From positions 20,600 through 84,599 of IMG/VR virus record IMGVR_UViG_3300049825_000338: 64,000 nucleotides of DNA. One strand, given 5' to 3'. The DNA comes from a virus (taxonomy: Duplodnaviria > Heunggongvirae > Uroviricota > Caudoviricetes). This document shows positions 1 to 64,000 of the stretch, one piece after another. The position numbers and the translations under genes are program-made. The number at the start of each line of letters is the position of its first letter. Positions within the stretch are counted from its first letter, which is position 1. The notes under the pieces were generated by a model. The model ran no database searches and had not been told where the DNA came from. It saw only the letters and a list, made by a program, of their open reading frames with translations.

Positions 1-453
1 GCTGTCTCCACGGTGGTGCCCCAGCAATTTACCAATCCATCGGACCCTATCTTGCTCACTAGTGGTGTTCCTAGAACCCACAGCGGGCGACCGGCTGGTG
101 TGGCCTTCAGGCTAAGCATCATCTGGGCTAGCCTGTCCTGTTCCGGGCCAGTGAGACCTGCACCGATCTCCGTAGCGCCTCTCACCACGCGAGCGACGGT
201 ATCACTCCATGTTTCTACCTTCCCATCCTCAGACGTGCGTGCGTAGTGCGTGTGGTGGATGAACTGGCCCAGCGGACCCCATGGAGTAGATGAGTTTGAC
301 ATAGTAGATTTTTGTACGAACCTTCTTTAAAGACGACGAAAGGACGTCTCGGACTGAGCCGAAACGCCCTTCTGGGGTAGTAGCCTATTCTACCGCAGGA
401 CACCGAATAATGTGACTGCAATTCTAGGAAACCCTTGTAGGATAAGGGTTAAA

Positions 454-666
454 TTATTCTAGACGACTAAGAGCTTCGTCAGCCGTGATATTCCCCAACG
501 GACTTCCGACTGTATCAAGCTCTTGCTGCCACTCTTCGTCAGACATTGTTACACGTGCCATAAGAGCGTCAAACTCGTCATAGTCTTCGTTGTCGTCAGT
601 CAGTGGACTTGGTACCATCTCACTCACAATCCTACCGCCTTCATTGTCTCTAGAGCGCCAAACCAC
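454..666 (-). CDS. hypothetical acidic protein; last gene of the leftward operon
   Basis: ORF overlaps upstream lipoprotein gene by 43 nt; followed by 7-bp perfect stem hairpin (aaccctt/aagggtt ~425-445). Confidence 0.35.
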   Translation of the reverse strand: MVWRSRDNEGGRIVSEMVPSPLTDDNEDYDEFDALMARVTMSDEEWQQELDTVGSPLGNITADEALSRLE

Positions 667-2999
667 TTGCCTGTTCTATCAGCATCGCTTGAAAGTCCTC
701 CACCGTAGTGTACCCAGATTAACGCTTGAAACTCGTGAATCTTCATACGAGAAAACTGGTCCGGATGTTGTGTCTTAAGCGTGTTCAAAGCGTTACGCGT
801 AATCTTTGTTGTGTCACGGAACATTCCATCGCCAGGAGCAATGTGGTCCTTAACTGATCCAGCGCCTCGTTGAAAGATGTCTTGAGCGGTGGCGGCTTTC
901 TTTGTTCCTTTGGAATCTAGAGTCAGTTCTTTCATCGAGCCTCGTGACCCTTTATTGTGAAGTGGCGAATTTCCAGCCATAACTCGATAATGCCAGGTCT
1001 GCCCGCTGAAAAAAGTACGCCCTGCCCTACGAAAATAAGCCGTACCGTTATCAAGATTAGGACACCACACGAGTCCGTCATAAAGTTCTTCCGTGACGGT
1101 AAGAGCATCAACATGAATTGGCCGTGGCTTCAGAATTGACACATGGATATCTCCGCTAGGTGACACGTACCGTTTGGTGTTGAATCCAGCAATTCCGGCT
1201 ATGGCGTCAATATTGTCGGCCGCTAAGGAATCTTTACCTGTCCAGACGCGATTATTGTTTTTTCTTGTTCGACCGTCACCTAGAATCGCTGTGTCCAGAA
1301 ATCCATCGGCCTCATCAGCCGTCATAGAAGCAATAATTTCTTCCTTGAGTATACGTCCTTGAACCGTCTTATGTGCGTACGAACCTTCAGTAAACGAATC
1401 TCGAATTGCCAGAGCAGCAGGCCCCCCAACGGTCATTGTAGCCACACAACGATCATCACGATACCCGTACGGCCCTTCTTTAATCACAAATTCATCCGTC
1501 ACAGCACCAATATCAGCAAGCATTGTGACGTACTTGTCGGCGTTCACAGTGACAGACTGTGAACGTGTGATCTTGTTGGGGGAATTCTTAGGGATTGATC
1601 CATCAGAATGAATCCAGCCTAGCAATCGCGCCATTTTGACTCCGCCAACAATGCCAACATTACGGCCAATCGGGGCGGCTGTGTGGATTACGCCACTTGG
1701 TGGCAAAGAGTGTGATGGAGTGCGGTCACGTCGAGATATTGGTCCTGGCATGCGACTAGATGAAGTTATCCAGTTGTGATTTTTGGTGCAAACAACGTCA
1801 AACCTTGGTGACTTTTCGGAATAGCGCTTGCCTGAAATACGAACTACGTTGCCTGGCTCAGCTTGTCCAACATACACGTAGTTTATTGCCTGCCATTCTC
1901 CAACTTTCGTTTTCATGTTATAAGTCAAAGCCATATCACCTGGAATAACCTCAAAATATTTCAGCCAACCGCGCTGTGTAAGTAGTTCTGTTTCGGTGTC
2001 AAAGCAGTCGTTGGTGCTTGAGTAGTCCTTGTTCGGATTGGAGATATTAGAGAAAAATGACGAGTACTTCGGTCCCGATATTGATTGTCGTGATGTCACT
2101 TCGCCACGAAGAACGGCTACAGCCTGCTTTACTTGAAGCGTTCCCTTAGATGTGAACCACGGAAACGGAGGAGCAACTTTGTACTGCTCTGATGCTGACT
2201 TAGTGCCTGCTACAGTTCGGTCATGCCACTCGTTAAACGATCCGTGAGCGCGTAGGGCGTTAATGCTGTAGGCCGCTTCTACGAGAGTGGCTGAGTCAAG
2301 GTCTTTTGTAGAGACCGACCCCTCTTTAAGCTTCCCTCCGCACAGACCGACTTTACCAACTGCCTTGACTGACTTGCCGCAGCGCCACTGCATAAACTCT
2401 AGGTGCTTGGCTTCAATCTTTAGGTCAACCGGGTTCTTCACAATCTCGGCTAATGCTCGCGCTGTTTCGATGTTGCCGTTCTTGACACCAGACCACAAAC
2501 GTCCAGCAGAAAGTGTAGTCGCAGCTGCAACAACCTGATCCATTGGAATGCCGGTATCCGCCGAAATTGCCTTACAATCTTGGTTGGCTATTGAGTACCA
2601 CTTAGAATTGAGGGTGCCTTGAGTGGCCACTGCCAGGTCCACAGCACCAGACTTAGGATTGATTCCCATGGCAAGTTGTCCAGCCACAACAAGATTCGCC
2701 TCATATGCCGCCTTGGAAGGGCCGATGTCGTTCCAGAGGGTCGATAGCTTTGTTTCGGCTCCCTCACTAAATTTCGTAAAGTCACCCGATTCGGTAAGAC
2801 CTTCTACGCTCATTGTGCCGTCTTCGTAGAGTTTTTTCTGAGACGTATCGGACAGTCCCGTGAACAGGAGCTTTAAATCGTCACTACTTGTGAGCGCCAC
2901 ACCTGATCCGTCGCTGCTTCCTCCCGTACCTCCCGACGTAGGAGGTCTACAGGCCGCTGAATGGCAAGCAAAGACTAGTGACTGACGTGCGGACAACAT
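624..2999 (-). CDS. lipoprotein with intein-like Hint domain and LAGLIDADG endonuclease motifs
   Basis: N-term lipobox LVFAC; internal Cys-start splicing block CFDTE..., TxxH block (TKNH), two LAGLIDADG-like motifs (LLGWIHSDGS, FLDTAILGDG), C-terminal block ending FFSGQ|T. Confidence 0.65.
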   Translation of the reverse strand: MLSARQSLVFACHSAACRPPTSGGTGGSSDGSGVALTSSDDLKLLFTGLSDTSQKKLYEDGTMSVEGLTESGDFTKFSEGAETKLSTLWNDIGPSKAAYEANLVVAGQLAMGINPKSGAVDLAVATQGTLNSKWYSIANQDCKAISADTGIPMDQVVAAATTLSAGRLWSGVKNGNIETARALAEIVKNPVDLKIEAKHLEFMQWRCGKSVKAVGKVGLCGGKLKEGSVSTKDLDSATLVEAAYSINALRAHGSFNEWHDRTVAGTKSASEQYKVAPPFPWFTSKGTLQVKQAVAVLRGEVTSRQSISGPKYSSFFSNISNPNKDYSSTNDCFDTETELLTQRGWLKYFEVIPGDMALTYNMKTKVGEWQAINYVYVGQAEPGNVVRISGKRYSEKSPRFDVVCTKNHNWITSSSRMPGPISRRDRTPSHSLPPSGVIHTAAPIGRNVGIVGGVKMARLLGWIHSDGSIPKNSPNKITRSQSVTVNADKYVTMLADIGAVTDEFVIKEGPYGYRDDRCVATMTVGGPAALAIRDSFTEGSYAHKTVQGRILKEEIIASMTADEADGFLDTAILGDGRTRKNNNRVWTGKDSLAADNIDAIAGIAGFNTKRYVSPSGDIHVSILKPRPIHVDALTVTEELYDGLVWCPNLDNGTAYFRRAGRTFFSGQTWHYRVMAGNSPLHNKGSRGSMKELTLDSKGTKKAATAQDIFQRGAGSVKDHIAPGDGMFRDTTKITRNALNTLKTQHPDQFSRMKIHEFQALIWVHYGGGLSSDADRTGKWFGALETMKAVGL

Positions 3000-3004
3000 T
3001 TCTA

Positions 3005-3604
3005 CTAGAGTAGCATGTCAGCAACTACGTAGGCGAGATCGGCCATTTCGACGTCGTTATGAACAACATTGTCAACGTCAATATTGGCAACTTCCAGTTC
3101 GCTGGCATGCCCATTAAGTGGCCCTGTCCCTGGTCGATCCACTCTCCAGAGAATACCACCAGCATAGCGAACGGCCTCACCCTCGTTTGGGAACCGCAAG
3201 TCAGCAATCACGGCCTTGGGAACCTTTATGGCCGCTTCGATTGTTCGCGTGACCCAGATTTTGTCTCCCAAAAGGTTTCTGCCTACATCAGTGCCCATAC
3301 GCTGCCATAGCTCGCGACATTCCTTGCCATAACCGACATGTCCTTTGGCAACCTCAACAGCCTCATCCATAGAATCTGCCATGAGCGAATTGAGAAAGTC
3401 CTGGTAGCGAACTCCAGAAGCTAGCAGGGGGTTAAGTACCCAAACACACTCTTTAACTAGGCCAGCGAATTTGAATTTAGTGAACCCGTGATCGTTAACA
3501 AGAATAGCCGCTACGGTATCCTTACCAGACCTACCGTAGCCCGTCAGACCAACGAGCACCGGCGCTCCATCTCGTGCTCGATGAGCAAGCGAATTGTTGA
3601 CCAT
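3005..3604 (-). CDS. deoxynucleoside monophosphate kinase (T4 gp1-like)
   Basis: GLTGYGRSGKDT P-loop; blockwise similarity to T4 gp1 (AGLVKE, LWQRMGTD, RVDRPG). Confidence 0.75.
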   Translation of the reverse strand: MVNNSLAHRARDGAPVLVGLTGYGRSGKDTVAAILVNDHGFTKFKFAGLVKECVWVLNPLLASGVRYQDFLNSLMADSMDEAVEVAKGHVGYGKECRELWQRMGTDVGRNLLGDKIWVTRTIEAAIKVPKAVIADLRFPNEGEAVRYAGGILWRVDRPGTGPLNGHASELEVANIDVDNVVHNDVEMADLAYVVADMLL

Positions 3605-4131
3605 GACGCAACTCGCTGCACATTAGGATGATCCGCAGCATCTCGATTCCACGTCTGATCAAACAAAATCACATTCGGGCACCCCGTGTCAGCAAGACTT
3701 ACGCAATTCTCTTTTTTGTCGTCAATAGCGAAGTCGAAACGGTGACCACCATCTTTGTGTTGCCCGAGGTCTGCTAGTTCTAGTTCATAGTCAAATTTGA
3801 AGTGAGCCGCCAGCCACGCCTCCGTGGCGGTCCGCACTTCCGGACGTCTTGCGGTGAGGAAGGTAACTTCAGCGCCTTTCTCGGCAAGAATGGTGAGATT
3901 CCTCACCGCACCAGATATGGGTTTACCAGCACTAAAGAATCGCGGGGTTCTGAGCCATTCCTCATACAATGTATAGCTGACATCCCAATCTTTCATGAAC
4001 GACCACTGCGTGGGCCAAGGCTTGTTGTATTCCTTGGTCAGCAACCCGATGAAGTCGTATACAACTCCATCACAATCAACTGCTAGCTTCACGTTTTTCC
4101 TCTCGTTTTTCACATTCGATACCGATACCAA
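3544..4131 (-). CDS. HAD-family 5'(3')-deoxyribonucleotidase-like phosphatase
   Basis: LAVDCDGVVYDF (DxDG HAD motif I), later motifs LTAR, FAIDDK. Confidence 0.6.
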   Translation of the reverse strand: MVSVSNVKNERKNVKLAVDCDGVVYDFIGLLTKEYNKPWPTQWSFMKDWDVSYTLYEEWLRTPRFFSAGKPISGAVRNLTILAEKGAEVTFLTARRPEVRTATEAWLAAHFKFDYELELADLGQHKDGGHRFDFAIDDKKENCVSLADTGCPNVILFDQTWNRDAADHPNVQRVASWSTIRLLIEHEMERRCSLV

Positions 4132-4489
4132 GTGCTTGTCGTTCAGGGTCTTTCAAGACCCTCCCGCACTTGTAGCAACACTTCGCTGCCCGTAGCTCGG
4201 TTTCCAGCTTACCGGCTAACGAGAGGTAGTAGTCAGAATCTTCCGGGTACATCTCTGCTGCCCGCTGCATTTTGTGGATACGTCGCGCCTTGCGAACGTT
4301 GTGCTCCTTCTTTCCCTTAGAGACGGCCTGCGCAGACGGGTCCGATTCCGTGTTCGATTGAGTACTCATCGGTGAGCGTCCTTCCGCAACAAATGCATTT
4401 GCCGTACAGTTTACCGTACGCTCCCGCTTCCTCCTTGGTAAGTTTCTTGGCAGCGCCGAGCTTTCTGACAGCACCCTGAGCAAACTCAA
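4076..4489 (-). CDS. small Zn-ribbon motif protein (CxxCGRxLxDxxxxxxGIGxxC); true start probably internal, near 4270
   Basis: C-terminal CYKCGRVLKDPERQALGIGIEC; 173-nt overlap with upstream gene disappears if started at the internal Met (MQRAAE). Confidence 0.4.
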   Translation of the reverse strand: MSLLRVLSESSALPRNLPRRKRERTVNCTANAFVAEGRSPMSTQSNTESDPSAQAVSKGKKEHNVRKARRIHKMQRAAEMYPEDSDYYLSLAGKLETELRAAKCCYKCGRVLKDPERQALGIGIECEKREEKREASS

Positions 4490-4793
4490 ACGTTCCTGTC
4501 TCGCTCAGCTTCTTGGCGTACAAGTGCCCTGAACCGTGCTTAGCCTGCTGGACCTTAAAGACTTCATCATCGAGGATATAGAACCCTTCAGTAACCTCCG
4601 TACGAGGAACAATTACCGGCTTGGCTGTTGTATGAAGCCGCTTAAGAGTCATCAAGAAGGTGTCGATGGCCCTAGAAGCATCTTCACGCGAAAGATCAGC
4701 AAGATCAAGCATGAACTCTGGCTCGAACTTTTGCATTTTCTGAACCAGGTCTTGAAGAAAGCTAATCTGCTTTGGCGTTGCAAAAGAGGTCAT
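4317..4793 (-). CDS. hypothetical protein with C-terminal Zn-ribbon motif (paralog of downstream gene)
   Basis: C-terminal CICCGRTLTDEYSIEHGIGPVC. Confidence 0.5.
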   Translation of the reverse strand: MTSFATPKQISFLQDLVQKMQKFEPEFMLDLADLSREDASRAIDTFLMTLKRLHTTAKPVIVPRTEVTEGFYILDDEVFKVQQAKHGSGHLYAKKLSETGTFEFAQGAVRKLGAAKKLTKEEAGAYGKLYGKCICCGRTLTDEYSIEHGIGPVCAGRL

Positions 4794-4824
4794 GAGGTCA
4801 TTATGCCCTATCTAGTCCCTCTTG

Positions 4825-5175
4825 TCAAGCAGAACTTGCTGCATCTTGGTAAAGATTTGCAATAGACAGACCCATCATAGCAATGTCGTGGTCCTCTTGA
4901 CCACCTGCGTCAAACAATATGGATGTTGCCAGCAGCGCCCCACCAAGTGCCTCGACGGTCAAGAGTCCTTGAGCAAGAAAGGCGTCTCTGACAGTGGCTC
5001 GGTATTGGTCGGCAATCGCTGTGAATTGGGGACTAGTCGTGTATCTGTCGGTCTCTAATGGCTCGGTTAATTCGCTTTCGGCAGGCGTACTTGGCTTGCT
5101 CTTTCTTCCGATCCACGAAAGTAGTTGCACGGTTGCGAATACCGTTGCGCATGTCTTCCAAAAGTTCTTTATCAC
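4825..5175 (-). CDS. hypothetical protein (competes with overlapping basic ORF 5033-5227)
   Basis: ORF only. Confidence 0.3.
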   Translation of the reverse strand: MIKNFWKTCATVFATVQLLSWIGRKSKPSTPAESELTEPLETDRYTTSPQFTAIADQYRATVRDAFLAQGLLTVEALGGALLATSILFDAGGQEDHDIAMMGLSIANLYQDAASSA

Positions 5176-5196
5176 GAAACCTCCTCGGCTTTCTGT

Positions 5197-5967
5197 TCAT
5201 CTTCGCTGACCTGTTACTGTTGTCCATGCACTGCTAACAGTTCGTTCAGCCTCATATGAGTCCATCCCTGCTTGAATAGCAGCCTTCACAGCCTCTCTAA
5301 GCCTATCAGAGCTAAGAACACCCGAAGCGATTAGCTCTGACAAAAAACAGGATTGCTTAAAGAGCGTGATATTGCGCGACCCTTCGGCCATCGCAGCCAA
5401 CGTACCAATAATGCCGTCAGCCAATTCAGCGACAATTGTTGACTCCGAACCAGAGAAAGTGCTCACGGTCACAGCACGTCTTGGCTTGTCCGAGTACCCA
5501 GGAATGCCTACATCGGGCAGACGAGCGATAGGTGCGTCTCTCACGATCTGGTACGTGCCCGCTGACGTGACCGAGCCAGGACCAACAACAAGGCCTCCCT
5601 CAGCTCTTACGTCGATACCAGGTTTCCACCCTACGCAAGACTGTCTCTGAACGACGTCACGAAAGTACAGGTGCCATCCTCCGCCTTCGCGTGGAGATTT
5701 AACGGTCAGTGTTTCTGGCCACTCATTCCACTCAGGTTCGTTGTCGTCGAAGTCGACAACAACAAGGCCACCACTAGGTGCACCGGTGGCTACGCCGATG
5801 TTGTAGTTAGGATTCGAAAAGTATGCGAGGGCTATCTGCGGAATCGTCGTCGCTGCCTGCCTCCAGCCCTTCTGAACTGGCTTCTTCCCCTCCAGTGGGA
5901 ACAGGGCCAGGCCGAGAGAGGTGAGTTTCGTGATGAGAATAGACAGCGAGGGCGATGCCATGATCAA
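5197..5967 (-). CDS. bifunctional DNA primase/polymerase (PrimPol) N-terminal domain protein
   Basis: KKPVQKGW and NIGVATGAPSGGLVVVDFDD motifs typical of Prim-Pol domain. Confidence 0.7.
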   Translation of the reverse strand: MIMASPSLSILITKLTSLGLALFPLEGKKPVQKGWRQAATTIPQIALAYFSNPNYNIGVATGAPSGGLVVVDFDDNEPEWNEWPETLTVKSPREGGGWHLYFRDVVQRQSCVGWKPGIDVRAEGGLVVGPGSVTSAGTYQIVRDAPIARLPDVGIPGYSDKPRRAVTVSTFSGSESTIVAELADGIIGTLAAMAEGSRNITLFKQSCFLSELIASGVLSSDRLREAVKAAIQAGMDSYEAERTVSSAWTTVTGQRR

Positions 5968-6099
5968 GTCCTGACGATTGGATGATGTCGTAGATTATAG
6001 CGGCTGCCGTAAGGACAAACACATCACTAGGACGCGTGGATAAATGACGATTAAGCTCTCCGTAAGCCATAACAGCTGCTGCTGTTACGCCCGAAATTG

Positions 6100-6456
6100 C
6101 TAGGCCTGGCTCTTCAACAGGCGAGAATGAATCGTCGGACATGATACCTCCAGAAATGTTCGTAGTTCTGGATCGCAATCTTTGTAGTTATCTGTGTCCC
6201 AACCAGGAAGGCCCAGACACTGCTCGAAAACATGACCAGCAAGACGAGACGAAATGAGCGGAGGATCACCACTAGCAAGTGACTCTTCTAGTAGTACTAG
6301 GAACGTCTTTGCCTGGTTCTTCGCTAACGACATCTCACCGTCGTAAACGATACTGAAAAGTTGGTTGCTCACCCGATGACCCATCCTAGTTCCTTCAATC
6401 CTTCCACAACATCCTTTCTGTGACCAAAGCCACCGACCACCTGCACGTGGCCCCAA
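6100..6456 (-). CDS. hypothetical protein (probable start at internal Met ~6384)
   Basis: ORF between helicase and PrimPol; full-length version overlaps the helicase 3' end by 88 nt. Confidence 0.3.
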   Translation of the reverse strand: MGPRAGGRWLWSQKGCCGRIEGTRMGHRVSNQLFSIVYDGEMSLAKNQAKTFLVLLEESLASGDPPLISSRLAGHVFEQCLGLPGWDTDNYKDCDPELRTFLEVSCPTIHSRLLKSQA

Positions 6457-7964
6457 TCACCATCATACCGGTGTGAACGGCCTACGGACTGAATTACTTG
6501 TGAACGAGTCTCTTCCCTCCACAGGACTTGGTCGGCAGTCTTAGGTGCGTTCTGCGGGACACGGCTAATCACGACCGAGCGAAGAAGCTCTCCCGGCAGA
6601 TCAACACCCGTTCCAGCACCAGCCAGGCAACCAACAATCATGTGGTTCCGATGATTCGCCTTGAACGTCTGAATGGCCTTGATACGATCAACACCGCTGT
6701 AGTAGCGCAGAACTGCTCGCGAAGCCTCTAGGGGCAACTGAGCGACCACTGCGTCAAGATCGTCGCGGCTCACGAACAACCCCATCAGCGCACCTCCCTT
6801 AGCAAACTCGTCAGCAAGAACTGCTGCCACGTTTGCGGCCCATGCAGCGTGTGCCTGACGCTGTGCTTGTGTGCCCTTTGACCACGCCCATGCTGGGCCA
6901 GCGATTTCAGAAACACGACTTGCCGAGACATCGAGACCTTCGAGCTTGACAAGTGAAGCGTCAAGACCAAGCTCTTGCACGTTGCGCTCGCTCAGCGTTC
7001 CCGACATCGCTACGACTTTGCGGCCAATCATCACGTCCGTCAGGTCAGCTGGAATGGTCAGAACTGTGCGGCGACCATCAGTATCAAACTGTGGGCGGCC
7101 CTTGCCCTTCATCGCTCCCATGAAGCGACGTGCGTGCTTGGCCATCTTGTGCTCATCATCGCTAGCCCATTTGACTACCAGCGCCATCGTCTCGTCCGGA
7201 CCTTCAGCAGCGATCTCGGCCTCCGCCTCAGTCACGTTGCGGTAACGAGGACGAACTACCAGCTGCACACCAAGAATGCTCTTCAGCGGCTCAACATCAG
7301 CATGACCTTCGTCCAGCACAATGAGGGCGTCATCAACCATGTTCTTGGCCCACTCAACGTAGCCGCCCAGACCAAGACCAAGCATCGTGGCGTTGGTGAT
7401 CACGACATCCGAGGCGATAGCCGTGTCACGAGCCTGCCACAACGGGCAGGCGCTCGCACGGCGGATCGAACAGTCTTCGCACGGCGATGAGGTAGTGTCT
7501 TCATCTTCCTCGGTCTCGTCGTCTTCCGGATCGCTCACGAGCGCCGTCACAGAATGATTGATGTAGATGCGAGGCTCTAGGCCGCTGCCAATGAACGTGC
7601 CGTTCTCGATCACGAACGCCCGCTGAGCGTCGGTCAACCCAGCGAGGCTGGGCGAGGCCTTCGGGCACCAGTAGTGGCTCTTGCCAACTAGCGTTGCAAT
7701 GGTTGCATCCGTGGCGTTCGACCAGGCGTCGATCTCGCTGGCGTATTGGCTGATCAGACCGTTGGAGTGCATGGCGATTATGCCCTTGCCATGAGCAATA
7801 GCTGCGGCCACGGCGATAAGGCTTTTGCCTACGCCCGTTGGGGCCATCAGAGCAATGTGACCATCCGAACCGTCAATCTCCGCCGCCGCCGCCGCCTGGC
7901 CAGGACGCACTTCGCGCCCCTGGTCTTCGCAGATAGCGGTGAGGACTTCAAGAGTTGTGGACAT
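6369..7964 (-). CDS. DinG/XPD(Rad3)-like ATP-dependent DNA helicase with Fe-S cluster domain
   Basis: Walker A APTGVGKS, DEGH box, four-Cys cluster (YWC...CEDC...C), C-terminal helicase motifs; consensus leaderless promoter immediately upstream. Confidence 0.8.
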   Translation of the reverse strand: MSTTLEVLTAICEDQGREVRPGQAAAAAEIDGSDGHIALMAPTGVGKSLIAVAAAIAHGKGIIAMHSNGLISQYASEIDAWSNATDATIATLVGKSHYWCPKASPSLAGLTDAQRAFVIENGTFIGSGLEPRIYINHSVTALVSDPEDDETEEDEDTTSSPCEDCSIRRASACPLWQARDTAIASDVVITNATMLGLGLGGYVEWAKNMVDDALIVLDEGHADVEPLKSILGVQLVVRPRYRNVTEAEAEIAAEGPDETMALVVKWASDDEHKMAKHARRFMGAMKGKGRPQFDTDGRRTVLTIPADLTDVMIGRKVVAMSGTLSERNVQELGLDASLVKLEGLDVSASRVSEIAGPAWAWSKGTQAQRQAHAAWAANVAAVLADEFAKGGALMGLFVSRDDLDAVVAQLPLEASRAVLRYYSGVDRIKAIQTFKANHRNHMIVGCLAGAGTGVDLPGELLRSVVISRVPQNAPKTADQVLWREETRSQVIQSVGRSHRYDGDWGHVQVVGGFGHRKDVVEGLKELGWVIG

Positions 7965-7970
7965 AGAGAT

Positions 7971-7999
7971 ATTATGCGCCTTCTGAGTAGAAAAGTCAA
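7971..7999 (-). promoter_or_regulatory. sigma-70-type promoter for helicase gene (leaderless)
   Basis: minus strand: TTGACT (7994-7999), 17 nt spacer, CATAAT (7971-7976), then 6 nt, then ATG at 7964. Confidence 0.55.
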
Positions 8000-8044
8000 G
8001 AGGTTGACCAAAGAAATCACGCCAATATCCTCAAACCTCGGGCT

Positions 8045-8230
8045 GCTCAACTAGCGGGCACCTCTAGACGTTTGCAACCGCCTAGCGCCTGGCTACTCGT
8101 GCCGACTGACGTAATGATCCTTCCGCTGTGCTCGTCTGCACACCAGGGTCTGGCCCTACAGCAATGGATTCTAACTCATCCGGCGCAGGATCATTATGTG
8201 ATTGATGGATACTGGCGTGATCTCTCCAGT
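8045..8230 (-). ncRNA. candidate non-coding RNA (~180 nt) transcribed from consensus promoter, no ORF
   Basis: promoter at 8237-8265 points into an interval with no ATG/GTG-initiated ORF >20 codons in any minus frame; predicted long-range 10-bp pairing UAAUGAUCCU/AGGAUCAUUA and local hairpins. Confidence 0.3.
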
Positions 8231-8236
8231 AACTAC

Positions 8237-8265
8237 AGTCTACTCCACCTTGCTCGCTGCGTCAA
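8237..8265 (-). promoter_or_regulatory. sigma-70-type promoter with no downstream ORF
   Basis: minus: TCTTGACG (8260-8265), 17 nt, TAGACT (8237-8242); palindrome GTGACGTACGTCAC 9 bp upstream. Confidence 0.45.
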
Positions 8266-8276
8266 GAGATATCTAT

Positions 8277-8290
8277 GTGACGTACGTCAC
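8277..8290. promoter_or_regulatory. GTGACGTACGTCAC palindromic putative regulator-binding site
   Basis: perfect 14-bp palindrome; same motif recurs at 23866, 29901 and in degenerate form at 21256, always 9 bp upstream of a -35 box. Confidence 0.5.
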
Positions 8291-8553
8291 TTACCTGGCA
8301 TGTAGTGCTTGCCTTTCGCAAGCGTTTTCGCAAGGTTTTTCAGCACGCGAGGGTTATGAGCAGCGCGAGCTTTAAGTACGTTGAGTCGGCCACCCTTACG
8401 CACGCCTATCCGAGAGTTAGAAATAGCCGCAGCCTTCTCTTTAGAGTAACCCTTCGATCTGAGAATATCGTACAGGTACGGCCATTTCAAAGAAGGTGAA
8501 CGCCCGTAGGCATTCACCTTCTTTGCTAACTCAATGGCTGACCGCTCTGGCAT
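8287..8553 (-). CDS. hypothetical basic protein
   Basis: ORF only. Confidence 0.4.
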   Translation of the reverse strand: MPERSAIELAKKVNAYGRSPSLKWPYLYDILRSKGYSKEKAAAISNSRIGVRKGGRLNVLKARAAHNPRVLKNLAKTLAKGKHYMPGK

Positions 8554-8565
8554 GAGACCATCTTA

Positions 8566-9594
8566 TCAGAACGTGATGTACCGTTTGCGCTTTGGTTGCC
8601 CAAACCCAATCGCAAGAGCACCCAGACCAGCCAGCATTGATCCAATTCCGATCATCAACATCATTGAGCTGCCGTCTGATCCTGTCTTAGGAAGTACTGA
8701 TCCGGAGTGAGGGTTTGGTGTGGGAGCTGTAGGAGGAGGCACACCGACTGTCGACACTGGAGGCAGCCCTACATCAACTGTTGTACTTGGTGCGGTGGCT
8801 ACCGTTGTAGTTGGTGCTGGAGCTGTTGATGTTGGGGCCGGGAGCGTGGTTGACGGGGCTGGTGCGGTTGTCGTGGGGGCAGGTGGCTGCGTTGTTGTCG
8901 GAACAGTCGATGTGGGCGGAGTGTCACAGTTTGTGCGTACAACATAATCCATCTCTTGACCGTAGTACATCACGGTGACGGTGTGATCCCCGGAGTTACG
9001 TTCGAAAGTAAAGACTCGCGTCTCGGTGGTGTTGGCAAGAACAACGATGGTGTCATACGTGCTGTCCTTACCATCAATCTCGATCATGAACACGGCGGCT
9101 TCGCCATTTTTTCCATGAGGCACTTCTAGAACGTTTGTAAGCTTTACTACGGCCTTACCGCAAGAAACTTCAACAGAATAGTTGGGATTAGCTGGAACCA
9201 GACTGTCGTCAATTGTTGTAGTTGACTCGTAGTCGTCGTCGTCATCATCAACCGTGGTGTCGGTGCCGTCGTCAGTTGACGGAGGAGTTGACTCGTGACC
9301 GTCGTCGTTACCGTCTGGACTTGTGGTTTCTGACTCTTCATCATCGTTCTCGTCGTTCGATGTTGACGGATAGGTCGGAGGAATGCTGACCGTTACAGGC
9401 GGATAGGTGGCCTCGTCGTCATCGTTCTTGCAGTTATCTTCACCATCGTTCTTGCTAGCGTAGAGACTTTCGCACTTGTCTGACGACTTCGGTGATTCGT
9501 CATTGCCTCTAAAGTTAGCAACCATGGATGACCCGAAGGACAGGGCTGTTGTAGCGACTACTGAGCTAATTACACGTTTGATCATGATGACCAC
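8566..9594 (-). CDS. LPXTG cell-wall-anchored surface protein (sortase substrate)
   Basis: N-terminal signal peptide, acidic D/E-rich region, Thr/Pro-rich region, C-terminal LPKTG followed by a hydrophobic segment and KRKR tail. Confidence 0.7.
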   Translation of the reverse strand: MVIMIKRVISSVVATTALSFGSSMVANFRGNDESPKSSDKCESLYASKNDGEDNCKNDDDEATYPPVTVSIPPTYPSTSNDENDDEESETTSPDGNDDGHESTPPSTDDGTDTTVDDDDDDYESTTTIDDSLVPANPNYSVEVSCGKAVVKLTNVLEVPHGKNGEAAVFMIEIDGKDSTYDTIVVLANTTETRVFTFERNSGDHTVTVMYYGQEMDYVVRTNCDTPPTSTVPTTTQPPAPTTTAPAPSTTLPAPTSTAPAPTTTVATAPSTTVDVGLPPVSTVGVPPPTAPTPNPHSGSVLPKTGSDGSSMMLMIGIGSMLAGLGALAIGFGQPKRKRYITF

Positions 9595-9597
9595 TAT

Positions 9598-9625
9598 ACG
9601 CTAGATTCTCGCTGGACGCAAGCAA
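9598..9625 (-). promoter_or_regulatory. putative promoter of LPXTG gene
   Basis: minus: TTGCTT (9620-9625), 16 nt, TAGCGT (9598-9603); AGAAATTGTAAAG element just upstream, as at the 43.1 kb and 43.3 kb promoters. Confidence 0.35.
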
Positions 9626-9643
9626 CTTTACAATTTCTTGCCA

Positions 9644-10906
9644 TCAGGAAGACAACTCCATGTCCGGAACGTCGGCCTCAGCAGCCAGGCCCTCACCCAC
9701 GCGGAACGTCAAACCCTTGTGCTTCAAGGCATAGGTACGACCCTCTGGCGTCTCAACACGGGCAACCACGCCCTCGATAGGATGCGACTCGTCTAGAGGG
9801 TCCGGACCATCAAAATACACCTCAGCAATCTTAACTGTATAATGAGGATCAGCAGCTTCGTGAATGTGCCGAGCAATCTCTCTGACGTGAGGAACGCCGA
9901 GCTGCGCAGCACGATGCTTGACCTGCGGCCATGAAAGCTCTACAGAAACAGGAGCACCGAAAGCGTCTTCGGTTGTCTGTGTGACTCGGTAGATGTACAC
10001 ACCAATCGAGCCATCAATCTGGCCGTACTTGTAGGTAACACCATCGCCCCACTTCTTAAAGTCCTTCGTATCCTTGAAGTTGTGTCGACCCATGATCGGG
10101 CTGTCCTGAGCCGTGTAACCGACAATCTCGTAGTAGACGATCTCGCCCTTGTGAAGCTTGCCATCGAACAACGAAGCTGCTCGCTTGCGGAATGATTCGT
10201 CCAGGTAGTAGCCAGGGCCGTCAAACTGGTCAAGCACCGTATTACGCGTACCGGTCAAGTACATCCATTCAAACGACTCCGCTGACTTCGTCGGTCGTCG
10301 AAAAAGCTTCTCGATGAGTGTGCGCTTCTCTGTGCTCTCAACCTTGTCGAGCACGTGGCCTGTTCGGCCGCTGGTGCCGTGCATCTTGTGCGTGAAGTAC
10401 ACCATCGAGCCGTCAGGAATCTGATCGAAGTAGTAACCTAGCTGTTCGGTGTCAAAATGCTTCGCAAAGAACGGATTTGACCGTCGAAGCTTGTGATCAT
10501 TCGGACCACCAGCTGCCTTAGTCTTCGGTACATGCTTGAGGCACACTTCGTGACCATTCAATTCCGTGAATATGTCACCGGACTTCAGTGCTGACAGATC
10601 GTAGCCTGTGTAAGCGAGCGATGACAATGGTGCAATGTAGCCGTCAGATGACTCGCCACGAAACTTCTGTGGGCGAACGCGCAACGAGTCGGGGAAGTAC
10701 CCGCCGTCCTTGGACCGTAGCCTGTTCTCGGTTGCATACTCATCGGAGACTGCTAACTCCGAAGAGAAAAAGACGACAAGCTCACCGTCTGTCGTGTCCA
10801 GCCCGACAACAACCTGAAAGCCGCCCACCTGAGCGAGCTTCAGTCGGTCTGCATTTGGGTGCGGACGAATCGACGCCTGTGTAATGAATGCTCCGTGCGT
10901 TGTCAT
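9644..10906 (-). CDS. RNA ligase with N-terminal tRNA-binding (OB-fold) domain
   Basis: HPNADRLKLAQV (tRNA-binding domain signature), KMHGTSGR resembling ligase motif I (KxDG variant); adjacent phosphoesterase genes. Confidence 0.55.
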   Translation of the reverse strand: MTTHGAFITQASIRPHPNADRLKLAQVGGFQVVVGLDTTDGELVVFFSSELAVSDEYATENRLRSKDGGYFPDSLRVRPQKFRGESSDGYIAPLSSLAYTGYDLSALKSGDIFTELNGHEVCLKHVPKTKAAGGPNDHKLRRSNPFFAKHFDTEQLGYYFDQIPDGSMVYFTHKMHGTSGRTGHVLDKVESTEKRTLIEKLFRRPTKSAESFEWMYLTGTRNTVLDQFDGPGYYLDESFRKRAASLFDGKLHKGEIVYYEIVGYTAQDSPIMGRHNFKDTKDFKKWGDGVTYKYGQIDGSIGVYIYRVTQTTEDAFGAPVSVELSWPQVKHRAAQLGVPHVREIARHIHEAADPHYTVKIAEVYFDGPDPLDESHPIEGVVARVETPEGRTYALKHKGLTFRVGEGLAAEADVPDMELSS

Positions 10907-11565
10907 GATGCTCTCTTTCGTGCAATAGAAATTTCTTTGATCAATTCTTGCAAGCTTAACGGCCCTTCGATCCAGCTGTCAACTCCAACGTGAAATGAAT
11001 TCATATCGTCATGGGCGACTTGGCCGTGAGTGTGCCCGTGTACCAAAACGGTTCCGTCTCTGAAGTCCTCGCGCTTTGGGTACCACTTCGCGATGTCGTA
11101 ACCTCGGTCAGCGTCGTCGTGATCTGGAGTGCCAAACCATGGAAAGTGACTGAAAATGGTGCCCTCCAATTCAGGAGCGATAGTGACACCGGCCATAATT
11201 GTAGGGTGGATGGTGAACGTACCTTCGTACAACTCACGAGCACCTTTAGCTCGTTCGGGATTCTTGTGTTGTGCTGCTGGGTGAACGTTGTCGTGGTTGC
11301 CTGGAATCAAGTGCTTGATTCCGTTCAAGTTCTCAGCCATCCATGGAATCGACACAGACCGAGTACCCATAGCGGCATCGCCCACGATCCAGATGTGGTC
11401 GTCCTTACCGACAACTCTATTCCAGGCTGTTTGCAGCACGGCGTTATGTGTCTCGACAGTGCCATCAAACATAGCTCCCTGACGAAATTTCTCAGCCAGA
11501 TTGGTGTGAAAGAAGTGCGTATCACTCCAGAAAAACGTGTTCATAGGGTTACACTCTACCCGCAA
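10903..11565 (-). CDS. calcineurin-like metallophosphoesterase
   Basis: DTHF, GDAAMG, GNHD, GHTHG motifs. Confidence 0.7.
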   Translation of the reverse strand: MRVECNPMNTFFWSDTHFFHTNLAEKFRQGAMFDGTVETHNAVLQTAWNRVVGKDDHIWIVGDAAMGTRSVSIPWMAENLNGIKHLIPGNHDNVHPAAQHKNPERAKGARELYEGTFTIHPTIMAGVTIAPELEGTIFSHFPWFGTPDHDDADRGYDIAKWYPKREDFRDGTVLVHGHTHGQVAHDDMNSFHVGVDSWIEGPLSLQELIKEISIARKRAS

Positions 11566-11577
11566 AACCTAGATATG

Positions 11578-12357
11578 TCAAGTGCTGTACAGAAACTGAT
11601 TCAACGTAACAATCGTGTCGAGAACCGTGTCAAGAACTCTGGCAGAACTGTGAAGCGTAACGCCCTGGCTTGACTCAGCCAAGCCGGTGCAGTGAAAGCC
11701 GTCTACATTGTAATCTTCGTTCATATGCCAGTGACCATGGACAAGTCGTTCAGGTCTGATTTCGTTTAGGCACTGGCGAATGAGGTTCTGCCCTGCCCTG
11801 CTCCCCTTACGGTGCTGCTCGGGGATTCGACTCTGAAAGTCGTCATGACCGTACTTATGAAGTACCAGGCTTACCGGTGCTTCGTGAGTCAGTAGAATGT
11901 GCGCTCGCTTGCCACGAACAAACTCAAGCGAGCTAGGCGAAACAACCTCTTCATCAAAGTAGGAGTGCCCAAGAGAGCGCATGTCACGATCGATGGAATA
12001 GGCACCACCAATGGCGATTATGTCCGTCTCATTCCAGCGCCATGCGCCGTGACGAGGCACAAACTGTGTGCCTTCGACGTCCACAAACGGACCTTCTTCC
12101 AGAAGATAGCCCGAAAGAGACTTCCAATCTTCGTGATTACCCGGCAACCAGAAAAGTGCTACACCGGTTTTGGACTGCTCTTGCCTGGCTACGGAGAGAA
12201 AACGCTGACCAGCTTCGTTACGTGGCCAATATCCGAAATCGCCCATCTGAAAGATGGCATCAATGCCGCTGTCTTGCGCAACCTTGAATGCCGACAGCAG
12301 AGCATAGGTGTCACAGTGAGTGTCACCTAGAAGGAGTACGAAGCGAGGGTCGGTCAT
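11578..12357 (-). CDS. calcineurin-like metallophosphoesterase
   Basis: LLGDTHCD, MGDFGYWP, GNHEDW, LLTHEAP motifs. Confidence 0.7.
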   Translation of the reverse strand: MTDPRFVLLLGDTHCDTYALLSAFKVAQDSGIDAIFQMGDFGYWPRNEAGQRFLSVARQEQSKTGVALFWLPGNHEDWKSLSGYLLEEGPFVDVEGTQFVPRHGAWRWNETDIIAIGGAYSIDRDMRSLGHSYFDEEVVSPSSLEFVRGKRAHILLTHEAPVSLVLHKYGHDDFQSRIPEQHRKGSRAGQNLIRQCLNEIRPERLVHGHWHMNEDYNVDGFHCTGLAESSQGVTLHSSARVLDTVLDTIVTLNQFLYST

Positions 12358-12371
12358 CAGTCTAGTCTACT

Positions 12372-13016
12372 TTAAACGCTTTGGTTTGTCAACTCACTGA
12401 TGCGAACGGATAGTAGCCAGTCGTTAATGGTGCTGTAGTCAGGAAGTTCGTTTAGGCGGGATGCATAACTAGTCACCTGCTCAAAGAGACTCCGAACCGT
12501 CGAGATATCGGCATTGCGACAAAAGTCAATCTGTGCGTCTGTCAGTGCCGGGGTGATTGTTCCCCAGTAAAGAAGTGACTGTAGCTGTAGTGACAGACGA
12601 GCAGCATGGCGCAACAGCTTGGGATCGTCCTTACCGACGCGTGCGTAGCGGATCAGTTGATTGTTGATGTACCCCTTGTATGCTCTCACAGCTTCATTAC
12701 TCAAAAAACAGTGACGAAGCTCAACTAATTCAACTCCGGTCTTTGTCAGCGTCTCGTGAGACGGCAGCCACAGTACTTCATTGACCGTTGGATTACCTTT
12801 CAAAGCTAGAGCGCAAAATCGGCCTAACTCGTGATACGTTGTGTCAAACGGCTCGTGACTTTGAATACTCACGTTCTTGTCATACTCAATACCAAGAACT
12901 TTTCGCGTCGGCGCAAGCTGAACTTCTATATAATCATAATCGGAGTCGGGTGTCTCTAATCCGTAGGCACGTGAACCCACCAAAGCCTTAAGAATCGTGA
13001 TCATGGTGAAGCGCAA
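12372..13016 (-). CDS. nucleotidyltransferase-fold (Pol beta-like) protein
   Basis: LVGSRAYGLETPDSDYDY matches G[SG]x(9-13)DxD NTase motif. Confidence 0.5.
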   Translation of the reverse strand: MRFTMITILKALVGSRAYGLETPDSDYDYIEVQLAPTRKVLGIEYDKNVSIQSHEPFDTTYHELGRFCALALKGNPTVNEVLWLPSHETLTKTGVELVELRHCFLSNEAVRAYKGYINNQLIRYARVGKDDPKLLRHAARLSLQLQSLLYWGTITPALTDAQIDFCRNADISTVRSLFEQVTSYASRLNELPDYSTINDWLLSVRISELTNQSV

Positions 13017-13173
13017 TATACCGTGTCTGTTGCGTCGTTGTCACGCTGATCTACGCAAACGTAGCGACCTAGAAATGTGGCCAGTAGACGTGCAGACAAC
13101 ATAGCGTGCACTTCGATCATAGTCTTTAGTAGCAGGATCGGTCGACGCTTGCCCGTTGTCCACACATCATAAA

Positions 13174-13455
13174 TCACTTTACAAGAACCTTCTGCTTGTA
13201 CGTCTTCAAACCGTAATGCACTTGAAGAGCGTCTTCGACGGTTTCGGCCGTTCCTCGTTCAGAGCACGTAGCCATAATCTGCATCGAGATGTTTGCCGGG
13301 TCAAGACCGCTACCTGTCAACGTGTCCTGACGCTTACCAGCAACGGCAGCGCGATGAGACCAAAGACGCTTTTTCGGATGTTCCGTGACCCCGATGTAGG
13401 CTGGTTGACCGTTAATGATTCCGGAATGTACTGCGTACACATAAAATTGCTTCAC
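13174..13455 (-). CDS. GIY-YIG nuclease domain protein (catalytic domain only)
   Basis: FYVYAV...YIGVTEHPKKRLWSHR. Confidence 0.6.
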   Translation of the reverse strand: MKQFYVYAVHSGIINGQPAYIGVTEHPKKRLWSHRAAVAGKRQDTLTGSGLDPANISMQIMATCSERGTAETVEDALQVHYGLKTYKQKVLVK

Positions 13456-13757
13456 TTGTTTGCCAACTCTCTGATTGAAGGGTTTGCCCCAGATATTCCT
13501 AGGTGCTTATGAACGGCTTTTCTAAGCCTCCTGGTATAAAGTGTATGTCTGTCAAAGGGATGAGGATTATCCAGATAGGTCATGTATCCACAACGAACTT
13601 TTAAGTCACCAAGATCAAATTGCCAGAACCTGTTATCGTTGTCGCCATAAAGTCGTTTAAAGTTTGTTGCGCGACCGGCCTTAACTCCGCTAACTACAAC
13701 GGAATACCACCAAAGTCCTCGTGCTTTCGATTTCTCAATTCGGATACCTTCAGCCAC
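13452..13757 (-). CDS. hypothetical protein (ATGA-coupled to GIY-YIG gene)
   Basis: ORF; start/stop overlap. Confidence 0.4.
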   Translation of the reverse strand: MAEGIRIEKSKARGLWWYSVVVSGVKAGRATNFKRLYGDNDNRFWQFDLGDLKVRCGYMTYLDNPHPFDRHTLYTRRLRKAVHKHLGISGANPSIRELANK

Positions 13758-15213
13758 GGAGACGTTCTCTGATCTTGTCTAGCGTGTTGTCTTCGGCATA
13801 GTCCATCGAAATCAAACTGTCTACGAACGCTGGTCGAAGAAGATCGCGTGTAGACGACTCCTGCTCTTCTGGAGATAGGCCATCATTCAGAACGAGTTTG
13901 CCGTTCTCACGAGTCACCGTCAAGAATCCAGTTGCAGACTTCTTCAGGCCGTCATCAGTCACTGGGTCTTTGGCAAGAAAGTGAATCTTTCCGTTGATCT
14001 CGGCTGCTGTAGCCTTCATGGCCCACCCGAACGTATCGCGAGTTACGTACTGGTATGTGTAGCTGCCAATACCGAGCACAACTTCTGGAGCGTAGCCAGC
14101 GGACTGAAGTCGAGCAAGAATTTCTTGCGCTCGATCAAACGTAATGGCGTCTCCATAAATCACGCCAACCTTAGGATTGAGCACTCTGTAACCTTGAGTG
14201 TTCGTTGTGCTTCCAAATACTTTGTCAAGAAGACGGACAACGCCTTTCGATTCATCAGAATCAGCAGGTGCGTCAGGATCACCGCAAATGATCTTTACCG
14301 GGTCGCCACTGTCAGGACGGATCACGAGCTTGCCGTCACGAGCCTCAATTTCTTCCTTAAGGTCAGGAAGAATGTTGTTGATCACGTTCCACAAGTCCCA
14401 AGTGTCAGAAACAACCGAGACAATCCCAGAAGGGTACAGGTGCAAAAGTCGATTGAATGTCTCTCGCTCGTCCATTTTTGATCCAGCGCACATCACTGAG
14501 TGCTCGGTAGCAGCCACTGAGCCACCGATGAGTCCTTGACCGTCGTAGTAGTGCTCAAGCAGCTTGATTGCTGGGATGGTGTCCGTGCCCGTAAAGCTGA
14601 GAAGGTGGCCAGCGCCTGAGATAGCGGCGCTTTCTGGACTGGACATGCCGCGGAAACTGAAGTCATGACCTTGCCACTGCACGAACTCTGGTGCTACACC
14701 GGTAGCGGCTGCGCTACGGTCAAACAACTTTCGGTATCTGTCCGCAGTCGTAGCTGACGTCGATGGCAGCCACAGGACGCTGGACAGCAGCGTCTCGATA
14801 TAGTTGGTCAGCCAGAAGAACTCTGGGTCAGTATTTTCGACCGTAAGAACGGGAACCCTCATCGGCACTCTCGTGCCCTCGTCCAAAGCCATGATGGCAA
14901 TCGGAAGACGTTGCAACTTATGCAGTGCTTCGATGTGGTCGACGCCGATATTGTTGGGTCCGAGGTAGCTATCCAAGAACTCGCGATACTCCGCAACCGC
15001 TACGTCACAGGGGGTATCGAACCATTCATTGAACTCGTCAACAAGATACTTCTGCATGAAATAGCGAAGACCAAAGAACACAATCTCGTCAACACCCTCA
15101 ATGCGTGATCCTCGCGGCGTCAGGTTAGAGTAGACAAACGTCGTTCCTTCTGGATACTGACGACGGTGGTCTACCTTGTAGCCGTCAGTTAGCAAGATTG
15201 CTGGTGTGTTCAC
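13750..15213 (-). CDS. nadV: nicotinamide phosphoribosyltransferase (NAMPT)
   Basis: LLTDGYKVDH, VENTDPEFFWLTNYIETLL, GHDFSFRG, VVSDTWDLWN match NAMPT family blocks. Confidence 0.85.
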   Translation of the reverse strand: MNTPAILLTDGYKVDHRRQYPEGTTFVYSNLTPRGSRIEGVDEIVFFGLRYFMQKYLVDEFNEWFDTPCDVAVAEYREFLDSYLGPNNIGVDHIEALHKLQRLPIAIMALDEGTRVPMRVPVLTVENTDPEFFWLTNYIETLLSSVLWLPSTSATTADRYRKLFDRSAAATGVAPEFVQWQGHDFSFRGMSSPESAAISGAGHLLSFTGTDTIPAIKLLEHYYDGQGLIGGSVAATEHSVMCAGSKMDERETFNRLLHLYPSGIVSVVSDTWDLWNVINNILPDLKEEIEARDGKLVIRPDSGDPVKIICGDPDAPADSDESKGVVRLLDKVFGSTTNTQGYRVLNPKVGVIYGDAITFDRAQEILARLQSAGYAPEVVLGIGSYTYQYVTRDTFGWAMKATAAEINGKIHFLAKDPVTDDGLKKSATGFLTVTRENGKLVLNDGLSPEEQESSTRDLLRPAFVDSLISMDYAEDNTLDKIRERLRG

Positions 15214-16129
15214 GGTGGAACCTTTCGATTAGATTAGCAATTGAATACGTGCGAGTTACGTTCACGTTTGGATGAGCATACGAGTCTGTCGTAAGAATAT
15301 GTGTGTACCGTTTCAGTAGTTCTGATGTGCCTTTCGAAAAGATACCATGAGATACCCACAGCGACAATGGCACTCTACCGCCAACTATGTCAGCAAGACC
15401 ATGAAATGTTGCACCACCATCACAGATATCGTCAACAACAAGCCCGTTAGTGACGCCTTCCGGAATAGCGAGAGACTCGTACCCAGTGATACTGCCGGTG
15501 TCGAAGTTTCGTTTCTTTATTCCGTAGCTCACTTTCTTAATCCCTAGGAATTCTGCAAACGCTTCGGCGCGACCTACTGCCCCATGATCTGGAGTAATGA
15601 CCCAATCAAACTTTGGCATCCATACTTCAGCCTTTGCCAGAACTTCGTGAGCGCTGTAGACAACAACGTTTTTGTTCCAGTTATGAAGCCAATTCAGTGA
15701 ATGAGGATCAAACACGCCGACATAATCGCAAGCGTCCATGAAGTAATCCATGATGATGGAAGCCGTATCGGGCGTTCCATTTTGTTGACGATCCTGACGT
15801 CCTCCGTAGATATACGGAATGAATGCAGAGACGTAGGCACCAGCACCAACCAAAGCATCTACCAGCAGCATCGACCGAAACATACATGATGTCGAACTAT
15901 GGTCAACAACCAACGTCATTTCAAGTCCAGCAAACTTCGGTGGATCAGTCAACTGCACCTGCTGTGCTCCATCAGGAAAAACAAACTCGGCGTACCACGA
16001 CTGATCTGTCTGATACAGGATCATAGCACTGAACGATTTAGGTAAAGTAGACCAGCGCACAGCAACACTCCAAGGATCAGCACTACCGCTCCCATGGCCA
16101 ACGCCCGCTGCTAGCGAGTCCGACAACAC
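15185..16129 (-). CDS. prs: ribose-phosphate pyrophosphokinase (PRPP synthetase); likely start at MILYQT (~16024)
   Basis: IPYIYGGRQDRQ (Prs hallmark) and VVDDICDGGATF PRPP-binding loop. Confidence 0.8.
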   Translation of the reverse strand: MLSDSLAAGVGHGSGSADPWSVAVRWSTLPKSFSAMILYQTDQSWYAEFVFPDGAQQVQLTDPPKFAGLEMTLVVDHSSTSCMFRSMLLVDALVGAGAYVSAFIPYIYGGRQDRQQNGTPDTASIIMDYFMDACDYVGVFDPHSLNWLHNWNKNVVVYSAHEVLAKAEVWMPKFDWVITPDHGAVGRAEAFAEFLGIKKVSYGIKKRNFDTGSITGYESLAIPEGVTNGLVVDDICDGGATFHGLADIVGGRVPLSLWVSHGIFSKGTSELLKRYTHILTTDSYAHPNVNVTRTYSIANLIERFHREHTSNLAN

Positions 16130-17612
16130 TAGGAATCAGATCAAGAATCTGATCCGAAAATCCGCCGACAACAAAGCGGTTATGTGAGCCATGCTGGGCA
16201 TGGGCAACTGCGTATCCGGCGACATTCCATGTGACTACAGGAACGTTAACGATGCTGGTATCTCTAACCGACGTCTGCTCATCTGTCAAGATGATAACCA
16301 GATCGTACCTGCCTCGTCGGAATGCTTCTGACGTGCAGTGCCACGTGTCAGTGCCGCCGTTAGGACGGAACCATCCAGAATTCACGACACCTAGAACAGA
16401 CTGTGTGTCGAGATGAGCGTTCTTCTGTTCACGAAGAAGGCGAGTATCGTAGCTCACGATATCGGCTGACTTAGCTCGTCTAGCAAGTGTAACTGCAAAT
16501 AGTCCTGCAACCTGCGATCTCGTAGGAGACGTTCCCCGGCTGTCGTTTCCGACGCGTGTGCCCATAGAGCCAGAGCAGTCAACCATAATAAGAACGTTCT
16601 TGTTGATTAACGGAAGGTTCTTCACCGACTCTTCTAACGCATCGTTCAACGGCTGCTTGAAGCGATCGCTCTTTGTGTTCATGTACGCAGACAAGAAGCG
16701 ATACGGAAGCTGCTTGGACTTAGCTACTTCTTCAGCGTTTGCGATTCGGGCTGCCGCCTTAGCAAGTTCTTTAACGGGAACGTGAGCGTCTTCTAGGTTG
16801 CGCAGGTTGCGCAGAAGCGCCATGTAGCCTAGCTCTGGAACTAGTGCAGACCATGCAGACGCATCCAGGCCTCCAGGCAGCCATGAACCAAGACGTTCCC
16901 ATGAGAAGCCAGCCGACACGGCCTCGTCTAGCCGTGCACGTCGCTCAGCTGCTGGAATGCTCTGAAGATTCAGAACTTGAGAAATTCGTCCTAGCTCTTC
17001 GGGAGTACTTACGGCATTACGTCGTCGATCAAGCGCAAACTTGAACAGCGCAGACTGCTTCTCTGTTGACGGTATAGGGTGCACAATCTCGATGACGTCA
17101 CCGAACCGCCAGCCCTTATTAGAGCCGTCGTAGCGAAGCAACGCGTTCTCTGTGTACAGGCGTTTCACAGCATCACCAATGCCGCGCTTTAGCGCCATTG
17201 GCATCTGGCGACCGTACTGGCTGAACCAGTAACCGAGCATTTCTCCCGGCTCGTCAGCGCGCTGAAGAACGGAGTTAACAACCGAACGAGCGTTCGGTCC
17301 CTTCATCCGAGCGTACTCTGCTGCAATGACAAGCGAGGCCGAACGAATGTTTGCCTCATTGCGGAGCCACTTCACGAACGGAGCAATCCATGACGGATCA
17401 CACCTACTCACCAATGTCGCAAGACGATCAAGCTGGTCAGCGCCGCTTTCGTAGAACTGATCCTTGAGGAGTCCGGATACGGCCGTCAGAAACAACTCTG
17501 TTTGAGCAGTGTTCTCGAATCCTAGTCCGCCTTCAAACGTCTGTACTCGGTTGGTTGTTGATGCCAGTAGTGCTGGCCGCGCCTTGGCTGGTGTGTTACT
17601 GAATCGTGCCAT
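16083..17612 (-). CDS. rsr: Ro60-like TROVE domain protein with C-terminal vWA domain
   Basis: alpha-helical TROVE-like N-terminal ~340 aa (QFYESG...IAAEYARM), then vWA MIDAS motif VLIMVDCSGSMG and downstream T/D motifs. Confidence 0.6.
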   Translation of the reverse strand: MARFSNTPAKARPALLASTTNRVQTFEGGLGFENTAQTELFLTAVSGLLKDQFYESGADQLDRLATLVSRCDPSWIAPFVKWLRNEANIRSASLVIAAEYARMKGPNARSVVNSVLQRADEPGEMLGYWFSQYGRQMPMALKRGIGDAVKRLYTENALLRYDGSNKGWRFGDVIEIVHPIPSTEKQSALFKFALDRRRNAVSTPEELGRISQVLNLQSIPAAERRARLDEAVSAGFSWERLGSWLPGGLDASAWSALVPELGYMALLRNLRNLEDAHVPVKELAKAAARIANAEEVAKSKQLPYRFLSAYMNTKSDRFKQPLNDALEESVKNLPLINKNVLIMVDCSGSMGTRVGNDSRGTSPTRSQVAGLFAVTLARRAKSADIVSYDTRLLREQKNAHLDTQSVLGVVNSGWFRPNGGTDTWHCTSEAFRRGRYDLVIILTDEQTSVRDTSIVNVPVVTWNVAGYAVAHAQHGSHNRFVVGGFSDQILDLIPSVVGLASSGRWPWER

Positions 17613-18457
17613 TAGTAATCGTCGTCCTCATCTTCCCGATCTTCGTACTCGCTGTCATCGTAACCCCAACCGTCATCGTCGTCTTCTTCAGACCACACAG
17701 CTGGCCAGATGTAGACCTCTGCGACTTCTTGCTTGATCTCACCTACAACCTCGTAGCGCCACGTGCGGCCCTTGCTGTAGTTGTAATCGTCCGGAATGGA
17801 TACGACATCGGCGGGATTGATCTTCACAACCATCACGCGTGCCCCGCCAAAGCTCTTCAGGTAGTTCTTAGAGCAGAAGTGCAGACCAGTTGAGCAGTGG
17901 TTGCGTCGATTGTCATCCACCTCTCCCCGATTCATCTGAACCGTCTGGCCGATGCTGTTGTCGATCGTTCCGGTGTAGCAGTCGGTGTAGTCATCATGGA
18001 CCTTCTTGAAGGCCAAGAAGTGCCCGTCAGGAGTGATCGGAAGACCAGCAACCTCCAGGAAGTCGTACAACTCGTCACGAGCCGCTACGAACGGGTTGCG
18101 GTACAGATTGGTTATGAACTTGACCCACGCCGCAACGTCCAGACCTTCGTTGATGATTTGGAGTACTCGGTCGGTGAGCGTTGTGTGGACTGGCTCGCCG
18201 TCGTAGTAAACACCGCTGGTGGTTACCGTCAGTTCACCCTCAGGCAAGAGGATCATCGTGTCAGGCAGGCTGCTAAAGGCATCAGCGATGCTCTTGGCTG
18301 GACTGGCCAGCCCGACTAGGTATTCGATGTCCGGGTTCGGGTTACGCAGCGCTTCTAGAGCGTTCTCGAACGCCATCGTACCGGTTTCGATCGAGTGGCT
18401 GTTAAAGTCGTTGTCAAAGAACGTGAGAGTGTTCGATGTGAGGAGATAGTTGATCAT
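17612..18457 (-). CDS. hypothetical protein with poly-acidic C-terminal tail
   Basis: ORF; TAATG stop/start overlap with rsr-like gene; tail EEDDDDGWGYDDSEYEDREDEDDDY. Confidence 0.5.
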   Translation of the reverse strand: MINYLLTSNTLTFFDNDFNSHSIETGTMAFENALEALRNPNPDIEYLVGLASPAKSIADAFSSLPDTMILLPEGELTVTTSGVYYDGEPVHTTLTDRVLQIINEGLDVAAWVKFITNLYRNPFVAARDELYDFLEVAGLPITPDGHFLAFKKVHDDYTDCYTGTIDNSIGQTVQMNRGEVDDNRRNHCSTGLHFCSKNYLKSFGGARVMVVKINPADVVSIPDDYNYSKGRTWRYEVVGEIKQEVAEVYIWPAVWSEEDDDDGWGYDDSEYEDREDEDDDY

Positions 18458-18489
18458 TTGAAAGTTCCTTCCCTTTGTTAATAGATAGC

Positions 18490-20472
18490 TTACTGGCTGA
18501 CTTGGTTTGTGACAACTTGATTGAGAGAATTTTTCCAGGCGATGTACGCAGCCACCTCGTCATCGTGACCGTTGCTGAACAGAAGCGGATAAGTGTTATG
18601 GATGGTGGACAGTACTTCCTTGGACATCGTGTCCACGTCCCAGTAATTCACCATAAATCCTGCGAATCGGTCATCATCTTCACCAAGATCGCTGAAGATT
18701 GGGTGATCCATCACTGTTTCCAGTAGCGCCGGATACCGGTCAAGCTGTGCAACAACCTGCGACCTTGCCCTATGACGAAGAACCACGTCCTTGTATTTCT
18801 CTGACGTAGCGCTGAGCGCCTCACTCCAGTGACGACTTTCTGGTAGACCCAGCTTCCTCACCTCGGCTGGTGTGTAGTGCTTGACCTCTAGAGTTGGGTG
18901 GTCGATACTAAGAACGTTCCACTCCGAACCTGACGGGCTGTCCTGGTGACGTTTGCTGCGACTCTGGTTGGCCCAAAAAAGGTCAGGGTTACTCAAATCA
19001 AACGTCGGTTTAGGACGCTTAGGTGTCGTGGATGCCTGACGAACCTCCTTTGGCTTCTTGGGTAGGTCGTCAAAGTTGATGATATTCTCATCCGGAATAC
19101 GCGCCTCGGTCTTAATCTTGTCCATATCACTATGCGAGCCAACCAGCAAAAAATCATCTCTATGGCGAGAAGATGGATAGTTGAACGTGAGAGTGGTGCG
19201 TACTCCCTTACTTCCTGTTGGAATGACAATGAACTTGTGCCGCAGACGTCGTTCGATATAGACTCTGTGATCACAAGGTACGGAGTAGGTCGGGAACACC
19301 GGACCCTTGGTAAATCGACTAGCGTAGGTAGGATCATGGTCAAGCGCCACATCAATACTATCGATCAAAGGGGCACCACGGTAATTGAACGTGTTACGGG
19401 CCAGACCAAAGTTCTGTACTGTGTCGTACCAGTAGAACGATGCGTCTACGACTGAGCTACAGGCGTCCAATTTGTCTTGAATGTGGCTGATCACCGAAGC
19501 ACGAGCGTCAGTGATGGCATCCCGAACCGCTACGATGCTCTGCTCATCGTATGAGAAGTCTTCACGAGAGGCCGTCACGTCGATCGACCCAATCGGAACA
19601 TCAATGACCACAGCAATTCTGTGCACTCGCAAAGAGTTTTGAAGAACCGAACTCTTTGAAATTGGGTAGATCACGCAACCTTGACGAATGTACGTGCCCT
19701 CATCCAACTCAGACGTTGCCAGCAATATCCGAACGTTGTCGACGTGCAGAATCTCTTCCGGCTCTGCAAAGTTCATGCCTTCGACAGCTGGCACAGGAAA
19801 GAACCCGTTAAGAAAGCGTCGTGCTGCTCGTGCAAACTCGTGATAGTCGCCGTGCTTGATTGAAAGCTTCACCTCGACACCTTGTGGCTCCGAGCAGTCC
19901 TCTTCACCCGCAAGCGTCAGCGCCGGAACGCCGCTGTTTTCGATGAACGCCAAGTAACTGCGTACTCGCGTTCCGTCGTAGCAACGAATCGCAAACTGAT
20001 CGGTGTAGGAGAAAGGCGACTTAGAGCCGAGACCGAGCATACCTACCTGGTCGTTGGTGCTTTCCTTTGACGAGCCAAACAACGTTGTGTACAGCGTGGT
20101 CACGGTCTCGTGATCCATGCCGGTGCCGAAGTCGCGAACACCGAACACAGGATTTAGTGCTGTAGGAACTGTAACCTCGAACGGCACGTCAGCCTTGCCT
20201 GCGGCTACGTGCGAGTCGAATGCGTTAGAGCACAATTCTCGCACGATTGCGCCAGGCTTGTCAGAGTAAAGCTTGTCCACGAGTGTGCGGAAGGCCTTAC
20301 CGTTCGCTTCAATCGTGAATGACTTCACGGTTCCGGTCATGTTCGACTCAAGAACGGTGGTGTCTGCGTTGCGGGGGATCATGATGTGACCTCTTCTGTC
20401 AGGTTGAACTGAGCGTAGTAGGGTGATGTGTCGTGAACTTTTCCTTCGGGACCGAAGACGCCATAGCACCAT
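18490..20472 (-). CDS. GHKL-family ATPase (HSP90/MORC-like); probable start at 20382 (ATGA overlap with upstream gene)
   Basis: N-box RELCSNAFDS, G1 box VRDFGTGM, G2 box GMLGLGSKS. Confidence 0.6.
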   Translation of the reverse strand: MVLWRLRSRRKSSRHITLLRSVQPDRRGHIMIPRNADTTVLESNMTGTVKSFTIEANGKAFRTLVDKLYSDKPGAIVRELCSNAFDSHVAAGKADVPFEVTVPTALNPVFGVRDFGTGMDHETVTTLYTTLFGSSKESTNDQVGMLGLGSKSPFSYTDQFAIRCYDGTRVRSYLAFIENSGVPALTLAGEEDCSEPQGVEVKLSIKHGDYHEFARAARRFLNGFFPVPAVEGMNFAEPEEILHVDNVRILLATSELDEGTYIRQGCVIYPISKSSVLQNSLRVHRIAVVIDVPIGSIDVTASREDFSYDEQSIVAVRDAITDARASVISHIQDKLDACSSVVDASFYWYDTVQNFGLARNTFNYRGAPLIDSIDVALDHDPTYASRFTKGPVFPTYSVPCDHRVYIERRLRHKFIVIPTGSKGVRTTLTFNYPSSRHRDDFLLVGSHSDMDKIKTEARIPDENIINFDDLPKKPKEVRQASTTPKRPKPTFDLSNPDLFWANQSRSKRHQDSPSGSEWNVLSIDHPTLEVKHYTPAEVRKLGLPESRHWSEALSATSEKYKDVVLRHRARSQVVAQLDRYPALLETVMDHPIFSDLGEDDDRFAGFMVNYWDVDTMSKEVLSTIHNTYPLLFSNGHDDEVAAYIAWKNSLNQVVTNQVSQ

Positions 20473-20609
20473 CCCGTCCGGCGAGCGAGCGCCTGCGCTT
20501 CGATGATTGCCTCATCCTTGGAGTCGATCGTGCGGGCATTGAATGTGCGATAAAAGCCGTCACCGCCGTTGTCATCGGTGTAGGTGACAATCTTGATTGT
20601 GTAACTCAT
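20379..20609 (-). CDS. hypothetical small protein, first gene of the GHKL/rsr/NAD-salvage operon
   Basis: consensus leaderless promoter 20616-20644. Confidence 0.5.
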   Translation of the reverse strand: MSYTIKIVTYTDDNGGDGFYRTFNARTIDSKDEAIIEAQALARRTGWCYGVFGPEGKVHDTSPYYAQFNLTEEVTS

Positions 20610-20615
20610 AAGCTA

Positions 20616-20644
20616 AGCTTACTCTTCCTCGTTCAAGATGTCAA
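20616..20644 (-). promoter_or_regulatory. sigma-70-type leaderless promoter
   Basis: minus: TTGACA (20639-20644), 17 nt, TAAGCT (20616-20621), 6 nt, ATG 20609. Confidence 0.55.
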
Positions 20645-20671
20645 GGACTTCTTTGCGCTCAGCAAACATGG

Positions 20672-21208
20672 TCATGATGACGCCATCGTTGCGTGAGCGG
20701 TGCGCCAGGAAGTGATGCGTCGATGGTTGAAAGTCGGAACCATGCTGGCCTTGTGCTTCTTCCAGCCTGTAAACGTGTAGCTCTTGTGCTCGTAGCCTTC
20801 AACCTGAAGATCGGTGCCAATCAGGCTGTCATCCAGGTCTTTCACCTTCAGCGGCCACTTTGAGCGATAGTCCTCAACTTGCTTGCGCCACTCAACGGCG
20901 TACTGGCTACGGCCCTCGATCGACGGGCGCAGATTCCAGATGGAGTCGGGCACATCAAGTTCACCCGGACCCATGACCTCGTCCACAACCTTGACGCTGT
21001 TCCAGGTCTCACCGTACTGCTTGTATGAATGCACGAGACACACGGCGAGGCCTGTGTTCTCTTTGTGCTCGCCGTACTTGAAGATGACCCAGCAGGTCTT
21101 GTAGCCGTTCGACGATGCGCCCCACGAGCGCTTGATGATGTTTTCAGCGCCACCAAACTCTGAATTGATCAGGTCTGAGGCGTTTTGTGGTGATGCGGTC
21201 CAACCCAT
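20672..21208 (-). CDS. hypothetical protein
   Basis: ORF with consensus leaderless promoter. Confidence 0.5.
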   Translation of the reverse strand: MGWTASPQNASDLINSEFGGAENIIKRSWGASSNGYKTCWVIFKYGEHKENTGLAVCLVHSYKQYGETWNSVKVVDEVMGPGELDVPDSIWNLRPSIEGRSQYAVEWRKQVEDYRSKWPLKVKDLDDSLIGTDLQVEGYEHKSYTFTGWKKHKASMVPTFNHRRITSWRTAHATMASS

Positions 21209-21214
21209 GAGTTA

Positions 21215-21243
21215 AGTATGCGCCTTTGTTAGAGGAAAGTCAA
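21215..21243 (-). promoter_or_regulatory. sigma-70-type leaderless promoter with upstream palindrome-like site
   Basis: minus: TTGACT (21238-21243), 17 nt, CATACT (21215-21220), 6 nt, ATG 21208; TGACCTACGTCAC at 21256-21268. Confidence 0.55.
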
Positions 21244-21295
21244 GAAGTTTGTGTATGACCTACGTCACACCTCGTGCTTACAACATTTGAACATA

Positions 21296-21730
21296 TCAGT
21301 CATGAAAAATCGCTCCCGTTGTCCGAGACAGGTAATCACCCGTCAAAACAAACTTCTCGTACATATCCATGATTGCCCGCTCCGGGACAACTCGCTCACG
21401 TGCGGTGTTGCGAGCCAGGCACAGAGCAAGGGGCGTATCGAAGACGTGATAGGACACTCTTGCTTCCCGTGCAAGCGCCAAGTTACGCAGGTCGGAGCGA
21501 ACCTTAGGTGACAGGTTCGTGTCCGCACTGACGACCGTAGACCCGTTAGAGATGGCGTCGGCAATTCGTTGGTTACGAATCGCAACAACCTTTTTCTCAT
21601 CACGAGGCCAAACGGCGTCAATCTCTTCGCGTATATCGTCCCGTGTGACGGTCAAATATCCAGTCGTCTCCGCCCACGTTGACTTGCCGCTCGCTGGCAG
21701 TCCGATCGTAATTATCAGATGTCCCGGCAT
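21296..21730 (-). CDS. polynucleotide 5'-kinase (T4 Pnk kinase-domain-like)
   Basis: IITIGLPASGKSTW P-loop, RDD, VVSADTNLSP, HVFDTP, blockwise like T4 PNK N-terminal kinase domain. Confidence 0.7.
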   Translation of the reverse strand: MPGHLIITIGLPASGKSTWAETTGYLTVTRDDIREEIDAVWPRDEKKVVAIRNQRIADAISNGSTVVSADTNLSPKVRSDLRNLALAREARVSYHVFDTPLALCLARNTARERVVPERAIMDMYEKFVLTGDYLSRTTGAIFHD

Positions 21731-21986
21731 CTGCGGTCTCCTCTGCGTCTTGTATCGCTAGCTGAAGTGTTTTGGCAAGCGATGTTGTTGTTGAAATTGG
21801 ATCGTGATCTATCAAAGATAGATCGTCATTCGTTGTGAAATCTGAAAGAAACGCCAAATTAATCAATGGCGGGGTAAGGCGAGTCAGGATGGCCACAAGC
21901 ATCGAAGCTTCTTCAATCGTCATTGTAACCGATACGTTGTAGCCGTCAATAACTACATGCGTTCGATGCTCGGTTTTGTGCTGCAT
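21618..21986 (-). CDS. hypothetical protein
   Basis: ORF only; overlaps the kinase gene by 113 nt, so the reading or start may be wrong. Confidence 0.3.
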   Translation of the reverse strand: MQHKTEHRTHVVIDGYNVSVTMTIEEASMLVAILTRLTPPLINLAFLSDFTTNDDLSLIDHDPISTTTSLAKTLQLAIQDAEETADAGTSDNYDRTASERQVNVGGDDWIFDRHTGRYTRRD

Positions 21987-22140
21987 CAGCGACCATCCAA
22001 GCCAACAAATGGCTGGTTTGTCTCGTCATCGGTAAAGAAGCCGATCGTGTGAAGAAGTCCTTCGGCACCAAGGTAAACCTCAGCTACTCCATAGCCCTCA
22101 TCTTGAATTGCCTGCAACTTGAAGATCAACTCGTTCACTG

Positions 22141-22623
22141 TCATGGCTTGCCTTTCTTTGGTCTACCAAGGTGAATACCTTTGGCTTTTGCTGCGGCCAT
22201 ACCGGCCTTCGTGCGTTCTACGATGATCTCTCGCTCAAACTCTGCAACAGCCGAGAGAATTCCCGCTACTAGCTTACCGACCGGTGTGCCCAAATCAACC
22301 TGAAGATCAAGAACGCTGAGAGACCAGCCGTTGCCCTGGAACTCTTCCAGAAGAGTGGCAAAGTCCTTGACTGAGCGCGACAACCGATCAAGCTTGGCAA
22401 CCACAACCCCGTCTGCCTCTCCACGGCGAAGCATAGACAGCGCCCTCTGTAGCTCAGGGCGAGCCTCAGCACTTTTGCCCGAGGCGGCTTCGGTAATGTG
22501 ACCAACGATGTCGTGCTCATTCAACTGACTCCAGAGTCCAATCTTATGCCACTGTGCGTCGAGACCGTGGCCATCCTCGGCTTGGTCGAACGTTGAGACT
22601 CGCGTGTAAGCAATATAGCGCAC
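22141..22623 (-). CDS. serine recombinase (resolvase/invertase) catalytic domain, lacks HTH domain
   Basis: YIAYTRVSTFDQ with catalytic Ser, ends at GRPKKGKP where HTH normally begins. Confidence 0.6.
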   Translation of the reverse strand: MRYIAYTRVSTFDQAEDGHGLDAQWHKIGLWSQLNEHDIVGHITEAASGKSAEARPELQRALSMLRRGEADGVVVAKLDRLSRSVKDFATLLEEFQGNGWSLSVLDLQVDLGTPVGKLVAGILSAVAEFEREIIVERTKAGMAAAKAKGIHLGRPKKGKP

Positions 22624-22774
22624 TAAACGATGTCCTCGTTGCCGATTAGGACGTAGCCGTCTTCGATCACGATGTACTCAACGGGAAAGTCCCTGTAGAA
22701 GTTACCCATAAAGACCTCGACGTTACCTATTGCGTACTTGATCTGCCATAATGCCTGGATTGCGTCATCAATGG

Positions 22775-23053
22775 TCATGGACGCACGCCCATCACTTCAG
22801 CTGCGGACAACAACTCCCAACGGATAGCGTCAAACGAGACCACCACGGTATTGGTCTTGCCGCGAGCCTCGTTGGCTGCTGTATTGCACGCAGGAAACGA
22901 CTGGCCCCACTCGCTGTAGTCCACAAAGAACTCGGCAGTTGCGCCGCAGCGAGCATTCTCGTGCAGGCCTCCGTGATTCAGGACGCACTTTGCCTGCCCT
23001 GTGATGGCTGTGATCAGGAGAGCGGTCTTGTTGAGCGACTCGTTGTTGTTCAT
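22775..23053 (-). CDS. hypothetical protein
   Basis: consensus leaderless promoter 23060-23088. Confidence 0.5.
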   Translation of the reverse strand: MNNNESLNKTALLITAITGQAKCVLNHGGLHENARCGATAEFFVDYSEWGQSFPACNTAANEARGKTNTVVVSFDAIRWELLSAAEVMGVRP

Positions 23054-23059
23054 GAGGTA

Positions 23060-23088
23060 AGCTTACTCCAGTTGTGTGAGAGTGTCAA
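23060..23088 (-). promoter_or_regulatory. sigma-70-type leaderless promoter
   Basis: minus: TTGACA (23083-23088), 17 nt, TAAGCT (23060-23065), 6 nt, ATG. Confidence 0.55.
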
Positions 23089-23456
23089 GAAGAATCTTTG
23101 ATCCAATTACCAAACAGTTCCATTTCTTCGTCATTACGCAACACACCTAGCTTGCGAAGACGGAAAAATTGTTCGTGTGAAAGAAACGAGGCAGCCGTCT
23201 CAAACGTTTGGCCGTCATAATCTGGGTAATATCCTCCAACGGTGCATGACAGGTCTTGATTGCAGTTGTAGTCGAACTCATCGTTGACGAAGGCCTCAAT
23301 CAGTGGTCGCATGGCCGTAAAGTCGCAGGAGCGCACCATATCGTGCGCTTCATGCAGCCCAAGATTCGTTACCTCCCGTAGGTACTTGATTGCCAGAACG
23401 CGTTGGCCGTGAATTGTCTCCTCAATGATCGCCAGCAAATGCTCAGCGGCAGTCAT
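23085..23456 (-). CDS. protein with ribosomal L7/L12 C-terminal-like segment
   Basis: LAIKYLREVTNLGLHEAHDMVRS resembles L7/L12 CTD ([22 protein letters not shown]). Confidence 0.4.
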   Translation of the reverse strand: MTAAEHLLAIIEETIHGQRVLAIKYLREVTNLGLHEAHDMVRSCDFTAMRPLIEAFVNDEFDYNCNQDLSCTVGGYYPDYDGQTFETAASFLSHEQFFRLRKLGVLRNDEEMELFGNWIKDSS

Positions 23457-23677
23457 CAGTCAGCGTCCAAAGCCGTGAGAAACTGAACCTCGGCCATCGT
23501 CAGATGGCGCTGTGCAGCTTCTAAATGCTCAGCGTTGCCGGTGCTCTGGAACCTCCACACGGATGTCATGGCAGAAACGGCGCTGCGCTCAGCGTCAGGA
23601 TTACCAACCCTCAAGGAAGCGAGACGGTAGGTGCGTGCGTCACGCTCAAGCTTTGCTGCGGTCTGTGTAATGTTCAT
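23456..23677 (-). CDS. hypothetical protein
   Basis: consensus leaderless promoter 23684-23712. Confidence 0.5.
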   Translation of the reverse strand: MNITQTAAKLERDARTYRLASLRVGNPDAERSAVSAMTSVWRFQSTGNAEHLEAAQRHLTMAEVQFLTALDAD

Positions 23678-23680
23678 GGC

Positions 23681-23818
23681 CTAAGTATGCGCCTTCTCTG
23701 AGAGGATGTCAAGAGATTTCTTTGACATCTGGATGCGAGCAGTCACAGCGTCTGTAGACGGATGGCTCCAAACATCAAGTTGGGCGGTTCTTGGGGGAAG
23801 AGTAGGGACGTAACTCAT
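23681..23818 (-). CDS. possible 45-aa micro-ORF (not in ORF track)
   Basis: ATG 7 nt after the TATGAT of promoter 23826-23854. Confidence 0.3.
   Translation of the reverse strand: MSYVPTLPPRTAQLDVWSHPSTDAVTARIQMSKKSLDILSEKAHT
23684..23712 (-). promoter_or_regulatory. sigma-70-type leaderless promoter inside an inverted repeat
   Basis: minus: TTGACA (23707-23712), 17 nt, CATACT (23684-23689); -35 lies in the inverted repeat ATGTCAAGAGA / TCTTTGACAT. Confidence 0.55.
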
Positions 23819-23825
23819 AAAGACA

Positions 23826-23854
23826 ATCATAAGCTTTGTGCAAGCAACTGTCAA
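23826..23854 (-). promoter_or_regulatory. sigma-70-type promoter with upstream palindrome
   Basis: minus: TCTTGACA (23849-23854), 17 nt, TATGAT (23826-23831); GTGACGTTCGTCAC at 23866-23879. Confidence 0.5.
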
Positions 23855-23875
23855 GAGGCGAGTATGTGACGTTCG

Positions 23876-24148
23876 TCACGTTGTCTTGTCGTTGTGCCAT
23901 TCGGTGAAACGGTCGTACTTTACTTCCGAACGAGACGTGACCACATCCTGGCTCATGTCATGAGTATCCATCACAAACGAAATGGCTGCCAACACGTCAG
24001 CAGATTCCTCCTCAAGACGCTGCTTGAGAAGTTTCGGATTGTCATCCGGATGATCGCCCAGACCGTAAGCAAGCACCTTGCCGACCACCTGAAGAAGCTC
24101 TCCGCACTCTTCAACCAGCTTAGCCATGCCGTTGTTGCTCATCGTCAT
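23876..24148 (-). CDS. mazG: MazG-like nucleotide pyrophosphohydrolase
   Basis: VEECGELLQ and RLEEESADVL (EExxD/E) motifs in a 90-aa all-alpha protein. Confidence 0.6.
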   Translation of the reverse strand: MTMSNNGMAKLVEECGELLQVVGKVLAYGLGDHPDDNPKLLKQRLEEESADVLAAISFVMDTHDMSQDVVTSRSEVKYDRFTEWHNDKTT

Positions 24149-24420
24149 ATCGCTGGACTCTCATTCAGGCTGTTCTTGAACATTCGATACAGATCGTAAA
24201 TCTCTTTGCAAGACGGACACACAGGCATGCCTTCGGCATTCTTAGACGGAACCCACGTGTAGCCACACAGCGCCTCTATCGGGAATCCGGAGATGCGCGC
24301 CTCTAGCACGAGACCAGCGGCCGATTGTCCTGGTTTAGTGCGAACGATGTGAGCGCACTTAGCTGGATCGGCCGTCGTTGTTTCTTCAACAGTTGGTGCT
24401 TCAAGAAGTGCTGTACTCAC
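24145..24420 (-). CDS. hypothetical Cys-containing protein (possible Zn ribbon)
   Basis: CGYTW...CPSC. Confidence 0.4.
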   Translation of the reverse strand: MSTALLEAPTVEETTTADPAKCAHIVRTKPGQSAAGLVLEARISGFPIEALCGYTWVPSKNAEGMPVCPSCKEIYDLYRMFKNSLNESPAI

Positions 24421-24562
24421 TGGTCCTCGGTCATAGTAGTGCGTCTCGCCCTGTCCACTTTGATCAACGTAGAGAGGATATCGGCTGCATCTTCGAGCGG
24501 TTCACTCCACTTCCACGAGAACTTCCTGGCCTCTTTGGCCGCTCTCCAAAGAAGTTCTGTGC

Positions 24563-24898
24563 TCATAAGACAAGATTTCCGGTTTCTGTAAGTTCGTAGG
24601 TGCCTGGTAGTGTTCCCCAGTAGTCAAAGTCATCAGATAGACGTTTCGTCCACGCTTTGGTGTACTCACATCGAAGCAAAGCGTCAGGGCCAGCAAGGCG
24701 TTCGCAAATCGGGTGTTGAATGACCCACCCGTCTCTGTCGATATCAATCATATGATGCCTGTCACGAAGTACGACTAATAAGTGGTCTGCGTCGGTAATT
24801 ACGTCTTCCTGGTCGTGTCCTGTTGCAATGAGAATCTGCTGAAGACGGCTAAAAGCGTCAACAAGATAACTAAACGACTGTGGCTCCGGACTCGTCAT
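24563..24898 (-). CDS. hypothetical protein
   Basis: ORF, start overlaps the phosphatase stop. Confidence 0.4.
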   Translation of the reverse strand: MTSPEPQSFSYLVDAFSRLQQILIATGHDQEDVITDADHLLVVLRDRHHMIDIDRDGWVIQHPICERLAGPDALLRCEYTKAWTKRLSDDFDYWGTLPGTYELTETGNLVL

Positions 24899-25572
24899 TA
24901 GACCATCACCGTTGTGAACGTGTAATTATCCGGTGCGCCCTTGCTCTCACAAAGATCAGCTAACCGAGCGTTGACGGCTTGCGGAGTGCGTTCGCTGTCA
25001 CGAATAACCTCCTCAATCTCCGTGTCGGTTGAATAGTTGAAGAGACCGTCAGTCGCCAAGATAAGCAATTCGCCGTCATGAAGTTCTAGGCCTCCATGAT
25101 GACCTACCTCCATAAGATAGCCGAGGCATGACGTCAAAATGCCGTTATGATCTTCGTGATCCTGTGTCAGCCGCATCAGAACATCATGATCGGTGTAGAT
25201 ATAGATGCGCGAGTCTCCCGCCCACGCAACGTCAAGAACATTAGTCTCGCTGAGACGAGCAATGACCATAGTCGTGCCAGGAAACCCAGTCAGGCGTCCG
25301 TGAGGGTTCAGCTTCTCAACCTCTGCATTCGCCTGCTGCACAACAAACTCCAAATCAGCTTGGGCGTCATTCGTCATTATCATCCACGTAGATGCTGCTG
25401 CATCTTGGCTGGCGACGTCCCCCTGCGGGTGACCGCCTAGACCATCAAACACCGCCCACCAGCGAGCACCGCTACAGTGTGAATCCTCTTGCGCCTGACG
25501 TCGTTGGCCAATGGCGGTTGTTGTGTGGTAAATCACAACATGAAGTCTACGACGGACGACCGATTCCGACAA
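24898..25572 (-). CDS. PP2C-family Ser/Thr protein phosphatase
   Basis: WAVFDGLGGH, DGLFN, C-terminal DN motif typical of PPM/SpoIIE phosphatases. Confidence 0.7.
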   Translation of the reverse strand: MSESVVRRRLHVVIYHTTTAIGQRRQAQEDSHCSGARWWAVFDGLGGHPQGDVASQDAAASTWMIMTNDAQADLEFVVQQANAEVEKLNPHGRLTGFPGTTMVIARLSETNVLDVAWAGDSRIYIYTDHDVLMRLTQDHEDHNGILTSCLGYLMEVGHHGGLELHDGELLILATDGLFNYSTDTEIEEVIRDSERTPQAVNARLADLCESKGAPDNYTFTTVMV

Positions 25573-26005
25573 CTTTTTCCCAACGAACTTTGGAAATTTT
25601 TACAACAGAACCGCTATTTGGGGCATGCACCATTTGATCATTACCTATGTAGAGCGCTACGTGATGATTGAATAGGAGCAGGTCACCCGGACGAGCATCC
25701 GATTTGGCAACGTGCTTTACGGCGTTATACTGTCTTCGAGATTGGTGTGGTAATGACACTCCCGCTTCGCCCCATGCGTACTTGGTGAGACCTGAGCAGT
25801 CGAACGCCTTCCCGGGAGACTCAGCGGCGAAGCGGTAATGCACACCGAGCTGGCTGAGTGCTGCCTGAACAGCAATATCAGCTTTAGAAGTGCTGCGAAT
25901 CTCAGACGACTCACTCTTTACCAATAGGTCATTTGGATCATTTGGAAGCTGGCAAGCCGACAGAGAAACGAGCGCGACAAGGCCGATAAGGGATTGTTTG
26001 AGCAT
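25547..26005 (-). CDS. NlpC/P60 family cell-wall peptidase lipoprotein
   Basis: lipobox LSAC; FDCSGLTKYAW (catalytic Cys), HHVALYIG (His). Confidence 0.75.
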   Translation of the reverse strand: MLKQSLIGLVALVSLSACQLPNDPNDLLVKSESSEIRSTSKADIAVQAALSQLGVHYRFAAESPGKAFDCSGLTKYAWGEAGVSLPHQSRRQYNAVKHVAKSDARPGDLLLFNHHVALYIGNDQMVHAPNSGSVVKISKVRWEKVVGIGRPS

Positions 26006-26084
26006 TCACTACTCTACCACACTTCTGTAACAATTGTAACATTCAGAGGAGAAGACTTACTTCGGCTATACTTAAAGGAGTCAA

Positions 26085-26336
26085 ATGAATAAGATTGCTC
26101 CCTCTAAACCTTCAATTGTTGTGCTGTCGCTAGGCGTGGTGGCTACGCTACTTTACACGAAAGCGTTATCACCTGAAGTAACTACACCAATGCTTACAAT
26201 GATTATTGGGTATGCCGTGGGTAAAGATGAGAATCCTCCGGTAGCAGCACCAAAAATTCCTAAGACGGAAGCAACTATAGCTTCCTCGGAATCATCTAGA
26301 CCAGTTGCTCCAATAGGTAAGGGTAACAGTCAGTAA
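26085..26336 (+). CDS. small membrane protein (holin-like candidate), plus strand
   Basis: strong SD AAAGGAG 8 nt upstream, hydrophobic segment, divergent from peptidase gene. Confidence 0.45.
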   Translation: MNKIAPSKPSIVVLSLGVVATLLYTKALSPEVTTPMLTMIIGYAVGKDENPPVAAPKIPKTEATIASSESSRPVAPIGKGNSQ

Positions 26337-26590
26337 AATCTGATCACGTTGTCGTCATCACCGACGTTAACGACCTCTGTAATTCCTTCGATGCGCGATA
26401 TCAAAATTCGTTCTATACCCTCTTTCAGGGTAACAGCACTGAGTGAACATCCTACGCAGGCACCAAGCAACTCTACCGTTACAACTCCAGTATCCTCGTC
26501 CACTGACACAAGCGTCATATCTCCGCCGTCCATCTGAAGGGCGGGGCGGATGACTTCGATGGTCTCTTCAACTCGTTCGGTGAGTGTCAT
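26330..26590 (-). CDS. NifU-like (Nfu) Fe-S cluster domain protein
   Basis: IRPALQMDGGDMTLVSVD...GACVGCSLS...TLK pattern of NifU C-terminal domain. Confidence 0.6.
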   Translation of the reverse strand: MTLTERVEETIEVIRPALQMDGGDMTLVSVDEDTGVVTVELLGACVGCSLSAVTLKEGIERILISRIEGITEVVNVGDDDNVIRFY

Positions 26591-26600
26591 ACTTCCAATA

Positions 26601-27107
26601 CTAGATGGAACAGATCATCAACTGTGGCCCGCCAAGAATCGAATCTTCGGCAAGCTGAAGCGTCTGAATAACCTCACTCCATTCCAGGCCACCAATCCCT
26701 GCGCCAATGCGTGGGATGTAGAGGAAGTCGATGCCGAACCCAAACCGCTTGTTGATCGAGTCTAGGCTGGACAAGGCGTTGATCGTTGCATCTCTAATCG
26801 CCTGCTGCTCTGCAAAGGGACCAGGCTCCACCTGAGTGATCATATTGAACACCAACGGAGACTCTGGAGTAACGCCTGCCGGATTGCCGTCATGCCATTG
26901 CACAACTTGACCGAGATTGACGGCTCCATTGCGGCACTGGTCGGCGTAGTATTCGTAGCATGTCGGGTATAGCTGACGAACCTGGCGAGCAAACCCCGCC
27001 CCCATCATTCCGCGAGCGTTGCAGCCATGCGCAAACGCACGCGGCCTGAAGTCAAACAAATTCCCAAATACCTCAATCAAGAGGATTCTCCGTTCCCATG
27101 TAGTCAA
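26601..27107 (-). CDS. macro domain (ADP-ribose binding/processing) protein
   Basis: HGCNARGMMGAGFARQV resembles the macro-domain N..GGGV loop. Confidence 0.6.
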   Translation of the reverse strand: MTTWERRILLIEVFGNLFDFRPRAFAHGCNARGMMGAGFARQVRQLYPTCYEYYADQCRNGAVNLGQVVQWHDGNPAGVTPESPLVFNMITQVEPGPFAEQQAIRDATINALSSLDSINKRFGFGIDFLYIPRIGAGIGGLEWSEVIQTLQLAEDSILGGPQLMICSI

Positions 27108-27771
27108 CCATCTTGCGCATCTTTGTGATAGCGCCGTCGTATTTACGACGAACCATCTCTCCGGTTATCTGCATCTGTGCTCCGATGTCTTTGAAGATCA
27201 TACCGGACGAACGCATACTGACAACCAGACGCTCTTCAGGAGTAAGATGCTTGAGCAATGGTGAAAGCGTGGACTTGAAAGATGTGTCGCTAGAAATAGA
27301 ATCACTTTCGTCGTCGACAGAGCCAAATATAGTGTAAGGCATCCTCTCCAACGATCGACTAGAACGAAGTGACGCAAGAGTTCTGATAGCCTCTGACGGG
27401 TTATCGTCGTACTTCATTTCGTGATTGACTCTAGCGTTCAACTCGTCGCCCAGAATGATGTTGGCCGTTTTACGAATAGCCTCCTGAATCTCGTTGCGAA
27501 CCCAGATCGAAGCATACGTCGAGAACTTGATTCCACGAGACGGATCAAAACCCTCAATAGCTCTAATCAGACCAATAACCGCAGCCTGCTCCATATCCTC
27601 ACCGTGTTTGCTGTACAGAGCGTGCTTACGCGCCCAGCTGATTGCTAGCTTATGGTTGTGCAGCACAAGCGTGTCACGAATCGATCGATCGCGTGTGGTG
27701 TAAAACTCCTTGAGCAGACGCTCCTGATCTGCAAGCGCCAAAACATCTCGTGCCTTTACCATGATCGCCAT
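27073..27771 (-). CDS. RNA polymerase sigma factor (sigma-70 family, SigB/F-like)
   Basis: region 2 (FSTYASIWVRNEI), region 4 HTH (LTPEERLVVSMRSSG...IGAQMQITGEMVRRKYDGAITKMRK). Confidence 0.75.
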   Translation of the reverse strand: MAIMVKARDVLALADQERLLKEFYTTRDRSIRDTLVLHNHKLAISWARKHALYSKHGEDMEQAAVIGLIRAIEGFDPSRGIKFSTYASIWVRNEIQEAIRKTANIILGDELNARVNHEMKYDDNPSEAIRTLASLRSSRSLERMPYTIFGSVDDESDSISSDTSFKSTLSPLLKHLTPEERLVVSMRSSGMIFKDIGAQMQITGEMVRRKYDGAITKMRKMVDYMGTENPLD

Positions 27772-28214
27772 CCTTCTTTAACTGGTTGAGTAACTGCGAA
27801 TGTGCTGTCTAAACCTTGCGATGTGTAGCTGTCGGACAACAGAACCGCATTATGGATTCCAAAGTATGCCTCGACAATATCAATGTGCCAACCTCTGAAA
27901 CTCTTGCCATGCGATTCTTTGCCCCCACCATTCAAGATGTGGGCTAGCTCGTGCGTGACTACATACATGTGCGCCCCGTCAGCGTAGGCGATTTCATCAA
28001 TGCCATGAAAGGCAATACCTTCACCGGACGTCCCCCAAACCGTCTGACGAACGGTCACCTGTACGTCACCTTTCATCTTCCACCACATCCCTGACGTGAT
28101 CTCTTTCGTCAATTCCAGTAGGCGGTCGTGAGGGAGCCACTCGAAAAGAATTGACTCGTCTCTAAATGCCTCTGACTCGGCGTGGTAAACAAGGAATTGA
28201 TCGGGATCATTCAT
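27756..28214 (-). CDS. putative HExxH zinc metallopeptidase-like protein
   Basis: YVVTHELAHIL. Confidence 0.4.
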   Translation of the reverse strand: MNDPDQFLVYHAESEAFRDESILFEWLPHDRLLELTKEITSGMWWKMKGDVQVTVRQTVWGTSGEGIAFHGIDEIAYADGAHMYVVTHELAHILNGGGKESHGKSFRGWHIDIVEAYFGIHNAVLLSDSYTSQGLDSTFAVTQPVKEGWRSW

Positions 28215-28440
28215 TAGGAACGATTCCTGGGCACGTAAACCATGTGATCATCTGCGTTCGTGTGACCGTACTACCACTCATTTCGATAGTCGTTCGATGC
28301 TTTTCATACCATAGATGAGGCTCATGATCTTCAGCAGTCTCGATAGGAAAGCGATTCAATGCGTCATTCGATTGTGAGCAGTGAAGAGACCTCATTTCTC
28401 TAACTAGTGGTGTGTTTTTATTTTTTGCAGTCCAGTTCAC
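28207..28440 (-). CDS. hypothetical protein
   Basis: ORF only. Confidence 0.35.
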   Translation of the reverse strand: MNWTAKNKNTPLVREMRSLHCSQSNDALNRFPIETAEDHEPHLWYEKHRTTIEMSGSTVTRTQMITWFTCPGIVPNE

Positions 28441-29141
28441 GCTGTCAGTTCCTTCTTATTGGCGAGAGGAGCGCGAGATGTGTTGGCGTTTGTGCCGTCT
28501 TCGTATCCTGCATTAAACCCAGCCATAGAAGAAAGACGAATACGTGAAGCTGTCGTGAAATTTCGTTTCCGATAAGCGGCATCAACCTGCTTAGAGCGCT
28601 CCACAAAGACTAAAGCGGTAGAGATAGACTGTTCTGGCGTGGTCTCCTGTTCAGCGATGCGAGACGCCTCCTGAAATCGAGTTGCAATTGCTCTCGCAAA
28701 CCCTATTAGATAGGATTGACGAAACGCACGGGCATGCACGTTTGGACTTGTTTTATATGACGCCTGAGTCAGCGCCTCATTCATCAGCATCTTGCCGAGA
28801 GAGATCGAGCGCTCAGCGTCAGATTTGAATCCGAAGATCGAAACGTCCTTACCTTCTGGTTTGGTGTACCACCAGACACGGCACGAGTAGGCTGAGGCAA
28901 CTGAAGACAGAATTTGAAGTAGTGGACGAGCATACCCACCTGCCACCATACCAAACTTGTAATCAGCTAGGGGGTCTTTACGCTCAATATCAAGCTGAGC
29001 CATAACAACACGATGGCGTGCCATAAGCGCTAGCGCTTTTGCTTCAAAGGTCTCGCGCTCAACGTCGGATGTGTGACTGTGATTGGCAAGCCTCCACAGT
29101 TTTTCGATCTTGGAGACAATGATATCAAGTTCATCGCTCAT
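28437..29141 (-). CDS. hypothetical phage protein (DUF2786-like N-terminus)
   Basis: KIEKLWRLANHSHTSDVERETFEAKALALMARH. Confidence 0.4.
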   Translation of the reverse strand: MSDELDIIVSKIEKLWRLANHSHTSDVERETFEAKALALMARHRVVMAQLDIERKDPLADYKFGMVAGGYARPLLQILSSVASAYSCRVWWYTKPEGKDVSIFGFKSDAERSISLGKMLMNEALTQASYKTSPNVHARAFRQSYLIGFARAIATRFQEASRIAEQETTPEQSISTALVFVERSKQVDAAYRKRNFTTASRIRLSSMAGFNAGYEDGTNANTSRAPLANKKELTA

Positions 29142-29142
29142 C

Positions 29143-29571
29143 TTACCGCACCCAGTAAACGTAGCGGCCGAGACGAATCGCTGTGTAGTTATCCTTAAAC
29201 AGCTGATCAGCCGCCTCGGCCCAGTCGATAGTTGAGAACGGCCAAACGCTGAAGTCGGTATCGTGAATTTCTTCAGCCATGTCGCGGGCGTAGATAGCTG
29301 TATACCGGTCGTTGATCAGTGTTGCACCGTACTCCCAGTCGTCGCTGTACTGCGCCGCTTCCTCAGCGAATGCTTGCAGTTCGCTCAAGGACTGAACGCT
29401 GTCTTGATCAGCCTCGTCACTATCGAGCCATTCACTGTAGCTCATCGGAACAATGTACGACTTAGTAAGGCGAGTATCGTAATCAACATACTCACTACGA
29501 AAATCGGCCTCAAGTGAGTCGATCTCTTCGATGATTTCTCTGCTGTCGATGGTGTCTTGGTTCCAGTTCAT
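29143..29571 (-). CDS. hypothetical acidic protein
   Basis: consensus leaderless promoter 29578-29606. Confidence 0.5.
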   Translation of the reverse strand: MNWNQDTIDSREIIEEIDSLEADFRSEYVDYDTRLTKSYIVPMSYSEWLDSDEADQDSVQSLSELQAFAEEAAQYSDDWEYGATLINDRYTAIYARDMAEEIHDTDFSVWPFSTIDWAEAADQLFKDNYTAIRLGRYVYWVR

Positions 29572-29577
29572 GATGTA

Positions 29578-29606
29578 AGCGTAGTCCTTTGCGTCGAGAA
29601 TGTCAA
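29578..29606 (-). promoter_or_regulatory. sigma-70-type leaderless promoter
   Basis: minus: TCTTGACA (29601-29606), 17 nt, TACGCT (29578-29583), 6 nt, ATG 29571. Confidence 0.5.
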
Positions 29607-29859
29607 GAGGTAATTCTGAAGAGTTTCAGAAACACGTCGCCCAACTACTCCGTTCGCTTTACCCTCCTCCTATCGTGGCCACTCCAGGGATGCTCTCAAG
29701 CTTGCGTTTCGATGGTGGCACTGCGTCTATCGCTGTAATCAGCCTCCCCTCCACCACCTTCATGAGCCTTGCAGCCGTAGGGCGTTTCATCGGGTGCCTT
29801 TCACGTTACCTAGCAGGTCGGCGTGCTTCTGAAACTCTTCAGTTGTTCTTACAGACATC

Positions 29860-29942
29860 ACTGTAGTCCTACTGACCAACAAAGTCAAGCAGAACATGAC
29901 GTGACGTGCGTCACTTGACAAGTGACATAAAGAGAGTAAGAT
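29860..29942. promoter_or_regulatory. divergent promoter pair flanking a central GTGACGTGCGTCAC palindrome
   Basis: plus: TTGACA (29915-29920), 16 nt, TAAGAT (29937-29942), 6 nt, ATG 29949. Minus: TTGACT (29883-29888), 17 nt, TACAGT (29860-29865). Palindrome 29901-29914 between them. Confidence 0.5.
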
Positions 29943-29948
29943 GATCTC

Positions 29949-30224
29949 ATGAAAGACCTCTCCTACAAGCAAATCTCCGACACCTGCGCATGGTTTGCGG
30001 CGAACGCCACCAATACCAGCGCCATGTCATGCGTACGAGACGCCTTCAACTGCCTTCGCAGCATCGACCACGGACACTACTTCCCGTTCTACCAGGACGT
30101 AGCCGAGGGTCTGCCGCAGTCATGGACGCAATCCGCTGCCGCATGGCTGGTCAAGGCCGCACAGCACGAGTTTGGCTTCAACGTTCCCGAAGCTCTGAAC
30201 TATCTCAGGCCGGTGACACCGTAA
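29949..30224 (+). CDS. hypothetical protein, lone plus-strand gene driven by divergent leaderless promoter
   Basis: promoter as above. Confidence 0.5.
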   Translation: MKDLSYKQISDTCAWFAANATNTSAMSCVRDAFNCLRSIDHGHYFPFYQDVAEGLPQSWTQSAAAWLVKAAQHEFGFNVPEALNYLRPVTP

Positions 30225-30630
30225 TCCCAACCTGCTTCATACGCGGCGTTGTTGTTGTCCACCTAGCCTGATCCTCGTTGGCCTCAGCTAACGAGGCATA
30301 CGTGTACTCAAGAACCCGAACTACACGAACACGATCTTTAGTGGAAGGCGAAGACGGCGCAAAGTAGGAGCGTCTCCACTCAGCTACCTTGAACTCTTTT
30401 TCGGCTGCTGTTACATGCTCATGCCAGGCTAGATGTGGAGTGACTCTGATTATCATGTCATGTTCGCCTAACGTGCGGTCGCGAAACCGTCCGTAAACAA
30501 CGTCCTGATATGAATACGTCTTAGTTGTGACACCGTAGGCGTTCAGCCACTCGCTGTTGTCGTCAATCCACCGCAAGGCATCACGATGCGCTCCGCCAAC
30601 AACGTGGTAAACAATCGGCTTGTTGTTCAC
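30205..30630 (-). CDS. hypothetical protein
   Basis: ORF only. Confidence 0.4.
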   Translation of the reverse strand: MNNKPIVYHVVGGAHRDALRWIDDNSEWLNAYGVTTKTYSYQDVVYGRFRDRTLGEHDMIIRVTPHLAWHEHVTAAEKEFKVAEWRRSYFAPSSPSTKDRVRVVRVLEYTYASLAEANEDQARWTTTTPRMKQVGITVSPA

Positions 30631-31128
30631 TTAGAACCTTATCTTGTGTAGATAACTCATTGTAGGGCCGCGCTCAGTGAGCTTACCGCCTTGACTTGCT
30701 ACAGCAATCTCATCATTGAACGGGACAAAGAGTGTAGTCTCAAGAGCAGCAGCGACCGTCAGAGGCGACAGTGCCACGTCAGGCTCGTCTAGGACATAGA
30801 CCTCCGGGGCATTGTGCGCACGAACAACGTATTTTACAGCGTTAGCAAGCGCCAAACCGCAAGGACGCACAACTAGCCGAGCTTTTGAACGCTCCGTTAT
30901 TTGCTTCGGTGATCTAATGACTCCAGCGTCCACGATGATGATGTCCTCTTCTCCATCTGTGGATGCACCGTTAGGAAGCTCTCCCAAGATTCTTACAAGA
31001 TCACCAGACCCCGTAAGGTCGTCAATGCGGACAGCCTTACCCTCTCCCGTTGCCTGGATGACGTGCATAGCCGCTAACGTTGACGTGCCCTGACCACCCT
31101 TAGCCGAAAAATATACGTATTCAATCAT
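30631..31128 (-). CDS. ParA/MinD-like P-loop protein with degenerate Walker A
   Basis: FSAKGGQGTSTLA (lacks the signature Lys), DIIIVDAG Walker B-like. Confidence 0.3.
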   Translation of the reverse strand: MIEYVYFSAKGGQGTSTLAAMHVIQATGEGKAVRIDDLTGSGDLVRILGELPNGASTDGEEDIIIVDAGVIRSPKQITERSKARLVVRPCGLALANAVKYVVRAHNAPEVYVLDEPDVALSPLTVAAALETTLFVPFNDEIAVASQGGKLTERGPTMSYLHKIRF

Positions 31129-31514
31129 TGAAACTCCTCTAGGTAGTATGTCATGTCTTGACCGTCCTTAAACACAACAACGTTCATGTTCGCACCCATC
31201 TGTCTCACTATGTGAGATGAGACCTTCCGAAGAGCATCAGAATTCAGCCACGAAGTTGAATACCAGATCGTAGCATCATCCGGCGTAGGTTCGGTGCCGT
31301 CTACAAAGAACGTCACCGAACCATCTGAACCAATAGCTACTGCTCTGTTTGTGTACTGGTTTGGCTGTTCCTCAAGCTTCTGAAGATCAAGAACGGTGTC
31401 GGTGTCGTGGCTCCAGATCAGTCGTTGCGTGCCGTAACCTCGCATAGTCGCTACTACAGCTGAATCAATCAGATCGGTAGGTGACTGAAGCCACCTCGGC
31501 TTTTTGAACCTCAT
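31125..31514 (-). CDS. hypothetical protein
   Basis: ORF only. Confidence 0.4.
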   Translation of the reverse strand: MRFKKPRWLQSPTDLIDSAVVATMRGYGTQRLIWSHDTDTVLDLQKLEEQPNQYTNRAVAIGSDGSVTFFVDGTEPTPDDATIWYSTSWLNSDALRKVSSHIVRQMGANMNVVVFKDGQDMTYYLEEFQ

Positions 31515-32464
31515 TTCGGAACTTGGCTCACAAGAACCTGAGAGCCAGCCGGAATGTAGACTGTATTAGCCTTCTCAAGTGCTTCAATCTGCTTCAGCGT
31601 CAGCAACTCCGGTGTAAGGCTTGCTGTGATGATGGCGTTAGAATCTGCTTCGCCCTGAGCGGCGATGACCTTAGCCTTGGCATCCGTCTCAGCCACCTTA
31701 CGACGCGTCTCGGCCTCCGTTACCTGGGTCTTCTGTGTGATCTCCGCCTGTAAAGCCTGTTCACGAGCCTTCGCACGGTCGCTGATCGCTGAAGCGAGCA
31801 CAGGGTCTGGCGCAACATTACGCACGTTCACCGTATCAAGACGAAGACCGTACTTCAGCAGTCGCTTAGCAAGATCGGCTTCGATTTCAGTGCGAATAGC
31901 TTCACGCTGCGAGGTGTAGCCTTCCTCAGCGGTGAACTTGGCAAACACAACACGAACGGCCTCACGAGCTTCCGGACGAACCAGGCGTTCACGAATTCCG
32001 GTCTCACTGCCAACAAGACGGAACAGAGCCGAAGCGGACTTCTCTTCAATGAAATAACGAATCGTGATGTCGACGCGCATCTGATAGCCGTCCGACCCAC
32101 GAACCTCTATAGCGTCCTTTTTGGCTCTGTCGCCTTCGTCCAGAACATCCAGCATCGAAGATTCCTGAACGCGAGTTGAAAACGTGTTGATCGACGTCCA
32201 CGGTGCAGTCAGATGGAACCCAGCGCCCTTAGCCTGACCGATCGACCCGAACGTAGTAGGGATACCGACCGTGTTCGACGGAACGATACGAACCGTCGAA
32301 AATCCAAGTAGTAGGACCGCCAAGATGGCTAGAGGAATAGCTGCAAGCGTGGCAATCTTTTTCTTCTCTGTTCCTCCATACGTCTTGCCTGTCAGGACTC
32401 GTGAAACGCCAAAGAATGAAAGCGCTGCGATAAGAAAGATGACTCCTAAAACAAATCTAATCAT
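31511..32464 (-). CDS. SPFH/Band-7 (stomatin/prohibitin-like) membrane protein
   Basis: N-terminal TM helices, VRIVPSNTVGIPTTFG...PW start of SPFH fold, long coiled-coil C-terminus. Confidence 0.65.
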   Translation of the reverse strand: MIRFVLGVIFLIAALSFFGVSRVLTGKTYGGTEKKKIATLAAIPLAILAVLLLGFSTVRIVPSNTVGIPTTFGSIGQAKGAGFHLTAPWTSINTFSTRVQESSMLDVLDEGDRAKKDAIEVRGSDGYQMRVDITIRYFIEEKSASALFRLVGSETGIRERLVRPEAREAVRVVFAKFTAEEGYTSQREAIRTEIEADLAKRLLKYGLRLDTVNVRNVAPDPVLASAISDRAKAREQALQAEITQKTQVTEAETRRKVAETDAKAKVIAAQGEADSNAIITASLTPELLTLKQIEALEKANTVYIPAGSQVLVSQVPK

Positions 32465-32478
32465 GGTAATGTGACTCC

Positions 32479-32973
32479 TCAGTCGTGTTCAAACTCGGAA
32501 ATATGGACAATTAGCTCGGCTCCAGGAGCATCGCGCGTGATAACGACAGACGCATGGTCTCCAAAAGCAGACCGAAAAGCATTCTCAAGTGGATGTCGGC
32601 TGATGGCATCCCGCAACTCTCTGGCTCTGATATTAGGAGGAGCGTATCCCTTCAGGTAGTCGACGGAGAAGTACAAGACGTCGTCGGTGGAGTCGTCGTT
32701 GTATCGCAGGTCAAGCTCGTTGTCATACCCTGCAAAAATGGCCATCTCGGCATAGTCATCTTCTTTGGCTTCACCCTTAGGAACGAACGACCAGATATCG
32801 TTAACACTAAATTCACACGGGTCACCGTCGTTAAAGTACGGTGTGTACTGCTTCCATCCGATAATGTTGGTGTTGAGGATATTCATCACCTCAACCAGAA
32901 CCTCATTCAAGGCCTCCTGAGAGAGCGCCTTGATCTGCTCCTGAAGAGCTTCAATCTTTGATAGTGCGGACAC
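32479..32973 (-). CDS. hypothetical protein
   Basis: ORF only. Confidence 0.4.
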   Translation of the reverse strand: MSALSKIEALQEQIKALSQEALNEVLVEVMNILNTNIIGWKQYTPYFNDGDPCEFSVNDIWSFVPKGEAKEDDYAEMAIFAGYDNELDLRYNDDSTDDVLYFSVDYLKGYAPPNIRARELRDAISRHPLENAFRSAFGDHASVVITRDAPGAELIVHISEFEHD

Positions 32974-33316
32974 TGTGTTTTCCTTTCTGTGGTGACAGTC
33001 TTTCGGCGTATTCCAAAGGAATCATCTCGCAAATCTCGGACACGGAAGGAATCCTGCCCAGGTCTTCAAGAATATGGTCCTCCAGAACTTGACGAACATC
33101 AACCACTTTACCGGCGCTGTTCGTAAATGTGCGTCCAAAAACCTGAATGGCAATAAACGGACCCATGCTGTTGTGCAGAAGAGCGCGATGACGCATGTCA
33201 GCATGACCGGCCTTGGTCTGATCTAGAAACTCGTGAATCTCCAGATATTCTTCCCAAGTGCCTCCGTACTTTCGGGCACTACGATGGGCGTGATGCGTGG
33301 GCTTACTCATCACCAA
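32951..33316 (-). CDS. hypothetical protein
   Basis: ORF only. Confidence 0.4.
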   Translation of the reverse strand: MVMSKPTHHAHRSARKYGGTWEEYLEIHEFLDQTKAGHADMRHRALLHNSMGPFIAIQVFGRTFTNSAGKVVDVRQVLEDHILEDLGRIPSVSEICEMIPLEYAERLSPQKGKHSVRTIKD

Positions 33317-34008
33317 CCGCTATTCGTTGCAGGGAGGTATACCTGAGACTGACGTCTGATCTTCGGACCACCCGAACGAGGGCCAGGATTGAACGTCAGA
33401 CGTGCAAACCAGCGCCAGCCAGTTGATTCGGCCGGTACAGCACGATGAAACGAATGCTGATCAAACGCAACGATTCGACCAGACTCAACACGGAATGTTT
33501 CGCTATCATCTTCAGACTCAATGGCCTGATTCCAGTAACGATAAATTGGAGCGTCGGTGGGCACCGGCCACGGTACAGAAACATTCTCACCTCGGCACAC
33601 AAACTCAGTCAGCGAACCTGTAGGCGCATCAAGAGCGTCAACCACAACGGCGTACATTTCTCGTTCAGGATTAGGAAGATTGATTCCAGATGTGTAGTCG
33701 GGCTGTCCGTCAAATCCTCGGTCAACATCATCATGATGCCACCCAGGAATTGCCGGGTACCAGCCGCGCATCAGCATATGCGAACGAGTATCTAGCGACC
33801 ACGGTGCTGTTCGCAATAACTCATCTAGCCGCTTGTTTGCTGTCAGTTCAGCAATAAATTTGCGCGCCAACGAATACGGCTTAATGTCGTCCTTTGATGT
33901 AAAATTGAAGAACATCGTCTCGTCTTCAATCTGCCTTGCCGTTGCATGCAACCTACCATCAAATGGTAAATAGTTGGTATACTGCCGAAACTTCATGGCA
34001 TCACACAC
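33310..34008 (-). CDS. possible 2OG-Fe(II) oxygenase-like protein
   Basis: WHHDDVD (HxD) ... HSFHRAV ... RWFARLTF (R) spacing; weak. Confidence 0.25.
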   Translation of the reverse strand: MCDAMKFRQYTNYLPFDGRLHATARQIEDETMFFNFTSKDDIKPYSLARKFIAELTANKRLDELLRTAPWSLDTRSHMLMRGWYPAIPGWHHDDVDRGFDGQPDYTSGINLPNPEREMYAVVVDALDAPTGSLTEFVCRGENVSVPWPVPTDAPIYRYWNQAIESEDDSETFRVESGRIVAFDQHSFHRAVPAESTGWRWFARLTFNPGPRSGGPKIRRQSQVYLPATNSGW

Positions 34009-34208
34009 GTGATAGCGCCAGGCGAGTGAACCGGAGTACCGCCGCGACTGATACAGTCCTTCTCCTTAATCTTGCCACACATAGCAAAGCTGAGCACGGC
34101 AACAATAAAGAGAATAATCCACGTAAACCAGCCAGGGCCGGTTTTTTCCTTAGGTGGCTTCTTGAATCCGTAAACAAGCTCGTTTTTCTTGTCTCGTCGC
34201 TTACTCAT
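33993..34208 (-). CDS. small membrane protein
   Basis: single TM segment. Confidence 0.35.
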   Translation of the reverse strand: MSKRRDKKNELVYGFKKPPKEKTGPGWFTWIILFIVAVLSFAMCGKIKEKDCISRGGTPVHSPGAITCVMP

Positions 34209-34789
34209 TATGACCTCCTAAATGACAGCTTAACCGTGTCGAACAGAATTTGCAAGTCCAACTTTAAAGACCAGTTGTCAACATAGAACAGGTCCAGTTC
34301 CTCATACAGCTCAAACGATGGATCATGATGGCCATGAACCTGCCACAAGCCTGTGATACCTGGCAGAACTTGCTCACGTCGGCGCAGATCAGGCGAAAAC
34401 TGAACAACCTCAGAAGGCACGGCGGGCCGCGGGCCAACAAGACTCATCTGACCAGCCAGAACATTGATCAGCTGTGGAAGCTCATCAATATTGAGCCGAC
34501 GTATGAGTCTGCCGATCGGAGTCACTCGTGGATCATTCTCGATCTTGAACAGTGGGCCATGACGCTCATTTAACTCCATCAACTCAGCAAGATGAGCCTC
34601 GGCGTCAGGAACCATCGACCTAATCTTAATCATCGAGAACAACGAACCGTGAAGACCTACGCGCCTTTGAAAGAAAAACGGATCGTGCCAATCAGAAACC
34701 CACACCAGAACGAGAACTACCAGCATCAACGGACTGAGACTTATGAGAAGAAAGGAAGAAAGAATGATGTCTAGCGCCCGCTTACGCAT
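34208..34789 (-). CDS. polyprenyl-phosphate sugar phosphotransferase (bacterial sugar transferase, PglC/WbaP C-terminal-domain type)
   Basis: N-terminal TM helix, KFRSM-like KIRSM, DPRVTPIGRLIRRLNIDELPQLINVLAGQMSLVGPRP. Confidence 0.7.
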   Translation of the reverse strand: MRKRALDIILSSFLLISLSPLMLVVLVLVWVSDWHDPFFFQRRVGLHGSLFSMIKIRSMVPDAEAHLAELMELNERHGPLFKIENDPRVTPIGRLIRRLNIDELPQLINVLAGQMSLVGPRPAVPSEVVQFSPDLRRREQVLPGITGLWQVHGHHDPSFELYEELDLFYVDNWSLKLDLQILFDTVKLSFRRS

Positions 34790-35171
34790 TTATCACCGCT
34801 ACCGGCTTGTTAACCTTCCGAGCATAATTGACCGTTGACCACGTACCGCCAGTCTTCCGACTCTTGCTAGGTGTAGCAATCATAAAGTCTGAAGCATCCA
34901 CGATGTCCTTATTGCGATCCAAATACGGCCTCTCAACCTCAAGAACGTCGGCCTCACAGAACGCACGAAGCTTCGGGTCGGACGGAGGATGCCCTACCGT
35001 AAAGTACCCAAGTTGCTTAGCGAGCTTATGAGCGTATGCGTCAGCGCCCACACAGTCACCGTGATGGAATCGAGCACCGCTGACAAACAGTGCCTCAAGA
35101 AAAAAGCCTAGCTGAATAGCTTGAGCCTCTGTTACACCTTCGCGTGATCCAGTAAATCCTACGTTAATCAC
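34782..35171 (-). CDS. SLOG/LOG-like Rossmann-fold protein (YpsA/DprA-like)
   Basis: GFTGSREG ... HHGDCVGADAYAHKLAK. Confidence 0.4.
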   Translation of the reverse strand: MINVGFTGSREGVTEAQAIQLGFFLEALFVSGARFHHGDCVGADAYAHKLAKQLGYFTVGHPPSDPKLRAFCEADVLEVERPYLDRNKDIVDASDFMIATPSKSRKTGGTWSTVNYARKVNKPVAVINA

Positions 35172-35187
35172 AACTTACAGCCTACTT

Positions 35188-35370
35188 TCACAGCTTGCAT
35201 CCTAAAAAGTCAACGACCTTGCCATAAGCGTCCTGAGTGAAGATGGGAGTACCGAAGTCCTCTTCAATGCAGACCCGAATCTGTTCCTCGTCAGTGTAAT
35301 CAGGTCTGTCGTCGTCACCGCACGCTACTGCGGAGAAACTCAGTACCAGAGCAAGGAAAAAACCCTTCAT
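35188..35370 (-). CDS. small lipoprotein
   Basis: lipobox SAVAC. Confidence 0.4.
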   Translation of the reverse strand: MKGFFLALVLSFSAVACGDDDRPDYTDEEQIRVCIEEDFGTPIFTQDAYGKVVDFLGCKL

Positions 35371-35717
35371 TTCACTTCCTCAAGATTCTTAATGTTTGGA
35401 TAAGTAGACGTGCAACCGAACCGCCACCCATACGATGTGATCCTATAAACTCGGCCTTCACGGATGCGTCCGTAAATGTCAGACGAGTCGAATCGTCCAA
35501 TCACCAACGAGTCCGTCAGCTTGAACGTCCCGGCTTCAGTAAACACGAGGTACTGGCACTTAACCTGCCCAGTTGAATCCGAATCACAGACTCGTTCTTT
35601 ACTGATTACCTCGGTCGTAACCGTCTCCTCCTTGAAGTAGCTCGGCGCTACAAAAAGCGCAACCACTACGACAACGGCAATAAGGGCTGGAACGACTCCG
35701 ATACGCGATCCTCTCAT
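35367..35717 (-). CDS. membrane-anchored hypothetical protein
   Basis: N-terminal TM. Confidence 0.4.
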   Translation of the reverse strand: MRGSRIGVVPALIAVVVVVALFVAPSYFKEETVTTEVISKERVCDSDSTGQVKCQYLVFTEAGTFKLTDSLVIGRFDSSDIYGRIREGRVYRITSYGWRFGCTSTYPNIKNLEEVK

Positions 35718-36109
35718 GGCAAGAGCCGATAATTGCTGACAAGTCTTTCAAGAGAAGCAACGCCTACCGAACTAAACCCCAGTTCCTCACCTTGGTCCGA
35801 CGTGTTCCAGTTATATGGAGAATCGTGCACGACCTGAAGCTCATCGAGAAAACTTCTACTTACATTCGTAACGACCTGACCGTACATTATAAGCTTTCCA
35901 ATCACAGAATCATCCGCCTCATCGAACGACTTAGCAGCGTCATCGTCATCAATCAGAATACCGATGGCGCACTTTCTGCCGTCGTGACCGCGATAAGCAC
36001 ATCGCGACTTGTCAGGTGACATAGAACGTCCGGTCATGGCCGCAAGATGCGCCGAGACCTTATCGAACGCCTCTTGTTCTGTCCGCACGTTTAGTGTGAC
36101 TGGTTCCAT
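35714..36109 (-). CDS. hypothetical protein
   Basis: ORF only. Confidence 0.4.
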   Translation of the reverse strand: MEPVTLNVRTEQEAFDKVSAHLAAMTGRSMSPDKSRCAYRGHDGRKCAIGILIDDDDAAKSFDEADDSVIGKLIMYGQVVTNVSRSFLDELQVVHDSPYNWNTSDQGEELGFSSVGVASLERLVSNYRLLP

Positions 36110-36381
36110 TCCTTAATCTCCTCTTCAGTAGCAATGTACATGGTCTGACGACCTTTGCCGTTGTCGGGACTGACAAACATTCGGGCGAACCTGCTTGCAA
36201 AGCTTGCTTTCAGCGCCTCGCCCTTAGCTCGCTGCTCGTCAGTAAGTGCAGCAAATGCCTCCTGCGCCCTAACCTTTGCCCAACGAGCCGCCGCCATGGA
36301 TGTAGCAACAACATCCTTAGACTCTCGCGCCTTCTCAAGCGCAAGAATCGCAAGAGCTTCGTCGTTGCTGATCAAGGTCAT
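36091..36381 (-). CDS. hypothetical protein
   Basis: ORF only. Confidence 0.35.
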   Translation of the reverse strand: MTLISNDEALAILALEKARESKDVVATSMAAARWAKVRAQEAFAALTDEQRAKGEALKASFASRFARMFVSPDNGKGRQTMYIATEEEIKEWNQSH

Positions 36382-36599
36382 GGCTATATCCTACTTGCTC
36401 AGTCAAGGAATGTCAACAACTAACTTCTACAACTCTGTGAAGTACTCGATAGAGACTAGTTTGTTGTCCACAATCTCAAGTATTGGATCAAACTCTTCTT
36501 GACCACAAAAGATGAGCGGCTCGGCCGTCCCCAGAATGTCTGAACCCTCCCACAGAGCCGACATGATCTCTTCAGTTGTGACCTCAATCGTGCGCTTTC

Positions 36600-36905
36600 T
36601 CATGTCACGTATTCCAAGACCGAAACGGTAACAGTTAGGTACTCATTTGACCAGCCTTCACGGGGGCTGTTATTAGGATTAGCATGTCCCGAAACCATAA
36701 TCCTGGCAGTTTTCCAGTTATGGCCGAGTGCATCAGTCATAAATCCGGCAGCAATCGCAGCATCTTCAACAGCATTGATCGACTCGAAAGACGTTCCATG
36801 CTCTGCCTGACTGCTTAGTGAGCTTCTATGAAATTCGCGGCGGATGGAATCCGAAAGATCAGGCACATCCTCGTATGTTACGGTTAGGTTGAATGAGTAA
36901 CTCAT
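36600..36905 (-). CDS. hypothetical protein
   Basis: ORF only. Confidence 0.35.
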   Translation of the reverse strand: MSYSFNLTVTYEDVPDLSDSIRREFHRSSLSSQAEHGTSFESINAVEDAAIAAGFMTDALGHNWKTARIMVSGHANPNNSPREGWSNEYLTVTVSVLEYVT

Positions 36906-36908
36906 GAC

Positions 36909-37202
36909 TCAACACTCTAAGGTGACAGGATCGACATTGCAACTTAGCATTTCAGATAACTGCTCAATCGTGACCTCAAACTCCCCAACCAGCTCGACCG
37001 GCTGAATGATCGGAGGAAGCGGCCTGCTTGTGGTAGTAGATTCCGAAACAACTATGGACGTTGTCGGTGTGGGCAGTGGTCTAGACGGCGGTCCAAGAAG
37101 CGGTAACGTCGGCTTGTCAGCACCGCTAGAGATAGAACAGGACGCCACCAACAATGCAGCCGCTGTTAGAGCGTAGAGCCTTGAAGCACGGCGGTTGCCC
37201 AC
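36909..37202 (-). CDS. lipoprotein, Pro/Thr-rich
   Basis: lipobox LVASC. Confidence 0.45.
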   Translation of the reverse strand: MGNRRASRLYALTAAALLVASCSISSGADKPTLPLLGPPSRPLPTPTTSIVVSESTTTSRPLPPIIQPVELVGEFEVTIEQLSEMLSCNVDPVTLEC

Positions 37203-38041
37203 GACGTTGCTGTTCCGTTCTTGGTCACTAACGAATACGTACCGAAATTTGGATCATAATTAGGAACCGTGCTATACGGATTGACGCCACCAAAGATCAA
37301 GAAACTGTCACAGCCGTAATTACGTAGTGATCGCATATCGGACTTGATCTTTGTGGCCGACGTGACCCATGAGTGATTCAAGGCATTGACAGCACACATC
37401 AGATGATTCACTCTAAGATTGAAGTGGTCGGCCAGCCATAGCGCTGAATTGATATTGTATTCGTCAAAACTCAAGTGATAGACGTGCTCAGGCATAGACG
37501 CAAGCGCTGGGTCGATGGCCCACGGCAGATGATTACTGAATGGACCAACGCCCAACTGAGGAACCACGTAGGCCATCATGACCTGCCAGCGATGAACCAG
37601 GACTGACCACTCCGGACCATTCGGATCAAACTCGTCGCCCATATCAAACGCTCGCACCCAGGCAATGTGTGGACGCCAGAACTCAATCGCTGCGTTACGC
37701 GTTGCCGGATCGTCTGACCAGATACGGGCATCGTAAACAATCGTCTTCATTCCAGCGTTGGCGTTGATTACCGTCAAATACAAGTACCCAGTAGGGTCAA
37801 TGTATCGCTGCCCTGGAAACGCTGGCGAATACGTCGACCAGTTTGGGGGCATGCATGGGCCGAACGTTGCATCAATACCGCCTGACGCCGCTAATGCGTT
37901 TGCCTTTCGCTGGGCGTACGGATCAGCGGGATGTACTCCACAAAACGCCCACGTCTCGGCAGGCGGTCTGACCGCTGATACCGAGACAGTAGGTGACCAT
38001 ACGGACAATGCGATAAGTAGTAGTGCAAGAAGTTTCTTCAT
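37166..38041 (-). CDS. secreted protein of unknown function (adjacent to lysin)
   Basis: signal peptide MKKLLALLLIALSVWSPTVSVSA. Confidence 0.5.
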   Translation of the reverse strand: MKKLLALLLIALSVWSPTVSVSAVRPPAETWAFCGVHPADPYAQRKANALAASGGIDATFGPCMPPNWSTYSPAFPGQRYIDPTGYLYLTVINANAGMKTIVYDARIWSDDPATRNAAIEFWRPHIAWVRAFDMGDEFDPNGPEWSVLVHRWQVMMAYVVPQLGVGPFSNHLPWAIDPALASMPEHVYHLSFDEYNINSALWLADHFNLRVNHLMCAVNALNHSWVTSATKIKSDMRSLRNYGCDSFLIFGGVNPYSTVPNYDPNFGTYSLVTKNGTATSWATAVLQGSTL

Positions 38042-38059
38042 AACGAAGAATACTACCGG

Positions 38060-38857
38060 CTACGGCCAGAGTTTAGCCCAAGTCTTTGGGCCAACCACGC
38101 CATCGATCGTCAAACCACCGATAGCGGTCTGCCACGCCTTGACTGCTATCTCTACAGTCTGGTCAAGGTACCCCTCAGTGCCAATTTCGGCACCGTCACG
38201 GATCAACCCGGCGCGCAGCCAGCGAACAGCGTCATACTCTCCAGGAGAACCGGACCCTGATCCAAGGCGAAGCGTGTACGTCTTAGCTGCCGCAATCCCA
38301 GCCGCCAAATCTGGAAGAGGCTCTGGAACTGGTTCGGGGGTAGGAGGATTCTCAAAGTCAAGAACTGCCTGAGGAAGATCATCTCCAGCAACATAGCGCC
38401 AGTGCCAGCTTTCAGACTGAGCCTCGGCCGAAAAACCAAACGTAGCCGCAACCGCAATAAGCCACGTCACAAACCCTAGATAATCGGGCATGTTCGTAGC
38501 AAAGTCAATAGCTAGACCCAGACCGTGATTGCTTGTGCCCGGAACAGCTGCCATGGCGGTACGCGGCTTCTGCCAATACGTGCGTCCGTTCCAAACTTTC
38601 TTTGGACGACCTGGCAACGGAACTCGCGTGTATCGAGACTGAAACAATGCAACTTGCTGGTCATATGTCCGATATGTTCCTGTAGCAGACACTTGAAACC
38701 CGCTAGTGGCAATCAGCGCCTCAAGCGCACGAGCCGCTAGGTGATGCATCTTGAACGGATGAATGCTGAGATAACTCATCAACCCGTCAGAAAGACGGCC
38801 GTTAGGCGCTCCAACTAGGTCAGAAGGAGGGGTAAGAGGAAGAACCGGTAAAGCCAT
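38060..38857 (-). CDS. endolysin: M15 (VanY-like) peptidase with C-terminal peptidoglycan-binding domain
   Basis: YRTYDQQ, VPGTSNHGLGLAIDF (LAS metallopeptidase), C-terminal DGVVGPKTWAKL PG_binding_1 motif. Confidence 0.75.
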   Translation of the reverse strand: MALPVLPLTPPSDLVGAPNGRLSDGLMSYLSIHPFKMHHLAARALEALIATSGFQVSATGTYRTYDQQVALFQSRYTRVPLPGRPKKVWNGRTYWQKPRTAMAAVPGTSNHGLGLAIDFATNMPDYLGFVTWLIAVAATFGFSAEAQSESWHWRYVAGDDLPQAVLDFENPPTPEPVPEPLPDLAAGIAAAKTYTLRLGSGSGSPGEYDAVRWLRAGLIRDGAEIGTEGYLDQTVEIAVKAWQTAIGGLTIDGVVGPKTWAKLWP

Positions 38858-39056
38858 GTGACCCAGTGTAGTTCACAGGTTTACCGGCCCTTGACCCTCC
38901 TCACAGTCACCTTACGCTTACCGATGGCGTGTCTCGACTCAACCGAATGAAGCGGGCACGTTGGATCATCCATTGCCGGAATGTCTCCGTCGTCAAAGCG
39001 CTCACACAGGCAGTCACCATGAACTGCACACCATACGGCCGTTAGACCGGAACAGT

Positions 39057-39263
39057 TCACCTCTTACGGCCCTCAAAGATGTTGATGACATGACCAACCA
39101 GAAACGCCAGGACAATCAGCCCCCAGAAACCGAGAAACAGCCTCCAAAAGATGGCCCATGCCAGCACAATCATAGCGATACCAAATCCTGTCGTCAGCGC
39201 TACAGCAGTTCCAACTACGAGAACCAGTAACCCGGTGATAATCTTCTCAGCTGGAGTCTTCAT
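39057..39263 (-). CDS. holin candidate (2-3 TM, basic C-terminus)
   Basis: 68 aa, hydrophobic helices, ends EGRKR; just upstream of lysin block. Confidence 0.5.
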   Translation of the reverse strand: MKTPAEKIITGLLVLVVGTAVALTTGFGIAMIVLAWAIFWRLFLGFWGLIVLAFLVGHVINIFEGRKR

Positions 39264-39547
39264 GAAGGATCGTTCACAAATTCCAGCATCGCAACCTCAT
39301 AGGCGTCCAGCGCTTCTTTGAGACGGTTGCCTCGGGCAACCAGATACTCCAGACGATTAACTTGGTTGTACGCCATAGCAAGAGCTACGAGCAGGTAGTC
39401 CTTGCTAGCGTCCGCTGCCAGCGTCTCAACCAAGTCCGATGCTCGGTCATCTGCCTCAAGATACGGCACAGCCACCCGCTCCGCAAACTCTCGCCAATTC
39501 GTGTAGTGCTTTTGACGTTCTTCGAGATTCACTGCGCCTTCTCCCAC
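39260..39547 (-). CDS. hypothetical protein
   Basis: ORF only. Confidence 0.4.
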   Translation of the reverse strand: MGEGAVNLEERQKHYTNWREFAERVAVPYLEADDRASDLVETLAADASKDYLLVALAMAYNQVNRLEYLVARGNRLKEALDAYEVAMLEFVNDPS

Positions 39548-39759
39548 ATCTTCAGCATGTCCTGCTCAGTAGACGGCAGCTGACTCTGAAACGGAAGCTC
39601 GTTGCTCCACGCCATCGCCACACCAAACAAGCTGAGTAGGCCCGCCGTAAGGTCGCTGTGATGACCCACTGTCAGCACTTTGCCGGTGGTCGTGTCGATA
39701 GCCACAGACCAGTCGCCAGACCAGAAGATGATTCCTACGTTTGCGGGATTGATAGTCAC
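39529..39759 (-). CDS. hypothetical protein
   Basis: ORF only. Confidence 0.35.
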   Translation of the reverse strand: MTINPANVGIIFWSGDWSVAIDTTTGKVLTVGHHSDLTAGLLSLFGVAMAWSNELPFQSQLPSTEQDMLKMWEKAQ

Positions 39760-39919
39760 TTGTGCTCCTTTATGTTAGATACTGCTTCTGCCATGCTGCT
39801 GAACGACTTGATGAATCGCTCGCCGCTATTGACGGGGTTGAAATAGACCCTACACGTGTCGTCAGACATGATGTCAATACGGTGATCACCGACAACCACG
39901 AGACTCATTCTCTCCCTCT

Positions 39920-40114
39920 TCATGACGGGTTAAGGACCATCGGGAAGTGCATGTCGAGAGTCTGCTGACGACGCAGCATCTCTTCCTGAGCCAGTACTGT
40001 GAAGACATGCCACGCCTGCTTGCGCTCACTGTCACGAGCAGCCTCGGCCTCAAACTCGAAACGTGCCTCGGCAAGCTCGGTGAGCAGAAGGTCAAGAGTA
40101 AGTGTGCGGTTCAT
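39920..40114 (-). CDS. hypothetical protein
   Basis: consensus leaderless promoter 40121-40149. Confidence 0.5.
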   Translation of the reverse strand: MNRTLTLDLLLTELAEARFEFEAEAARDSERKQAWHVFTVLAQEEMLRRQQTLDMHFPMVLNPS

Positions 40115-40120
40115 GAGGTA

Positions 40121-40149
40121 ATCTTACTCCTTGTTGGCTCAGATGTCAA
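40121..40149 (-). promoter_or_regulatory. sigma-70-type leaderless promoter
   Basis: minus: TTGACA (40144-40149), 17 nt, TAAGAT (40121-40126), 6 nt, ATG 40114; CAAAGAAA element upstream. Confidence 0.55.
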
Positions 40150-40828
40150 GGCGTTTCTTTGAAACTTCTACAGCAGACGAGGACACGTCAATACCTACGA
40201 ACCTCCGCCCATGCTTCAGCGCAGCAGCGCCAGTAGAGCCGGACCCACAAAACGGATCAAGCACCAAGTCACCTGGTAGTGTGTGTGCCAGCACAAACGG
40301 CTCGATAATTTCAATCGGTTTCTGATTAGGGTACCCGACCCTATCAGGATGTGTGTTCGACATCGTGAAATCCCACACTGAGCCAGAAGGCTTATCCTCT
40401 GAATACCCAGGCTTAGGCGCAAGACGCTTGGCTCTCGGTACGGCGCTACCGTCAAACAATCCGGACTCTTCGGTTTTTGTGAACGTCAACAGATTGTTGT
40501 GGCGCACCGGCCACCATGACGTGCGCGGCCGACCCAGCCCAAACTCCCAGATTATTTCGCCCCGGTACGTCCACCAACAATCCTGCATGAATGATGTAAG
40601 GTCAGTAGCCAAACGATAATCACAGCATACAACGATTGTGCCATTCTCGTTCATTGCTGGAAGACACGCCTTAAGTACGTTCAGCACGTATGACGTGTCA
40701 AACGGATCATAGAATTCGTTGTCGCCCTGCTTCTGTACCTTGCCAGTGCCGTACGGCGGATCGGTCCACAACAGTCTGACGTCTGACAAGTCCTTAACTG
40801 CTTCCAGAGCGTCACCCAAAATAATCAT
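40139..40828 (-). CDS. DNA methyltransferase (beta-class N6-adenine/N4-cytosine; DPPY type)
   Basis: WTDPPY (motif IV) near N-terminus, LDPFCGSGSTG (motif I) near C-terminus. Confidence 0.8.
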   Translation of the reverse strand: MIILGDALEAVKDLSDVRLLWTDPPYGTGKVQKQGDNEFYDPFDTSYVLNVLKACLPAMNENGTIVVCCDYRLATDLTSFMQDCWWTYRGEIIWEFGLGRPRTSWWPVRHNNLLTFTKTEESGLFDGSAVPRAKRLAPKPGYSEDKPSGSVWDFTMSNTHPDRVGYPNQKPIEIIEPFVLAHTLPGDLVLDPFCGSGSTGAAALKHGRRFVGIDVSSSAVEVSKKRLDI

Positions 40829-40901
40829 GAGTCGCCTCGTAGAAGTGTGAGAAGCTCTTCCTCTTGCTGATATTGCGCATCCCGTGCTGCCCTGCGCTTG
40901 C

Positions 40902-41069
40902 TCACCTGGTCATGCCACTTGTGGATGCGTATCTGCGCCTCGCGAATGGCTGCTGGAGGGCGATTAAGCTCCGCTCCCGCCTGAGACCAGAAAGCACCTG
41001 ACCCATGTGACGAACGAGACCAGCTAAATCAGCTACAGCCTGCTCAAGAGCCTCAAAGTCTTCAGTCAT
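40902..41069 (-). CDS. hypothetical 55-aa protein (trimmed from 96-aa ORF)
   Basis: leaderless promoter 41077-41105 placed 7 nt upstream of internal ATG. Confidence 0.4.
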   Translation of the reverse strand: MTEDFEALEQAVADLAGLVRHMGQVLSGLRRERSLIALQQPFARRRYASTSGMTR

Positions 41070-41271
41070 GGTGACCACTCTACAGACTTCAGCGGTAAAG
41101 TGCAACATGCAAATCGACAGATACGCCGAATGCGACGGATGCGGATGTCGCATATACAGCAGCGACGCTGGCGCTATTCTCCAACTAATCAAAGACGCTG
41201 GCTGGTCGTGGAGCAGATGTCCGGATTGCTACGAACTCGCTTGCGGTAGAATACAGCATGAGAAACCCTAG
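41068..41271 (+). CDS. Cys-rich small protein
   Basis: CDGCGC...CPDC...C. Confidence 0.35.
   Translation: MVTTLQTSAVKCNMQIDRYAECDGCGCRIYSSDAGAILQLIKDAGWSWSRCPDCYELACGRIQHEKP
41077..41105 (-). promoter_or_regulatory. sigma-70-type leaderless promoter
   Basis: minus: TTGCAC (41100-41105), 17 nt, TAGAGT (41077-41082), 7 nt, ATG 41069. Confidence 0.45.
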
Positions 41272-41491
41272 TAACTTCGAAGTCGGTTTTCTGGCTCTAA
41301 CGAGTTTCATGTTTGTCGCTGCCATTGTTGGCGGTGTCTCATGGGCCATAGGCGTTCGTCCGTGGGCGGCACTGGTTGGAGTACTAATTGGGTGTGCACT
41401 TCTTGGGCTTTGCTGGCCTCTTGGGTGGCTGCTCAAGCGATGTGGTAGCAAGATCGGTACCCGAACCACTACTCAGACGGGGCCAAAATGA
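41258..41491 (+). CDS. small membrane protein
   Basis: two hydrophobic helices. Confidence 0.35.
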   Translation: MRNPSNFEVGFLALTSFMFVAAIVGGVSWAIGVRPWAALVGVLIGCALLGLCWPLGWLLKRCGSKIGTRTTTQTGPK

Positions 41492-41694
41492 TTGGTAACA
41501 CAGAGTCTGGCATGTTCATACAGTGCACATGTGGCAAACGATCCGAAGCTTCGGACGGCGTGAAGCTACTTGAGGTAGCTAAATCTGAACGATGGGCGCT
41601 CATCAGGCACTCAGACAGCTACGAACTAACCACCGAATGTCTGGATTGCTGGACAGATGGACTAATTGAGAGCGTGTCCGAAAATGCGGACTAA
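41488..41694 (+). CDS. Cys-rich small protein
   Basis: CTCG...CLDC. Confidence 0.35.
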   Translation: MIGNTESGMFIQCTCGKRSEASDGVKLLEVAKSERWALIRHSDSYELTTECLDCWTDGLIESVSENAD

Positions 41695-41929
41695 GTGGGG
41701 ATGGCAGGCACTACTGCCGTGGGGAGATCACCACTTCAAAGAAGGTGTCTACTCGGCAGCAAGAGCCGTGCGATTCCGTAGTCCTAAGCACGGATGGTTC
41801 GCAACCGGCATAAACGTGCCAGAAGCTGGACGCATACACTGGGGGCCGTTTGGCAAAGTGCGGGCAGTGATTGACTGTGTTCGGCTTGTGCGGAAAGCTA
41901 ACCGTGATCGCCCGTCTTGGGTTAATTGA
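41666..41929 (+). CDS. hypothetical protein
   Basis: ORF only. Confidence 0.3.
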   Translation: MRACPKMRTKWGWQALLPWGDHHFKEGVYSAARAVRFRSPKHGWFATGINVPEAGRIHWGPFGKVRAVIDCVRLVRKANRDRPSWVN

Positions 41930-41930
41930 C

Positions 41931-42422
41931 TCAGAGTACGGGTTGAACAGACTCCAGAAAACCGACGTAAACGATCGATCGGCCACGAGTCCACGAGCAC
42001 TGCAACACGATGCGCCGAGCCGCTGGATCAAGGCCATAGATAAGTTCAGCGGGCGGGTCTTGAGACGTCACGGTTCTGGTGGCAATACGATACGTGAACA
42101 CCTGGTCATAGGAATTGATGTTCACCGTTTGCCCAGCACGGAGACGTGGGAGCTTACGGAACGGAGCACCGTGACTCGAACGATGACCGGCCAGCCAGAC
42201 AGTACCGACCTCGCCAGGAGCCACAGCCGGTGACCAGCCGTCAAACAAGGTGACGCTACCAGCATCAATTGATTCCTGGTCACCTACGTAGATGTCAGCG
42301 CCGAATCGAAGCGACGGAATCTCCAAGTACCAGTCGGTGGTATTTGAAGAAGCGGAAGCCGGAATGCTTGTAGCTATCGGTAACAGGATTACAGCCAGAA
42401 AGACACACAAAGCTTTCATCAC
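41931..42422 (-). CDS. sortase-family transpeptidase
   Basis: signal peptide; VWLAGHRSS (His), RIVLQCSW (Cys), TRGRSIVYVG (Arg) in SrtA-like order. Confidence 0.6.
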   Translation of the reverse strand: MMKALCVFLAVILLPIATSIPASASSNTTDWYLEIPSLRFGADIYVGDQESIDAGSVTLFDGWSPAVAPGEVGTVWLAGHRSSHGAPFRKLPRLRAGQTVNINSYDQVFTYRIATRTVTSQDPPAELIYGLDPAARRIVLQCSWTRGRSIVYVGFLESVQPVL

Positions 42423-42573
42423 TCAGTTTCTCCGTATTCAACCTTGCCGCCGAACACGGCGAGGGCGTAGTTGACCTGTTCCCAGATAGACGCAGAATGC
42501 GGGGTGTTGATCAACTCGCGTAGCTCGTCTTCAGTCAGGAAGATTGGAAACGTGACGTCTTCTTCATTGAGGT

Positions 42574-42783
42574 TCATAGCATGTCTTCTTTCAGTAGGGT
42601 GTCTAACAGGATAACAACTTGGCGTGCACTAGCCGTCTTGACGGTTGCTGAGCATTCTTGACAGCCAATAAAGAACACGACACTGACGTCGTGCAGATCA
42701 GAAAGACCGCCAGCAGGAATAGAGGTGCCTAGGGTGTAATCCCAAGACAGATCGTCAGAGCCGCAATCAGGGCATGTGATCAT
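42574..42783 (-). CDS. Zn-ribbon small protein
   Basis: CPDC ... CQEC. Confidence 0.4.
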   Translation of the reverse strand: MITCPDCGSDDLSWDYTLGTSIPAGGLSDLHDVSVVFFIGCQECSATVKTASARQVVILLDTLLKEDML

Positions 42784-42937
42784 GACAGACCTAACGCCTT
42801 GCGCAGTCGCTCAAGCTGATCGCCATCCATTGACTTGGCAAGCTCGATCAGCATCTCACCCGTCAACGTCACCTCCGGACATGGAAAGATGTGTGGTGAT
42901 ACGTCAAGGTCTACATGCGCATAGGACTTGGGCATGC

Positions 42938-43114
42938 TCATGACATACCCGACCGGACAAAGAAGCGGTCACGGTCGAAGTGAGAGTCAGCGCACAAAAG
43001 AGCGGACGCCACGTACTCAACCGCCCGGTCAAACGATGGTGCGTGTGAATCCTCTCCATCCTCACGGGCGAACCAGAAACCGTCAGCAATGGCGTCGTAG
43101 GTGTCTTGTGTCAT
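42938..43114 (-). CDS. hypothetical 58-aa protein (track ORF trimmed to ATG 43114)
   Basis: leaderless promoter 43122-43150; the track start is a TTG that is the first half of the -35 hexamer. Confidence 0.4.
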   Translation of the reverse strand: MTQDTYDAIADGFWFAREDGEDSHAPSFDRAVEYVASALLCADSHFDRDRFFVRSGMS

Positions 43115-43121
43115 GAACAAC

Positions 43122-43150
43122 ATCTTACCAGACTCAGCCAGCCGTGTCAA
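43122..43150 (-). promoter_or_regulatory. sigma-70-type leaderless promoter
   Basis: minus: TTGACA (43145-43150), 17 nt, TAAGAT (43122-43127), 7 nt, ATG; AGAAATTGTATAAA element upstream. Confidence 0.55.
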
Positions 43151-43175
43151 GTGGTTTATACAATTTCTTCGGAAT

Positions 43176-43325
43176 TCAGGGTCGGCTCACGAACGGCCCG
43201 TACGCCTGTACCAACTCAAAGAAGCCGCTCTTCAGAAGAGAATCTCTTGTTCTGAGAGCCTTTACCTGCTCCTTTGTCAAAATCTCTGCTTCAACAGTCT
43301 CAGCTTTGAGAATCTCTGTGGTCAT
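43176..43325 (-). CDS. 49-aa micro-ORF not in track
   Basis: promoter 43332-43360 (TTGACA, 17 nt, TATACT, 6 nt, ATG); ORF MTTEILKAETVEAEILTKEQVKALRTRDSLLKSGFFELVQAYGPFVSRP. Confidence 0.4.
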   Translation of the reverse strand: MTTEILKAETVEAEILTKEQVKALRTRDSLLKSGFFELVQAYGPFVSRP

Positions 43326-43331
43326 GCCTCC

Positions 43332-43360
43332 AGTATACCACCACCTACTGAAGTTGTCAA
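43332..43360 (-). promoter_or_regulatory. sigma-70-type leaderless promoter
   Basis: as above; AGAAATTGTACAAA element upstream. Confidence 0.55.
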
Positions 43361-43731
43361 GTCAAGATTTGTACAATTTCTCTCGTTTGGCCTGGTAGAT
43401 GAGGTGGGCACCGCCATACCAGGGAGGGGGCCAAAAACCGAAACCTGCTGAAACAACTACCCCCCTTGCTCATGTGTATAATCTGAACAGGTTCAATTTT
43501 TGCATCATTAGTCATCTCAACGCGCTGTTGATCTGCTGCGCTGCTCCGCCCCTGGTAGGGCATAGCGCCAGGTCACATGAGGCGAGAGGCCTAAAGGGTT
43601 CCCTTTCTCACATACTGAGATTACCACTCAATGTGAACAGAACACTTGTTCTATTATAGAACGCTGCGTCAGCCTCGTACACTGTACGACTAGGTGCGTT
43701 GCGCTATCAGGTGCAACCAGTTAGTTGCACA

Positions 43732-44052
43732 TCACGTTCTAGGAAAGATCACCGCTGTGTCGAGTAGATTCAGCATTACCCTGATCACTGACTCAAGCGT
43801 TCTGTCCTTCTCGCGTCCTGCCAACCACAGTAGTACAGTCAGGGCATCACGTATCTCAGTGTGATCCTCTGCATTCTTCAGTTGTGCCAGTACTTCTGCA
43901 ATGTCAGTGTCACGAGTGCTCGTGATGACGGGGGCTGTAGAAACCCACACAGAACCAGCATGTCGGTCAGGTGGTGGATTGCGGTACTCGTAAGTGATTG
44001 GTGGAGAAGGTGTTATGGCTGCCGTTGCTGCTGTATTGCTCATACTTCTCAC
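43732..44052 (-). CDS. hypothetical protein
   Basis: ORF only. Confidence 0.4.
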   Translation of the reverse strand: MRSMSNTAATAAITPSPPITYEYRNPPPDRHAGSVWVSTAPVITSTRDTDIAEVLAQLKNAEDHTEIRDALTVLLWLAGREKDRTLESVIRVMLNLLDTAVIFPRT

Positions 44053-44070
44053 TTTACTTCACACTGAACG

Positions 44071-45345
44071 TTAGGGAAGCGTGAAGTAAGAAACTACACA
44101 GAATCCTGGATGACAGCGGCTAGCAAACAGTTGCCAGTTTGCGGCTGTTATAACAGGTATAGGCGTGGTGTTGGCGTTCAATACTCCAGTAGCCACAAAG
44201 AACGGTGACGTAGACGGTGCTATAGTGAAGCCGTTTGTAAATTGCTGAACAGCGCCTATACCTAGTGGTGCTCCGTGCCTGCCTGAAATAGCTCCATCTT
44301 CACTAAGTGATTCTGTAATAGAGCGTAGTGCCCCGCCTGTAAGAACAGCTGGGTCACCAACTAACGCACCAATCTTGCCAGAAGCACCACCAATAAACCC
44401 TCCACCGCCACCTGGAGATTTAAGTTCCATAGTTCTTGCAAGTGGAACATTAATAAACGTCTGCATACGTCCACCACTTCCTCCATTAGTGGCAGTACCG
44501 TTTATGGGAGGATTGAATGTTGTGTTTCCTGTGAAAGCGCTAGTTGAAACAACAACGGGCGGAAATCCGTATGCGGGAGGAGAGCTTTGTGAAGAAAAGA
44601 AATGACGATTTAACGAGTAAGACGAAAGGGAATCAAATTTAGAAGGGTTTGCTAAGTTTGAATTGAAGAGAAAGTTCTCCGATAATACCGAAAAATTTCT
44701 GTTCCATGTAGGACTTGCTGAAAGCCCACCCTGCCCTCCAGCTATAAGAATGACTTGTCCGTTCAACCGAAGAACGCTACGACCAAAGCCGCCAGTTGAT
44801 AAGACGTCTCGTGAAACTGCGCCAAACCCGGCTACAGTCCAAGCCGATACACTCCCATCACCACCGTTTCCAAGACCATCACCACCTCGCCCGCCAAGTG
44901 GGCCACCATATGCTCCGTTTGCCCATCTAGCAGGTTCACCTAGGGCAACTTCCAACACATCACCATCAAAGACGTTGACCAGCGCTCTCACCGAACCGTG
45001 ATTTTCATTCGTGACAACCGTATCAGATCGCGTGCTTCGGTAAGCCCCTGTAAGATAAACACCGATAGTTGGCACACCAAGTCGCGTAGCTAGCGACGGA
45101 ACAGGTATTTGCTGCCACTGCACTGGGCCTGAAAAAGTTGCAGCACGGTGGCTAGTTACTGGAACAACAGTCGTAGGAGGAGCTGCGGGAGTCATTGCCA
45201 TACCGGCACTCATTCCGCCCGAACCTGGAGTTAAAATAGGTCCGGGGGAGGGAGGAATTGGTACTCCTGTAAAACTGAAAGAGTTTACTGCCGGAGTTGT
45301 GATTACCTTGTCTAGATCAGGCCAGCGACCCGAAAAGATCGCCAT
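44071..45345 (-). CDS. glycine-rich protein (minor-tail/fibre-like)
   Basis: multiple GGxGG runs (GGRGGDGLGNGGDG, SPGGGGGFIGGASG) as in actinophage glycine-rich minor tail proteins. Confidence 0.45.
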   Translation of the reverse strand: MAIFSGRWPDLDKVITTPAVNSFSFTGVPIPPSPGPILTPGSGGMSAGMAMTPAAPPTTVVPVTSHRAATFSGPVQWQQIPVPSLATRLGVPTIGVYLTGAYRSTRSDTVVTNENHGSVRALVNVFDGDVLEVALGEPARWANGAYGGPLGGRGGDGLGNGGDGSVSAWTVAGFGAVSRDVLSTGGFGRSVLRLNGQVILIAGGQGGLSASPTWNRNFSVLSENFLFNSNLANPSKFDSLSSYSLNRHFFSSQSSPPAYGFPPVVVSTSAFTGNTTFNPPINGTATNGGSGGRMQTFINVPLARTMELKSPGGGGGFIGGASGKIGALVGDPAVLTGGALRSITESLSEDGAISGRHGAPLGIGAVQQFTNGFTIAPSTSPFFVATGVLNANTTPIPVITAANWQLFASRCHPGFCVVSYFTLP

Positions 45346-45450
45346 TACAGTTGTTCGTCGTTGAGATCATCTTCAAAGACAGCAAGAAGAGCCTCTTCAA
45401 CAAAGGCGTCTTTCTCTTCGTCAGTCATATCATCCCAGTTGTCGGGTACC

Positions 45451-46620
45451 TTAAACACTTCTGTCTCCTCCGGTTCCTCCGGTGCTGATTAGCTCGCCTG
45501 TATGGAGAGCAAAGATTGCGATCTGATCTTCGGTTTTGGCGAATAAAACAGCGTCGGCGCGTTTGTTCGTCGGGAATACAGCCGTCACATTCACTTCTAG
45601 TTTACCGTCATCTGGGTTGTGCCAGCCACCTACCCCGACTGTGGCACCTTCAATCTTTATCGCCATTGCTGCGTCGATTCGCTCTCTAACCGCTTTCACC
45701 ATCGCTGGTTTCGGCCGGGGACCGTCGAACGAGTCGGCAGCAAGAAAGAGTCGATCTGACCCGCCAAGCGCCACGGCAAATCCTTCCGTGATCGGCTCTA
45801 GGCTAGGGACAGCGAGCGTGAAACCTGAATCCGGCTGTGCCAGTGGGTCAGTTGCCCGACTTTCTGGAGACCGCGCAAACCGACCCGCTGAATCGTGGTT
45901 CTTGTTGTAGAACGCTTCACTTTCAACTTCGTCATCACTAATTGAACCAACAACAGCCTTCTTTCGTGGGCGACTCGATGCAGCAAATAGAGGAACGTTC
46001 AGTAGTTCATCATACGTAACTTCACCGCCAGCTATCGGATTTCCTTTGGCTAAAGCGTCTCTAGTTGCGTCAGTCCAATGTCCAACACTACTTCCTGACT
46101 GAAAGTACGCTCCAAGCTTTGAATAAAACGGCTTAGCTGTGCCGATAGCGCTATAAACAGCAAGATCAAAGTCAAGTGCAGCAGCAGTCTTAGCTACTTC
46201 CGTAAGAGCCTGCGTACCATGACCTTGCCTCTTATCCAACATTCTCATGTCTGTGATAGCGACTTGTTTGCTGGTTCTGCTTATCTGAAATTGCACCCCG
46301 CCACGAACTTGTCCTTCGGCGTTACGCACAACAACGACAGAATTACCCATCCAACTTTGAAAGATGTGGCGAAGAGGGTTCAGTTCCTCTATTCCTTGAG
46401 CATCTAGTTCCTTGAGAATCGCCTTTCTCTCACGCTGAATATCGCCACGAATAACCGAAATAGTGCCGCCACTGGAAGCAAACCGGCCTTTCTCGTCGTG
46501 ATTCTTGTTGTAAAATTCTTGTCCGTCTAAGCCAACAAGTTCAGTGAAAGATTCGTGCAAAATCTGAACATCATTTCTAGACCACCACGAAAGAGGCTGT
46601 TCGATTCCTAGAACGCTCAT
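45451..46620 (-). CDS. multidomain polyvalent-type protein: GNAT acetyltransferase domain plus unknown domain, two FYNKNHDxxGRF linker motifs
   Basis: QEFYNKNHDEKGRFAS and EAFYNKNHDSAGRFAR; GNAT-like RQGHGTQAL. Confidence 0.55.
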   Translation of the reverse strand: MSVLGIEQPLSWWSRNDVQILHESFTELVGLDGQEFYNKNHDEKGRFASSGGTISVIRGDIQRERKAILKELDAQGIEELNPLRHIFQSWMGNSVVVVRNAEGQVRGGVQFQISRTSKQVAITDMRMLDKRQGHGTQALTEVAKTAAALDFDLAVYSAIGTAKPFYSKLGAYFQSGSSVGHWTDATRDALAKGNPIAGGEVTYDELLNVPLFAASSRPRKKAVVGSISDDEVESEAFYNKNHDSAGRFARSPESRATDPLAQPDSGFTLAVPSLEPITEGFAVALGGSDRLFLAADSFDGPRPKPAMVKAVRERIDAAMAIKIEGATVGVGGWHNPDDGKLEVNVTAVFPTNKRADAVLFAKTEDQIAIFALHTGELISTGGTGGDRSV

Positions 46621-46802
46621 TGATAAATGCCCTTAGCAGCAAACTCGTCAAGACGTCGGTCTACCGCAAAGTCTCCGAGAATCAGACGTGCGTCCTCAAG
46701 CGAGGCAACAGTTATCGACTCGCCACTAGTCCACAAACGACGCGCTTCCTCTGCCGATAGCGCTGAGGATTCGTCAATCGTCATTGTAGGTAGTAAGTTC
46801 AC
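46617..46802 (-). CDS. hypothetical small protein
   Basis: ATGA-coupled ORF. Confidence 0.35.
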   Translation of the reverse strand: MNLLPTMTIDESSALSAEEARRLWTSGESITVASLEDARLILGDFAVDRRLDEFAAKGIYQ

Positions 46803-48658
46803 TCTGATTCCTTTACGAGCACTGCCTTCAACATCTTACCAGTGATCTTCGCTGCAACAGCACGGTGGTGTCCAGAGAGAATTACTCTGCGTCCATCTGC
46901 CTTCTCATAAACGACCGGGTATGTGTTACCTGCCTGATGAGCGTCAGCAAACGTCTTACCAGTACGTTCGTATTGACCTGTTGTGTAGTGCTGCACTCCC
47001 GACTTAGTGACCCACGGCTGCGTGGCGTGTAGGTTGTCGGTCGGAATGTCAACTAGCCGAGGAGTCTTGACGGCTGCTTCGACCTTCGCACGATCGAACA
47101 GAGGTTCTGTTTTCTTACGTCCAATCGACGGAAATGGTACGGGTACCTTGTCGTGGTGAGCAAATAGCTTCTCAACTCCGGGGTGATCCTTAGCAGGAGA
47201 CTTAATTACTCGGTGAATGGCCTGAGTCATTGTCTCGGCGTTATCTGCGGGCTTCGTGAACCTTGTCTTGACTACTCGGCTAGCCTCTGGAAAGTAGTTA
47301 CGCCCAGACGTGAACTTGCCTTCGGCATCGTGATTTTTGTTGTAGAAGTCATCTGCATCAAGAATCACAAATGAATCAATTGTTTCTTGAATGAGTGATG
47401 CAGTCACCTGAATACCAGCAAAGACAAGAGAATCGGGCATCAGTGCAATTTTCTGAACAGGAAAACGTCCAGTCTCATGAACTACAGCGTTCTGCGCTTC
47501 TGTCTCAGTTGCCAGCGCTCTGATAGCGCCACGACTCTTGAACATCTCGGAGTGAGAAACGTAAGCCGCACGTTCTCCATGACGATCAAACCCTCGGCCG
47601 GTGGCAGCGTGACCGAACACATCATGAACGGCGCGAAACATGTCATTTTCCTGATCGGTAAAGAACGTGTGACTTCCCGTCACTGCCGTCTTCATCACCT
47701 TGATCGTGCCCGCTTCAACGTCGGCAGTCATCATCTTGGCTGTTCGGTATGGGTCGTATGAAACAAACTCGACCTTGATTCCCTTAGACGTCATAAAATC
47801 AAACTGCTGTTTCACTTCACCAGCAAGTGCTCGATACGATGGGTGCGCCGATGGATCATCAACAGGCATAGCTTCATACGCCTTAGCCATCTTTGAGCGT
47901 AGCTCGGCGGGAGCCATTATTTCATCCCAAGCACCTTCAGATCGTTCGGTGCTCTGCGTGTACGCATCCCGAATTTGACGCGCTCGTGCTGATCCAGTCA
48001 CATCTTCGATTACTTCTGGATTGGCTACGTTTACGTCAGAGGCAGTGAACCGACCCTTTGCGTCATGATTCTTATTGAAGAATTCATCAGAACCTTGATC
48101 GAGCGACCAACGCCCATTTGACGTGTGGTAGATGTGGTACTGAGCAAATAGATTGTCATCAGCCACCACAAACTCATTTGTCTGAACTACAGATAGGGTC
48201 ACTTTCTCGGCACCCTGACGACTCGTTAGCGTATTCACGATACCTTGAAACATAGGCTTCTTCATGTAGTCACCTTCACGTCGATACGATTTGTCGCTGA
48301 TCTGGATTAACCGATCAAACCTCAGATACGACTCACGACCTGTCTTATCCCACTTGCCTTCACCGATGCTCACTCGGCCAGGTCCAGACTTCGACGTTAG
48401 TTGAAGTGCAACTAGATTCTTGCCGTCAGCGGTACGGCCGATAATCAGCACAGGACGATCCTTGCTTTGCGAAGCGTCTTCTTGAAACGGAACGCGTGCC
48501 CACACCACTTCGCCTGGATCAGCGTGACCGTCTGGATATCGTGGGCGGTAGGCAATCTTGATATTAGAGAACGACACATCAGGAAGAGCTGTCGATCCTG
48601 ATGTAGTAGTGAACCGACCTACGTTGTCGTGAGCCTTGTTGTAGAATTCGTCATCCAT
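46799..48658 (-). CDS. multidomain polyvalent-type protein: MazF/PemK-like, unknown and ParB-like nuclease domains separated by three FYNKNHDxxG[RK]F motifs
   Basis: DEFYNKAHDNVGRF, DEFFNKNHDAKGRF, DDFYNKNHDAEGKF. PGEVVWARVPF...RPVLIIG (PemK-like). YPVVYEKADGRRVILSGHHRAVAAKITG (ParB GxxR/HHR box). Confidence 0.6.
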   Translation of the reverse strand: MDDEFYNKAHDNVGRFTTTSGSTALPDVSFSNIKIAYRPRYPDGHADPGEVVWARVPFQEDASQSKDRPVLIIGRTADGKNLVALQLTSKSGPGRVSIGEGKWDKTGRESYLRFDRLIQISDKSYRREGDYMKKPMFQGIVNTLTSRQGAEKVTLSVVQTNEFVVADDNLFAQYHIYHTSNGRWSLDQGSDEFFNKNHDAKGRFTASDVNVANPEVIEDVTGSARARQIRDAYTQSTERSEGAWDEIMAPAELRSKMAKAYEAMPVDDPSAHPSYRALAGEVKQQFDFMTSKGIKVEFVSYDPYRTAKMMTADVEAGTIKVMKTAVTGSHTFFTDQENDMFRAVHDVFGHAATGRGFDRHGERAAYVSHSEMFKSRGAIRALATETEAQNAVVHETGRFPVQKIALMPDSLVFAGIQVTASLIQETIDSFVILDADDFYNKNHDAEGKFTSGRNYFPEASRVVKTRFTKPADNAETMTQAIHRVIKSPAKDHPGVEKLFAHHDKVPVPFPSIGRKKTEPLFDRAKVEAAVKTPRLVDIPTDNLHATQPWVTKSGVQHYTTGQYERTGKTFADAHQAGNTYPVVYEKADGRRVILSGHHRAVAAKITGKMLKAVLVKESE

Positions 48659-49100
48659 TCTTGGAGTGTCCTGTCTGCGTTATGATTACATTCTCGGTTG
48701 TCATTCCGATAACATCGAGCTTTTCATGGACTGATTGAATCAAGACATTAAGCATTTCAACCTGTAGTTCCGTTCTGGACATTTTGTCAGATAATGATGA
48801 TCCACCATTAGGAAACACCTGCTTACGAATATCTTCGGTCTCTTCTTTAATAACCGTTCTGAATTTGTTTTCGATTCCTGTATTAATTGGCTTAATAAAT
48901 AATCTTGAAAAACTTCTCATTACCCACTGAGTTGGTTTAAATGCCCAAAGAGCTGTGATTGCTCCAGCAATAACAGCAGCAGCCAAAAGAATAGTTCTGA
49001 TCTGGTCCCATGTAGAGATGGCGACAATCACTTGAGAAACTTCTTTACTCGTTTGAATGCCCGTCGAGCGATTGGATGATTCGGATCGACACCTTCCCAC
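48651..49100 (-). CDS. membrane protein
   Basis: one TM segment. Confidence 0.4.
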   Translation of the reverse strand: MGRCRSESSNRSTGIQTSKEVSQVIVAISTWDQIRTILLAAAVIAGAITALWAFKPTQWVMRSFSRLFIKPINTGIENKFRTVIKEETEDIRKQVFPNGGSSLSDKMSRTELQVEMLNVLIQSVHEKLDVIGMTTENVIITQTGHSKNG

Positions 49101-49345
49101 GGTGAAGTACCATCACCATGAATGAAAAATCCTGTAGACACCAAAAATTCTGGGTCCGGATAATACATAGTCATGTGGTACCCACGAGGGTTTAGAAGCT
49201 CAGCGTTCACCAACCAGTGAAGTCCGAGGTTGTTAAATTCAGCCCACGGCATGTAGCTTTCGACATTGCCTTCAAACATCGGGTGAATGACTTCCGGTAC
49301 ATAAAGATCAGAGATGATACACCGCCTCGTAGTCGGGTGTCTCAT
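49028..49345 (-). CDS. hypothetical protein (probable internal start)
   Basis: fills the 49101-49307 gap; overlaps both neighbours if full length. Confidence 0.3.
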   Translation of the reverse strand: MRHPTTRRCIISDLYVPEVIHPMFEGNVESYMPWAEFNNLGLHWLVNAELLNPRGYHMTMYYPDPEFLVSTGFFIHGDGTSPWEGVDPNHPIARRAFKRVKKFLK

Positions 49346-50111
49346 CGAATTGACCGGTCATAAGGTCTTTGCCAAACCACGAGTGTGACCGTCCTGCGTC
49401 TCGTTTGCCGATTGATGCAAAGTGAATCGGCTGCACGTCTGCACCGTCACGGACTGCCTGAAGAACTGCGTCTAGGTCGTTCTTTGTTCCTTGCGAAAGG
49501 TACTGACGATTCTCGCTACCATACTTTTCAAACACCTCAGCCACGTTAGTTCTATCAATGTTGTCCCTAAACCTAAACCCGGCCTTGGCCCAGGCGTACG
49601 GTCCAACAGCACCAGCACCTGTCGAAGAAGCATAGACTTCGATGTCGTTCACACCGGCTTCGTGATAGAACTTCAGTGCTTTAGCATTTATGGCGGTACC
49701 TATGCCTTTTCCTTGCATAGTTAAGTAGTTAATTGACAAATAATCGTGTGAAGCAATAAGCTTTCTTGTCTGTGAATCAACCATAATTCGTCGCTTAAAT
49801 TCACCTATTGGTGCCCCATCCTTATCACTGATTACTCCACTAACCGCAAAGCTGTGCCCAATACTTTCTCTAAACACTACTGCTTTAGCACTCCATTCGT
49901 TATTTGTCTGGGTAAAGGCTTCAGCAATTTGAATTTCAGTTAATTTATCAAACTGTCTGAATACGTTTCGTCCAGATGAAGAGGAGGAAGAAATAGGAGA
50001 AATAGGTACATCACTACCAGGAAGTGAGCCTCCGCTGCCCGTAGGGGGAGGAGCGCAGGTTGACGAATGACAGGCGAAACTAAGAGACTGAACTACGTGC
50101 AACATCAGCAA
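49308..50111 (-). CDS. lipoprotein with GNAT acetyltransferase domain
   Basis: lipobox SFAC with leader paralogous to gene 624-2999; MQGKGIGTAINAKALKFYHEAG GNAT motif. Confidence 0.55.
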   Translation of the reverse strand: MLMLHVVQSLSFACHSSTCAPPPTGSGGSLPGSDVPISPISSSSSSGRNVFRQFDKLTEIQIAEAFTQTNNEWSAKAVVFRESIGHSFAVSGVISDKDGAPIGEFKRRIMVDSQTRKLIASHDYLSINYLTMQGKGIGTAINAKALKFYHEAGVNDIEVYASSTGAGAVGPYAWAKAGFRFRDNIDRTNVAEVFEKYGSENRQYLSQGTKNDLDAVLQAVRDGADVQPIHFASIGKRDAGRSHSWFGKDLMTGQFDETPDYEAVYHL

Positions 50112-50610
50112 TCCGCGCTTCGACCGCAGCGAGTAGAGCTGCCATTTCAGAGGGACTTTCAGACGGAAGAATTATCTCCAGTTCAAGAGGAAACGAGACT
50201 GTCAACGGTTCAGCAAGAGGAACCGAGTAACGACCGAAGTCACCATCCGCCCATACTTCCATGCGGTCAAATTCAATGGAAGTCGGCATCGTACCAGTGT
50301 ACTCGTCTTCACCGTAACTCAGGGACAGGTGCGGCAGCCACTCAGGATGCTCCGATTCACAAAGATCGGCTACAGCCTGACGGTAAATGTCAGCCTGTTT
50401 CGGGTCAAGATAGACGACTTCAGCGGCCCATTTGCCCTCTCCAAGCTGCCCGGTTCCGACCACTGAGAGTGATCTTTTAGGAAGGGTTGGCGCAAGCGCT
50501 CCGACTCGTTGACACCACGAAGCGTAACTACTTTCTGTGGTATTTTCACTGTACGCTAAGGTCATGTGCCCTTCACCGATAGCGTTGGTCGGTACTAGTG
50601 CGATGATCAC
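50080..50610 (-). CDS. 2H phosphoesterase (LigT-like cyclic phosphodiesterase/2'-5' RNA ligase family)
   Basis: two H-x-[TS]-x motifs, HMTL and HLSL, ~88 aa apart in a 176-aa protein. Confidence 0.55.
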   Translation of the reverse strand: MIIALVPTNAIGEGHMTLAYSENTTESSYASWCQRVGALAPTLPKRSLSVVGTGQLGEGKWAAEVVYLDPKQADIYRQAVADLCESEHPEWLPHLSLSYGEDEYTGTMPTSIEFDRMEVWADGDFGRYSVPLAEPLTVSFPLELEIILPSESPSEMAALLAAVEARIADVARSSVS

Positions 50611-50889
50611 TGACTCGCAGCTTTCGCTTCGTCTGACGCCTCAACGTCGGCCCAAAGAGCAATGTCGGCAAACACCTGTTCCCAGTCTACGAGATCGGCG
50701 TCAAAGTCGCCAAAGTCCTGGTCATCCTCATCGGCAGCACCCATAAGGTCTGCCAGCACCTGGTCGTCAGAAATGTTCGTCATGACTCAAGTCTACCTTG
50801 CCGAGCGTGGATTCTGCACCACCGACCCGAATCGGGTCCAAAATCTCCGGCATACACCTCGGTACAGGCTGGGCACGTCGTTGTCTCGG

Positions 50890-51246
50890 TCATTCTTCCA
50901 AGTCTACCCACTGGCTTCGATCGTTCAACACCTGAGTTCTGATGTTTTTCGGATTCATGGCTTTCTCAACCAGCGACTCAACAGACGGCCGACCCGCAGC
51001 CAGTGCTACAGCCGTACGAAACCACGCTTTCCATTCAGGAGTCTCGCGTAGACGCTGGAACGCAGCAGTCTTGTTTCGGTGTTGCTCACGGCTGTCTGTC
51101 GCTTCGCCAACAGCACCAGAAGCTCGGTGAACAAGCCGAACACCGGTATGCGATTTGTTGCGATGCTGTCCACCGGCACCCGAACCACGAATATGCGTCT
51201 CGTCAAAGTCTTTCGCTGTGATCGTCAGAATCAGTTCTCGGCTCAT
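50890..51246 (-). CDS. GGQ-motif peptidyl-tRNA hydrolase domain protein (ArfB/release-factor-like)
   Basis: RGSGAGGQHRNKSHTGVRLVH matches the ArfB GGQ block; DSREQHRNKTAAFQRL follows. Confidence 0.75.
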   Translation of the reverse strand: MSRELILTITAKDFDETHIRGSGAGGQHRNKSHTGVRLVHRASGAVGEATDSREQHRNKTAAFQRLRETPEWKAWFRTAVALAAGRPSVESLVEKAMNPKNIRTQVLNDRSQWVDLEE

Positions 51247-51305
51247 GCGGTCTCATCATAGCACTTTCCAGGGTCGAAGCGCTTAGAATCGAAAATAGAG
51301 GCCTC

Positions 51306-51647
51306 TCAGGTGTCTGTAGCGGTGGTCTCAATCGAGTCCGTTTGGCGCTTCGCTCGGTTTCGCTCTAGACGCTCGATCATGATCTCGGCTTCACGGTCCA
51401 CGCTCAGATCAACGTGTACGTTCGTTGACCGTGTCTCTTTGATTTCACCGACGCCGACGAGAGCAAGAATCTTTACAGCGGCGGCAAGACGCACAGCCTC
51501 GCTGTCACCGAGTTCGCTCAACTCTACGAGCGTGCGCACGGCTTTGTCAGCGTGACCAGACAGTTTGGCTCGTAGATCGTTTCGTTTCAGTTCTAGAGCA
51601 AGGGCAGTATCTTCGTTGAGCGCTGGCAGGGCCATGATGCTGATCAT
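51306..51647 (-). CDS. hypothetical protein, first leftward gene (likely starts at second ATG 51635)
   Basis: TATGAT (51643-51648) 7 nt upstream of second ATG. Confidence 0.45.
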   Translation of the reverse strand: MISIMALPALNEDTALALELKRNDLRAKLSGHADKAVRTLVELSELGDSEAVRLAAAVKILALVGVGEIKETRSTNVHVDLSVDREAEIMIERLERNRAKRQTDSIETTATDT

Positions 51648-52037
51648 AGCACATCACTGACTTTCTGTGATTTATGCTGGTCACGACACGAATTTTTTCG
51701 TTTTACCACGACACGTCGACGTTTTCTGAAACCCGTAACTGATTTTGAAACTTTCAAAAACCTTAAGACCCTTAAGAAATAAGACATATATAGTACAGTT
51801 ACATAAGTTACATAAGTTACATAGATATATAAGCCTACATGACTACATAAAGGTCTAAAGCTCTCATGACGCTCTCGTGTACGTATAGCTTTATTTTCAA
51901 CTTGAAACCTCCTTTTTTGTAACTGGCAAAAAACGGCCGTCTAGCAGGTACGATGCATTTCTCAGTTACAAAAAGGCGTTGCAACTCTGCAAAATTACGG
52001 TGCTTTTCTGCCCCGACGGGGGGTAAAGTGACGTTGC
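51648..52037. promoter_or_regulatory. divergent AT-rich control/putative origin region with iterons
   Basis: three tandem 9-bp gttacataa/g repeats (51798-51824) plus two further TACAT copies to 51850; direct repeats cacgacacg (51682-51690, 51707-51715); palindrome acgtcgacgt (51713-51722); GC hairpin ccccgacgggg (52011-52021); strand switch. Confidence 0.5.
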
Positions 52038-53912
52038 ATGACAACCACATCCACGACGCAAACGCTCCCTTCGGCTGCCCATCTGGTCGCCGCCCTTCTC
52101 ACGGCTATGGCTGCCGACACACCCGACACGGACAAGGTGATGGACCTCGATCGGCAACTGGCTACGCTAGACGCTTCCGCAGACGCTCCGATCAGCCTAC
52201 CGCTGTTCCTTCACTGGAAAGAGTCCATGAAGGAGCTTTACTCCAAGGTACCTTCCATGGATGCGAACGGCAAGCCCACCGAGTCTCCGTCGCTGAAGCA
52301 GATTCAGACCGACATCGACAACGCCGAGCTTGTTCTTCGATCCGTAGTCTTCGACGTTTCCGCAGGTAGACGATCACTGCTCGCTCAACTCAGGGACTCT
52401 GGCACTCACGTAGAGTTTGCTGAGTCCATCATCACGGAACCGCAAACAGCGGCGCTTCTTGTCGCCGCCACGGGCGTCTCGTACCCGACCGATAAGGTCA
52501 AGCCCTTGCGCAACTACGTAAAGTCGTTCGTGCGCGAATGGCAGAAGAACGACCGCCCGATAGCTCAGGTTGGCGGCTACCGCGCTGTGTGGTCTGATCG
52601 GGGTGAGTTCCTACTGTCTCGCAAGCATCTACAGCACATGCCCTCCGAGCAGGCACGTGAAGACGCTCGTACGGCATTCAAGGAGATTCTGGAAGAGTTC
52701 ATCAAGCAGTGTGACCGAAAGGCTCCGACTGAGGATGGTGACAACACAGTCAACGCACTGAACGGACTTCTGGTACTCGGCGCAGCGTGGGCGTGCCCAT
52801 TCTTCGATCAACTCACTACGACCACTCTGCGTGGCGCTTTATGGCATATGTGGGGCAACTCGGGCAAAGGCAAGACCGTCTTTATCGACCTAATTCACTC
52901 ACTCTGGGCGGCGGATGTTCGGAGTACGTGGGACACCACGGTGGCTGGTCTCACGTCGGCGCTTGCCGAAAGTCACCTGATTCCGTACTGCATGGACGAG
53001 GGTGGGCGCATTGATGAAGACAAGCTCTCTGAGATGATCTTCTCAATCGGTGACGGCACCGAGCGTACGCGCAGCACGACATCGGGTAGGGCCAAGGAAA
53101 AGAAAAGTTGGCGAACGATGGTGTTCTCGTCGGGTGAGTCTCAGCTAGAGACAGCGTCTGGAGCAGACGGCGAGACACGCCGAATCATCAACATCCCTAT
53201 GCCGGTAGCCGATTTGCACACAAATTCGGTCATCATGGGCTACCTGGCCCGCAATCATCGGCTGTTTCCGGTTCCTACCGCCGATATGCGCACCCGCATG
53301 ATCTTGATGTACCGCAAGTTTCACACGATCCTGTCCGAGACGTACGCTAGCAGATCATCGTCTAAGGCTCGTGGCGTTACTGAGGCGCGTATTGCCATGG
53401 CGTCCATGGCCTGCGCTGGCGTCAACTTGATGTTTGAGTTTGCTGGCGTTCTGCCTCCTTCGATTGGAGCGCTTGTCGATCACGTCGGTGCTCATATCAG
53501 GGACGTGGCCGAAGAAACGGAATCTCGTCTTGAGACACGAGTGTGGGATATTTTCAGCGCTTTCTTGGACGCTCATAGTGCTCAATGGAACTTCGACGCC
53601 AGTTCCGATCCGCAAAGTCCTCACACCTGGTTCGGTGTGTTCCACGAACGGAACACGCCGTATAGATTCCGACGAAACATCAAAAATGACACACTATCTC
53701 TAGATAAGACGTCCTTTCAGTTATGGCTAGAGTCAACAGGCAACCAGAAGAATCTGTCCAACCTCGTCAAGAACTGGTCTCGCGATGGTCTCGTGACAGT
53801 CAGTCCAGGCCGCAGGTGGCACGCCGTAAAGCTCGACGGAGTGACGGTTGACTGCTTGACTGTGAATATAAGACGTTTAGGAGTCGGAACGTCTTCAGAC
53901 GGTACAGTGTGA
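52038..53912 (+). CDS. SF3 helicase / P4-type primase C-terminal domain protein
   Basis: P-loop GNSGKGKTVF within a D5/P4 primase-helicase-like context. Confidence 0.5.
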   Translation: MTTTSTTQTLPSAAHLVAALLTAMAADTPDTDKVMDLDRQLATLDASADAPISLPLFLHWKESMKELYSKVPSMDANGKPTESPSLKQIQTDIDNAELVLRSVVFDVSAGRRSLLAQLRDSGTHVEFAESIITEPQTAALLVAATGVSYPTDKVKPLRNYVKSFVREWQKNDRPIAQVGGYRAVWSDRGEFLLSRKHLQHMPSEQAREDARTAFKEILEEFIKQCDRKAPTEDGDNTVNALNGLLVLGAAWACPFFDQLTTTTLRGALWHMWGNSGKGKTVFIDLIHSLWAADVRSTWDTTVAGLTSALAESHLIPYCMDEGGRIDEDKLSEMIFSIGDGTERTRSTTSGRAKEKKSWRTMVFSSGESQLETASGADGETRRIINIPMPVADLHTNSVIMGYLARNHRLFPVPTADMRTRMILMYRKFHTILSETYASRSSSKARGVTEARIAMASMACAGVNLMFEFAGVLPPSIGALVDHVGAHIRDVAEETESRLETRVWDIFSAFLDAHSAQWNFDASSDPQSPHTWFGVFHERNTPYRFRRNIKNDTLSLDKTSFQLWLESTGNQKNLSNLVKNWSRDGLVTVSPGRRWHAVKLDGVTVDCLTVNIRRLGVGTSSDGTV

Positions 53913-53915
53913 ATT

Positions 53916-54158
53916 ATGAACTGCAAAGACTGCGCCTTCTGGAAATCGAACGACGATGAAACCGTTGGTGATTGCCGAGTTCACGCTCCAGTAGCCCATA
54001 TCCTTCCTGTCCTGGATGCGTTTGGTAACCCAGGTCTACGGACGGAGTCGATGTTTCCGCAGACTCGACCAGACATCTGGTGTGGAGAATACAAGAACCG
54101 AACCGACTACGCTGTTCAGGGATTAATTGAAAACTTATCAAAGGAATCAGTAAAGTGA
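53916..54158 (+). CDS. hypothetical Cys-containing protein
   Basis: ORF only. Confidence 0.4.
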   Translation: MNCKDCAFWKSNDDETVGDCRVHAPVAHILPVLDAFGNPGLRTESMFPQTRPDIWCGEYKNRTDYAVQGLIENLSKESVK

Positions 54159-54568
54159 ACGCAGAGCTACTTCTTAAAGTTGCCGATTTGATCGAACAGA
54201 CAGACCGCTTTGATCTCAACCATTTCTTCTGTAAGAAGACCGGAGAAGATGAGAACGGCGGTCTCTTGACGGATTGTGGTACTACTGGCTGTGTAGCTGG
54301 ATGGGTTAACGCCACTATAGGAGTGCCGTTTAATGACGACCTTGACTACGGCAACACCGAACGAGCCGCCGAAGCGCTTGGTATTGATGAAGACTTAGCA
54401 GATGACAGACTCTTTTACGCTTGCCGAGGGAGTATCTGGGCCGAAGTAATGGATGAATTTGGCTGGGAAGACGACGGAAACGGCCGAGTTGATGACTGGT
54501 CAGGAATTACATCATCACAAGCTGCCGAAGTGCTGCGTAGACTTGCAGACGGAAGACTGACGCTGTGA
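54155..54568 (+). CDS. hypothetical acidic protein
   Basis: coupled ORF. Confidence 0.4.
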   Translation: MNAELLLKVADLIEQTDRFDLNHFFCKKTGEDENGGLLTDCGTTGCVAGWVNATIGVPFNDDLDYGNTERAAEALGIDEDLADDRLFYACRGSIWAEVMDEFGWEDDGNGRVDDWSGITSSQAAEVLRRLADGRLTL

Positions 54569-54954
54569 GAGACCTACCACCAAACGCCATTATGCCAAAA
54601 GGTAAGGACCGTCCAATCTGGCTCCGCAAGTTGCGCGACAAGCGTTCTCGGATGATCAGAGGCGAGTGGCTGCTGGCTGGTACTTACGGAGGATCGACTG
54701 CTTACCAGATGGCGCTGAGAAACAACAGCTTTAGGCGGTTTCCAGAATGTGAGCTTGCCTACAAGCAGCTCTCAGGAGATGAGCAAGAGCTTTGGGTTCG
54801 CTATCGGCCGCTAGCTACTGACTTGGCTGCCCTTCTTCAAGCTCACGTTGATGGTCTTGAAGAGATTGTTGACCGTATAAAGGCAATTGTAGAGCCGCTA
54901 GCTGATGATGAAGATCAGCCGGAAACTATCAAGGCAATTATAGCAGCTCTATAG
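54565..54954 (+). CDS. hypothetical protein
   Basis: coupled ORF. Confidence 0.4.
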   Translation: MRDLPPNAIMPKGKDRPIWLRKLRDKRSRMIRGEWLLAGTYGGSTAYQMALRNNSFRRFPECELAYKQLSGDEQELWVRYRPLATDLAALLQAHVDGLEEIVDRIKAIVEPLADDEDQPETIKAIIAAL

Positions 54955-54966
54955 GTAGAGTCAACT

Positions 54967-55206
54967 ATGTTCACATTCGCCATACAATCAGTTAGTGGCC
55001 ACATTTCTTACTTTGACTCATCTCGGGTAGTTTCTTTTGTAGAAATAAAGGACGAACCCGACAAGGTGATAGTAGTTATGGATAACGGAACATCGGAACC
55101 GGTGTTTGTGGGCATTGAAGCTTCTCCAGCAGTCTTTTACAGAACTCTTCAAATGAGGTCTAGATTTCTCAACGATGTGCCTATTCTCAAGGAAGTGACA
55201 CTATGA
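54967..55206 (+). CDS. hypothetical protein
   Basis: ORF only. Confidence 0.4.
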   Translation: MFTFAIQSVSGHISYFDSSRVVSFVEIKDEPDKVIVVMDNGTSEPVFVGIEASPAVFYRTLQMRSRFLNDVPILKEVTL

Positions 55207-55916
55207 CACTTTTTCCAGTGTTAGACCTTTCTTCGGATAACTTCGTTCAAGAACCACTTCTGGACAATGCCATCAAGCAGGCCAGACTGCACCGCACTTT
55301 GGCCGAGTCTCGGTCGGCGTCGGCGGCATCCGATCAGATCAGAATTCTCGCTGACGAAGCGCTGCGAACTGAAAGACACATTGTTGCCGGTGATTCACAC
55401 AACAATACTCTCTGGATGTACGGCGACGTCAACATGGACAAGACGCGTATGATCATTGCCGATCTGAACGCACGACACCGTATTGATCCTACAGCCGATC
55501 TCACGCTTTATGTGTGCTCTGAAGGAGGCGACATTATTGCTGGCCTGGCACTGTACGACCAGCTGAAGGCGCTTCAGGCAGCGGGTCACCACCTGACCAC
55601 GATTGCTACCGGAATGTGCGCCAGCATGGGCGTACCGATCTGGTGTGCTGGTGATGTTCGGCTGATGGGCGACAACTGCACGTTTCTACTTCATCAACCA
55701 AGTCTCGGTTCCGAGGGAACCTTAGGTGAATTGTATGATACAGTGGAATTAGCTGAACAGCTTTACAGTCAAATTCTAGACATCCTTGCCAGCACTTCGG
55801 AGAAGTCGGCTCGATCTCTTAGAGCCTTGATTAAGCGTAAAGACCTCTGGCTCAGTGCTAAAGACATGGCCGAATATGGATTCGGTCAGCTATTATCGGA
55901 AGGATTACCCCTATGA
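55203..55916 (+). CDS. clpP: ClpP-family (S14) serine protease
   Basis: SEGGDIIAG, GMCASMG (Ser), LLHQPS (His) in ClpP order. Confidence 0.8.
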   Translation: MTLFPVLDLSSDNFVQEPLLDNAIKQARLHRTLAESRSASAASDQIRILADEALRTERHIVAGDSHNNTLWMYGDVNMDKTRMIIADLNARHRIDPTADLTLYVCSEGGDIIAGLALYDQLKALQAAGHHLTTIATGMCASMGVPIWCAGDVRLMGDNCTFLLHQPSLGSEGTLGELYDTVELAEQLYSQILDILASTSEKSARSLRALIKRKDLWLSAKDMAEYGFGQLLSEGLPL

Positions 55917-56545
55917 CAAAGACACACCACGTATTTATCATTGACACAAGCGGCTCGATGATCACCCACATTTCGGCAGCTCAAGAGTTTCTCGACTCTA
56001 GAATGATTGAGTTGCCAGAGGGAGATTCGATCACTATCGGCACGTTTTCGGACGACTACACATCACGGATTGAGTACACTCGCAAAGCTAACGTCAATGA
56101 GTTGGCCACGGCTCCGCTTCGTGCGGGCGGTATGACGGCTCTTCGTGACGCTGTAGGCATCGGCATTGACCGAGTTGGCCGAGTGCTTAGGCAGCTTGAC
56201 GATCGTCACCGGCCAGCTAAAGTTCTTTTTACAGTCTTCACTGACGGAGGAGAAAACTGTTCGCGTCGGTACAGCAGCCACCAATTGCGAGAAATGATTC
56301 ATCACCAAAAGGATAAGTACAGTTGGGACTTCATGTTTATCGGCCCTCGCGGCGACGCCGCCCCACTTGACTGGCTTGACCAGGAGGATGCGGCGTTCTA
56401 TGTTCCGTCGTGGTCAGCTACGACGGTACTTCGGTCGCTAAACACGACATATTCTAATGTGTACACAGGCGCTGATTTTTCGGCTAGTCGAAGCACGTTG
56501 TCAAACACTTTAGCGCAGGATCAGCCACAAGAGGTTGCGTTGTGA
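55913..56545 (+). CDS. von Willebrand factor A domain protein
   Basis: FIIDTSGSM MIDAS, GGMTALRDAVG, FTDGGEN. Confidence 0.65.
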   Translation: MTKTHHVFIIDTSGSMITHISAAQEFLDSRMIELPEGDSITIGTFSDDYTSRIEYTRKANVNELATAPLRAGGMTALRDAVGIGIDRVGRVLRQLDDRHRPAKVLFTVFTDGGENCSRRYSSHQLREMIHHQKDKYSWDFMFIGPRGDAAPLDWLDQEDAAFYVPSWSATTVLRSLNTTYSNVYTGADFSASRSTLSNTLAQDQPQEVAL

Positions 56546-56856
56546 AGTTTGTTCGAGTGCCTGCATTCGTAACGTTACCTGACGGTACTCATCTAGGAAG
56601 TTCGGGATCAACACCAGCTAAGGTCTTTTTGCATAGTGACGACACGCTTGAGGTGTACACGCAAGATGCTCAGTCTGCACCGATTGTCTTGTCGTTCTCG
56701 GCTAAGCTGTCCGAGGAGTACACAGGCGGGTTTAACGCAGCGGTAGCTATGTTCAAAACTGTTGACGGCATCGTTGACGTGAGAGTCGGGCCAGGATGTT
56801 CGTGCGGGTTTGCTATCAAGGCGTTTGCACCCGCTCCTCACGTTGAAGAGGAATAG
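56542..56856 (+). CDS. hypothetical protein
   Basis: ORF only. Confidence 0.4.
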   Translation: MKFVRVPAFVTLPDGTHLGSSGSTPAKVFLHSDDTLEVYTQDAQSAPIVLSFSAKLSEEYTGGFNAAVAMFKTVDGIVDVRVGPGCSCGFAIKAFAPAPHVEEE

Positions 56857-57034
56857 TGAACAGTTACGGAGAATACCAGGAAGCACAGATTGATGCCATG
56901 AATCGGTTGTTTGATGATCCTTCAAAACTTGTTCATCAGTTCACCATTTTAGCTACTCGTTGGACGACGCGCAAGTCTCGGCTTCGTCGTGCTCTGGATG
57001 AGATGTCTATCATGGCGGGATTTCCGTAAAAAAC

Positions 57035-57355
57035 GTGAAACAGACGTTCATCTTCCCGGACATGAAGGGTATGCCGAAGTGGCCTGAGATGTGTAAGCGG
57101 TCAAGCAAGCGGTCTAATGGGCTGCCGTGCGAGAAGCCCGCTATTCCGGGTGGCTACGTGTGTCGTTGGCACGGCGGTAACGTCGGCCGAATTCGCGAGG
57201 CTGCATGGTATCGGTATGTTACGTGGGTGGTAACTGGCTGTCCTGAGCACCGTTTTTACGATGTTGCCATGAAGGGTTTGACGCGTCACCTGCTCATGAA
57301 CACGAAGTTAACTGATGAGCAGATGCTTAAGCTCGCAGATTTAGTTCTCGGCTAG
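57035..57355 (+). CDS. hypothetical Cys/His-containing protein
   Basis: C...C....C.WHGG. Confidence 0.4.
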   Translation: MKQTFIFPDMKGMPKWPEMCKRSSKRSNGLPCEKPAIPGGYVCRWHGGNVGRIREAAWYRYVTWVVTGCPEHRFYDVAMKGLTRHLLMNTKLTDEQMLKLADLVLG

Positions 57356-57689
57356 TCACGAACACCGTAAGATGAAGGTCATGAAGGAAGTGTTATTGCT
57401 CATCGGGGCTGTGGCTGCTGGAGTGGTTATAGGAGTTTGGGGGTTCTGTATATGGATGATGACCAAGTTCAGGAACTGAGGCCGAGAGAACTAGATGATG
57501 AACAATTGATCGTTCGTCTTCTTTCGACCAGCGATCACGCTTCTTCACTGCTGACAAGTCTCGGCTTTGTTAGCGCCGCCATCAATTTGGAGGCTGCTGT
57601 TGCAGAGATAGTGATTCGTTACGATGATTTTATGAGCAAAAGAGGATGGCGTTGATGGACGTCTCAACCTATAAATCAGGGAACGAAAA

Positions 57690-58037
57690 ATGTTAGCGAC
57701 TAATCCGTGGAAACCGTTGAGGTGGGTGCAGGTAGGTGACCCCATTCCGGAAATTTACACCGATGACAGCACCAAGATTTGGCGTATTCTCACGCCAGTT
57801 CGCGGTCTTGAGAATGAGAAGGCCATACGAATGAACGCCCCTGGTAACCCGGACGAGTTCAATCCTTGCCTGATATCCAGCCCACCTATGGAACACGCCG
57901 ACGATCACGGAGGATATTCGTATTCGATCATTGCTAGCCAGACAGGCTGGCTCTGCTTTCAAGAAGTAACCGTACCCGATAAGGCCACCTTTGTCGGTGA
58001 CCTTCCTCTAAGACCAGGATTTTGGCCTAATTTATGA
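57690..58037 (+). CDS. hypothetical protein
   Basis: ORF only. Confidence 0.35.
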   Translation: MLATNPWKPLRWVQVGDPIPEIYTDDSTKIWRILTPVRGLENEKAIRMNAPGNPDEFNPCLISSPPMEHADDHGGYSYSIIASQTGWLCFQEVTVPDKATFVGDLPLRPGFWPNL

Positions 58038-58477
58038 GTACCGATTGGACAGTTCATCAGCGTATGGTGATGAAGTTCGCAAACTCTGCAAAACGCAAGT
58101 ATCACACACGACTAGGGTCTCAATCAGTTGAGGATATTTCTCAGTCGCTGTGGGCCATTGCGCTACCGAAGCTTGATAAGTATGACCCTACGTTGGCGGC
58201 TGAGTCGACGTTCATGTGGCGTGTCTTGTCAGGGGCCGTATCAAATCTGATACAGCGAAAGGAGTTCAACCTTGATCACTTGACAAGCCAGTTTGACCTT
58301 TCATCGGACCCTGTATTTGAGGACACGTACAGTACGTCTTACGGTGACGTTACAAGCGACCGAGTTGCAAAGATGATTATGGACGGCCACTCGGTAACGG
58401 CAACGCGCAAGTCTCTCAACTTGACTGTGAAGCAGATGGATGCAGCGTTCACGCAGATTAGAAAGAGCTACGAATGA
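58034..58477 (+). CDS. sigma-70 region-2-like domain protein
   Basis: VEDISQSLWAIALPKLDKYDP...FMWRVLSGAVSNLIQRK. Confidence 0.4.
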   Translation: MSTDWTVHQRMVMKFANSAKRKYHTRLGSQSVEDISQSLWAIALPKLDKYDPTLAAESTFMWRVLSGAVSNLIQRKEFNLDHLTSQFDLSSDPVFEDTYSTSYGDVTSDRVAKMIMDGHSVTATRKSLNLTVKQMDAAFTQIRKSYE

Positions 58478-58962
58478 TTCCGGTGCAGGCAAAGAACGGA
58501 GCGATCTTTAACTGGGAGGATGTTTCGGCATACCTGGTTGAAGACGACGTTGCGGTTGTCTATTTGAAGTCGGGAATGCGATTTGAGCTGACCGAAAAAG
58601 TTTCGGACGCTCAGGAAAAACTTACTCGGCTAGCTGACACCATCCAGTCACATATCGCTGGCGGTGTGCAAATAGTCTTTGGTGATCCGCCTGAAGCTCA
58701 ACACTCGATTCGTCCTGCTCGATGGACTGTTTCAGAGATGACAACACTCTTACGGGACGACGCTACAATTTATGCTTACGTAAGGGCATGGGATTCTCCT
58801 GATGACTTAGTGATCAATCTTTACGTTGAAGATTCGGTCTCGGAAGACGAGCGAGATTTGGTAAGGTCTATTGCAGAAGAGTTAACCGGTGGTCAAGTTA
58901 GAGTTCTGACATACGTACCGAGTCTGACTCGGCTGAGTTACTACGATTGGGAGTCATCATGA
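58474..58962 (+). CDS. hypothetical protein
   Basis: ORF only. Confidence 0.4.
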   Translation: MIPVQAKNGAIFNWEDVSAYLVEDDVAVVYLKSGMRFELTEKVSDAQEKLTRLADTIQSHIAGGVQIVFGDPPEAQHSIRPARWTVSEMTTLLRDDATIYAYVRAWDSPDDLVINLYVEDSVSEDERDLVRSIAEELTGGQVRVLTYVPSLTRLSYYDWESS

Positions 58963-59273
58963 ATCCGCCACACAAGCACGGAACACTGAAGCGAGCAAAA
59001 ACTTGCGGCTGCATGGCGTGTTCCTATTGCAAAGACGGTAGGGTGTTCGAAGGGCCAATGTCTTGGCCGCTCAAGCCGCTGTTGTGGGCGATGGGTAAAG
59101 GAAGTCTAAAAGAACTAAAGGAGCTTTGTGGCGAAGAAACCGTCAAGCGCTGGGAGCAAGAAGGCCTCACGGAAATCGACTCGGACGAAGTTGCGATCCG
59201 TATCGCTCGTAAACACCCCTTTGAAGTCTGGCGTGGATGGATACAAGCCGGTCTCGACCCTTTGGAATCCTGA
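58947..59273 (+). CDS. hypothetical Cys-containing protein (overlaps alternative ORF 59128-59481)
   Basis: ORF only. Confidence 0.35.
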   Translation: MGVIMNPPHKHGTLKRAKTCGCMACSYCKDGRVFEGPMSWPLKPLLWAMGKGSLKELKELCGEETVKRWEQEGLTEIDSDEVAIRIARKHPFEVWRGWIQAGLDPLES

Positions 59274-59751
59274 GCACGAGCACGTAGGTAAGTGGGTTCG
59301 GACGCCGAAAGCTAAGGGTAAGCAGTTCATCGTCATGGCCGTTCACAAAGAACGTGATGAAGTTTCGGTTTATGGCGGTGACAAGAACCAGAATGGACAT
59401 CAGTCTTTCAGAACGTTCTTCTTAAGCGACCTGGTGTTTCTACCGACGAAGAAGGTAGCGAGAAAGCTGGAGGACGCATGAGGAAAAATACAAATCCACC
59501 ATTTTTTGTGGTGCACACTTCTGATGGAGTACGGCACGAATTTATTACCCCTGTAGAATGGCAGGTACGTTCGGACGGTGTATTACGCGTAACACCGCGT
59601 GACGACAATAGCTATTTCTTCGTTGTGCGTAACGTGGTGTGGTGGGGATGATGAGTAGAAGCAGATCGAGTTGGCTGACTGAGTTTGTTGTGATGGTCAT
59701 CATTCAGCTATTGCTGATACTCGGCATAGCCTGGCTCATAGCTAATCATCT

Positions 59752-60030
59752 GTGGATAGGTGTTCCAGTTGCTGCCCTAACTGTCTGGGCGATTTTCAAG
59801 TACGAACAGATGCCGTAATGGAGGCATTAGTTGTGGCACTCACTGCGCTTCAAGTTGACGCCATCATGTCAGTTCACCGATTCGGTGAAGAGACGTTTGA
59901 TAACGAGGCCCTTGCCGACCTCTTTGGGGTTTACAGTGTCACTGACGTTATACTGGTTGATGATAGACGGGTTCAGGTTGTGTATGTCCCTGGCTTCAAG
60001 CCGTTTTCCCGTATTGCTCTAGTAGATTGA
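59752..60030 (+). CDS. hypothetical protein
   Basis: ORF only. Confidence 0.35.
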   Translation: MDRCSSCCPNCLGDFQVRTDAVMEALVVALTALQVDAIMSVHRFGEETFDNEALADLFGVYSVTDVILVDDRRVQVVYVPGFKPFSRIALVD

Positions 60031-60037
60031 AAAAAAC

Positions 60038-61804
60038 ATGTCAATTCTTGAGGCCGATCTTCACTTTCTGGATTCGGTAGATAAGGTTGCCGACTTCTTG
60101 ACGTGGCTTCACTCGGATCACGCCATGCTCGCTGTTGACACGGAAACAAACGCCAAGCACTGGGCGCGTGGTGGTAAAGTTCGACTTTTCCAGATTGCCG
60201 ACCATAAGCAGGGGTGGGCTATTCCGTTTGATGGACATAGAGCGTTGTGCAAGCACGCTCTCGATTGGTGGACTGGTCCGTTTATCTTCCACAACGCTAA
60301 GTTCGATGTCATCTTCTTGATGCACGAGCTAGGTTGGAAGCCTCAGTGGGCAAACATCCACGACTCGTTTCTGGCCTCTAAAGTGATCAACGAGTTCGGT
60401 CACCATGGTCTGAAGCCTCTCGGCACGTGGAAGGTTCATCCGGCTGCGGCTGCTGGTCAAGGAGCACTAGAGGCAGCGTTTGACAAATATGGATGGGACT
60501 GGGCTACCGTCCCACTTGACCTTCCTGCATATTCTATCTACGGAGCATTCGACACGGTACTTACTGTGTACCTGTTCGAAGAGCTGATGAAACAACTGAA
60601 CGCCGATGAGGGGTTCATGCGTGCCTATCTGATCGAGCAGGGCAGCATCGAAAGCGTCTGTAAAGTTGAGATGCACGGCATCACGGTAGACCCCGACTAC
60701 ATAGCGGCGAAGACCGGCGACTTACGGGTAGAAGCCGATGAGATCGCTAAGCAGGTACGCGAGCAGTACGGTGATGAGTGGTCTATTTCGTCCAACAACT
60801 CGATGTCGGCTCTGTTAGTTCGTGAAGGTGTGCCGCTGTACGAGCGTACGCCTACAGACAAGTTCAAGATGAACAAAGACGTTGTTGCCGAGTTCGAAAA
60901 CTTCCATCCGCTTGTCGGGATGATGTCCACGTTCCGGAAGAATAACAAGATCATCTCCACGTACTACGACGCACTGATGGAGCTACGAAATGCCGACAAT
61001 CAGGTGTTTGCTGAGTTTCGGCAGTGTGAGGCCGACACTCTGCGCATGTCTGTCGCCAATCCTCCCTTCCAGCAGATTCCGAGTCGGTCTGAGAAAGGTA
61101 AGATGGTTCGGCGTTCGATCGTAGCGCCACCAGGCCAGAAGCTGATTGCGGTTGACTTGGCACAGATCGAGTTCCGTATCTTTGCGCACCTTGCTAATGA
61201 CCCTGGCTTGATTCAGACGATCAGAGACGGCCTAGACATTCACTCGTTTGTGGCTGCTAAGGCGTTTCGCACCGAGGCACCGACAAGCAAGCAGCGTGCG
61301 GAAGCGAAGAGCGTAGTTTTCGGATCGCTCTATGGTGCAGGCGCACGTAAGATCGCTCACACGCTTGGCTACACTGAGGAAGACGGCCAGGTCGTGTACG
61401 ATTCTGTGCACAACGCCTTTCCTACAATGAAACGATTCTCTAAGGGTGTCGAGCAGGAAGCGAAGCGCCACAAGCGTAACGGCTTAGTCAGCGCTATCTC
61501 GATGTACGGTAATCGCCTGACGATCGGTGAAGACGACGCTTACAAGTTGACGAACTACATGATTCAGTCTCCAGCAGCTCTACTGTTCAAGGAATGCCTG
61601 CTGCGCGCCAGTGCCTGTGGTCTGTCTGACTTTTTTACTAACTTCGTGCATGATGAGTTGGTTGTGTCTGTTCCGGATGACCACGAAACCATCCGAGAGG
61701 TATCAGCTATTCTGCATGATTGCTTCTCTGATAGCGAACTTATGCGAGTGCCGGTAACATGTGAGGTGTCCGCACCTTCTGATGACTGGAGTCAATGTAA
61801 GTGA
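60038..61804 (+). CDS. polA: DNA polymerase I (family A) with 3'-5' exonuclease domain
   Basis: Exo I LAVDTETN; motif A VDLAQIEFRIFAHL; motif B RAEAKSVVFGSLYGAG; motif C FVHDELVV. Confidence 0.85.
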   Translation: MSILEADLHFLDSVDKVADFLTWLHSDHAMLAVDTETNAKHWARGGKVRLFQIADHKQGWAIPFDGHRALCKHALDWWTGPFIFHNAKFDVIFLMHELGWKPQWANIHDSFLASKVINEFGHHGLKPLGTWKVHPAAAAGQGALEAAFDKYGWDWATVPLDLPAYSIYGAFDTVLTVYLFEELMKQLNADEGFMRAYLIEQGSIESVCKVEMHGITVDPDYIAAKTGDLRVEADEIAKQVREQYGDEWSISSNNSMSALLVREGVPLYERTPTDKFKMNKDVVAEFENFHPLVGMMSTFRKNNKIISTYYDALMELRNADNQVFAEFRQCEADTLRMSVANPPFQQIPSRSEKGKMVRRSIVAPPGQKLIAVDLAQIEFRIFAHLANDPGLIQTIRDGLDIHSFVAAKAFRTEAPTSKQRAEAKSVVFGSLYGAGARKIAHTLGYTEEDGQVVYDSVHNAFPTMKRFSKGVEQEAKRHKRNGLVSAISMYGNRLTIGEDDAYKLTNYMIQSPAALLFKECLLRASACGLSDFFTNFVHDELVVSVPDDHETIREVSAILHDCFSDSELMRVPVTCEVSAPSDDWSQCK

Positions 61805-62262
61805 CCTATCCCTTCCCTACCGACCCGAAGCAGATGTGGACGGCAACGGATATAGCTGCGCTTGTCTGCACACGAATTTCTTCGGGCGACTGGCGCGCTA
61901 TAACAGCGGTCGCTGTTGTGCTAGCCGAGAGCCGAGGCAACCCGCTTGCGCTGGGCAAGTTCATTATAAGGCCCGGTCATCCGTCTCACCTTTCGCTGGA
62001 CGTCGGCATGTTTCAGCTGAACACGTACTATCAGATGTCTGTGGACCCATACCCATCCGTTCCGAGAATCACGTGGGCCGACGCAGTTGATCCTTTTAAA
62101 GCGTGGGAGCATGTGTGGAAGTTAATCAACGTCTGGCGTACCGGCTGGAGCTATAACTGGACAGGATGGACTGCGTTCAAGACCGACTATTATCGGCAGT
62201 TCATTACCGAGGCTTACTTAGGTATGGCCGCATACAGGAAGATTGAGACAGGAGCACCGTGA
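61801..62262 (+). CDS. possible lytic transglycosylase-like (SLT) domain protein
   Basis: LAESRGNP ... DVGMFQLNTYY resembles the ES...GLMQ...Y SLT motifs. Confidence 0.35.
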   Translation: MTYPFPTDPKQMWTATDIAALVCTRISSGDWRAITAVAVVLAESRGNPLALGKFIIRPGHPSHLSLDVGMFQLNTYYQMSVDPYPSVPRITWADAVDPFKAWEHVWKLINVWRTGWSYNWTGWTAFKTDYYRQFITEAYLGMAAYRKIETGAP

Positions 62263-62588
62263 ACGAAGAGGTAAAGCAGCAGTGGATAACTGCCTTAAGG
62301 TCTGGAAATTACCCCAAAGGACGAGGGAAGCTTAGAGGCGTTGACGGCACATTTTGTTGCATGGGCGTTCTGTGCGATCTGTACGACTCAACTAGGTGGC
62401 TAGTGATCGACGGATACAACGTCATGCACTACGAACGGCCTAATAATCACCCTTCTACACACATCGCACCTCCCGAAATTGAAAGGTGGGCCGGTTTGCA
62501 CACAATTAATCAAAGCGTTCTAGGCGTTCTCAATGATGCCAGTGACGACTTTGATTCCGTAATTGTCTGGATAGAAAGCAACCTATGA
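62259..62588 (+). CDS. hypothetical protein
   Basis: ORF only. Confidence 0.4.
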   Translation: MNEEVKQQWITALRSGNYPKGRGKLRGVDGTFCCMGVLCDLYDSTRWLVIDGYNVMHYERPNNHPSTHIAPPEIERWAGLHTINQSVLGVLNDASDDFDSVIVWIESNL

Positions 62589-62729
62589 CCTACGTAATGA
62601 ACAAGACGTATAACGGCAACGTGCAAGATATTTTGCTGCTGATTCAAGACGTTGATGCACGAAAGGCGTCAACGTTTGAGATCGTATGCAAAGATGGCAC
62701 AACCGTTTCAGTGACGTGGGATCGAACGA

Positions 62730-63179
62730 CTAGCCCTGCAACTGTGACGGTTTCAGGAGACCCTGAGTTAAGCAATACAATCCGAGATGACGTGCAGCGT
62801 CGTTCGCGTGACTTCCCTTCGTGGCCTTCCACCAACCGAGACGCTTTAAAGCAGGATCAGGAAGCAGTTTCTTTGCGGATACGGGAAGCTGCAATACAAG
62901 AGACAAACCGGATTTTTGGCAAAGATACTCAACTGCCCCGATAACTCTCATCGGCTCATACGCTGGTGCCTTCTTGGCAGTAGCCTGATTGATAGTGAAA
63001 CGCTCACAAATGACTACATCGACTGAAGGTTCTACAAGTGATTCTTCTAGGAGCGATTCGACAAACGAGACCGCTTCGAATACACCGGAGACTTCTCCGC
63101 TTTCTACGGTAGAGTTATCCCATATCGCCCATCCAGTGACTAGTCCTGGGTCTATAGCAAGCAGCTTCCCACTCATCAT
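62730..63179 (-). CDS. RuvC-like Holliday junction resolvase
   Basis: LLAIDPGLVTGWAIWD (Asp), VVICERF (Glu), HANDAARHLG (Asp/His). Confidence 0.65.
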   Translation of the reverse strand: MMSGKLLAIDPGLVTGWAIWDNSTVESGEVSGVFEAVSFVESLLEESLVEPSVDVVICERFTINQATAKKAPAYEPMRVIGAVEYLCQKSGLSLVLQLPVSAKKLLPDPALKRLGWWKATKGSHANDAARHLGLYCLTQGLLKPSQLQG

Positions 63180-63225
63180 GCAAAAGATCGTAGCCGACTA
63201 TAACCCTTCCACCGGAAGAATCGAG

Positions 63226-64000
63226 ATGGATTCGGGGTGGCTTGTGAGCAAAGACGCTCTGTCTCTTGCGGGTCTCCACTACAACGCCAAGTCTAAGCTT
63301 TGGACTACTCCATTCAACTGGGTCACCGCCCGTCGTATTCGGTCTCTCTTTGGTGAACGCCTGGAGGTCACCGAACGTCTTGCCGACAAGGCCTCTAAGG
63401 ATTACGCCGAGTGGATTTATCCGTCGTTACAGGCTCGTACAGACGCCTCTACAGACCCGAAGCTTCCTGCAACACTGTTTGAGTATCAGAAGCGAGGCGG
63501 ATCGTTTCTATTGGCCGCTAAGCGTGCTGTGTTAGCCGACGCCCCTCGCGTAGGTAAGTGTGGCTCCGTGATTGCTGCGGCTGAGTTGGGTGATCTGTAC
63601 CCGATGATCTGGATCGGCCCTAAGTCGACGCTTATTTCGGCCGAACGACAGTTCAAGGCTCACGTTCCTCATCGAACGACAAAGCAGCTTGACGGCACAC
63701 CGGCAAAGCGCCGTAAGGAGCTTGAGAAGCCGGTTGACGTTCTGTTCATGTCGTACGAGGTTGCTGTATCACATTCACGTCTAGCGTCATACGGCTCTGT
63801 CCGCATGAAGCGTTGTCCGGACTGCGGCGGGGTGGCTGGAGGCGATGACGAGATCACGGCAGCTAAGTGCCAGGCGCATAGCAAGGAACTAAACGCTATC
63901 CACTTCAGGCTCACCGTTGTAGACGAAGCTCACAACCTAGCTGATCCGAAGAGCATTAGAACGAGAGGATGCTGGGCAATAGCGGATCAGACAGAATACG
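63226..64000 (+). CDS. SNF2/Rad54-like SF2 helicase, N-terminal part (continues past window end)
   Basis: manual translation: LFEYQKRGGSFLLAA (motif I/Q region), VVDEAHNLADP (DEAH box); no stop in window. Confidence 0.6.
   Translation, partial: MDSGWLVSKDALSLAGLHYNAKSKLWTTPFNWVTARRIRSLFGERLEVTERLADKASKDYAEWIYPSLQARTDASTDPKLPATLFEYQKRGGSFLLAAKRAVLADAPRVGKCGSVIAAAELGDLYPMIWIGPKSTLISAERQFKAHVPHRTTKQLDGTPAKRRKELEKPVDVLFMSYEVAVSHSRLASYGSVRMKRCPDCGGVAGGDDEITAAKCQAHSKELNAIHFRLTVVDEAHNLADPKSIRTRGCWAIADQTEY

Follow-up and report, generated by a model that had tools for sequence, protein, structure and literature searches.

Within the 64,000-nucleotide window (the whole stretch of phage DNA that was analysed), a gene for a DUF7178 protein is very probably interrupted by a mobile intein, which lies between Asp331 and Thr668 of the precursor and is predicted to be both self-splicing and homing. 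This is supported directly by the exact insertion, membership of an intein family, the fold, the retention of family-invariant residues and the existence of intein-less syntenic alleles. From the sequence and the structural models we infer that the precursor splices, that the intein cleaves DNA and that Cys332 is the initiating cysteine. As a mobile element it is of a known and ordinary kind; this copy had not been annotated before, and its insertion site is new. The preliminary description had read the gene as that of a lipoprotein into which an intein-like Hint domain with LAGLIDADG endonuclease motifs had been inserted; the intein is borne out by the intein-less homologues with their exact junction, the intein family, profile matches in the PDB and the predicted fold. 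The features are listed in Table 1, in which, as in the text, a slash within a sequence marks the junction.

Table 1. Features of the intein-containing gene and the adjoining ORF (window positions)
Feature	Position	Strand	Remarks
Whole precursor gene	624..2999	(-)	791 codons + stop codon at 624-626; 85.4 kDa precursor; from ORF list
N-extein, aa 1-331, ends ...NPNKDYSSTND	2007..2999	(-)	First part of DUF7178 host protein; full-length alignment with 49 intein-less homologues
Conserved motif LVFACHSAACRPPTSGGTGGS, aa 8-28	2916..2978	(-)	Earlier described as a lipobox; not a signal peptide
Intein, aa 332-667 (Cys332 to Gln667)	999..2006	(-)	336 aa, 36.8 kDa; Hint splicing domain split by LAGLIDADG homing endonuclease domain
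Block A CFDTETELLTQRGW	1965..2006	(-)	Cys332 = first intein residue, predicted N-terminal nucleophile; family conservation
Block B RFDVVCTKNHNWIT	1764..1805	(-)	Thr405 (B:7), His408 (B:10), Trp410 (B:12); family conservation
First LAGLIDADG motif LLGWIHSDGS, aa 459-468	1596..1625	(-)	Acidic residue Asp466; family column E 82% / D 17%, then G 99%
Second LAGLIDADG motif FLDTAILGDG, aa 567-576	1272..1301	(-)	Acidic residue Asp575; family D 100%, G 98%
Block F DGLVWCPNLDNGTAYFRR	1026..1079	(-)	Trp645-Cys646, Cys646 = F:4; family W 100%, C 100%, RR 92-97%
Block G + C-terminal splice junction RTFFSGQ/T	996..1019	(-)	Ser665 (G:5), Gly666 (G:6), Gln667 (G:7), Thr668 (+1)
C-extein, aa 668-791, begins TWHYRVMAGN	627..998	(-)	124 aa; rest of same host domain; aligns with C-terminal parts of all homologues
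Small acidic ORF, directly downstream	460..627	(-)	Start overlaps stop codon of the intein gene; syntenic context gene, outside the intein

The precursor is encoded by a single intact reading frame of 2376 nt. The JGI gene call for the same protein (P0001) has 758 aa and starts at Val34, and therefore omits the conserved N-terminal motif. As expected of an intein, the in-frame insert is absent from all 49 homologous proteins of other metagenomic phages, in which the host motif across the junction, YSSTND/TWHYR, is contiguous. These homologues are 338-581 aa long and the alignment covers 92-100% of the spliced query, with no inserted columns between positions 331 and 332 in any of them; the junction TND/xW is invariant, as are both W669 and R672. 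Related phages with the gene and no insert, to which the preliminary description had looked for a precise extein junction, thus exist and place it between residues 331 and 332. That description had estimated the insert at ~415 aa and the C-terminal part at ~95 aa, which are actually 336 and 124 aa; its ~340 aa for the N-terminal part was a fair figure for what is actually 331 aa.

In a related phage, represented by the 109-kb contig L002, one of the intein-less genes has the neighbours of the window gene, the dNMP kinase gene on one side and the small acidic ORF on the other (the 65-aa ORF behind the L002 gene is 36% identical to the small acidic ORF; tblastn, E 1.4e-5). Around the insertion site 46 of 60 nt are identical to this intein-less allele, and the L002 sequence CCTGACAAGGACTACTCGTCCACAAACGAC/ACGTGGCACTACCGCATCATGGCAGGTAAT is a candidate homing target. 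By composition the intein does not stand out as foreign (its GC3 is 0.41; that of the N-extein is 0.51 and that of the C-extein 0.43). A megablast search of the whole window against cultured phages gave no match; the phage is known from metagenomes only.

The Pfam model DUF7178 matches aa 131-186 of the host protein. The spliced extein scores 28.1 bits with this model, above its gathering threshold of 27 bits, whereas the unspliced precursor scores only 18.4 bits. DUF7178 was matched by 49 of the 50 members of the host family, and no other Pfam family was matched in those 50. The AF2 model of the spliced extein (pLDDT 91.1, pTM 0.89; pLDDT 94-97 around the junction) predicts that the two exteins together form one confidently folded DUF7178 domain. 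The host protein, a member of DUF7178, a family without assigned function, is a cytoplasmic protein of the phage. Searches of the PDB gave only a chance match with the single host sequence (E ~0.1) and no match with the extein profile. The host protein had no match in NCBIfam and one in PHROGs, to a family of unknown function; a BFVD fold search with the host domain gave weak matches only, to uncharacterised and 'polyvalent' phage proteins, and a literature search on DUF7178 found nothing.

The insert has the N-terminal Cys and the block B T-x-x-H of inteins (Cys332, Thr405 and His408), the Cys-Phe-Asp and TKNH of the preliminary description being present at aa 332-334 and 405-408 (block positions are numbered after PMC2807308 and PMC5222942, with class 3 positions also after PMC5050341). 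In block A of the family, Cys1 is present in 107 of 107 aligned members, G13 in 100% and W14 in 98%, and block B is conserved at T 97%, H 100% and W 90%; counted over all family copies, Cys1 is present in 186 of 188. Both LAGLIDADG-like motifs previously described were found as such, at aa 459-468 and 567-576; the two helices each end in an acidic residue and Gly, as in the alpha-beta-beta-alpha-beta-beta-alpha fold of double-motif enzymes, and the predicted fold matches I-DmoI, I-SceI and the endonuclease domains of PI-SceI. On the intein sequence, Pfam LAGLIDADG_3 stayed below threshold (E 0.029, 15 bits against a cut-off of 22.5) and the Pfam Hint and Intein_splicing models gave no match at threshold. 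The splicing-like C-terminal block, described earlier as ending Gln-Thr, was likewise confirmed (...FFSGQ/T at aa 663-668). Gln667 followed by Thr668 is a rare variant of an intein C-terminus: the family consensus in block G is T 92%, G 97% and N 96%, then S, T or C, and a C-terminal Gln occurs in 4 of the 107 aligned sequences, this intein counted. The penultimate His that is common, and not obligatory, in inteins is absent, its place being taken by Gly666, i.e. by the residue that is the norm (97%) in this family.

The C-terminal Gln, the penultimate Gly and the class-3-like Trp/Cys/Ser triplet together with Cys1 are unusual, each with precedent. Gln-ending inteins splice (Pab and Mma PolII, CIV RNR; PMC4031507), although a C-terminal Gln slows splicing in some inteins (PMC4031507), and phage inteins with a penultimate Gly splice as well e.g. 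Bethlehem gp51 (PMC5050341).

Searched alone against 1.84 billion representative proteins, aa 332-667 gave 2247 matches at E ≤ 1e-3, of which 461 reached E ≤ 1e-10, and the matches sit at varying positions inside larger proteins. It was this exhaustive search of representatives that gave the family; a word-indexed homologue search with the intein alone returned one protein. Among cultured phages, all matches to the insert lie inside other genes, namely those for portal, terminase, DNA methylase and DNA polymerase, and the exteins of its relatives include TerL, a GpA ATPase and an amidase. The sequence features listed here are far above chance expectation. Comparison with known inteins also supports the intein reading: the family profile matched PI-PkoII (3.9e-9), the AceL NrdHF intein (3.8e-6), the Spl DnaX mini-intein (1e-4) and the VMA and PI-PfuI inteins among PDB sequences. 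The AF2 model of the intein (pLDDT 90.7, pTM 0.90) has beta-rich ends and a central alpha/beta domain, and its best Foldseek matches were TliVMA (9e-14), PI-SceI (3e-12), PI-PfuI (3e-10) and PI-PkoII (6e-8), followed by free LAGLIDADG enzymes (I-DmoI, I-SceI) and by mini-inteins (Ssp and Npu DnaB, Mtu RecA; E 1e-3 to 1e-2). The predicted model, the Foldseek matches and the PDB profile matches all point to a Hint fold.

With an HMM of the family, the window intein has the lowest score (216 bits), the median of the 105 relatives being 348, a figure that is inflated since these relatives were scored on the model trained on them; P0056, the other held-out sequence, scores 265 bits. The low score marks the window intein as a divergent member. 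P0056 is its closest relative: its intein is 42% identical, lies inside another DUF7178 protein and has the same SGQ/T end, so that the Gln terminus has persisted through long divergence. The junction context of P0056 (...SFFNNINDP...VD/C...SGQ/TH...) is apparently that of the same insertion site. As hhalign of the extein profile with spliced P0056 covers only the N-terminal 157 columns (probability 97.6%), the same-site claim rests on Pfam DUF7178 and on the motif SFFxNIxxP...D/T, aligned by eye.

We propose that the 85-kDa precursor would self-splice after translation in four steps. Cys332, aided by Thr405 and His408 of block B, would attack the Asp331-Cys332 peptide bond; the N-extein would then be transferred onto the side chain of Thr668; cyclisation of Gln667 would release the intein; and an O-to-N shift would produce a normal peptide bond, giving a host protein of 455 aa and 48.5 kDa (...YSSTND-TWHYR...) like that of the intein-less relatives. 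The free intein would be a two-motif LAGLIDADG endonuclease, which on co-infection would cut intein-less copies of the gene at the conserved TND/TWH; repair would then copy the intein in (homing).

The preliminary description had seen a lipobox leader in the host protein, and indeed a string L-V-F-A-C stands close to the N-terminus with one Arg ahead of it. An exported lipoprotein would have a positive n-region, a hydrophobic h-region of ~7 or more residues and a lipobox with an invariant Cys at the cleavage site. Here, however, Cys12 comes after no more than 11 residues, in which the hydrophobic run is ~5 long, and the best 7-residue window, LVFACHS, contains the Cys itself. The supposed lipobox belongs to a conserved motif, FACHSAACRPPTSGGTGGS, whose position is internal both in homologues and in phage proteins unrelated to the host. 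In the form LVFACHSAACRPPTSGGTGGS, of which the window holds one copy only, C12, C17, P19, P20 and G24-S28 are conserved in at least 90% of the homologues, where the motif reads E-[EF]-F-A-C and follows 30-60 non-hydrophobic residues. The motif is also internal and repeated in the unrelated proteins P0051-P0054 and present in P0056, and it is found in identical form deep inside P0051, P0052 and P0053 (at ~aa 190, 434 and 305, respectively). Furthermore, no lipoprotein family was matched in NCBIfam or Pfam, and the genes adjoining the precursor gene encode cytoplasmic nucleotide and DNA enzymes. An exported lipoprotein is therefore extremely improbable, and with it goes the puzzle, raised earlier, that splicing would have to precede export; the finding has no bearing on lipoprotein export. 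The suggestion that the insert is instead a bacterial-intein-like (BIL) or Hint autoprocessing domain, which cleaves without splicing and frees the C-terminal fragment as an effector in the manner of polymorphic toxins, could draw on BIL domains among the weaker Foldseek matches (E ~2e-4, TM 0.2), on the toxin-type modules that accompany relatives of the host domain in multi-domain phage proteins (P0056 has a Zeta toxin domain) and on weak BFVD matches to 'ART-PolyVal-like' proteins. However, true inteins beat BILs by 8-10 orders of magnitude in Foldseek E-value, and the gene differs from the BIL pattern (no +1 nucleophile, no endonuclease, a separate C-terminal module) on all three points: the +1 nucleophile Thr668, which BILs lack (PMC7664689), is present, as is a complete homing endonuclease domain like those of mobile inteins, and the C-terminal 124 aa continue the same domain in 49 of 49 intein-less homologues and pack with the N-extein in one confident predicted fold. 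Autoprocessing with toxin release is thus very unlikely.

Decay of the intein, with splicing lost and a disrupted, non-functional copy of the gene kept transiently, is a more serious alternative, and one that we still consider improbable. It would fit the lowest score on the family HMM, the non-consensus residues Gln667, Ser665 and Phe656 and the substitution of several consensus positions in the endonuclease domain, and an intein pseudogene is on record (Arsp-FB24 Arth_1007; PMC3196547). Yet the reading frame is intact, all of the family-invariant columns (C1, G13, H77, Q150, D244, W314 and C315) are retained, and the exteins and splice-site residues agree with the invariant host motif. The SGQ/T end is shared with P0056, which would be unexpected for a random recent lesion, and Gln ends recur in six of ~180 family copies in other proteins. 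A somewhat likelier, though still doubtful, alternative concerns the mechanism of the same intein: in a class 3 route, Cys646 of block F, and not Cys332, would attack first, forming a branched thioester from which the N-extein would pass to Thr668. The triplet positions are filled, with Trp410 at B:12, Cys646 at F:4 and, at G:5, Ser665 instead of the Thr of the WCT triplet (family consensus W 90%, C 100%, T 92%), Thr at +1 is what nearly all class 3 inteins have, the mini-intein that the family profile matches best in the PDB, AceL NrdHF, belongs to class 3, and as early as 2009 three inteins of the WCT type were noted to begin with Ser or Cys. However, class 3 is characterised by loss of the N-terminal Cys, Ser or Thr nucleophile, whereas Cys332 is present here and the near-strict retention of Cys1 in the family argues that it is needed. 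In addition, Cys at F:4 is also on record for class 1 inteins, a polyphyletic set, and is the second commonest residue there (PMC3196547, PMC4031507), and the other solved class 3 inteins, Msm and Mch DnaB1, were not among the profile matches at E ≤ 1. The family might instead consist of dual-nucleophile inteins in which splicing can start from either cysteine, or the pair formed by Cys1 and the Cys at F:4 might serve as a redox switch. On a secondary reading, the host domain might have gone unrecognised as a glycosylase like those of the HhH-GPD superfamily (helix-hairpin-helix, Gly/Pro-rich loop and catalytic Asp), and the intein would then sit directly behind the catalytic Asp; hhalign of the extein profile with E. 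coli Nth gave a probability of 0.1%, and a homologue search with Nth returned only proteins 86-99% identical, too alike for a diverse profile. Taken jointly, a dual-nucleophile or redox-switch intermediate between class 1 and class 3, with an HhH-GPD-like host in second place, is an outside chance. If true, this 2247-cluster phage family would be a living intermediate from class 1 to class 3, a transition that has been argued from structural work to be improbable (PMC7664689).

For the preferred reading, a probable class 1 intein predicted to splice and home, what is new is the insertion site, in a DUF7178 protein of uncultured large phages, and the intein itself, which had not been annotated. 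Inteins favour functionally critical, highly conserved sites. The invariant TND/TWHYR is therefore likely to be the functional core of DUF7178, and gives a way into the study of that family. In the precursor neither the host domain nor the intein domains reach their Pfam thresholds, a small illustration of how an intein can keep a gene out of sight of routine annotation. With its Gly-Gln end and Cys residues at both position 1 and F:4, the intein would also be a cheap natural test case for splicing mechanism.

Among inteins with solved structures, PI-SceI (VMA1), TliVMA, PI-PfuI and PI-PkoII share the Hint domain split by a LAGLIDADG domain (Foldseek TM 0.55-0.63). They are, however, only 6-12% identical in sequence and 366-537 aa long, compared with 336 aa here, and have Asp at F:4 and a His-Asn end where the window intein has Cys and Gly-Gln. 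The C-terminal Gln is shared with the Pyrococcus abyssi and Methanoculleus marisnigri PolII inteins and the Chilo iridescent virus RNR intein, for which splicing via Gln cyclisation has been shown experimentally (PMC4031507). In contrast to the window intein, these occur in unrelated host proteins and lineages, the PolII ones are mini-inteins, and Gln is a minority state in the window family. Class 3 inteins (mycobacteriophage Bethlehem DnaB; Msm, Mle and Mch DnaB1; AceL NrdHF), which are mostly found in phage-related genes (PMC2807308, PMC5222942), resemble the window intein in Trp B:12, Cys F:4, a hydroxyl residue at G:5 and Thr or Ser at +1. They lack the N-terminal nucleophile, whereas the window family keeps Cys1 almost always and, judging the probable mechanism from sequence, we do not file the window intein as class 3. 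The closest parallels are the large class 1 actinobacteriophage inteins that carry a LAGLIDADG endonuclease and have a penultimate residue other than His, as catalogued by Kelley et al. 2016, mBio (PMC5050341); these likewise have Cys1, a penultimate Gly, a phage host gene and a sporadic distribution. They differ in their terminal Asn and G:5 Thr (Gln and Ser here), are only 24-31% identical, and occupy other genes and sites than TND/TWH in DUF7178. One insert, in Mycobacterium phage Pinkcreek gp135, belongs to the same family, aligning end to end with the window intein (88 bits, E 3.5e-29) and sharing C-A-D-x-x-T-E, TxNHRW, VWCP and ...YFTG(N).

The window has a single long ORF of 791 codons on the minus strand, in which the preliminary description had read a lipoprotein interrupted by an intein-like Hint domain with LAGLIDADG motifs. 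By residue numbering of the ORF, all of the sequence features it had named were located where claimed (see the table), with two lengths revised: the insert measures 336 aa rather than ~415 aa, and the portion after it 124 aa rather than ~95 aa. In the public gene call of this protein (P0001, 758 aa) translation begins at the GTG of Val34, which removes a conserved Cys motif; the ATG at 2999, located 5 nt beyond the dNMP kinase stop codon, agrees better with the homologues.

Coordinates of the features discussed in the text (nucleotide positions in the window except where L002 is named)
Feature	Nucleotides	Residues of the ORF	Strand
ORF	624-2999		minus
Region of the two candidate starts (ATG at 2999; GTG of P0001)	2900-2999		minus
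21-residue Cys motif	2916-2978	8-28	minus
Insert	999-2006		minus
Cys-Phe-Asp		332-334	minus
TKNH		405-408	minus
LLGWIHSDGS		459-468	minus
FLDTAILGDG		567-576	minus
...FFSGQ then Thr		663-668	minus
Portion after insert	627-998		minus
Small acidic ORF	460-627		minus
Small acidic ORF, L002	7536-7733
RNA ligase	9644-10906		minus
Nicotinamide phosphoribosyltransferase, full-length	13750-15213		minus
rIIA-like protein	18490-20472		minus

We searched for homologues of the host protein with aa 1-331 joined directly to aa 668-791. This retrieved P0001, on a 106-kb JGI metagenome contig, and some 50 homologues with lengths of 338-581 aa; the homologues were 26-62% identical to the joined query over 92-100% of its length. 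The homologue alignments contained zero inserted columns between joined-query positions 331 and 332, and the junction flanks (...DYSSTND|TWHYR...) were the best-conserved part of the host protein, with T329, N330, D331, W669 and R672 invariant among the homologues. One of these, P0005, is encoded on a 109-kb phage contig (L002) whose gene order matches that of the window (DUF6011 protein, dNMP kinase, DUF7178 gene, small acidic ORF), and the L002 empty site is identical to the window's joined flanks at 46/60 nt. The related phages without the insert that the preliminary description had proposed to look for were therefore found, and both the alignments and the L002 empty allele give an exact extein junction. 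The DUF7178 gene is followed in both phages by the small ORF, which is very acidic, about 56-70 aa long, and overlaps the DUF7178 stop codon with its start. In L002 the large terminase gene is next, which places the DUF7178 gene where the nucleotide-metabolism module meets the packaging module.

The joined exteins scored 28.1 bits against Pfam DUF7178 (cut-off 27 bits), the unspliced precursor 18.4 bits, and 49/50 members of the host-protein family matched DUF7178. AlphaFold2 predicted one mostly helical domain for the joined exteins (pLDDT 91.1, pTM 0.89; pLDDT 94-97 either side of the junction), the sole uncertain part being the ~32 N-terminal residues with the Cys motif. A domain that autoprocesses to release a C-terminal fragment, as in polymorphic toxins, had been the alternative to an intein; the prediction that the joined exteins form a single, confidently folded DUF7178 domain speaks against it, and we reject this reading. 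The BFVD matches were weak and consisted of uncharacterised proteins from phages, part of them annotated as polyvalent-protein domains. By eye, ...TND|TWHYRV is like ...AVDTHIFRV, the catalytic-Asp motif of E. coli Nth, and the invariant Lys311 precedes it by 20 residues; a glycosylase-like enzyme with the intein directly behind its catalytic Asp is offered purely as a hypothesis. The element is of a well-known kind; its insertion site is new and lies within a family of proteins without known function.

Matches to proteins of cultured phages (Gordonia and Mycobacterium phages among others) were confined to aa ~294-729 of the 791-aa precursor, and the matched stretches were embedded in portal, large terminase, DNA methylase and DNA polymerase genes; a host-independent spread of this kind is what inteins typically show. 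Used by itself as query in an exhaustive HMMER search, aa 332-667 matched 2247 representative proteins with E<=1e-3, of which 461 had E<=1e-10. Almost all of them matched end to end (query 1-335), at variable positions within larger proteins, some of which had two copies. Two large terminases, P0057 and P0060, each carry two full-length family inteins at separate sites of one polypeptide. We aligned 106 full-length relatives with the window intein. Across the 107 sequences Cys1 was conserved in 100%, block B Thr, His and Trp in 97%, 100% and 90%, E/D-G of endonuclease motif 1 in 99%, D-G of motif 2 in 100% and 98%, and Trp-Cys of block F in 100%; the C-terminal end had Thr in 92%, Gly in 97% and Asn in 96%, with Ser, Thr or Cys as the next residue. 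All invariant family columns are kept in the window intein. Several consensus positions of its endonuclease domain are substituted, so the endonuclease may be weakening. It had the lowest family-HMM score (216 bits, against a median of 348), although the relatives' scores come from a model trained on them and only it and one other sequence (265 bits) were held out. Composition does not mark it as a recent acquisition.

A profile of 22 family members matched the PDB entries PI-PkoII (3.9e-9), AceL NrdHF (3.8e-6), Spl DnaX (1e-4) and the VMA and PI-PfuI inteins (about 5e-4). The AlphaFold2 model of the intein, built from the alignment behind this profile (pLDDT 90.7, pTM 0.90), has a central alpha/beta domain flanked by beta-rich N- and C-terminal parts, and its top Foldseek matches in the PDB were intein homing endonucleases (TliVMA 9e-14, PI-SceI 3e-12, PI-PfuI 3e-10, PI-PkoII 6e-8; TM 0.55-0.63), followed by free LAGLIDADG enzymes (I-DmoI, I-SceI) and mini-inteins. 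At its curated thresholds Pfam left the insert region uncalled (LAGLIDADG_3 at E 0.029, Hint models absent), which explains the source annotation 'hypothetical protein'. On sequence and modelled structure the insert is thus an intein with a homing endonuclease, the proposed interruption by a LAGLIDADG intein being borne out by the exact empty-site junction, family membership, PDB profile matches and predicted fold.

The lipoprotein reading did not survive. The putative lipobox leader, MLSARQSLVFAC, was rejected as a signal, with 11 residues before the Cys and a hydrophobic run of about five. LVFAC opens a 21-residue motif, LVFACHSAACRPPTSGGTGGS, in which conservation among homologues is 90% or more at Cys12, Cys17, Pro19-20 and GGTGGS; the homologues have 30-60 mostly non-hydrophobic residues ahead of it and usually read E-E-F-A-C. 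A near-identical motif is found in unrelated multi-domain phage proteins, for example P0051 (aa 6, ~190), P0052 (~163, ~434) and P0053 (~14, ~305), as well as in P0054 and P0056. The neighbours of the DUF7178 gene (dNMP kinase, HAD nucleotidase, prim-pol, helicase, RNA ligase, nicotinamide phosphoribosyltransferase with PHROG E 1.8e-183, DNA polymerase) encode cytoplasmic nucleotide and DNA enzymes. With a leader that is too short, a motif that is internal elsewhere and such neighbours, the host protein is no lipoprotein, and the puzzle of splicing before export therefore vanishes. At nucleotide level the window matched none of the cultured phages, and no tRNA genes were found within the 64 kb.

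The motif, in the form [VF]FACH[SD]A[AS]CRPPT[SA]GGTGGS, is repeated with hardly a change in the window ORF, P0051-P0054 and P0056, at the start of or between unrelated modules (GNAT-like, HExxH-like, ParB-like, L5 gp82-like, HAD, DUF7178 + Zeta toxin). Some proteins have two or three copies, and a Gly/Ser-rich linker always comes next. It appears to mark module boundaries in phage proteins of the 'polyvalent' type, perhaps as a site of processing or as a small metal knuckle (C-H-x3-C). We found no prior description of it.

From established intein chemistry, with residues assigned in the window ORF, splicing of the 85.4-kDa precursor would start with an N-S acyl shift at Asp331-Cys332 assisted by Thr405 and His408, after which the N-extein would move onto Thr668, Gln667 would cyclise to free the 36.8-kDa intein, and an O-N shift would yield a 48.5-kDa DUF7178 protein holding the junction peptide ...DYSSTNDTWHYR. 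In a mixed infection the endonuclease (Asp466, Asp575) would cleave intein-less alleles at the TND|TWH coding sequence, leading to homing; the extreme conservation of this site agrees with the usual logic of intein persistence.

This class 1 route is the most likely one, although Trp410 (B:12), Cys646 (F:4) and Ser665 (G:5), with Thr at +1, fill the positions that define the class 3 'WCT' triplet (PMC2807308, PMC5222942), making a class 3 route a minority alternative. However, class 3 inteins have lost the N-terminal nucleophile, whereas Cys1 is retained in 186/188 copies of this family. Cys at F:4 is also known from class 1 inteins, which in this case are polyphyletic (PMC3196547), and by 2009 three WCT inteins that have Ser1 or Cys1 were already on record; for these reasons we prefer class 1. 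That the family is a dual-nucleophile, class 1/class 3 intermediate seems improbable to us.

The penultimate Gly is the norm in this family, and splicing-competent mycobacteriophage inteins with a penultimate Gly are known (PMC5050341). A Gln terminus was present in 4/107 aligned sequences, the window intein counted, and in 6 of about 180 family copies in other proteins. The closest relative, the 42% identical intein of P0056 (another DUF7178 protein, with a Zeta-toxin domain), lies after ...SFFNNINDP...VD and likewise ends SGQ|T; the two appear to occupy the same insertion site; the profile alignment spans the N-terminal part of the domain only. Persistence of the SGQ|T end over this large divergence argues for function and against decay. 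The window intein shares its terminal Gln with inteins that splice, slowly in the case of Pab and Mma PolII and better than with Asn in the case of CIV RNR (PMC4031507); its terminus is rare, with precedent.

What the first reader, a model, noticed from the sequence alone, without database searches (positions are those of the whole stretch)
7971..43360. A family of at least 13 near-identical promoters positioned for leaderless translation
Thirteen minus-strand genes, and one plus-strand gene at 29949, are preceded by TTGAC[AT], a 17 nt spacer, a TA-rich -10 (CATAAT, TAAGAT, TAAGCT, TATACT...), 6-7 nt, then ATG. The transcript would start on or within a few nt of the start codon. No Shine-Dalgarno is present for these genes, whereas the plus-strand membrane gene at 26085 has a strong AAAGGAG. 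Many of these promoters carry AAAGAAA or AGAAATTGTA elements at about -45 to -55. This points to early transcription by the host primary sigma factor in a host that routinely uses leaderless mRNAs, as actinobacteria do. It also re-times several ORF-track starts, which were called at upstream TTG/ATG codons overlapping the -35 box.
Basis: seen in the sequence. Interest (0 to 1): 0.55.

Follow-up and report, generated by a model that had tools for sequence, protein, structure and literature searches.

The report
Leaderless host-type promoter family in actinophage
An uncultivated phage, probably of an actinobacterial host, carries about 16 copies of a near-consensus host-type promoter placed so that transcription should start on the A of the ATG; it is a very clean example of a design already predicted in other actinobacteriophages.

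Summary
The composite TTGACW-N17-YANNNT-N6-ATG occurs 11 times against 0.01 expected. A degenerate member sits at 9621, and two members have no ATG at the leaderless position (8265, 29888).

Ten related metagenomic phage segments (GC 56-66%) carry the same cassette. Pooled, 66 of 94 strict -35/-10 pairs have their first ATG 6-8 nt after the -10, 54 of them at exactly 6 nt. Independent gene calls in five relatives start on those ATGs (25 ATG, 1 GTG) and rarely have a Shine-Dalgarno.

The cassette also occurs in Cluster J mycobacteriophages such as Omega. A phage sugar transferase is closest to Acidimicrobiia (Actinomycetota) genes.

Best reading: host primary-sigma promoters that make leaderless mRNAs for the early and replication-gene region. 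Start sites, timing and sigma identity are inferred, not shown.

One complication is that the phage encodes its own primary-like sigma factor.

Predicted leaderless SigA-like promoters are already published for Cluster O and K mycobacteriophages, so this is a new member of a known kind.

Side findings: CRP-type palindromes at two helically phased positions, and a structured non-coding element.

The parts
4791..4828 (-). Family promoter plus leaderless ATG (4793) of the DUF6011 gene 4317-4793: TTGACA-N17-CATAAT-gacctc-ATG.
   Evidence: The TGA stop of upstream ORF 4825-5175 lies inside the -35 box.
7962..7999 (-). Family promoter plus ATG (7964) of the Rad3-type helicase 6369-7964: TTGACT-N17-CATAAT-atctct-ATG.
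   Evidence: The orthologous helicase start has the same cassette in L001, L004, L005, L006, L088, L090 and L091.
8237..8265 (-). Family-type promoter with no ATG at the leaderless position: TTGACG-N17-TAGACT. The CRP-type palindrome GTGACGTACGTCAC (8277-8290) lies 11 nt upstream of the -35.
8000..8231 (-). About 230 nt without an ORF, between promoter 8265 and the helicase promoter. It folds with a 24-bp terminal stem.
   Evidence: MFE -98.9 kcal/mol, z -5.4; no Rfam match. Relatives carry a conserved non-coding core at the same place.
9583..9638 (-). Degenerate member: AGAAATTGTA (9629-9638), TTGCGT (9616-9621), N17, TATAGT (9593-9598), N7, ATG (9585) of the 339-aa ORF.
11542..11581 (-). Family promoter plus ATG (11544) of the phosphoesterase gene: TTGACA-N17-TAGAGT-N8-ATG.
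12355..12392 (-). Family promoter plus ATG (12357) of the metallophosphoesterase gene 11578-12357: TTGACA-N17-TAGACT-N6-ATG.
20607..20655 (-). CAAAGAAGTCC, then TTGACA-N17-TAAGCT-N6-ATG (20609), 76-aa ORF.
   Evidence: (repeat family D2)
21206..21268 (-). Degenerate palindrome GTGACGTAGGTCAT (21255-21268), 11 nt, then TTGACT-N17-CATACT-N6-ATG (21208), 178-aa ORF.
   Evidence: D4, D6
23051..23100 (-). CAAAGATTCTTC, then TTGACA-N17-TAAGCT-N6-ATG (23053), 92-aa ORF.
23675..23724 (-). CAAAGAAATCTC, then TTGACA-N17-CATACT-N6-ATG (23677), 73-aa ORF.
23816..23879 (-). Palindrome GTGACGAACGTCAC (23866-23879), 11 nt, then TTGACA-N17-TATGAT-N7-ATG (23818), 45-aa ORF.
29569..29606 (-). TTGACA-N17-TACGCT-N6-ATG (29571). 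First gene of a co-directional run (29143-29571, 28437-29141, 28207-28440, 27756-28214) that leads into the phage sigma gene 27073-27771.
29860..29914 (-). Palindrome GTGACGCACGTCAC (29901-29914), 12 nt, then TTGACT-N17-TACAGT. No ATG at the leaderless position. The next ~250 nt (29607-29853) hold a possible 44-aa ORF behind a weak SD and a 21-bp terminal stem.
29901..29951 (+). Divergent plus-strand member. The same palindrome abuts the -35: TTGACA-N16-TAAGAT-N6-ATG (29949), 91-aa ORF.
36379..36416 (-). TTGACA-N17-TAGGAT-N6-ATG (36381), 96-aa ORF.
40112..40161 (-). CAAAGAAACGCC, then TTGACA-N17-TAAGAT-N6-ATG (40114), 64-aa ORF.
43112..43168 (-). AGAAATTGTA (43159-43168), then TTGACA-N17-TAAGAT-N7-ATG (43114), 58-aa ORF.
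43323..43381 (-). AGAAATTGTA (43372-43381), then TTGACA-N17-TATACT-N6-ATG (43325), 49-aa ORF.
27073..27771 (-). Phage-encoded sigma-70-family factor, 232 aa, with regions 2 and 4. A possible alternative reader of part of the family.

Best explanation
These are about 16 copies of a roughly 50-bp promoter cassette read by the host RNA polymerase carrying its primary (SigA/HrdB-type) sigma factor.

Each cassette has three parts. First, an optional upstream element: an A-rich CAAAGAAA block at about -47 to -40, an AGAAATTGTA block, or a CRP-type palindrome. Second, a consensus -35 (TTGACA), a 17-bp spacer ending in a purine-rich stretch with G at -13, and a -10 of the form (T/C)ANNNT. Third, exactly 6 nt (rarely 7-8) and then ATG.

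Because transcription from such promoters normally begins 7 nt after the last base of the -10, the A of the ATG would be the first transcribed base. The mRNA would then have no 5' leader and no Shine-Dalgarno. It would be translated by the leaderless route that is common in Actinomycetota.

The cassettes punctuate one long co-directional block, about one per 2.6 kb between 4.8 and 43.4 kb. That block holds small unknown genes plus nucleotide-metabolism, RNA-repair and replication genes. The cassettes therefore most likely drive early or delayed-early expression, including expression of the phage's own sigma factor gene.

Shown: the sequence architecture, its statistical excess, its conservation in relatives, and the ATG-only, SD-poor starts. 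Inferred: the start site, the sigma identity, the timing and the host.
For: - Excess over chance. The strict composite occurs 11 times against 0.01 expected. A PWM finds 17 sites against about 1.1 in shuffles. The repeat finder recovers the family on its own as D2, D4 and D6.
- Fixed distance to the start codon. Across the window and 10 relatives (258 kb), 66 of 94 strict -35/-10 pairs have their first ATG 6-8 nt after the -10, and 54 of them at exactly 6 nt.
- Independent gene calls. In five relatives with called genes (L001, L004-L007), the calls start on those ATGs: 25 ATG and 1 GTG, against 96 ATG and 40 GTG for other genes. An SD-like motif at -16 to -5 occurs in 3 of 26 against 63 of 136.
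- Within the window. Promoter-led starts are 14 of 14 ATG on the minus strand, while longest-ORF starts of other genes are 42 ATG, 24 GTG and 9 TTG. Strong SDs exist elsewhere in the window.
- Orthologous conservation. The helicase and DUF6011 genes keep their own cassette in phages that share only 42-59% helicase identity and have GC of 56-66% against 51% here.
- Cultivated phages. The cassette occurs in Cluster J phages of M. smegmatis; the annotated starts of Omega gp229 and gp221 sit 6 nt after such -10 boxes.
- Host. The best cellular relatives of the phage sugar transferase are all Acidimicrobiia or other Actinomycetota MAGs. Their loci show a TANNNT peak 6-8 nt upstream of ORF starts: 11 counts against about 0.4 per other offset.
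- Precedent. Cluster O mycobacteriophages have 8-9 SigA-like promoters, several predicted to be leaderless (PMC4351075). About 14% of mycobacterial genes are leaderless (PMC7148126).
- Bootstrapping. The phage sigma gene lies downstream of a family promoter (29606), so at least that member must be read by host holoenzyme unless the sigma protein is injected with the DNA.
Against: - No transcript 5' ends are available, and the host is uncultivated and unknown.
- The -10 is CATAMT, with C rather than T at -12, in 4 of 15 window sites and in 39 of 66 pooled sites. G at -13 is present in 97% of the 47 pooled sites that have a 17-nt spacer and a 6-nt gap. That is more specific than a generic SigA consensus requires.
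- The phage encodes a primary-like sigma whose residues at the sigma70 positions that read -12 are changed.
- No terminators separate the units, so read-through polycistronic mRNAs are also likely. On those, the ATGs would need another initiation mode.
- The spacer motif AAGGAG/AAGGCG, 12-14 nt upstream of the ATG, is SD-like.
- Two family members (8265, 29888) have no ATG at the leaderless position, so the cassette is not strictly tied to leaderless genes.
Confidence: 0.75

Rival explanations
1. Part or all of the family, above all the GGCG-CATAMT subclass in front of the helicase, DUF6011 and two small genes, is read by the phage-encoded primary-like sigma factor (27073-27771) and not by host SigA. 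That subclass would then be a middle class, and only the TANNNT members would be truly early and host-dependent.
For: - The phage sigma has regions 2 and 4, and its region 2 is closest to group 1/2 sigmas such as RpoS, SigA, RpoD and HrdB.
- At the sigma70 positions Q437, T440 and R441 it has N, Q and E. The ortholog in L091 has H, Q and E. From memory, sigma70 Q437H and T440I change specificity at -12 towards C (Waldburger et al. 1990); I did not check this here.
- C at -12 with G at -13 is the commonest form of the family.
- E585 and R588 equivalents in region 4.2 are kept, so recognition of a TTGAC-like -35 is conceivable.
Against: - The sigma ortholog was detected only in the window's contig and in L091. 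It was not detected in the long (97-119 kb) contigs of L002, L004, L005 and L006, of which L004-L006 carry several CATACT/CATAAT cassettes. This is weak evidence, because the search is word-limited and was swamped by cellular sigmas.
- Omega has the GGCG-CATAAT-AGAGAC-ATG form, and no sigma factor is annotated in the 50 kb of it that I read.
- In L091 the sigma gene itself lies behind a CATAAT promoter, which would need bootstrapping.
- A consensus TTGACA with a 17-bp spacer is the host primary-sigma signature.
Confidence: 0.12
2. The cassettes are real promoters, but the proteins are made mainly from read-through polycistronic mRNAs. The purine-rich spacer (AGAAGGCG / AAGGAG) would act as a distant Shine-Dalgarno, or ribosomes would reinitiate after the upstream stop. 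The fixed -10 to ATG distance would then be a by-product of the cassette having spread as one unit.
For: - There are no convincing terminators between units.
- In four sites (4828, 11581, 23088, 43360) the upstream gene's TGA stop lies inside the -35 box, giving 31-33 nt intergenic gaps.
- The spacer motif matches up to 7 nt of the anti-SD complement (AGAAAGG) across relatives.
- dG with the anti-SD reaches -7.8 kcal/mol at 40114.
Against: - The SD-like motif ends 12-14 nt from the ATG, beyond the usual 5-10 nt.
- Several members have no such motif (12392, 23854, 36416, 43150).
- The start is ATG in 40 of 41 promoter-led genes.
- The ATG distance is kept at 6 nt even where the 6 nt themselves differ between phages: tacctc here, ggtgac in L004, agagac in L088. 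That points to selection on the distance itself.
- This reading is compatible with the leaderless reading and does not replace it.
Confidence: 0.08
3. The repeats are non-functional copies of a short duplicated or mobile DNA segment that merely resembles a promoter.
For: Members share sequence beyond the two hexamers, in the flank of the -35, the spacer ends and the discriminator.
Against: - All members point the same way as the gene that follows, and each abuts an ORF start.
- No terminal repeats or target duplications were seen.
- Orthologous positions are kept across phages that have diverged to 42-59% protein identity, while the non-hexamer positions drift.
- Only the functional positions (TTGAC, A-11, T-7, ATG) are invariant.
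Confidence: 0.03

Closest known systems
SigA-like promoters with predicted leaderless transcripts in Cluster O mycobacteriophages (Corndog and relatives; PMC4351075)
   Same: Several strongly predicted -35/-10 promoters per genome. [quoted passage not shown] They include divergent pairs and sites inside long co-directional gene blocks. The host is an actinobacterium. All of this is bioinformatic prediction.
   Different: - Here there are about twice as many copies in 39 kb.
- The copies resemble each other well beyond the hexamers.
- The cassette is conserved across a whole uncultivated clade.
- The palindrome associated with it is a CRP-type GTGA-N6-TCAC at fixed positions relative to the -35. 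Cluster O's 17-bp TGTTCGGNNNCCGAACA repeat is mostly not at promoters.
Extended start-associated sequences (ESAS) of Cluster K mycobacteriophages (Adephagia; PMC11373665)
   Same: Seven intergenic copies of a 46-47-bp conserved unit that contains SigA-like -35 and -10 hexamers 17-18 bp apart plus an inverted repeat thought to bind a regulator.
   Different: ESAS units are followed by a start-associated sequence and a leader. Only a separate Adephagia promoter (P90) is predicted to be leaderless. Here the unit ends on the start codon itself.
Cluster J mycobacteriophages (Omega gp229 and gp221 upstream regions)
   Same: Almost the same cassette. Omega has TTGACA-N13-GGCG-CATAAT-AGAGAC-ATG at the annotated gp229 start and TTGACA-N17-TAGACT-N6-ATG at gp221. 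Several IMG/VR hits of about 106-111 kb are probably also Cluster J genomes; that is judged from their lengths, and only Omega was verified.
   Different: Only 2-3 such sites in the 50 kb of Omega that I read, not a dense family. The Cluster J paper does not mention promoters (PMC3706429). There is no detectable DNA similarity to the window.
Leaderless genes of Actinomycetota (Mycobacterium, Corynebacterium, Streptomyces)
   Same: A TANNNT -10 lies 6-7 nt upstream of a start codon that is also +1, with no SD. About 14% of mycobacterial genes are of this kind (PMC7148126). The Acidimicrobiia loci fetched here show the same signal.
   Different: Host leaderless genes usually have weak -35 boxes and use GTG as well as ATG (7 of the 11 Acidimicrobiia candidates). 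The phage family has consensus -35 boxes and ATG only.
Lambda PRM / cI, and leaderless transcripts of Thermus phages (phiYS40, P23-45)
   Same: Phage genes expressed from mRNAs that begin at the start codon. This comparison is from my own knowledge and was not checked here.
   Different: Lambda has one regulated leaderless gene. As I recall them, the Thermus phage leaderless transcripts belong to middle and late classes with different promoter motifs. Here the promoters are a host-consensus family.

Membership tests
Bacterial primary-sigma (sigma70/SigA) promoter | -35 hexamer close to TTGACA and -10 hexamer with A at -11 and T at -7, separated by 16-18 bp | tested here: met
   All 15 sites have TTGAC(A/T). 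The spacer is 17 bp in 14 sites and 16 bp in one. The -10 is (T/C)ANNNT. In the 47 pooled sites with a 17-nt spacer and a 6-nt gap, TTGAC, A-11 and T-7 are 100% conserved.
Bacterial primary-sigma (sigma70/SigA) promoter | More frequent than chance, and oriented with the downstream gene | tested here: met
   11 against 0.01 expected and 17 against 1.1. Every site faces the ORF that follows it.
Bacterial primary-sigma (sigma70/SigA) promoter | T at -12 (canonical TANNNT) | tested here: inconclusive
   T in 11 of 15 window sites, but C in 4. C is the majority form in relatives: CATAAT or CATACT in 39 of 66.
Bacterial primary-sigma (sigma70/SigA) promoter | Transcription initiates there with host holoenzyme | not testable with these tools
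   No transcriptome data, and the host is uncultivated.
Leaderless mRNA gene (actinobacterial type) | -10 hexamer ends 6-7 nt before the start codon, so that +1 is the first base of the codon | tested here: met
   6 nt in 11 of 15, 7 nt in 3 and 8 nt in 1. Pooled: 54 at 6 nt, 7 at 7 nt and 5 at 8 nt, out of 94 pairs.
Leaderless mRNA gene (actinobacterial type) | Start codon AUG or GUG, with no SD at a working distance | tested here: met
   15 of 15 ATG. Relatives: 25 ATG and 1 GTG. SD-like motif at -16 to -5 in 3 of 26 against 63 of 136 for other genes. Caveat: there is an SD-like purine run 12-14 nt upstream, inside the promoter spacer.
Leaderless mRNA gene (actinobacterial type) | Host lineage translates leaderless mRNAs routinely | tested here: inconclusive
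   The host is inferred only. Sugar-transferase relatives are all Acidimicrobiia or other Actinomycetota. Those loci show a positional TANNNT peak, 11 counts at 6-8 nt against about 0.4 per other offset. The cassette is also present in M. smegmatis phages.
Leaderless mRNA gene (actinobacterial type) | Mapped 5' end coincides with the start codon | not testable with these tools
   Needs dRNA-seq, Cappable-seq or 5' RACE.
Repeated SigA-like promoter cassettes of actinobacteriophages (Cluster O PL/PR, Cluster K ESAS) | Several intergenic copies per genome of a conserved unit that holds both hexamers, often with a dyad-symmetric element | tested here: met
   15-18 copies in the window. Similarity extends beyond the hexamers. 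The palindrome GTGAC-N4-GTCAC is attached to 4-5 of them. Literature comparison.
CRP/FNR-type operator (tGTGA-N6-TCACa) | Palindrome that matches the consensus core | tested here: met
   GTGACG-NN-CGTCAC equals GTGA-N6-TCAC. 29901-29914 matches the Rhodococcus CRP motif GTGANNTGNGTCAC exactly (PMC5327559).
CRP/FNR-type operator (tGTGA-N6-TCACa) | Fixed position relative to the promoter core | tested here: met
   All 3 exact copies in the window, and 5 of 6, 8 of 9, 2 of 2 and 1 of 1 in L001, L004, L005 and L006, lie 0-2 nt or 11-12 nt upstream of a TTGAC box.
CRP/FNR-type operator (tGTGA-N6-TCACa) | Bound by a CRP-family protein | not testable with these tools
   No binding data. The binder could equally be a phage protein.
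UP element (alpha-CTD site) | A/T-rich block at about -40 to -60 that raises promoter strength | tested here: inconclusive
   CAAAGA(A/T) at about -47 to -40 in 4 window sites. An AAGAA-type block within 16 nt upstream of the -35 in 15 of 66 pooled sites, as A(A/G)GAAA(T/C)C in L006, L088, L090 and L091. Position and composition fit; activity is untested.

The most novel reading that the evidence does not exclude
The cassette may be more than a host promoter. It could be a composite switch shared by a clade of large uncultivated actinophages.

- A CRP-type palindrome, at two helically phased positions (abutting the -35, or one turn further upstream), or an AAGAAA block, would tune initiation.
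- The unusual, nearly invariant G-13 / C-12 version of the -10 would be read preferentially by the phage's own primary-like sigma factor. Its residues at the positions that read -12 in sigma70 are N or H, and Q, in place of Q437 and T440.
- One leaderless design would then serve two temporal classes.
- The same promoters would also drive a conserved structured non-coding RNA upstream of the helicase gene, in a phage that encodes Ro60.
Probability: 0.15. Interest if true: 0.65.

Novelty: new member of a known kind. Interest (0 to 1): 0.38.

Why it matters
- Annotation. It fixes the starts of at least 15 genes. It removes spurious upstream TTG/ATG starts and the ORF 7847-8050. It also gives a simple rule (TTGAC-N17-YANNNT-N6-ATG) that could correct starts across this uncultivated clade and in Cluster J phages.
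- Biology. It suggests that large phages of Acidimicrobiia or other Actinomycetota split their early region into many short, strongly promoted leaderless units, which ribosomes could translate without an SD. It provides a ready set of compact, apparently strong promoter-plus-start cassettes that could be tested as expression parts in actinobacteria.
- Side findings. A phased CRP-type operator, a primary-like phage sigma with altered -12-reading residues, and a conserved non-coding element behind the same promoter type are each testable leads on how such phages time their genes.

Tried and rejected
- Near-identity DNA search of 20-44 kb against INPHARED phages: no match. A distant search gave only a 164-nt, 68% match to Cluster C mycobacteriophages.
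- IMG/VR and GTDB genome scans with the helicase: no relatives, so there is no prophage or binned copy to name the host.
- The exact helicase protein is not on record in the contig index, so the window's own gene calls and source sample could not be retrieved.
- The generic sigma-70 and terminator scan is not informative: promoters 21 against 16.2 expected, and the terminator-like hits are weak and not placed between units.
- Extending the family to -10-only sites. About 15 further ORF starts have YANNNT 5-8 nt upstream (for example 8553, 38857, 2999, 26005, 52038). That number is what chance predicts, so I do not count them.
- tRNA scan and Rfam scans (whole window at gathering threshold; 7950-8300 and L004 9760-10010 at E up to 10): nothing real.
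- Y-RNA idea for the structured region behind promoter 8265, prompted by the phage's Ro60: no Rfam support. The four-sequence alignment gives only 9 predicted pairs, 3 of them with compensatory changes. Left open.
- tblastn of the small promoter-led proteins, including the divergent 91-aa protein at 29949, against relatives L001-L007: one marginal hit only. Pfam/PHROGs scans of ten promoter-led proteins gave no DNA-binding domain. No candidate binder of the palindrome emerged.
- Using absence of the sigma in relatives as a decisive argument. Rejected as decisive, because the first single-sequence search missed the 37%-identical L091 ortholog.
- Literature search for leaderless translation in Acidimicrobiia: nothing specific.

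Full report
**Setting.** The window has about 51% GC. Genes run on the minus strand from 1 to about 51.9 kb and on the plus strand from 52 kb onward. It is a phage. It encodes a Rad3-type helicase (6369-7964), PrimPol, DUF927 primase, family A DNA polymerase, RNA ligase, RlaP, NAMPT, a Ro60/TROVE protein, ClpP, a DNA methylase, cell-wall hydrolases and a sigma factor. It has no near DNA match among 50,697 deposited phages. The best protein matches are to actinobacteriophages: polymerase about 32% to Microbacterium, Gordonia and 'Actinomycetia' phages, and a 68% DNA patch to Cluster C mycobacteriophages.

**Observation.**
- Within 7971-43360, thirteen minus-strand sites and the plus-strand site at 29915 have TTGAC(A/T), a 17-nt spacer (16 at 29915), a (T/C)ANNNT -10, then 6 nt (11 sites), 7 nt (2) or 8 nt (1), then an ATG that opens an ORF of 45-531 codons.
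- A fifteenth site at 4828, in front of the DUF6011 gene, lies just outside the stated range.
- The strict composite TTGACW-N17-YANNNT-N6-ATG occurs 11 times against 0.01 expected from dinucleotide shuffles.
- A PWM trained on the sites, and therefore somewhat circular, finds 17 sites of at least 14 bits against about 1.1 in shuffles.
- A generic promoter scan (21 against 16.2) and the -10 plus ATG alone (26 against 19.9) are not above chance. The roughly 15 extra ORF starts with only a -10-like hexamer should therefore not be counted.
- The repeat finder recovers the family on its own as D2, D4 and D6.

**Further members.**
- A degenerate member: AGAAATTGTA, TTGCGT-N17-TATAGT-N7-ATG (9585).
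- Two members without an ATG at the leaderless position: 8265(-) and 29888(-).

**Upstream elements.** CAAAGA(A/T) sits 4-5 nt upstream of the -35 at 20644, 23088, 23712 and 40149. The 10-mer AGAAATTGTA occurs three times in the window, always 7-11 nt upstream of a -35. By my arithmetic, about 0.1 copies of a given 10-mer are expected in 128 kb of both strands.

**Relatives.** The helicase has 22 homologs at 42-59% identity in metagenome assemblies, on contigs of up to 120 kb. I fetched ten of the surrounding segments; their GC is 56-66%. They carry the same cassette, often in a purer form. L004 has eight copies of GTGACGNNCGTCAC-G-TTGACA-N17-CATACT-GGTGAC-ATG in 21.5 kb. L088 has twelve family sites. 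L090 and L091 have seven each, of the form AAGAAATC.C-TTGACA-N17(..GAAAGGCG)-CATAAT-N6-ATG.
- The orthologous helicase and DUF6011 genes keep their own cassette in most relatives.
- Pooled over 258 kb, 94 strict -35/-10 pairs exist. The first downstream ATG lies exactly 6 nt after the -10 in 54, 7 nt in 7 and 8 nt in 5. By my arithmetic, about 5% would do so by chance.
- Among the 47 sites with a 17-nt spacer and a 6-nt gap, only TTGAC, A-11, T-7 and the ATG are invariant. G-13 is at 97%.
- The six bases between the -10 and the ATG differ between phages (tacctc here, ggtgac in L004, agagac in L088) while their number stays the same. That points to selection on the distance.

**Translation signals.** In five relatives (L001, L004-L007) the genes were called independently of me. 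Promoter-led genes start with ATG in 25 of 26 cases, against 96 ATG and 40 GTG for the rest. They have an SD-like tetramer at -16 to -5 in 3 of 26, against 63 of 136. In the window all 15 promoter-led starts are ATG, and strong SDs occur elsewhere: GAGGAGG before 5175, TAGGAGG before 34208, AAAGGAG before 39759 and before the plus-strand gene at 26085.

One caveat applies. The spacer ends in a purine run (AAGGAG, AGAAGGCG) 12-14 nt before the ATG. It matches part of the anti-SD complement. It would not be in a transcript that starts at the ATG, but it would be in read-through transcripts, and no convincing terminators separate the units.

**Mechanism.** For sigma70/SigA promoters the start site normally lies 7 nt after the last base of the -10; this is established knowledge. 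Six intervening bases therefore put the A of the ATG at +1. The mRNA has no leader, which is the form that Actinomycetota translate well. About 14% of mycobacterial genes are leaderless (PMC7148126).

The cassettes are confined to the block of small unknown genes and nucleotide, RNA-repair and replication genes (4.8-43.4 kb). In the relatives they stop before the terminase region. I infer an early or delayed-early class. The phage sigma gene lies four genes downstream of promoter 29606, which fits a cascade started by the host.

**Host.** The helicase clade is absent from 185,579 species genomes. The phage sugar transferase (34208-34789) has its closest cellular relatives (51-59% identity, all 80 loci kept) in Acidimicrobiia and other Actinomycetota MAGs: Ilumatobacteraceae, Microthrixaceae and Acidimicrobiaceae. 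In those 198 kb of MAG DNA, TANNNT peaks 6-8 nt upstream of the first start of long ORFs, with 11 counts against about 0.4 per other offset. The candidates include pairs with near-identical upstream regions in different MAGs. An actinobacterial host that uses leaderless mRNAs is therefore plausible but not proven.

**Cultivated phages.** A scan of IMG/VR for TTGACW-N13-RGCG-CATAMT-N6-ATG found 77 stretches. One of them is Mycobacterium phage Omega at 100% identity. Several other hits of about 106-111 kb are probably Cluster J genomes too, judged from their lengths. In Omega the annotated starts of gp229 (TTGACA-N13-GGCG-CATAAT-AGAGAC-ATG) and gp221 sit 6 nt after such -10 boxes. The Cluster J paper does not mention promoters.

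**What is known.** Cluster O mycobacteriophages were reported to have 8-9 SigA-like promoters, several predicted to give leaderless mRNAs (PMC4351075). Cluster K phages have seven copies of a 46-47-bp SigA-like promoter unit with an inverted repeat (ESAS; PMC11373665). The finding is therefore a clean, dense and well-conserved new member of a known kind.

**Complication: a phage sigma.** The gene 27073-27771 encodes a 232-aa sigma with regions 2 and 4. Its region 2 is closest to RpoS, SigA and RpoD. Aligned to sigma70 it keeps Y430 and W434 but has N, Q and E at Q437, T440 and R441. Its only detected ortholog, in L091 at 37% identity, has H, Q and E.

Those positions read the -12 base pair. 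From memory, Q437H and T440I shift the preference towards C at -12. The commonest -10 of the family is CATAMT, with C at -12. I therefore keep as a rival that this sigma reads that subclass.

Three points count against it. Relatives rich in CATACT show no detectable ortholog, although search sensitivity is limited. Omega has the same form. A consensus TTGACA with a 17-bp spacer is the host signature.

**Side finding 1: a CRP-type palindrome.** GTGAC-N4-GTCAC equals GTGA-N6-TCAC, and 29901-29914 matches the Rhodococcus CRP motif GTGANNTGNGTCAC (PMC5327559). It occurs three times exactly in the window (8277, 23866, 29901) and once with a mismatch (21255). All exact copies here and 16 of 18 in the relatives lie upstream of a TTGAC box, at either 0-2 nt or 11-12 nt, which is one helical turn apart. 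This looks like a regulator site. The binder, whether host CRP or a phage protein, is unknown.

**Side finding 2: structured non-coding stretches.** The two members with no ATG at the leaderless position, both with the palindrome 11-12 nt upstream of the -35, precede stretches of about 230-250 nt that fold with long terminal stems.
- 8000-8231: z -5.4, with a 24-bp terminal stem whose 3' arm overlaps the region upstream of the helicase promoter's -35.
- 29607-29853: z -2.6.

At the same place, upstream of the helicase promoter and behind a family-type promoter, relatives L001, L004, L005 and L006 share a conserved core: CUGACC..GCCGCUGG..CAAACGGAGAUAACCGGCCCUGC. There is no Rfam match and only weak covariation support from four sequences. 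Its nature, whether RNA or a DNA site such as an origin, is open.

**Verdict.** Novelty: new member of a known kind. Interest is moderate.

Noticed in passing
window 8277-8290, 23866-23879, 29901-29914 (exact), 21255-21268 (1 mismatch); L001, L004, L005, L006: The CRP/FNR-type palindrome GTGACGNNCGTCAC is almost always placed 0-2 nt or 11-12 nt upstream of a TTGAC -35 box, two classes one helical turn apart. At 29901-29914 it sits between divergent promoters. The binder is unknown.
   Followed up: partly
window 8000-8231 (-) and 29607-29853 (-); L004 9778-9965, L005 9369-9534, L006 9804-9965, L001 about 9613-9705: Stretches without a leaderless ATG, behind family-type promoters, fold with long terminal stems (z -5.4 and -2.6). 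Relatives share a conserved core (..GCCGCUGG..CAAACGGAGAUAACCGGCCCUGC..) upstream of the helicase promoter. No Rfam family matches. The phage encodes Ro60, so a Y-RNA-like partner is conceivable but unsupported.
   Followed up: partly
window 27073-27771 (-); L091 12908-13609: Phage-encoded sigma factor whose region 2 is closest to primary or primary-like sigmas. It has N (H in L091), Q and E at the sigma70 positions Q437, T440 and R441. An ortholog was detected in only one relative.
   Followed up: partly
window 58034-58477 (+): A 147-aa protein with a weak Sigma70_r2 match (E 3.5e-4, below the Pfam cut-off), possibly a second small sigma-like factor in the plus-strand replication block.
   Followed up: no
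window 34208-34789 (-); L008-L087: A phage sugar transferase (Bac_transf) whose 80 kept cellular relatives (51-59% identity) are all Acidimicrobiia or other Actinomycetota MAGs. This is the best clue to the host.
   Followed up: partly
window 9644-10906, 12372-13016, 13750-15213, 16083-17612 (-): An RNA-repair and NAD-salvage set: RNA ligase, RlaP, NAMPT and a Ro60/TROVE protein with a vWA domain. Relatives carry related genes (T4-type RNA ligase, PolyA_pol, NAMPT).
   Followed up: no
window 45874-48653: Five copies of a 46-nt repeat, 560-830 nt apart, inside the large minus-strand ORFs 45451-46620 and 46799-48658. The latter has a PemK/MazF-like domain. Probably a repeated peptide motif, not a regulatory element.
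   Followed up: no
window 51796-51822 (-): A tandem ATGTAACTT x3 (third copy ATGTAACTG) in an AT-rich gap next to the point where gene orientation switches (51.8-52.0 kb). Possibly an origin or a regulatory site.
   Followed up: no
window 26006-26084: The divergent region between the minus-strand NlpC/P60 gene and plus-strand gene 26085 contains TGTTACA-AT-TGTTACA on the minus strand. It shares the ATTGT core with AGAAATTGTA. A weak leaderless-like arrangement (GTTACA-N18-TAGAGT-N5-ATG) precedes 26005.
   Followed up: no
window 4825-4828, 11578-11581, 23085-23088, 43357-43360: In four cassettes the TGA stop of the upstream ORF is the T-TGA-CA inside the -35 hexamer, which gives 31-33 nt intergenic gaps.
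   Followed up: yes
L169 (Mycobacterium phage Omega, NC_004688.1) locus coordinates 47440-47475 and 45274-45309 (-): Cluster J mycobacteriophages carry the same cassette at the annotated starts of gp229 and gp221. The Cluster J paper does not discuss promoters.
   Followed up: partly
window 24898-25572, 41931-42422, 31511-32464, 55203-55916: Unusual auxiliary genes for a phage: a PP2C/SpoIIE-like phosphatase, a sortase, a Band 7/SPFH protein and ClpP. The pooled Pfam scan also hit DUF3039, NifU-like and RF-1-domain proteins, which I did not locate.
   Followed up: no
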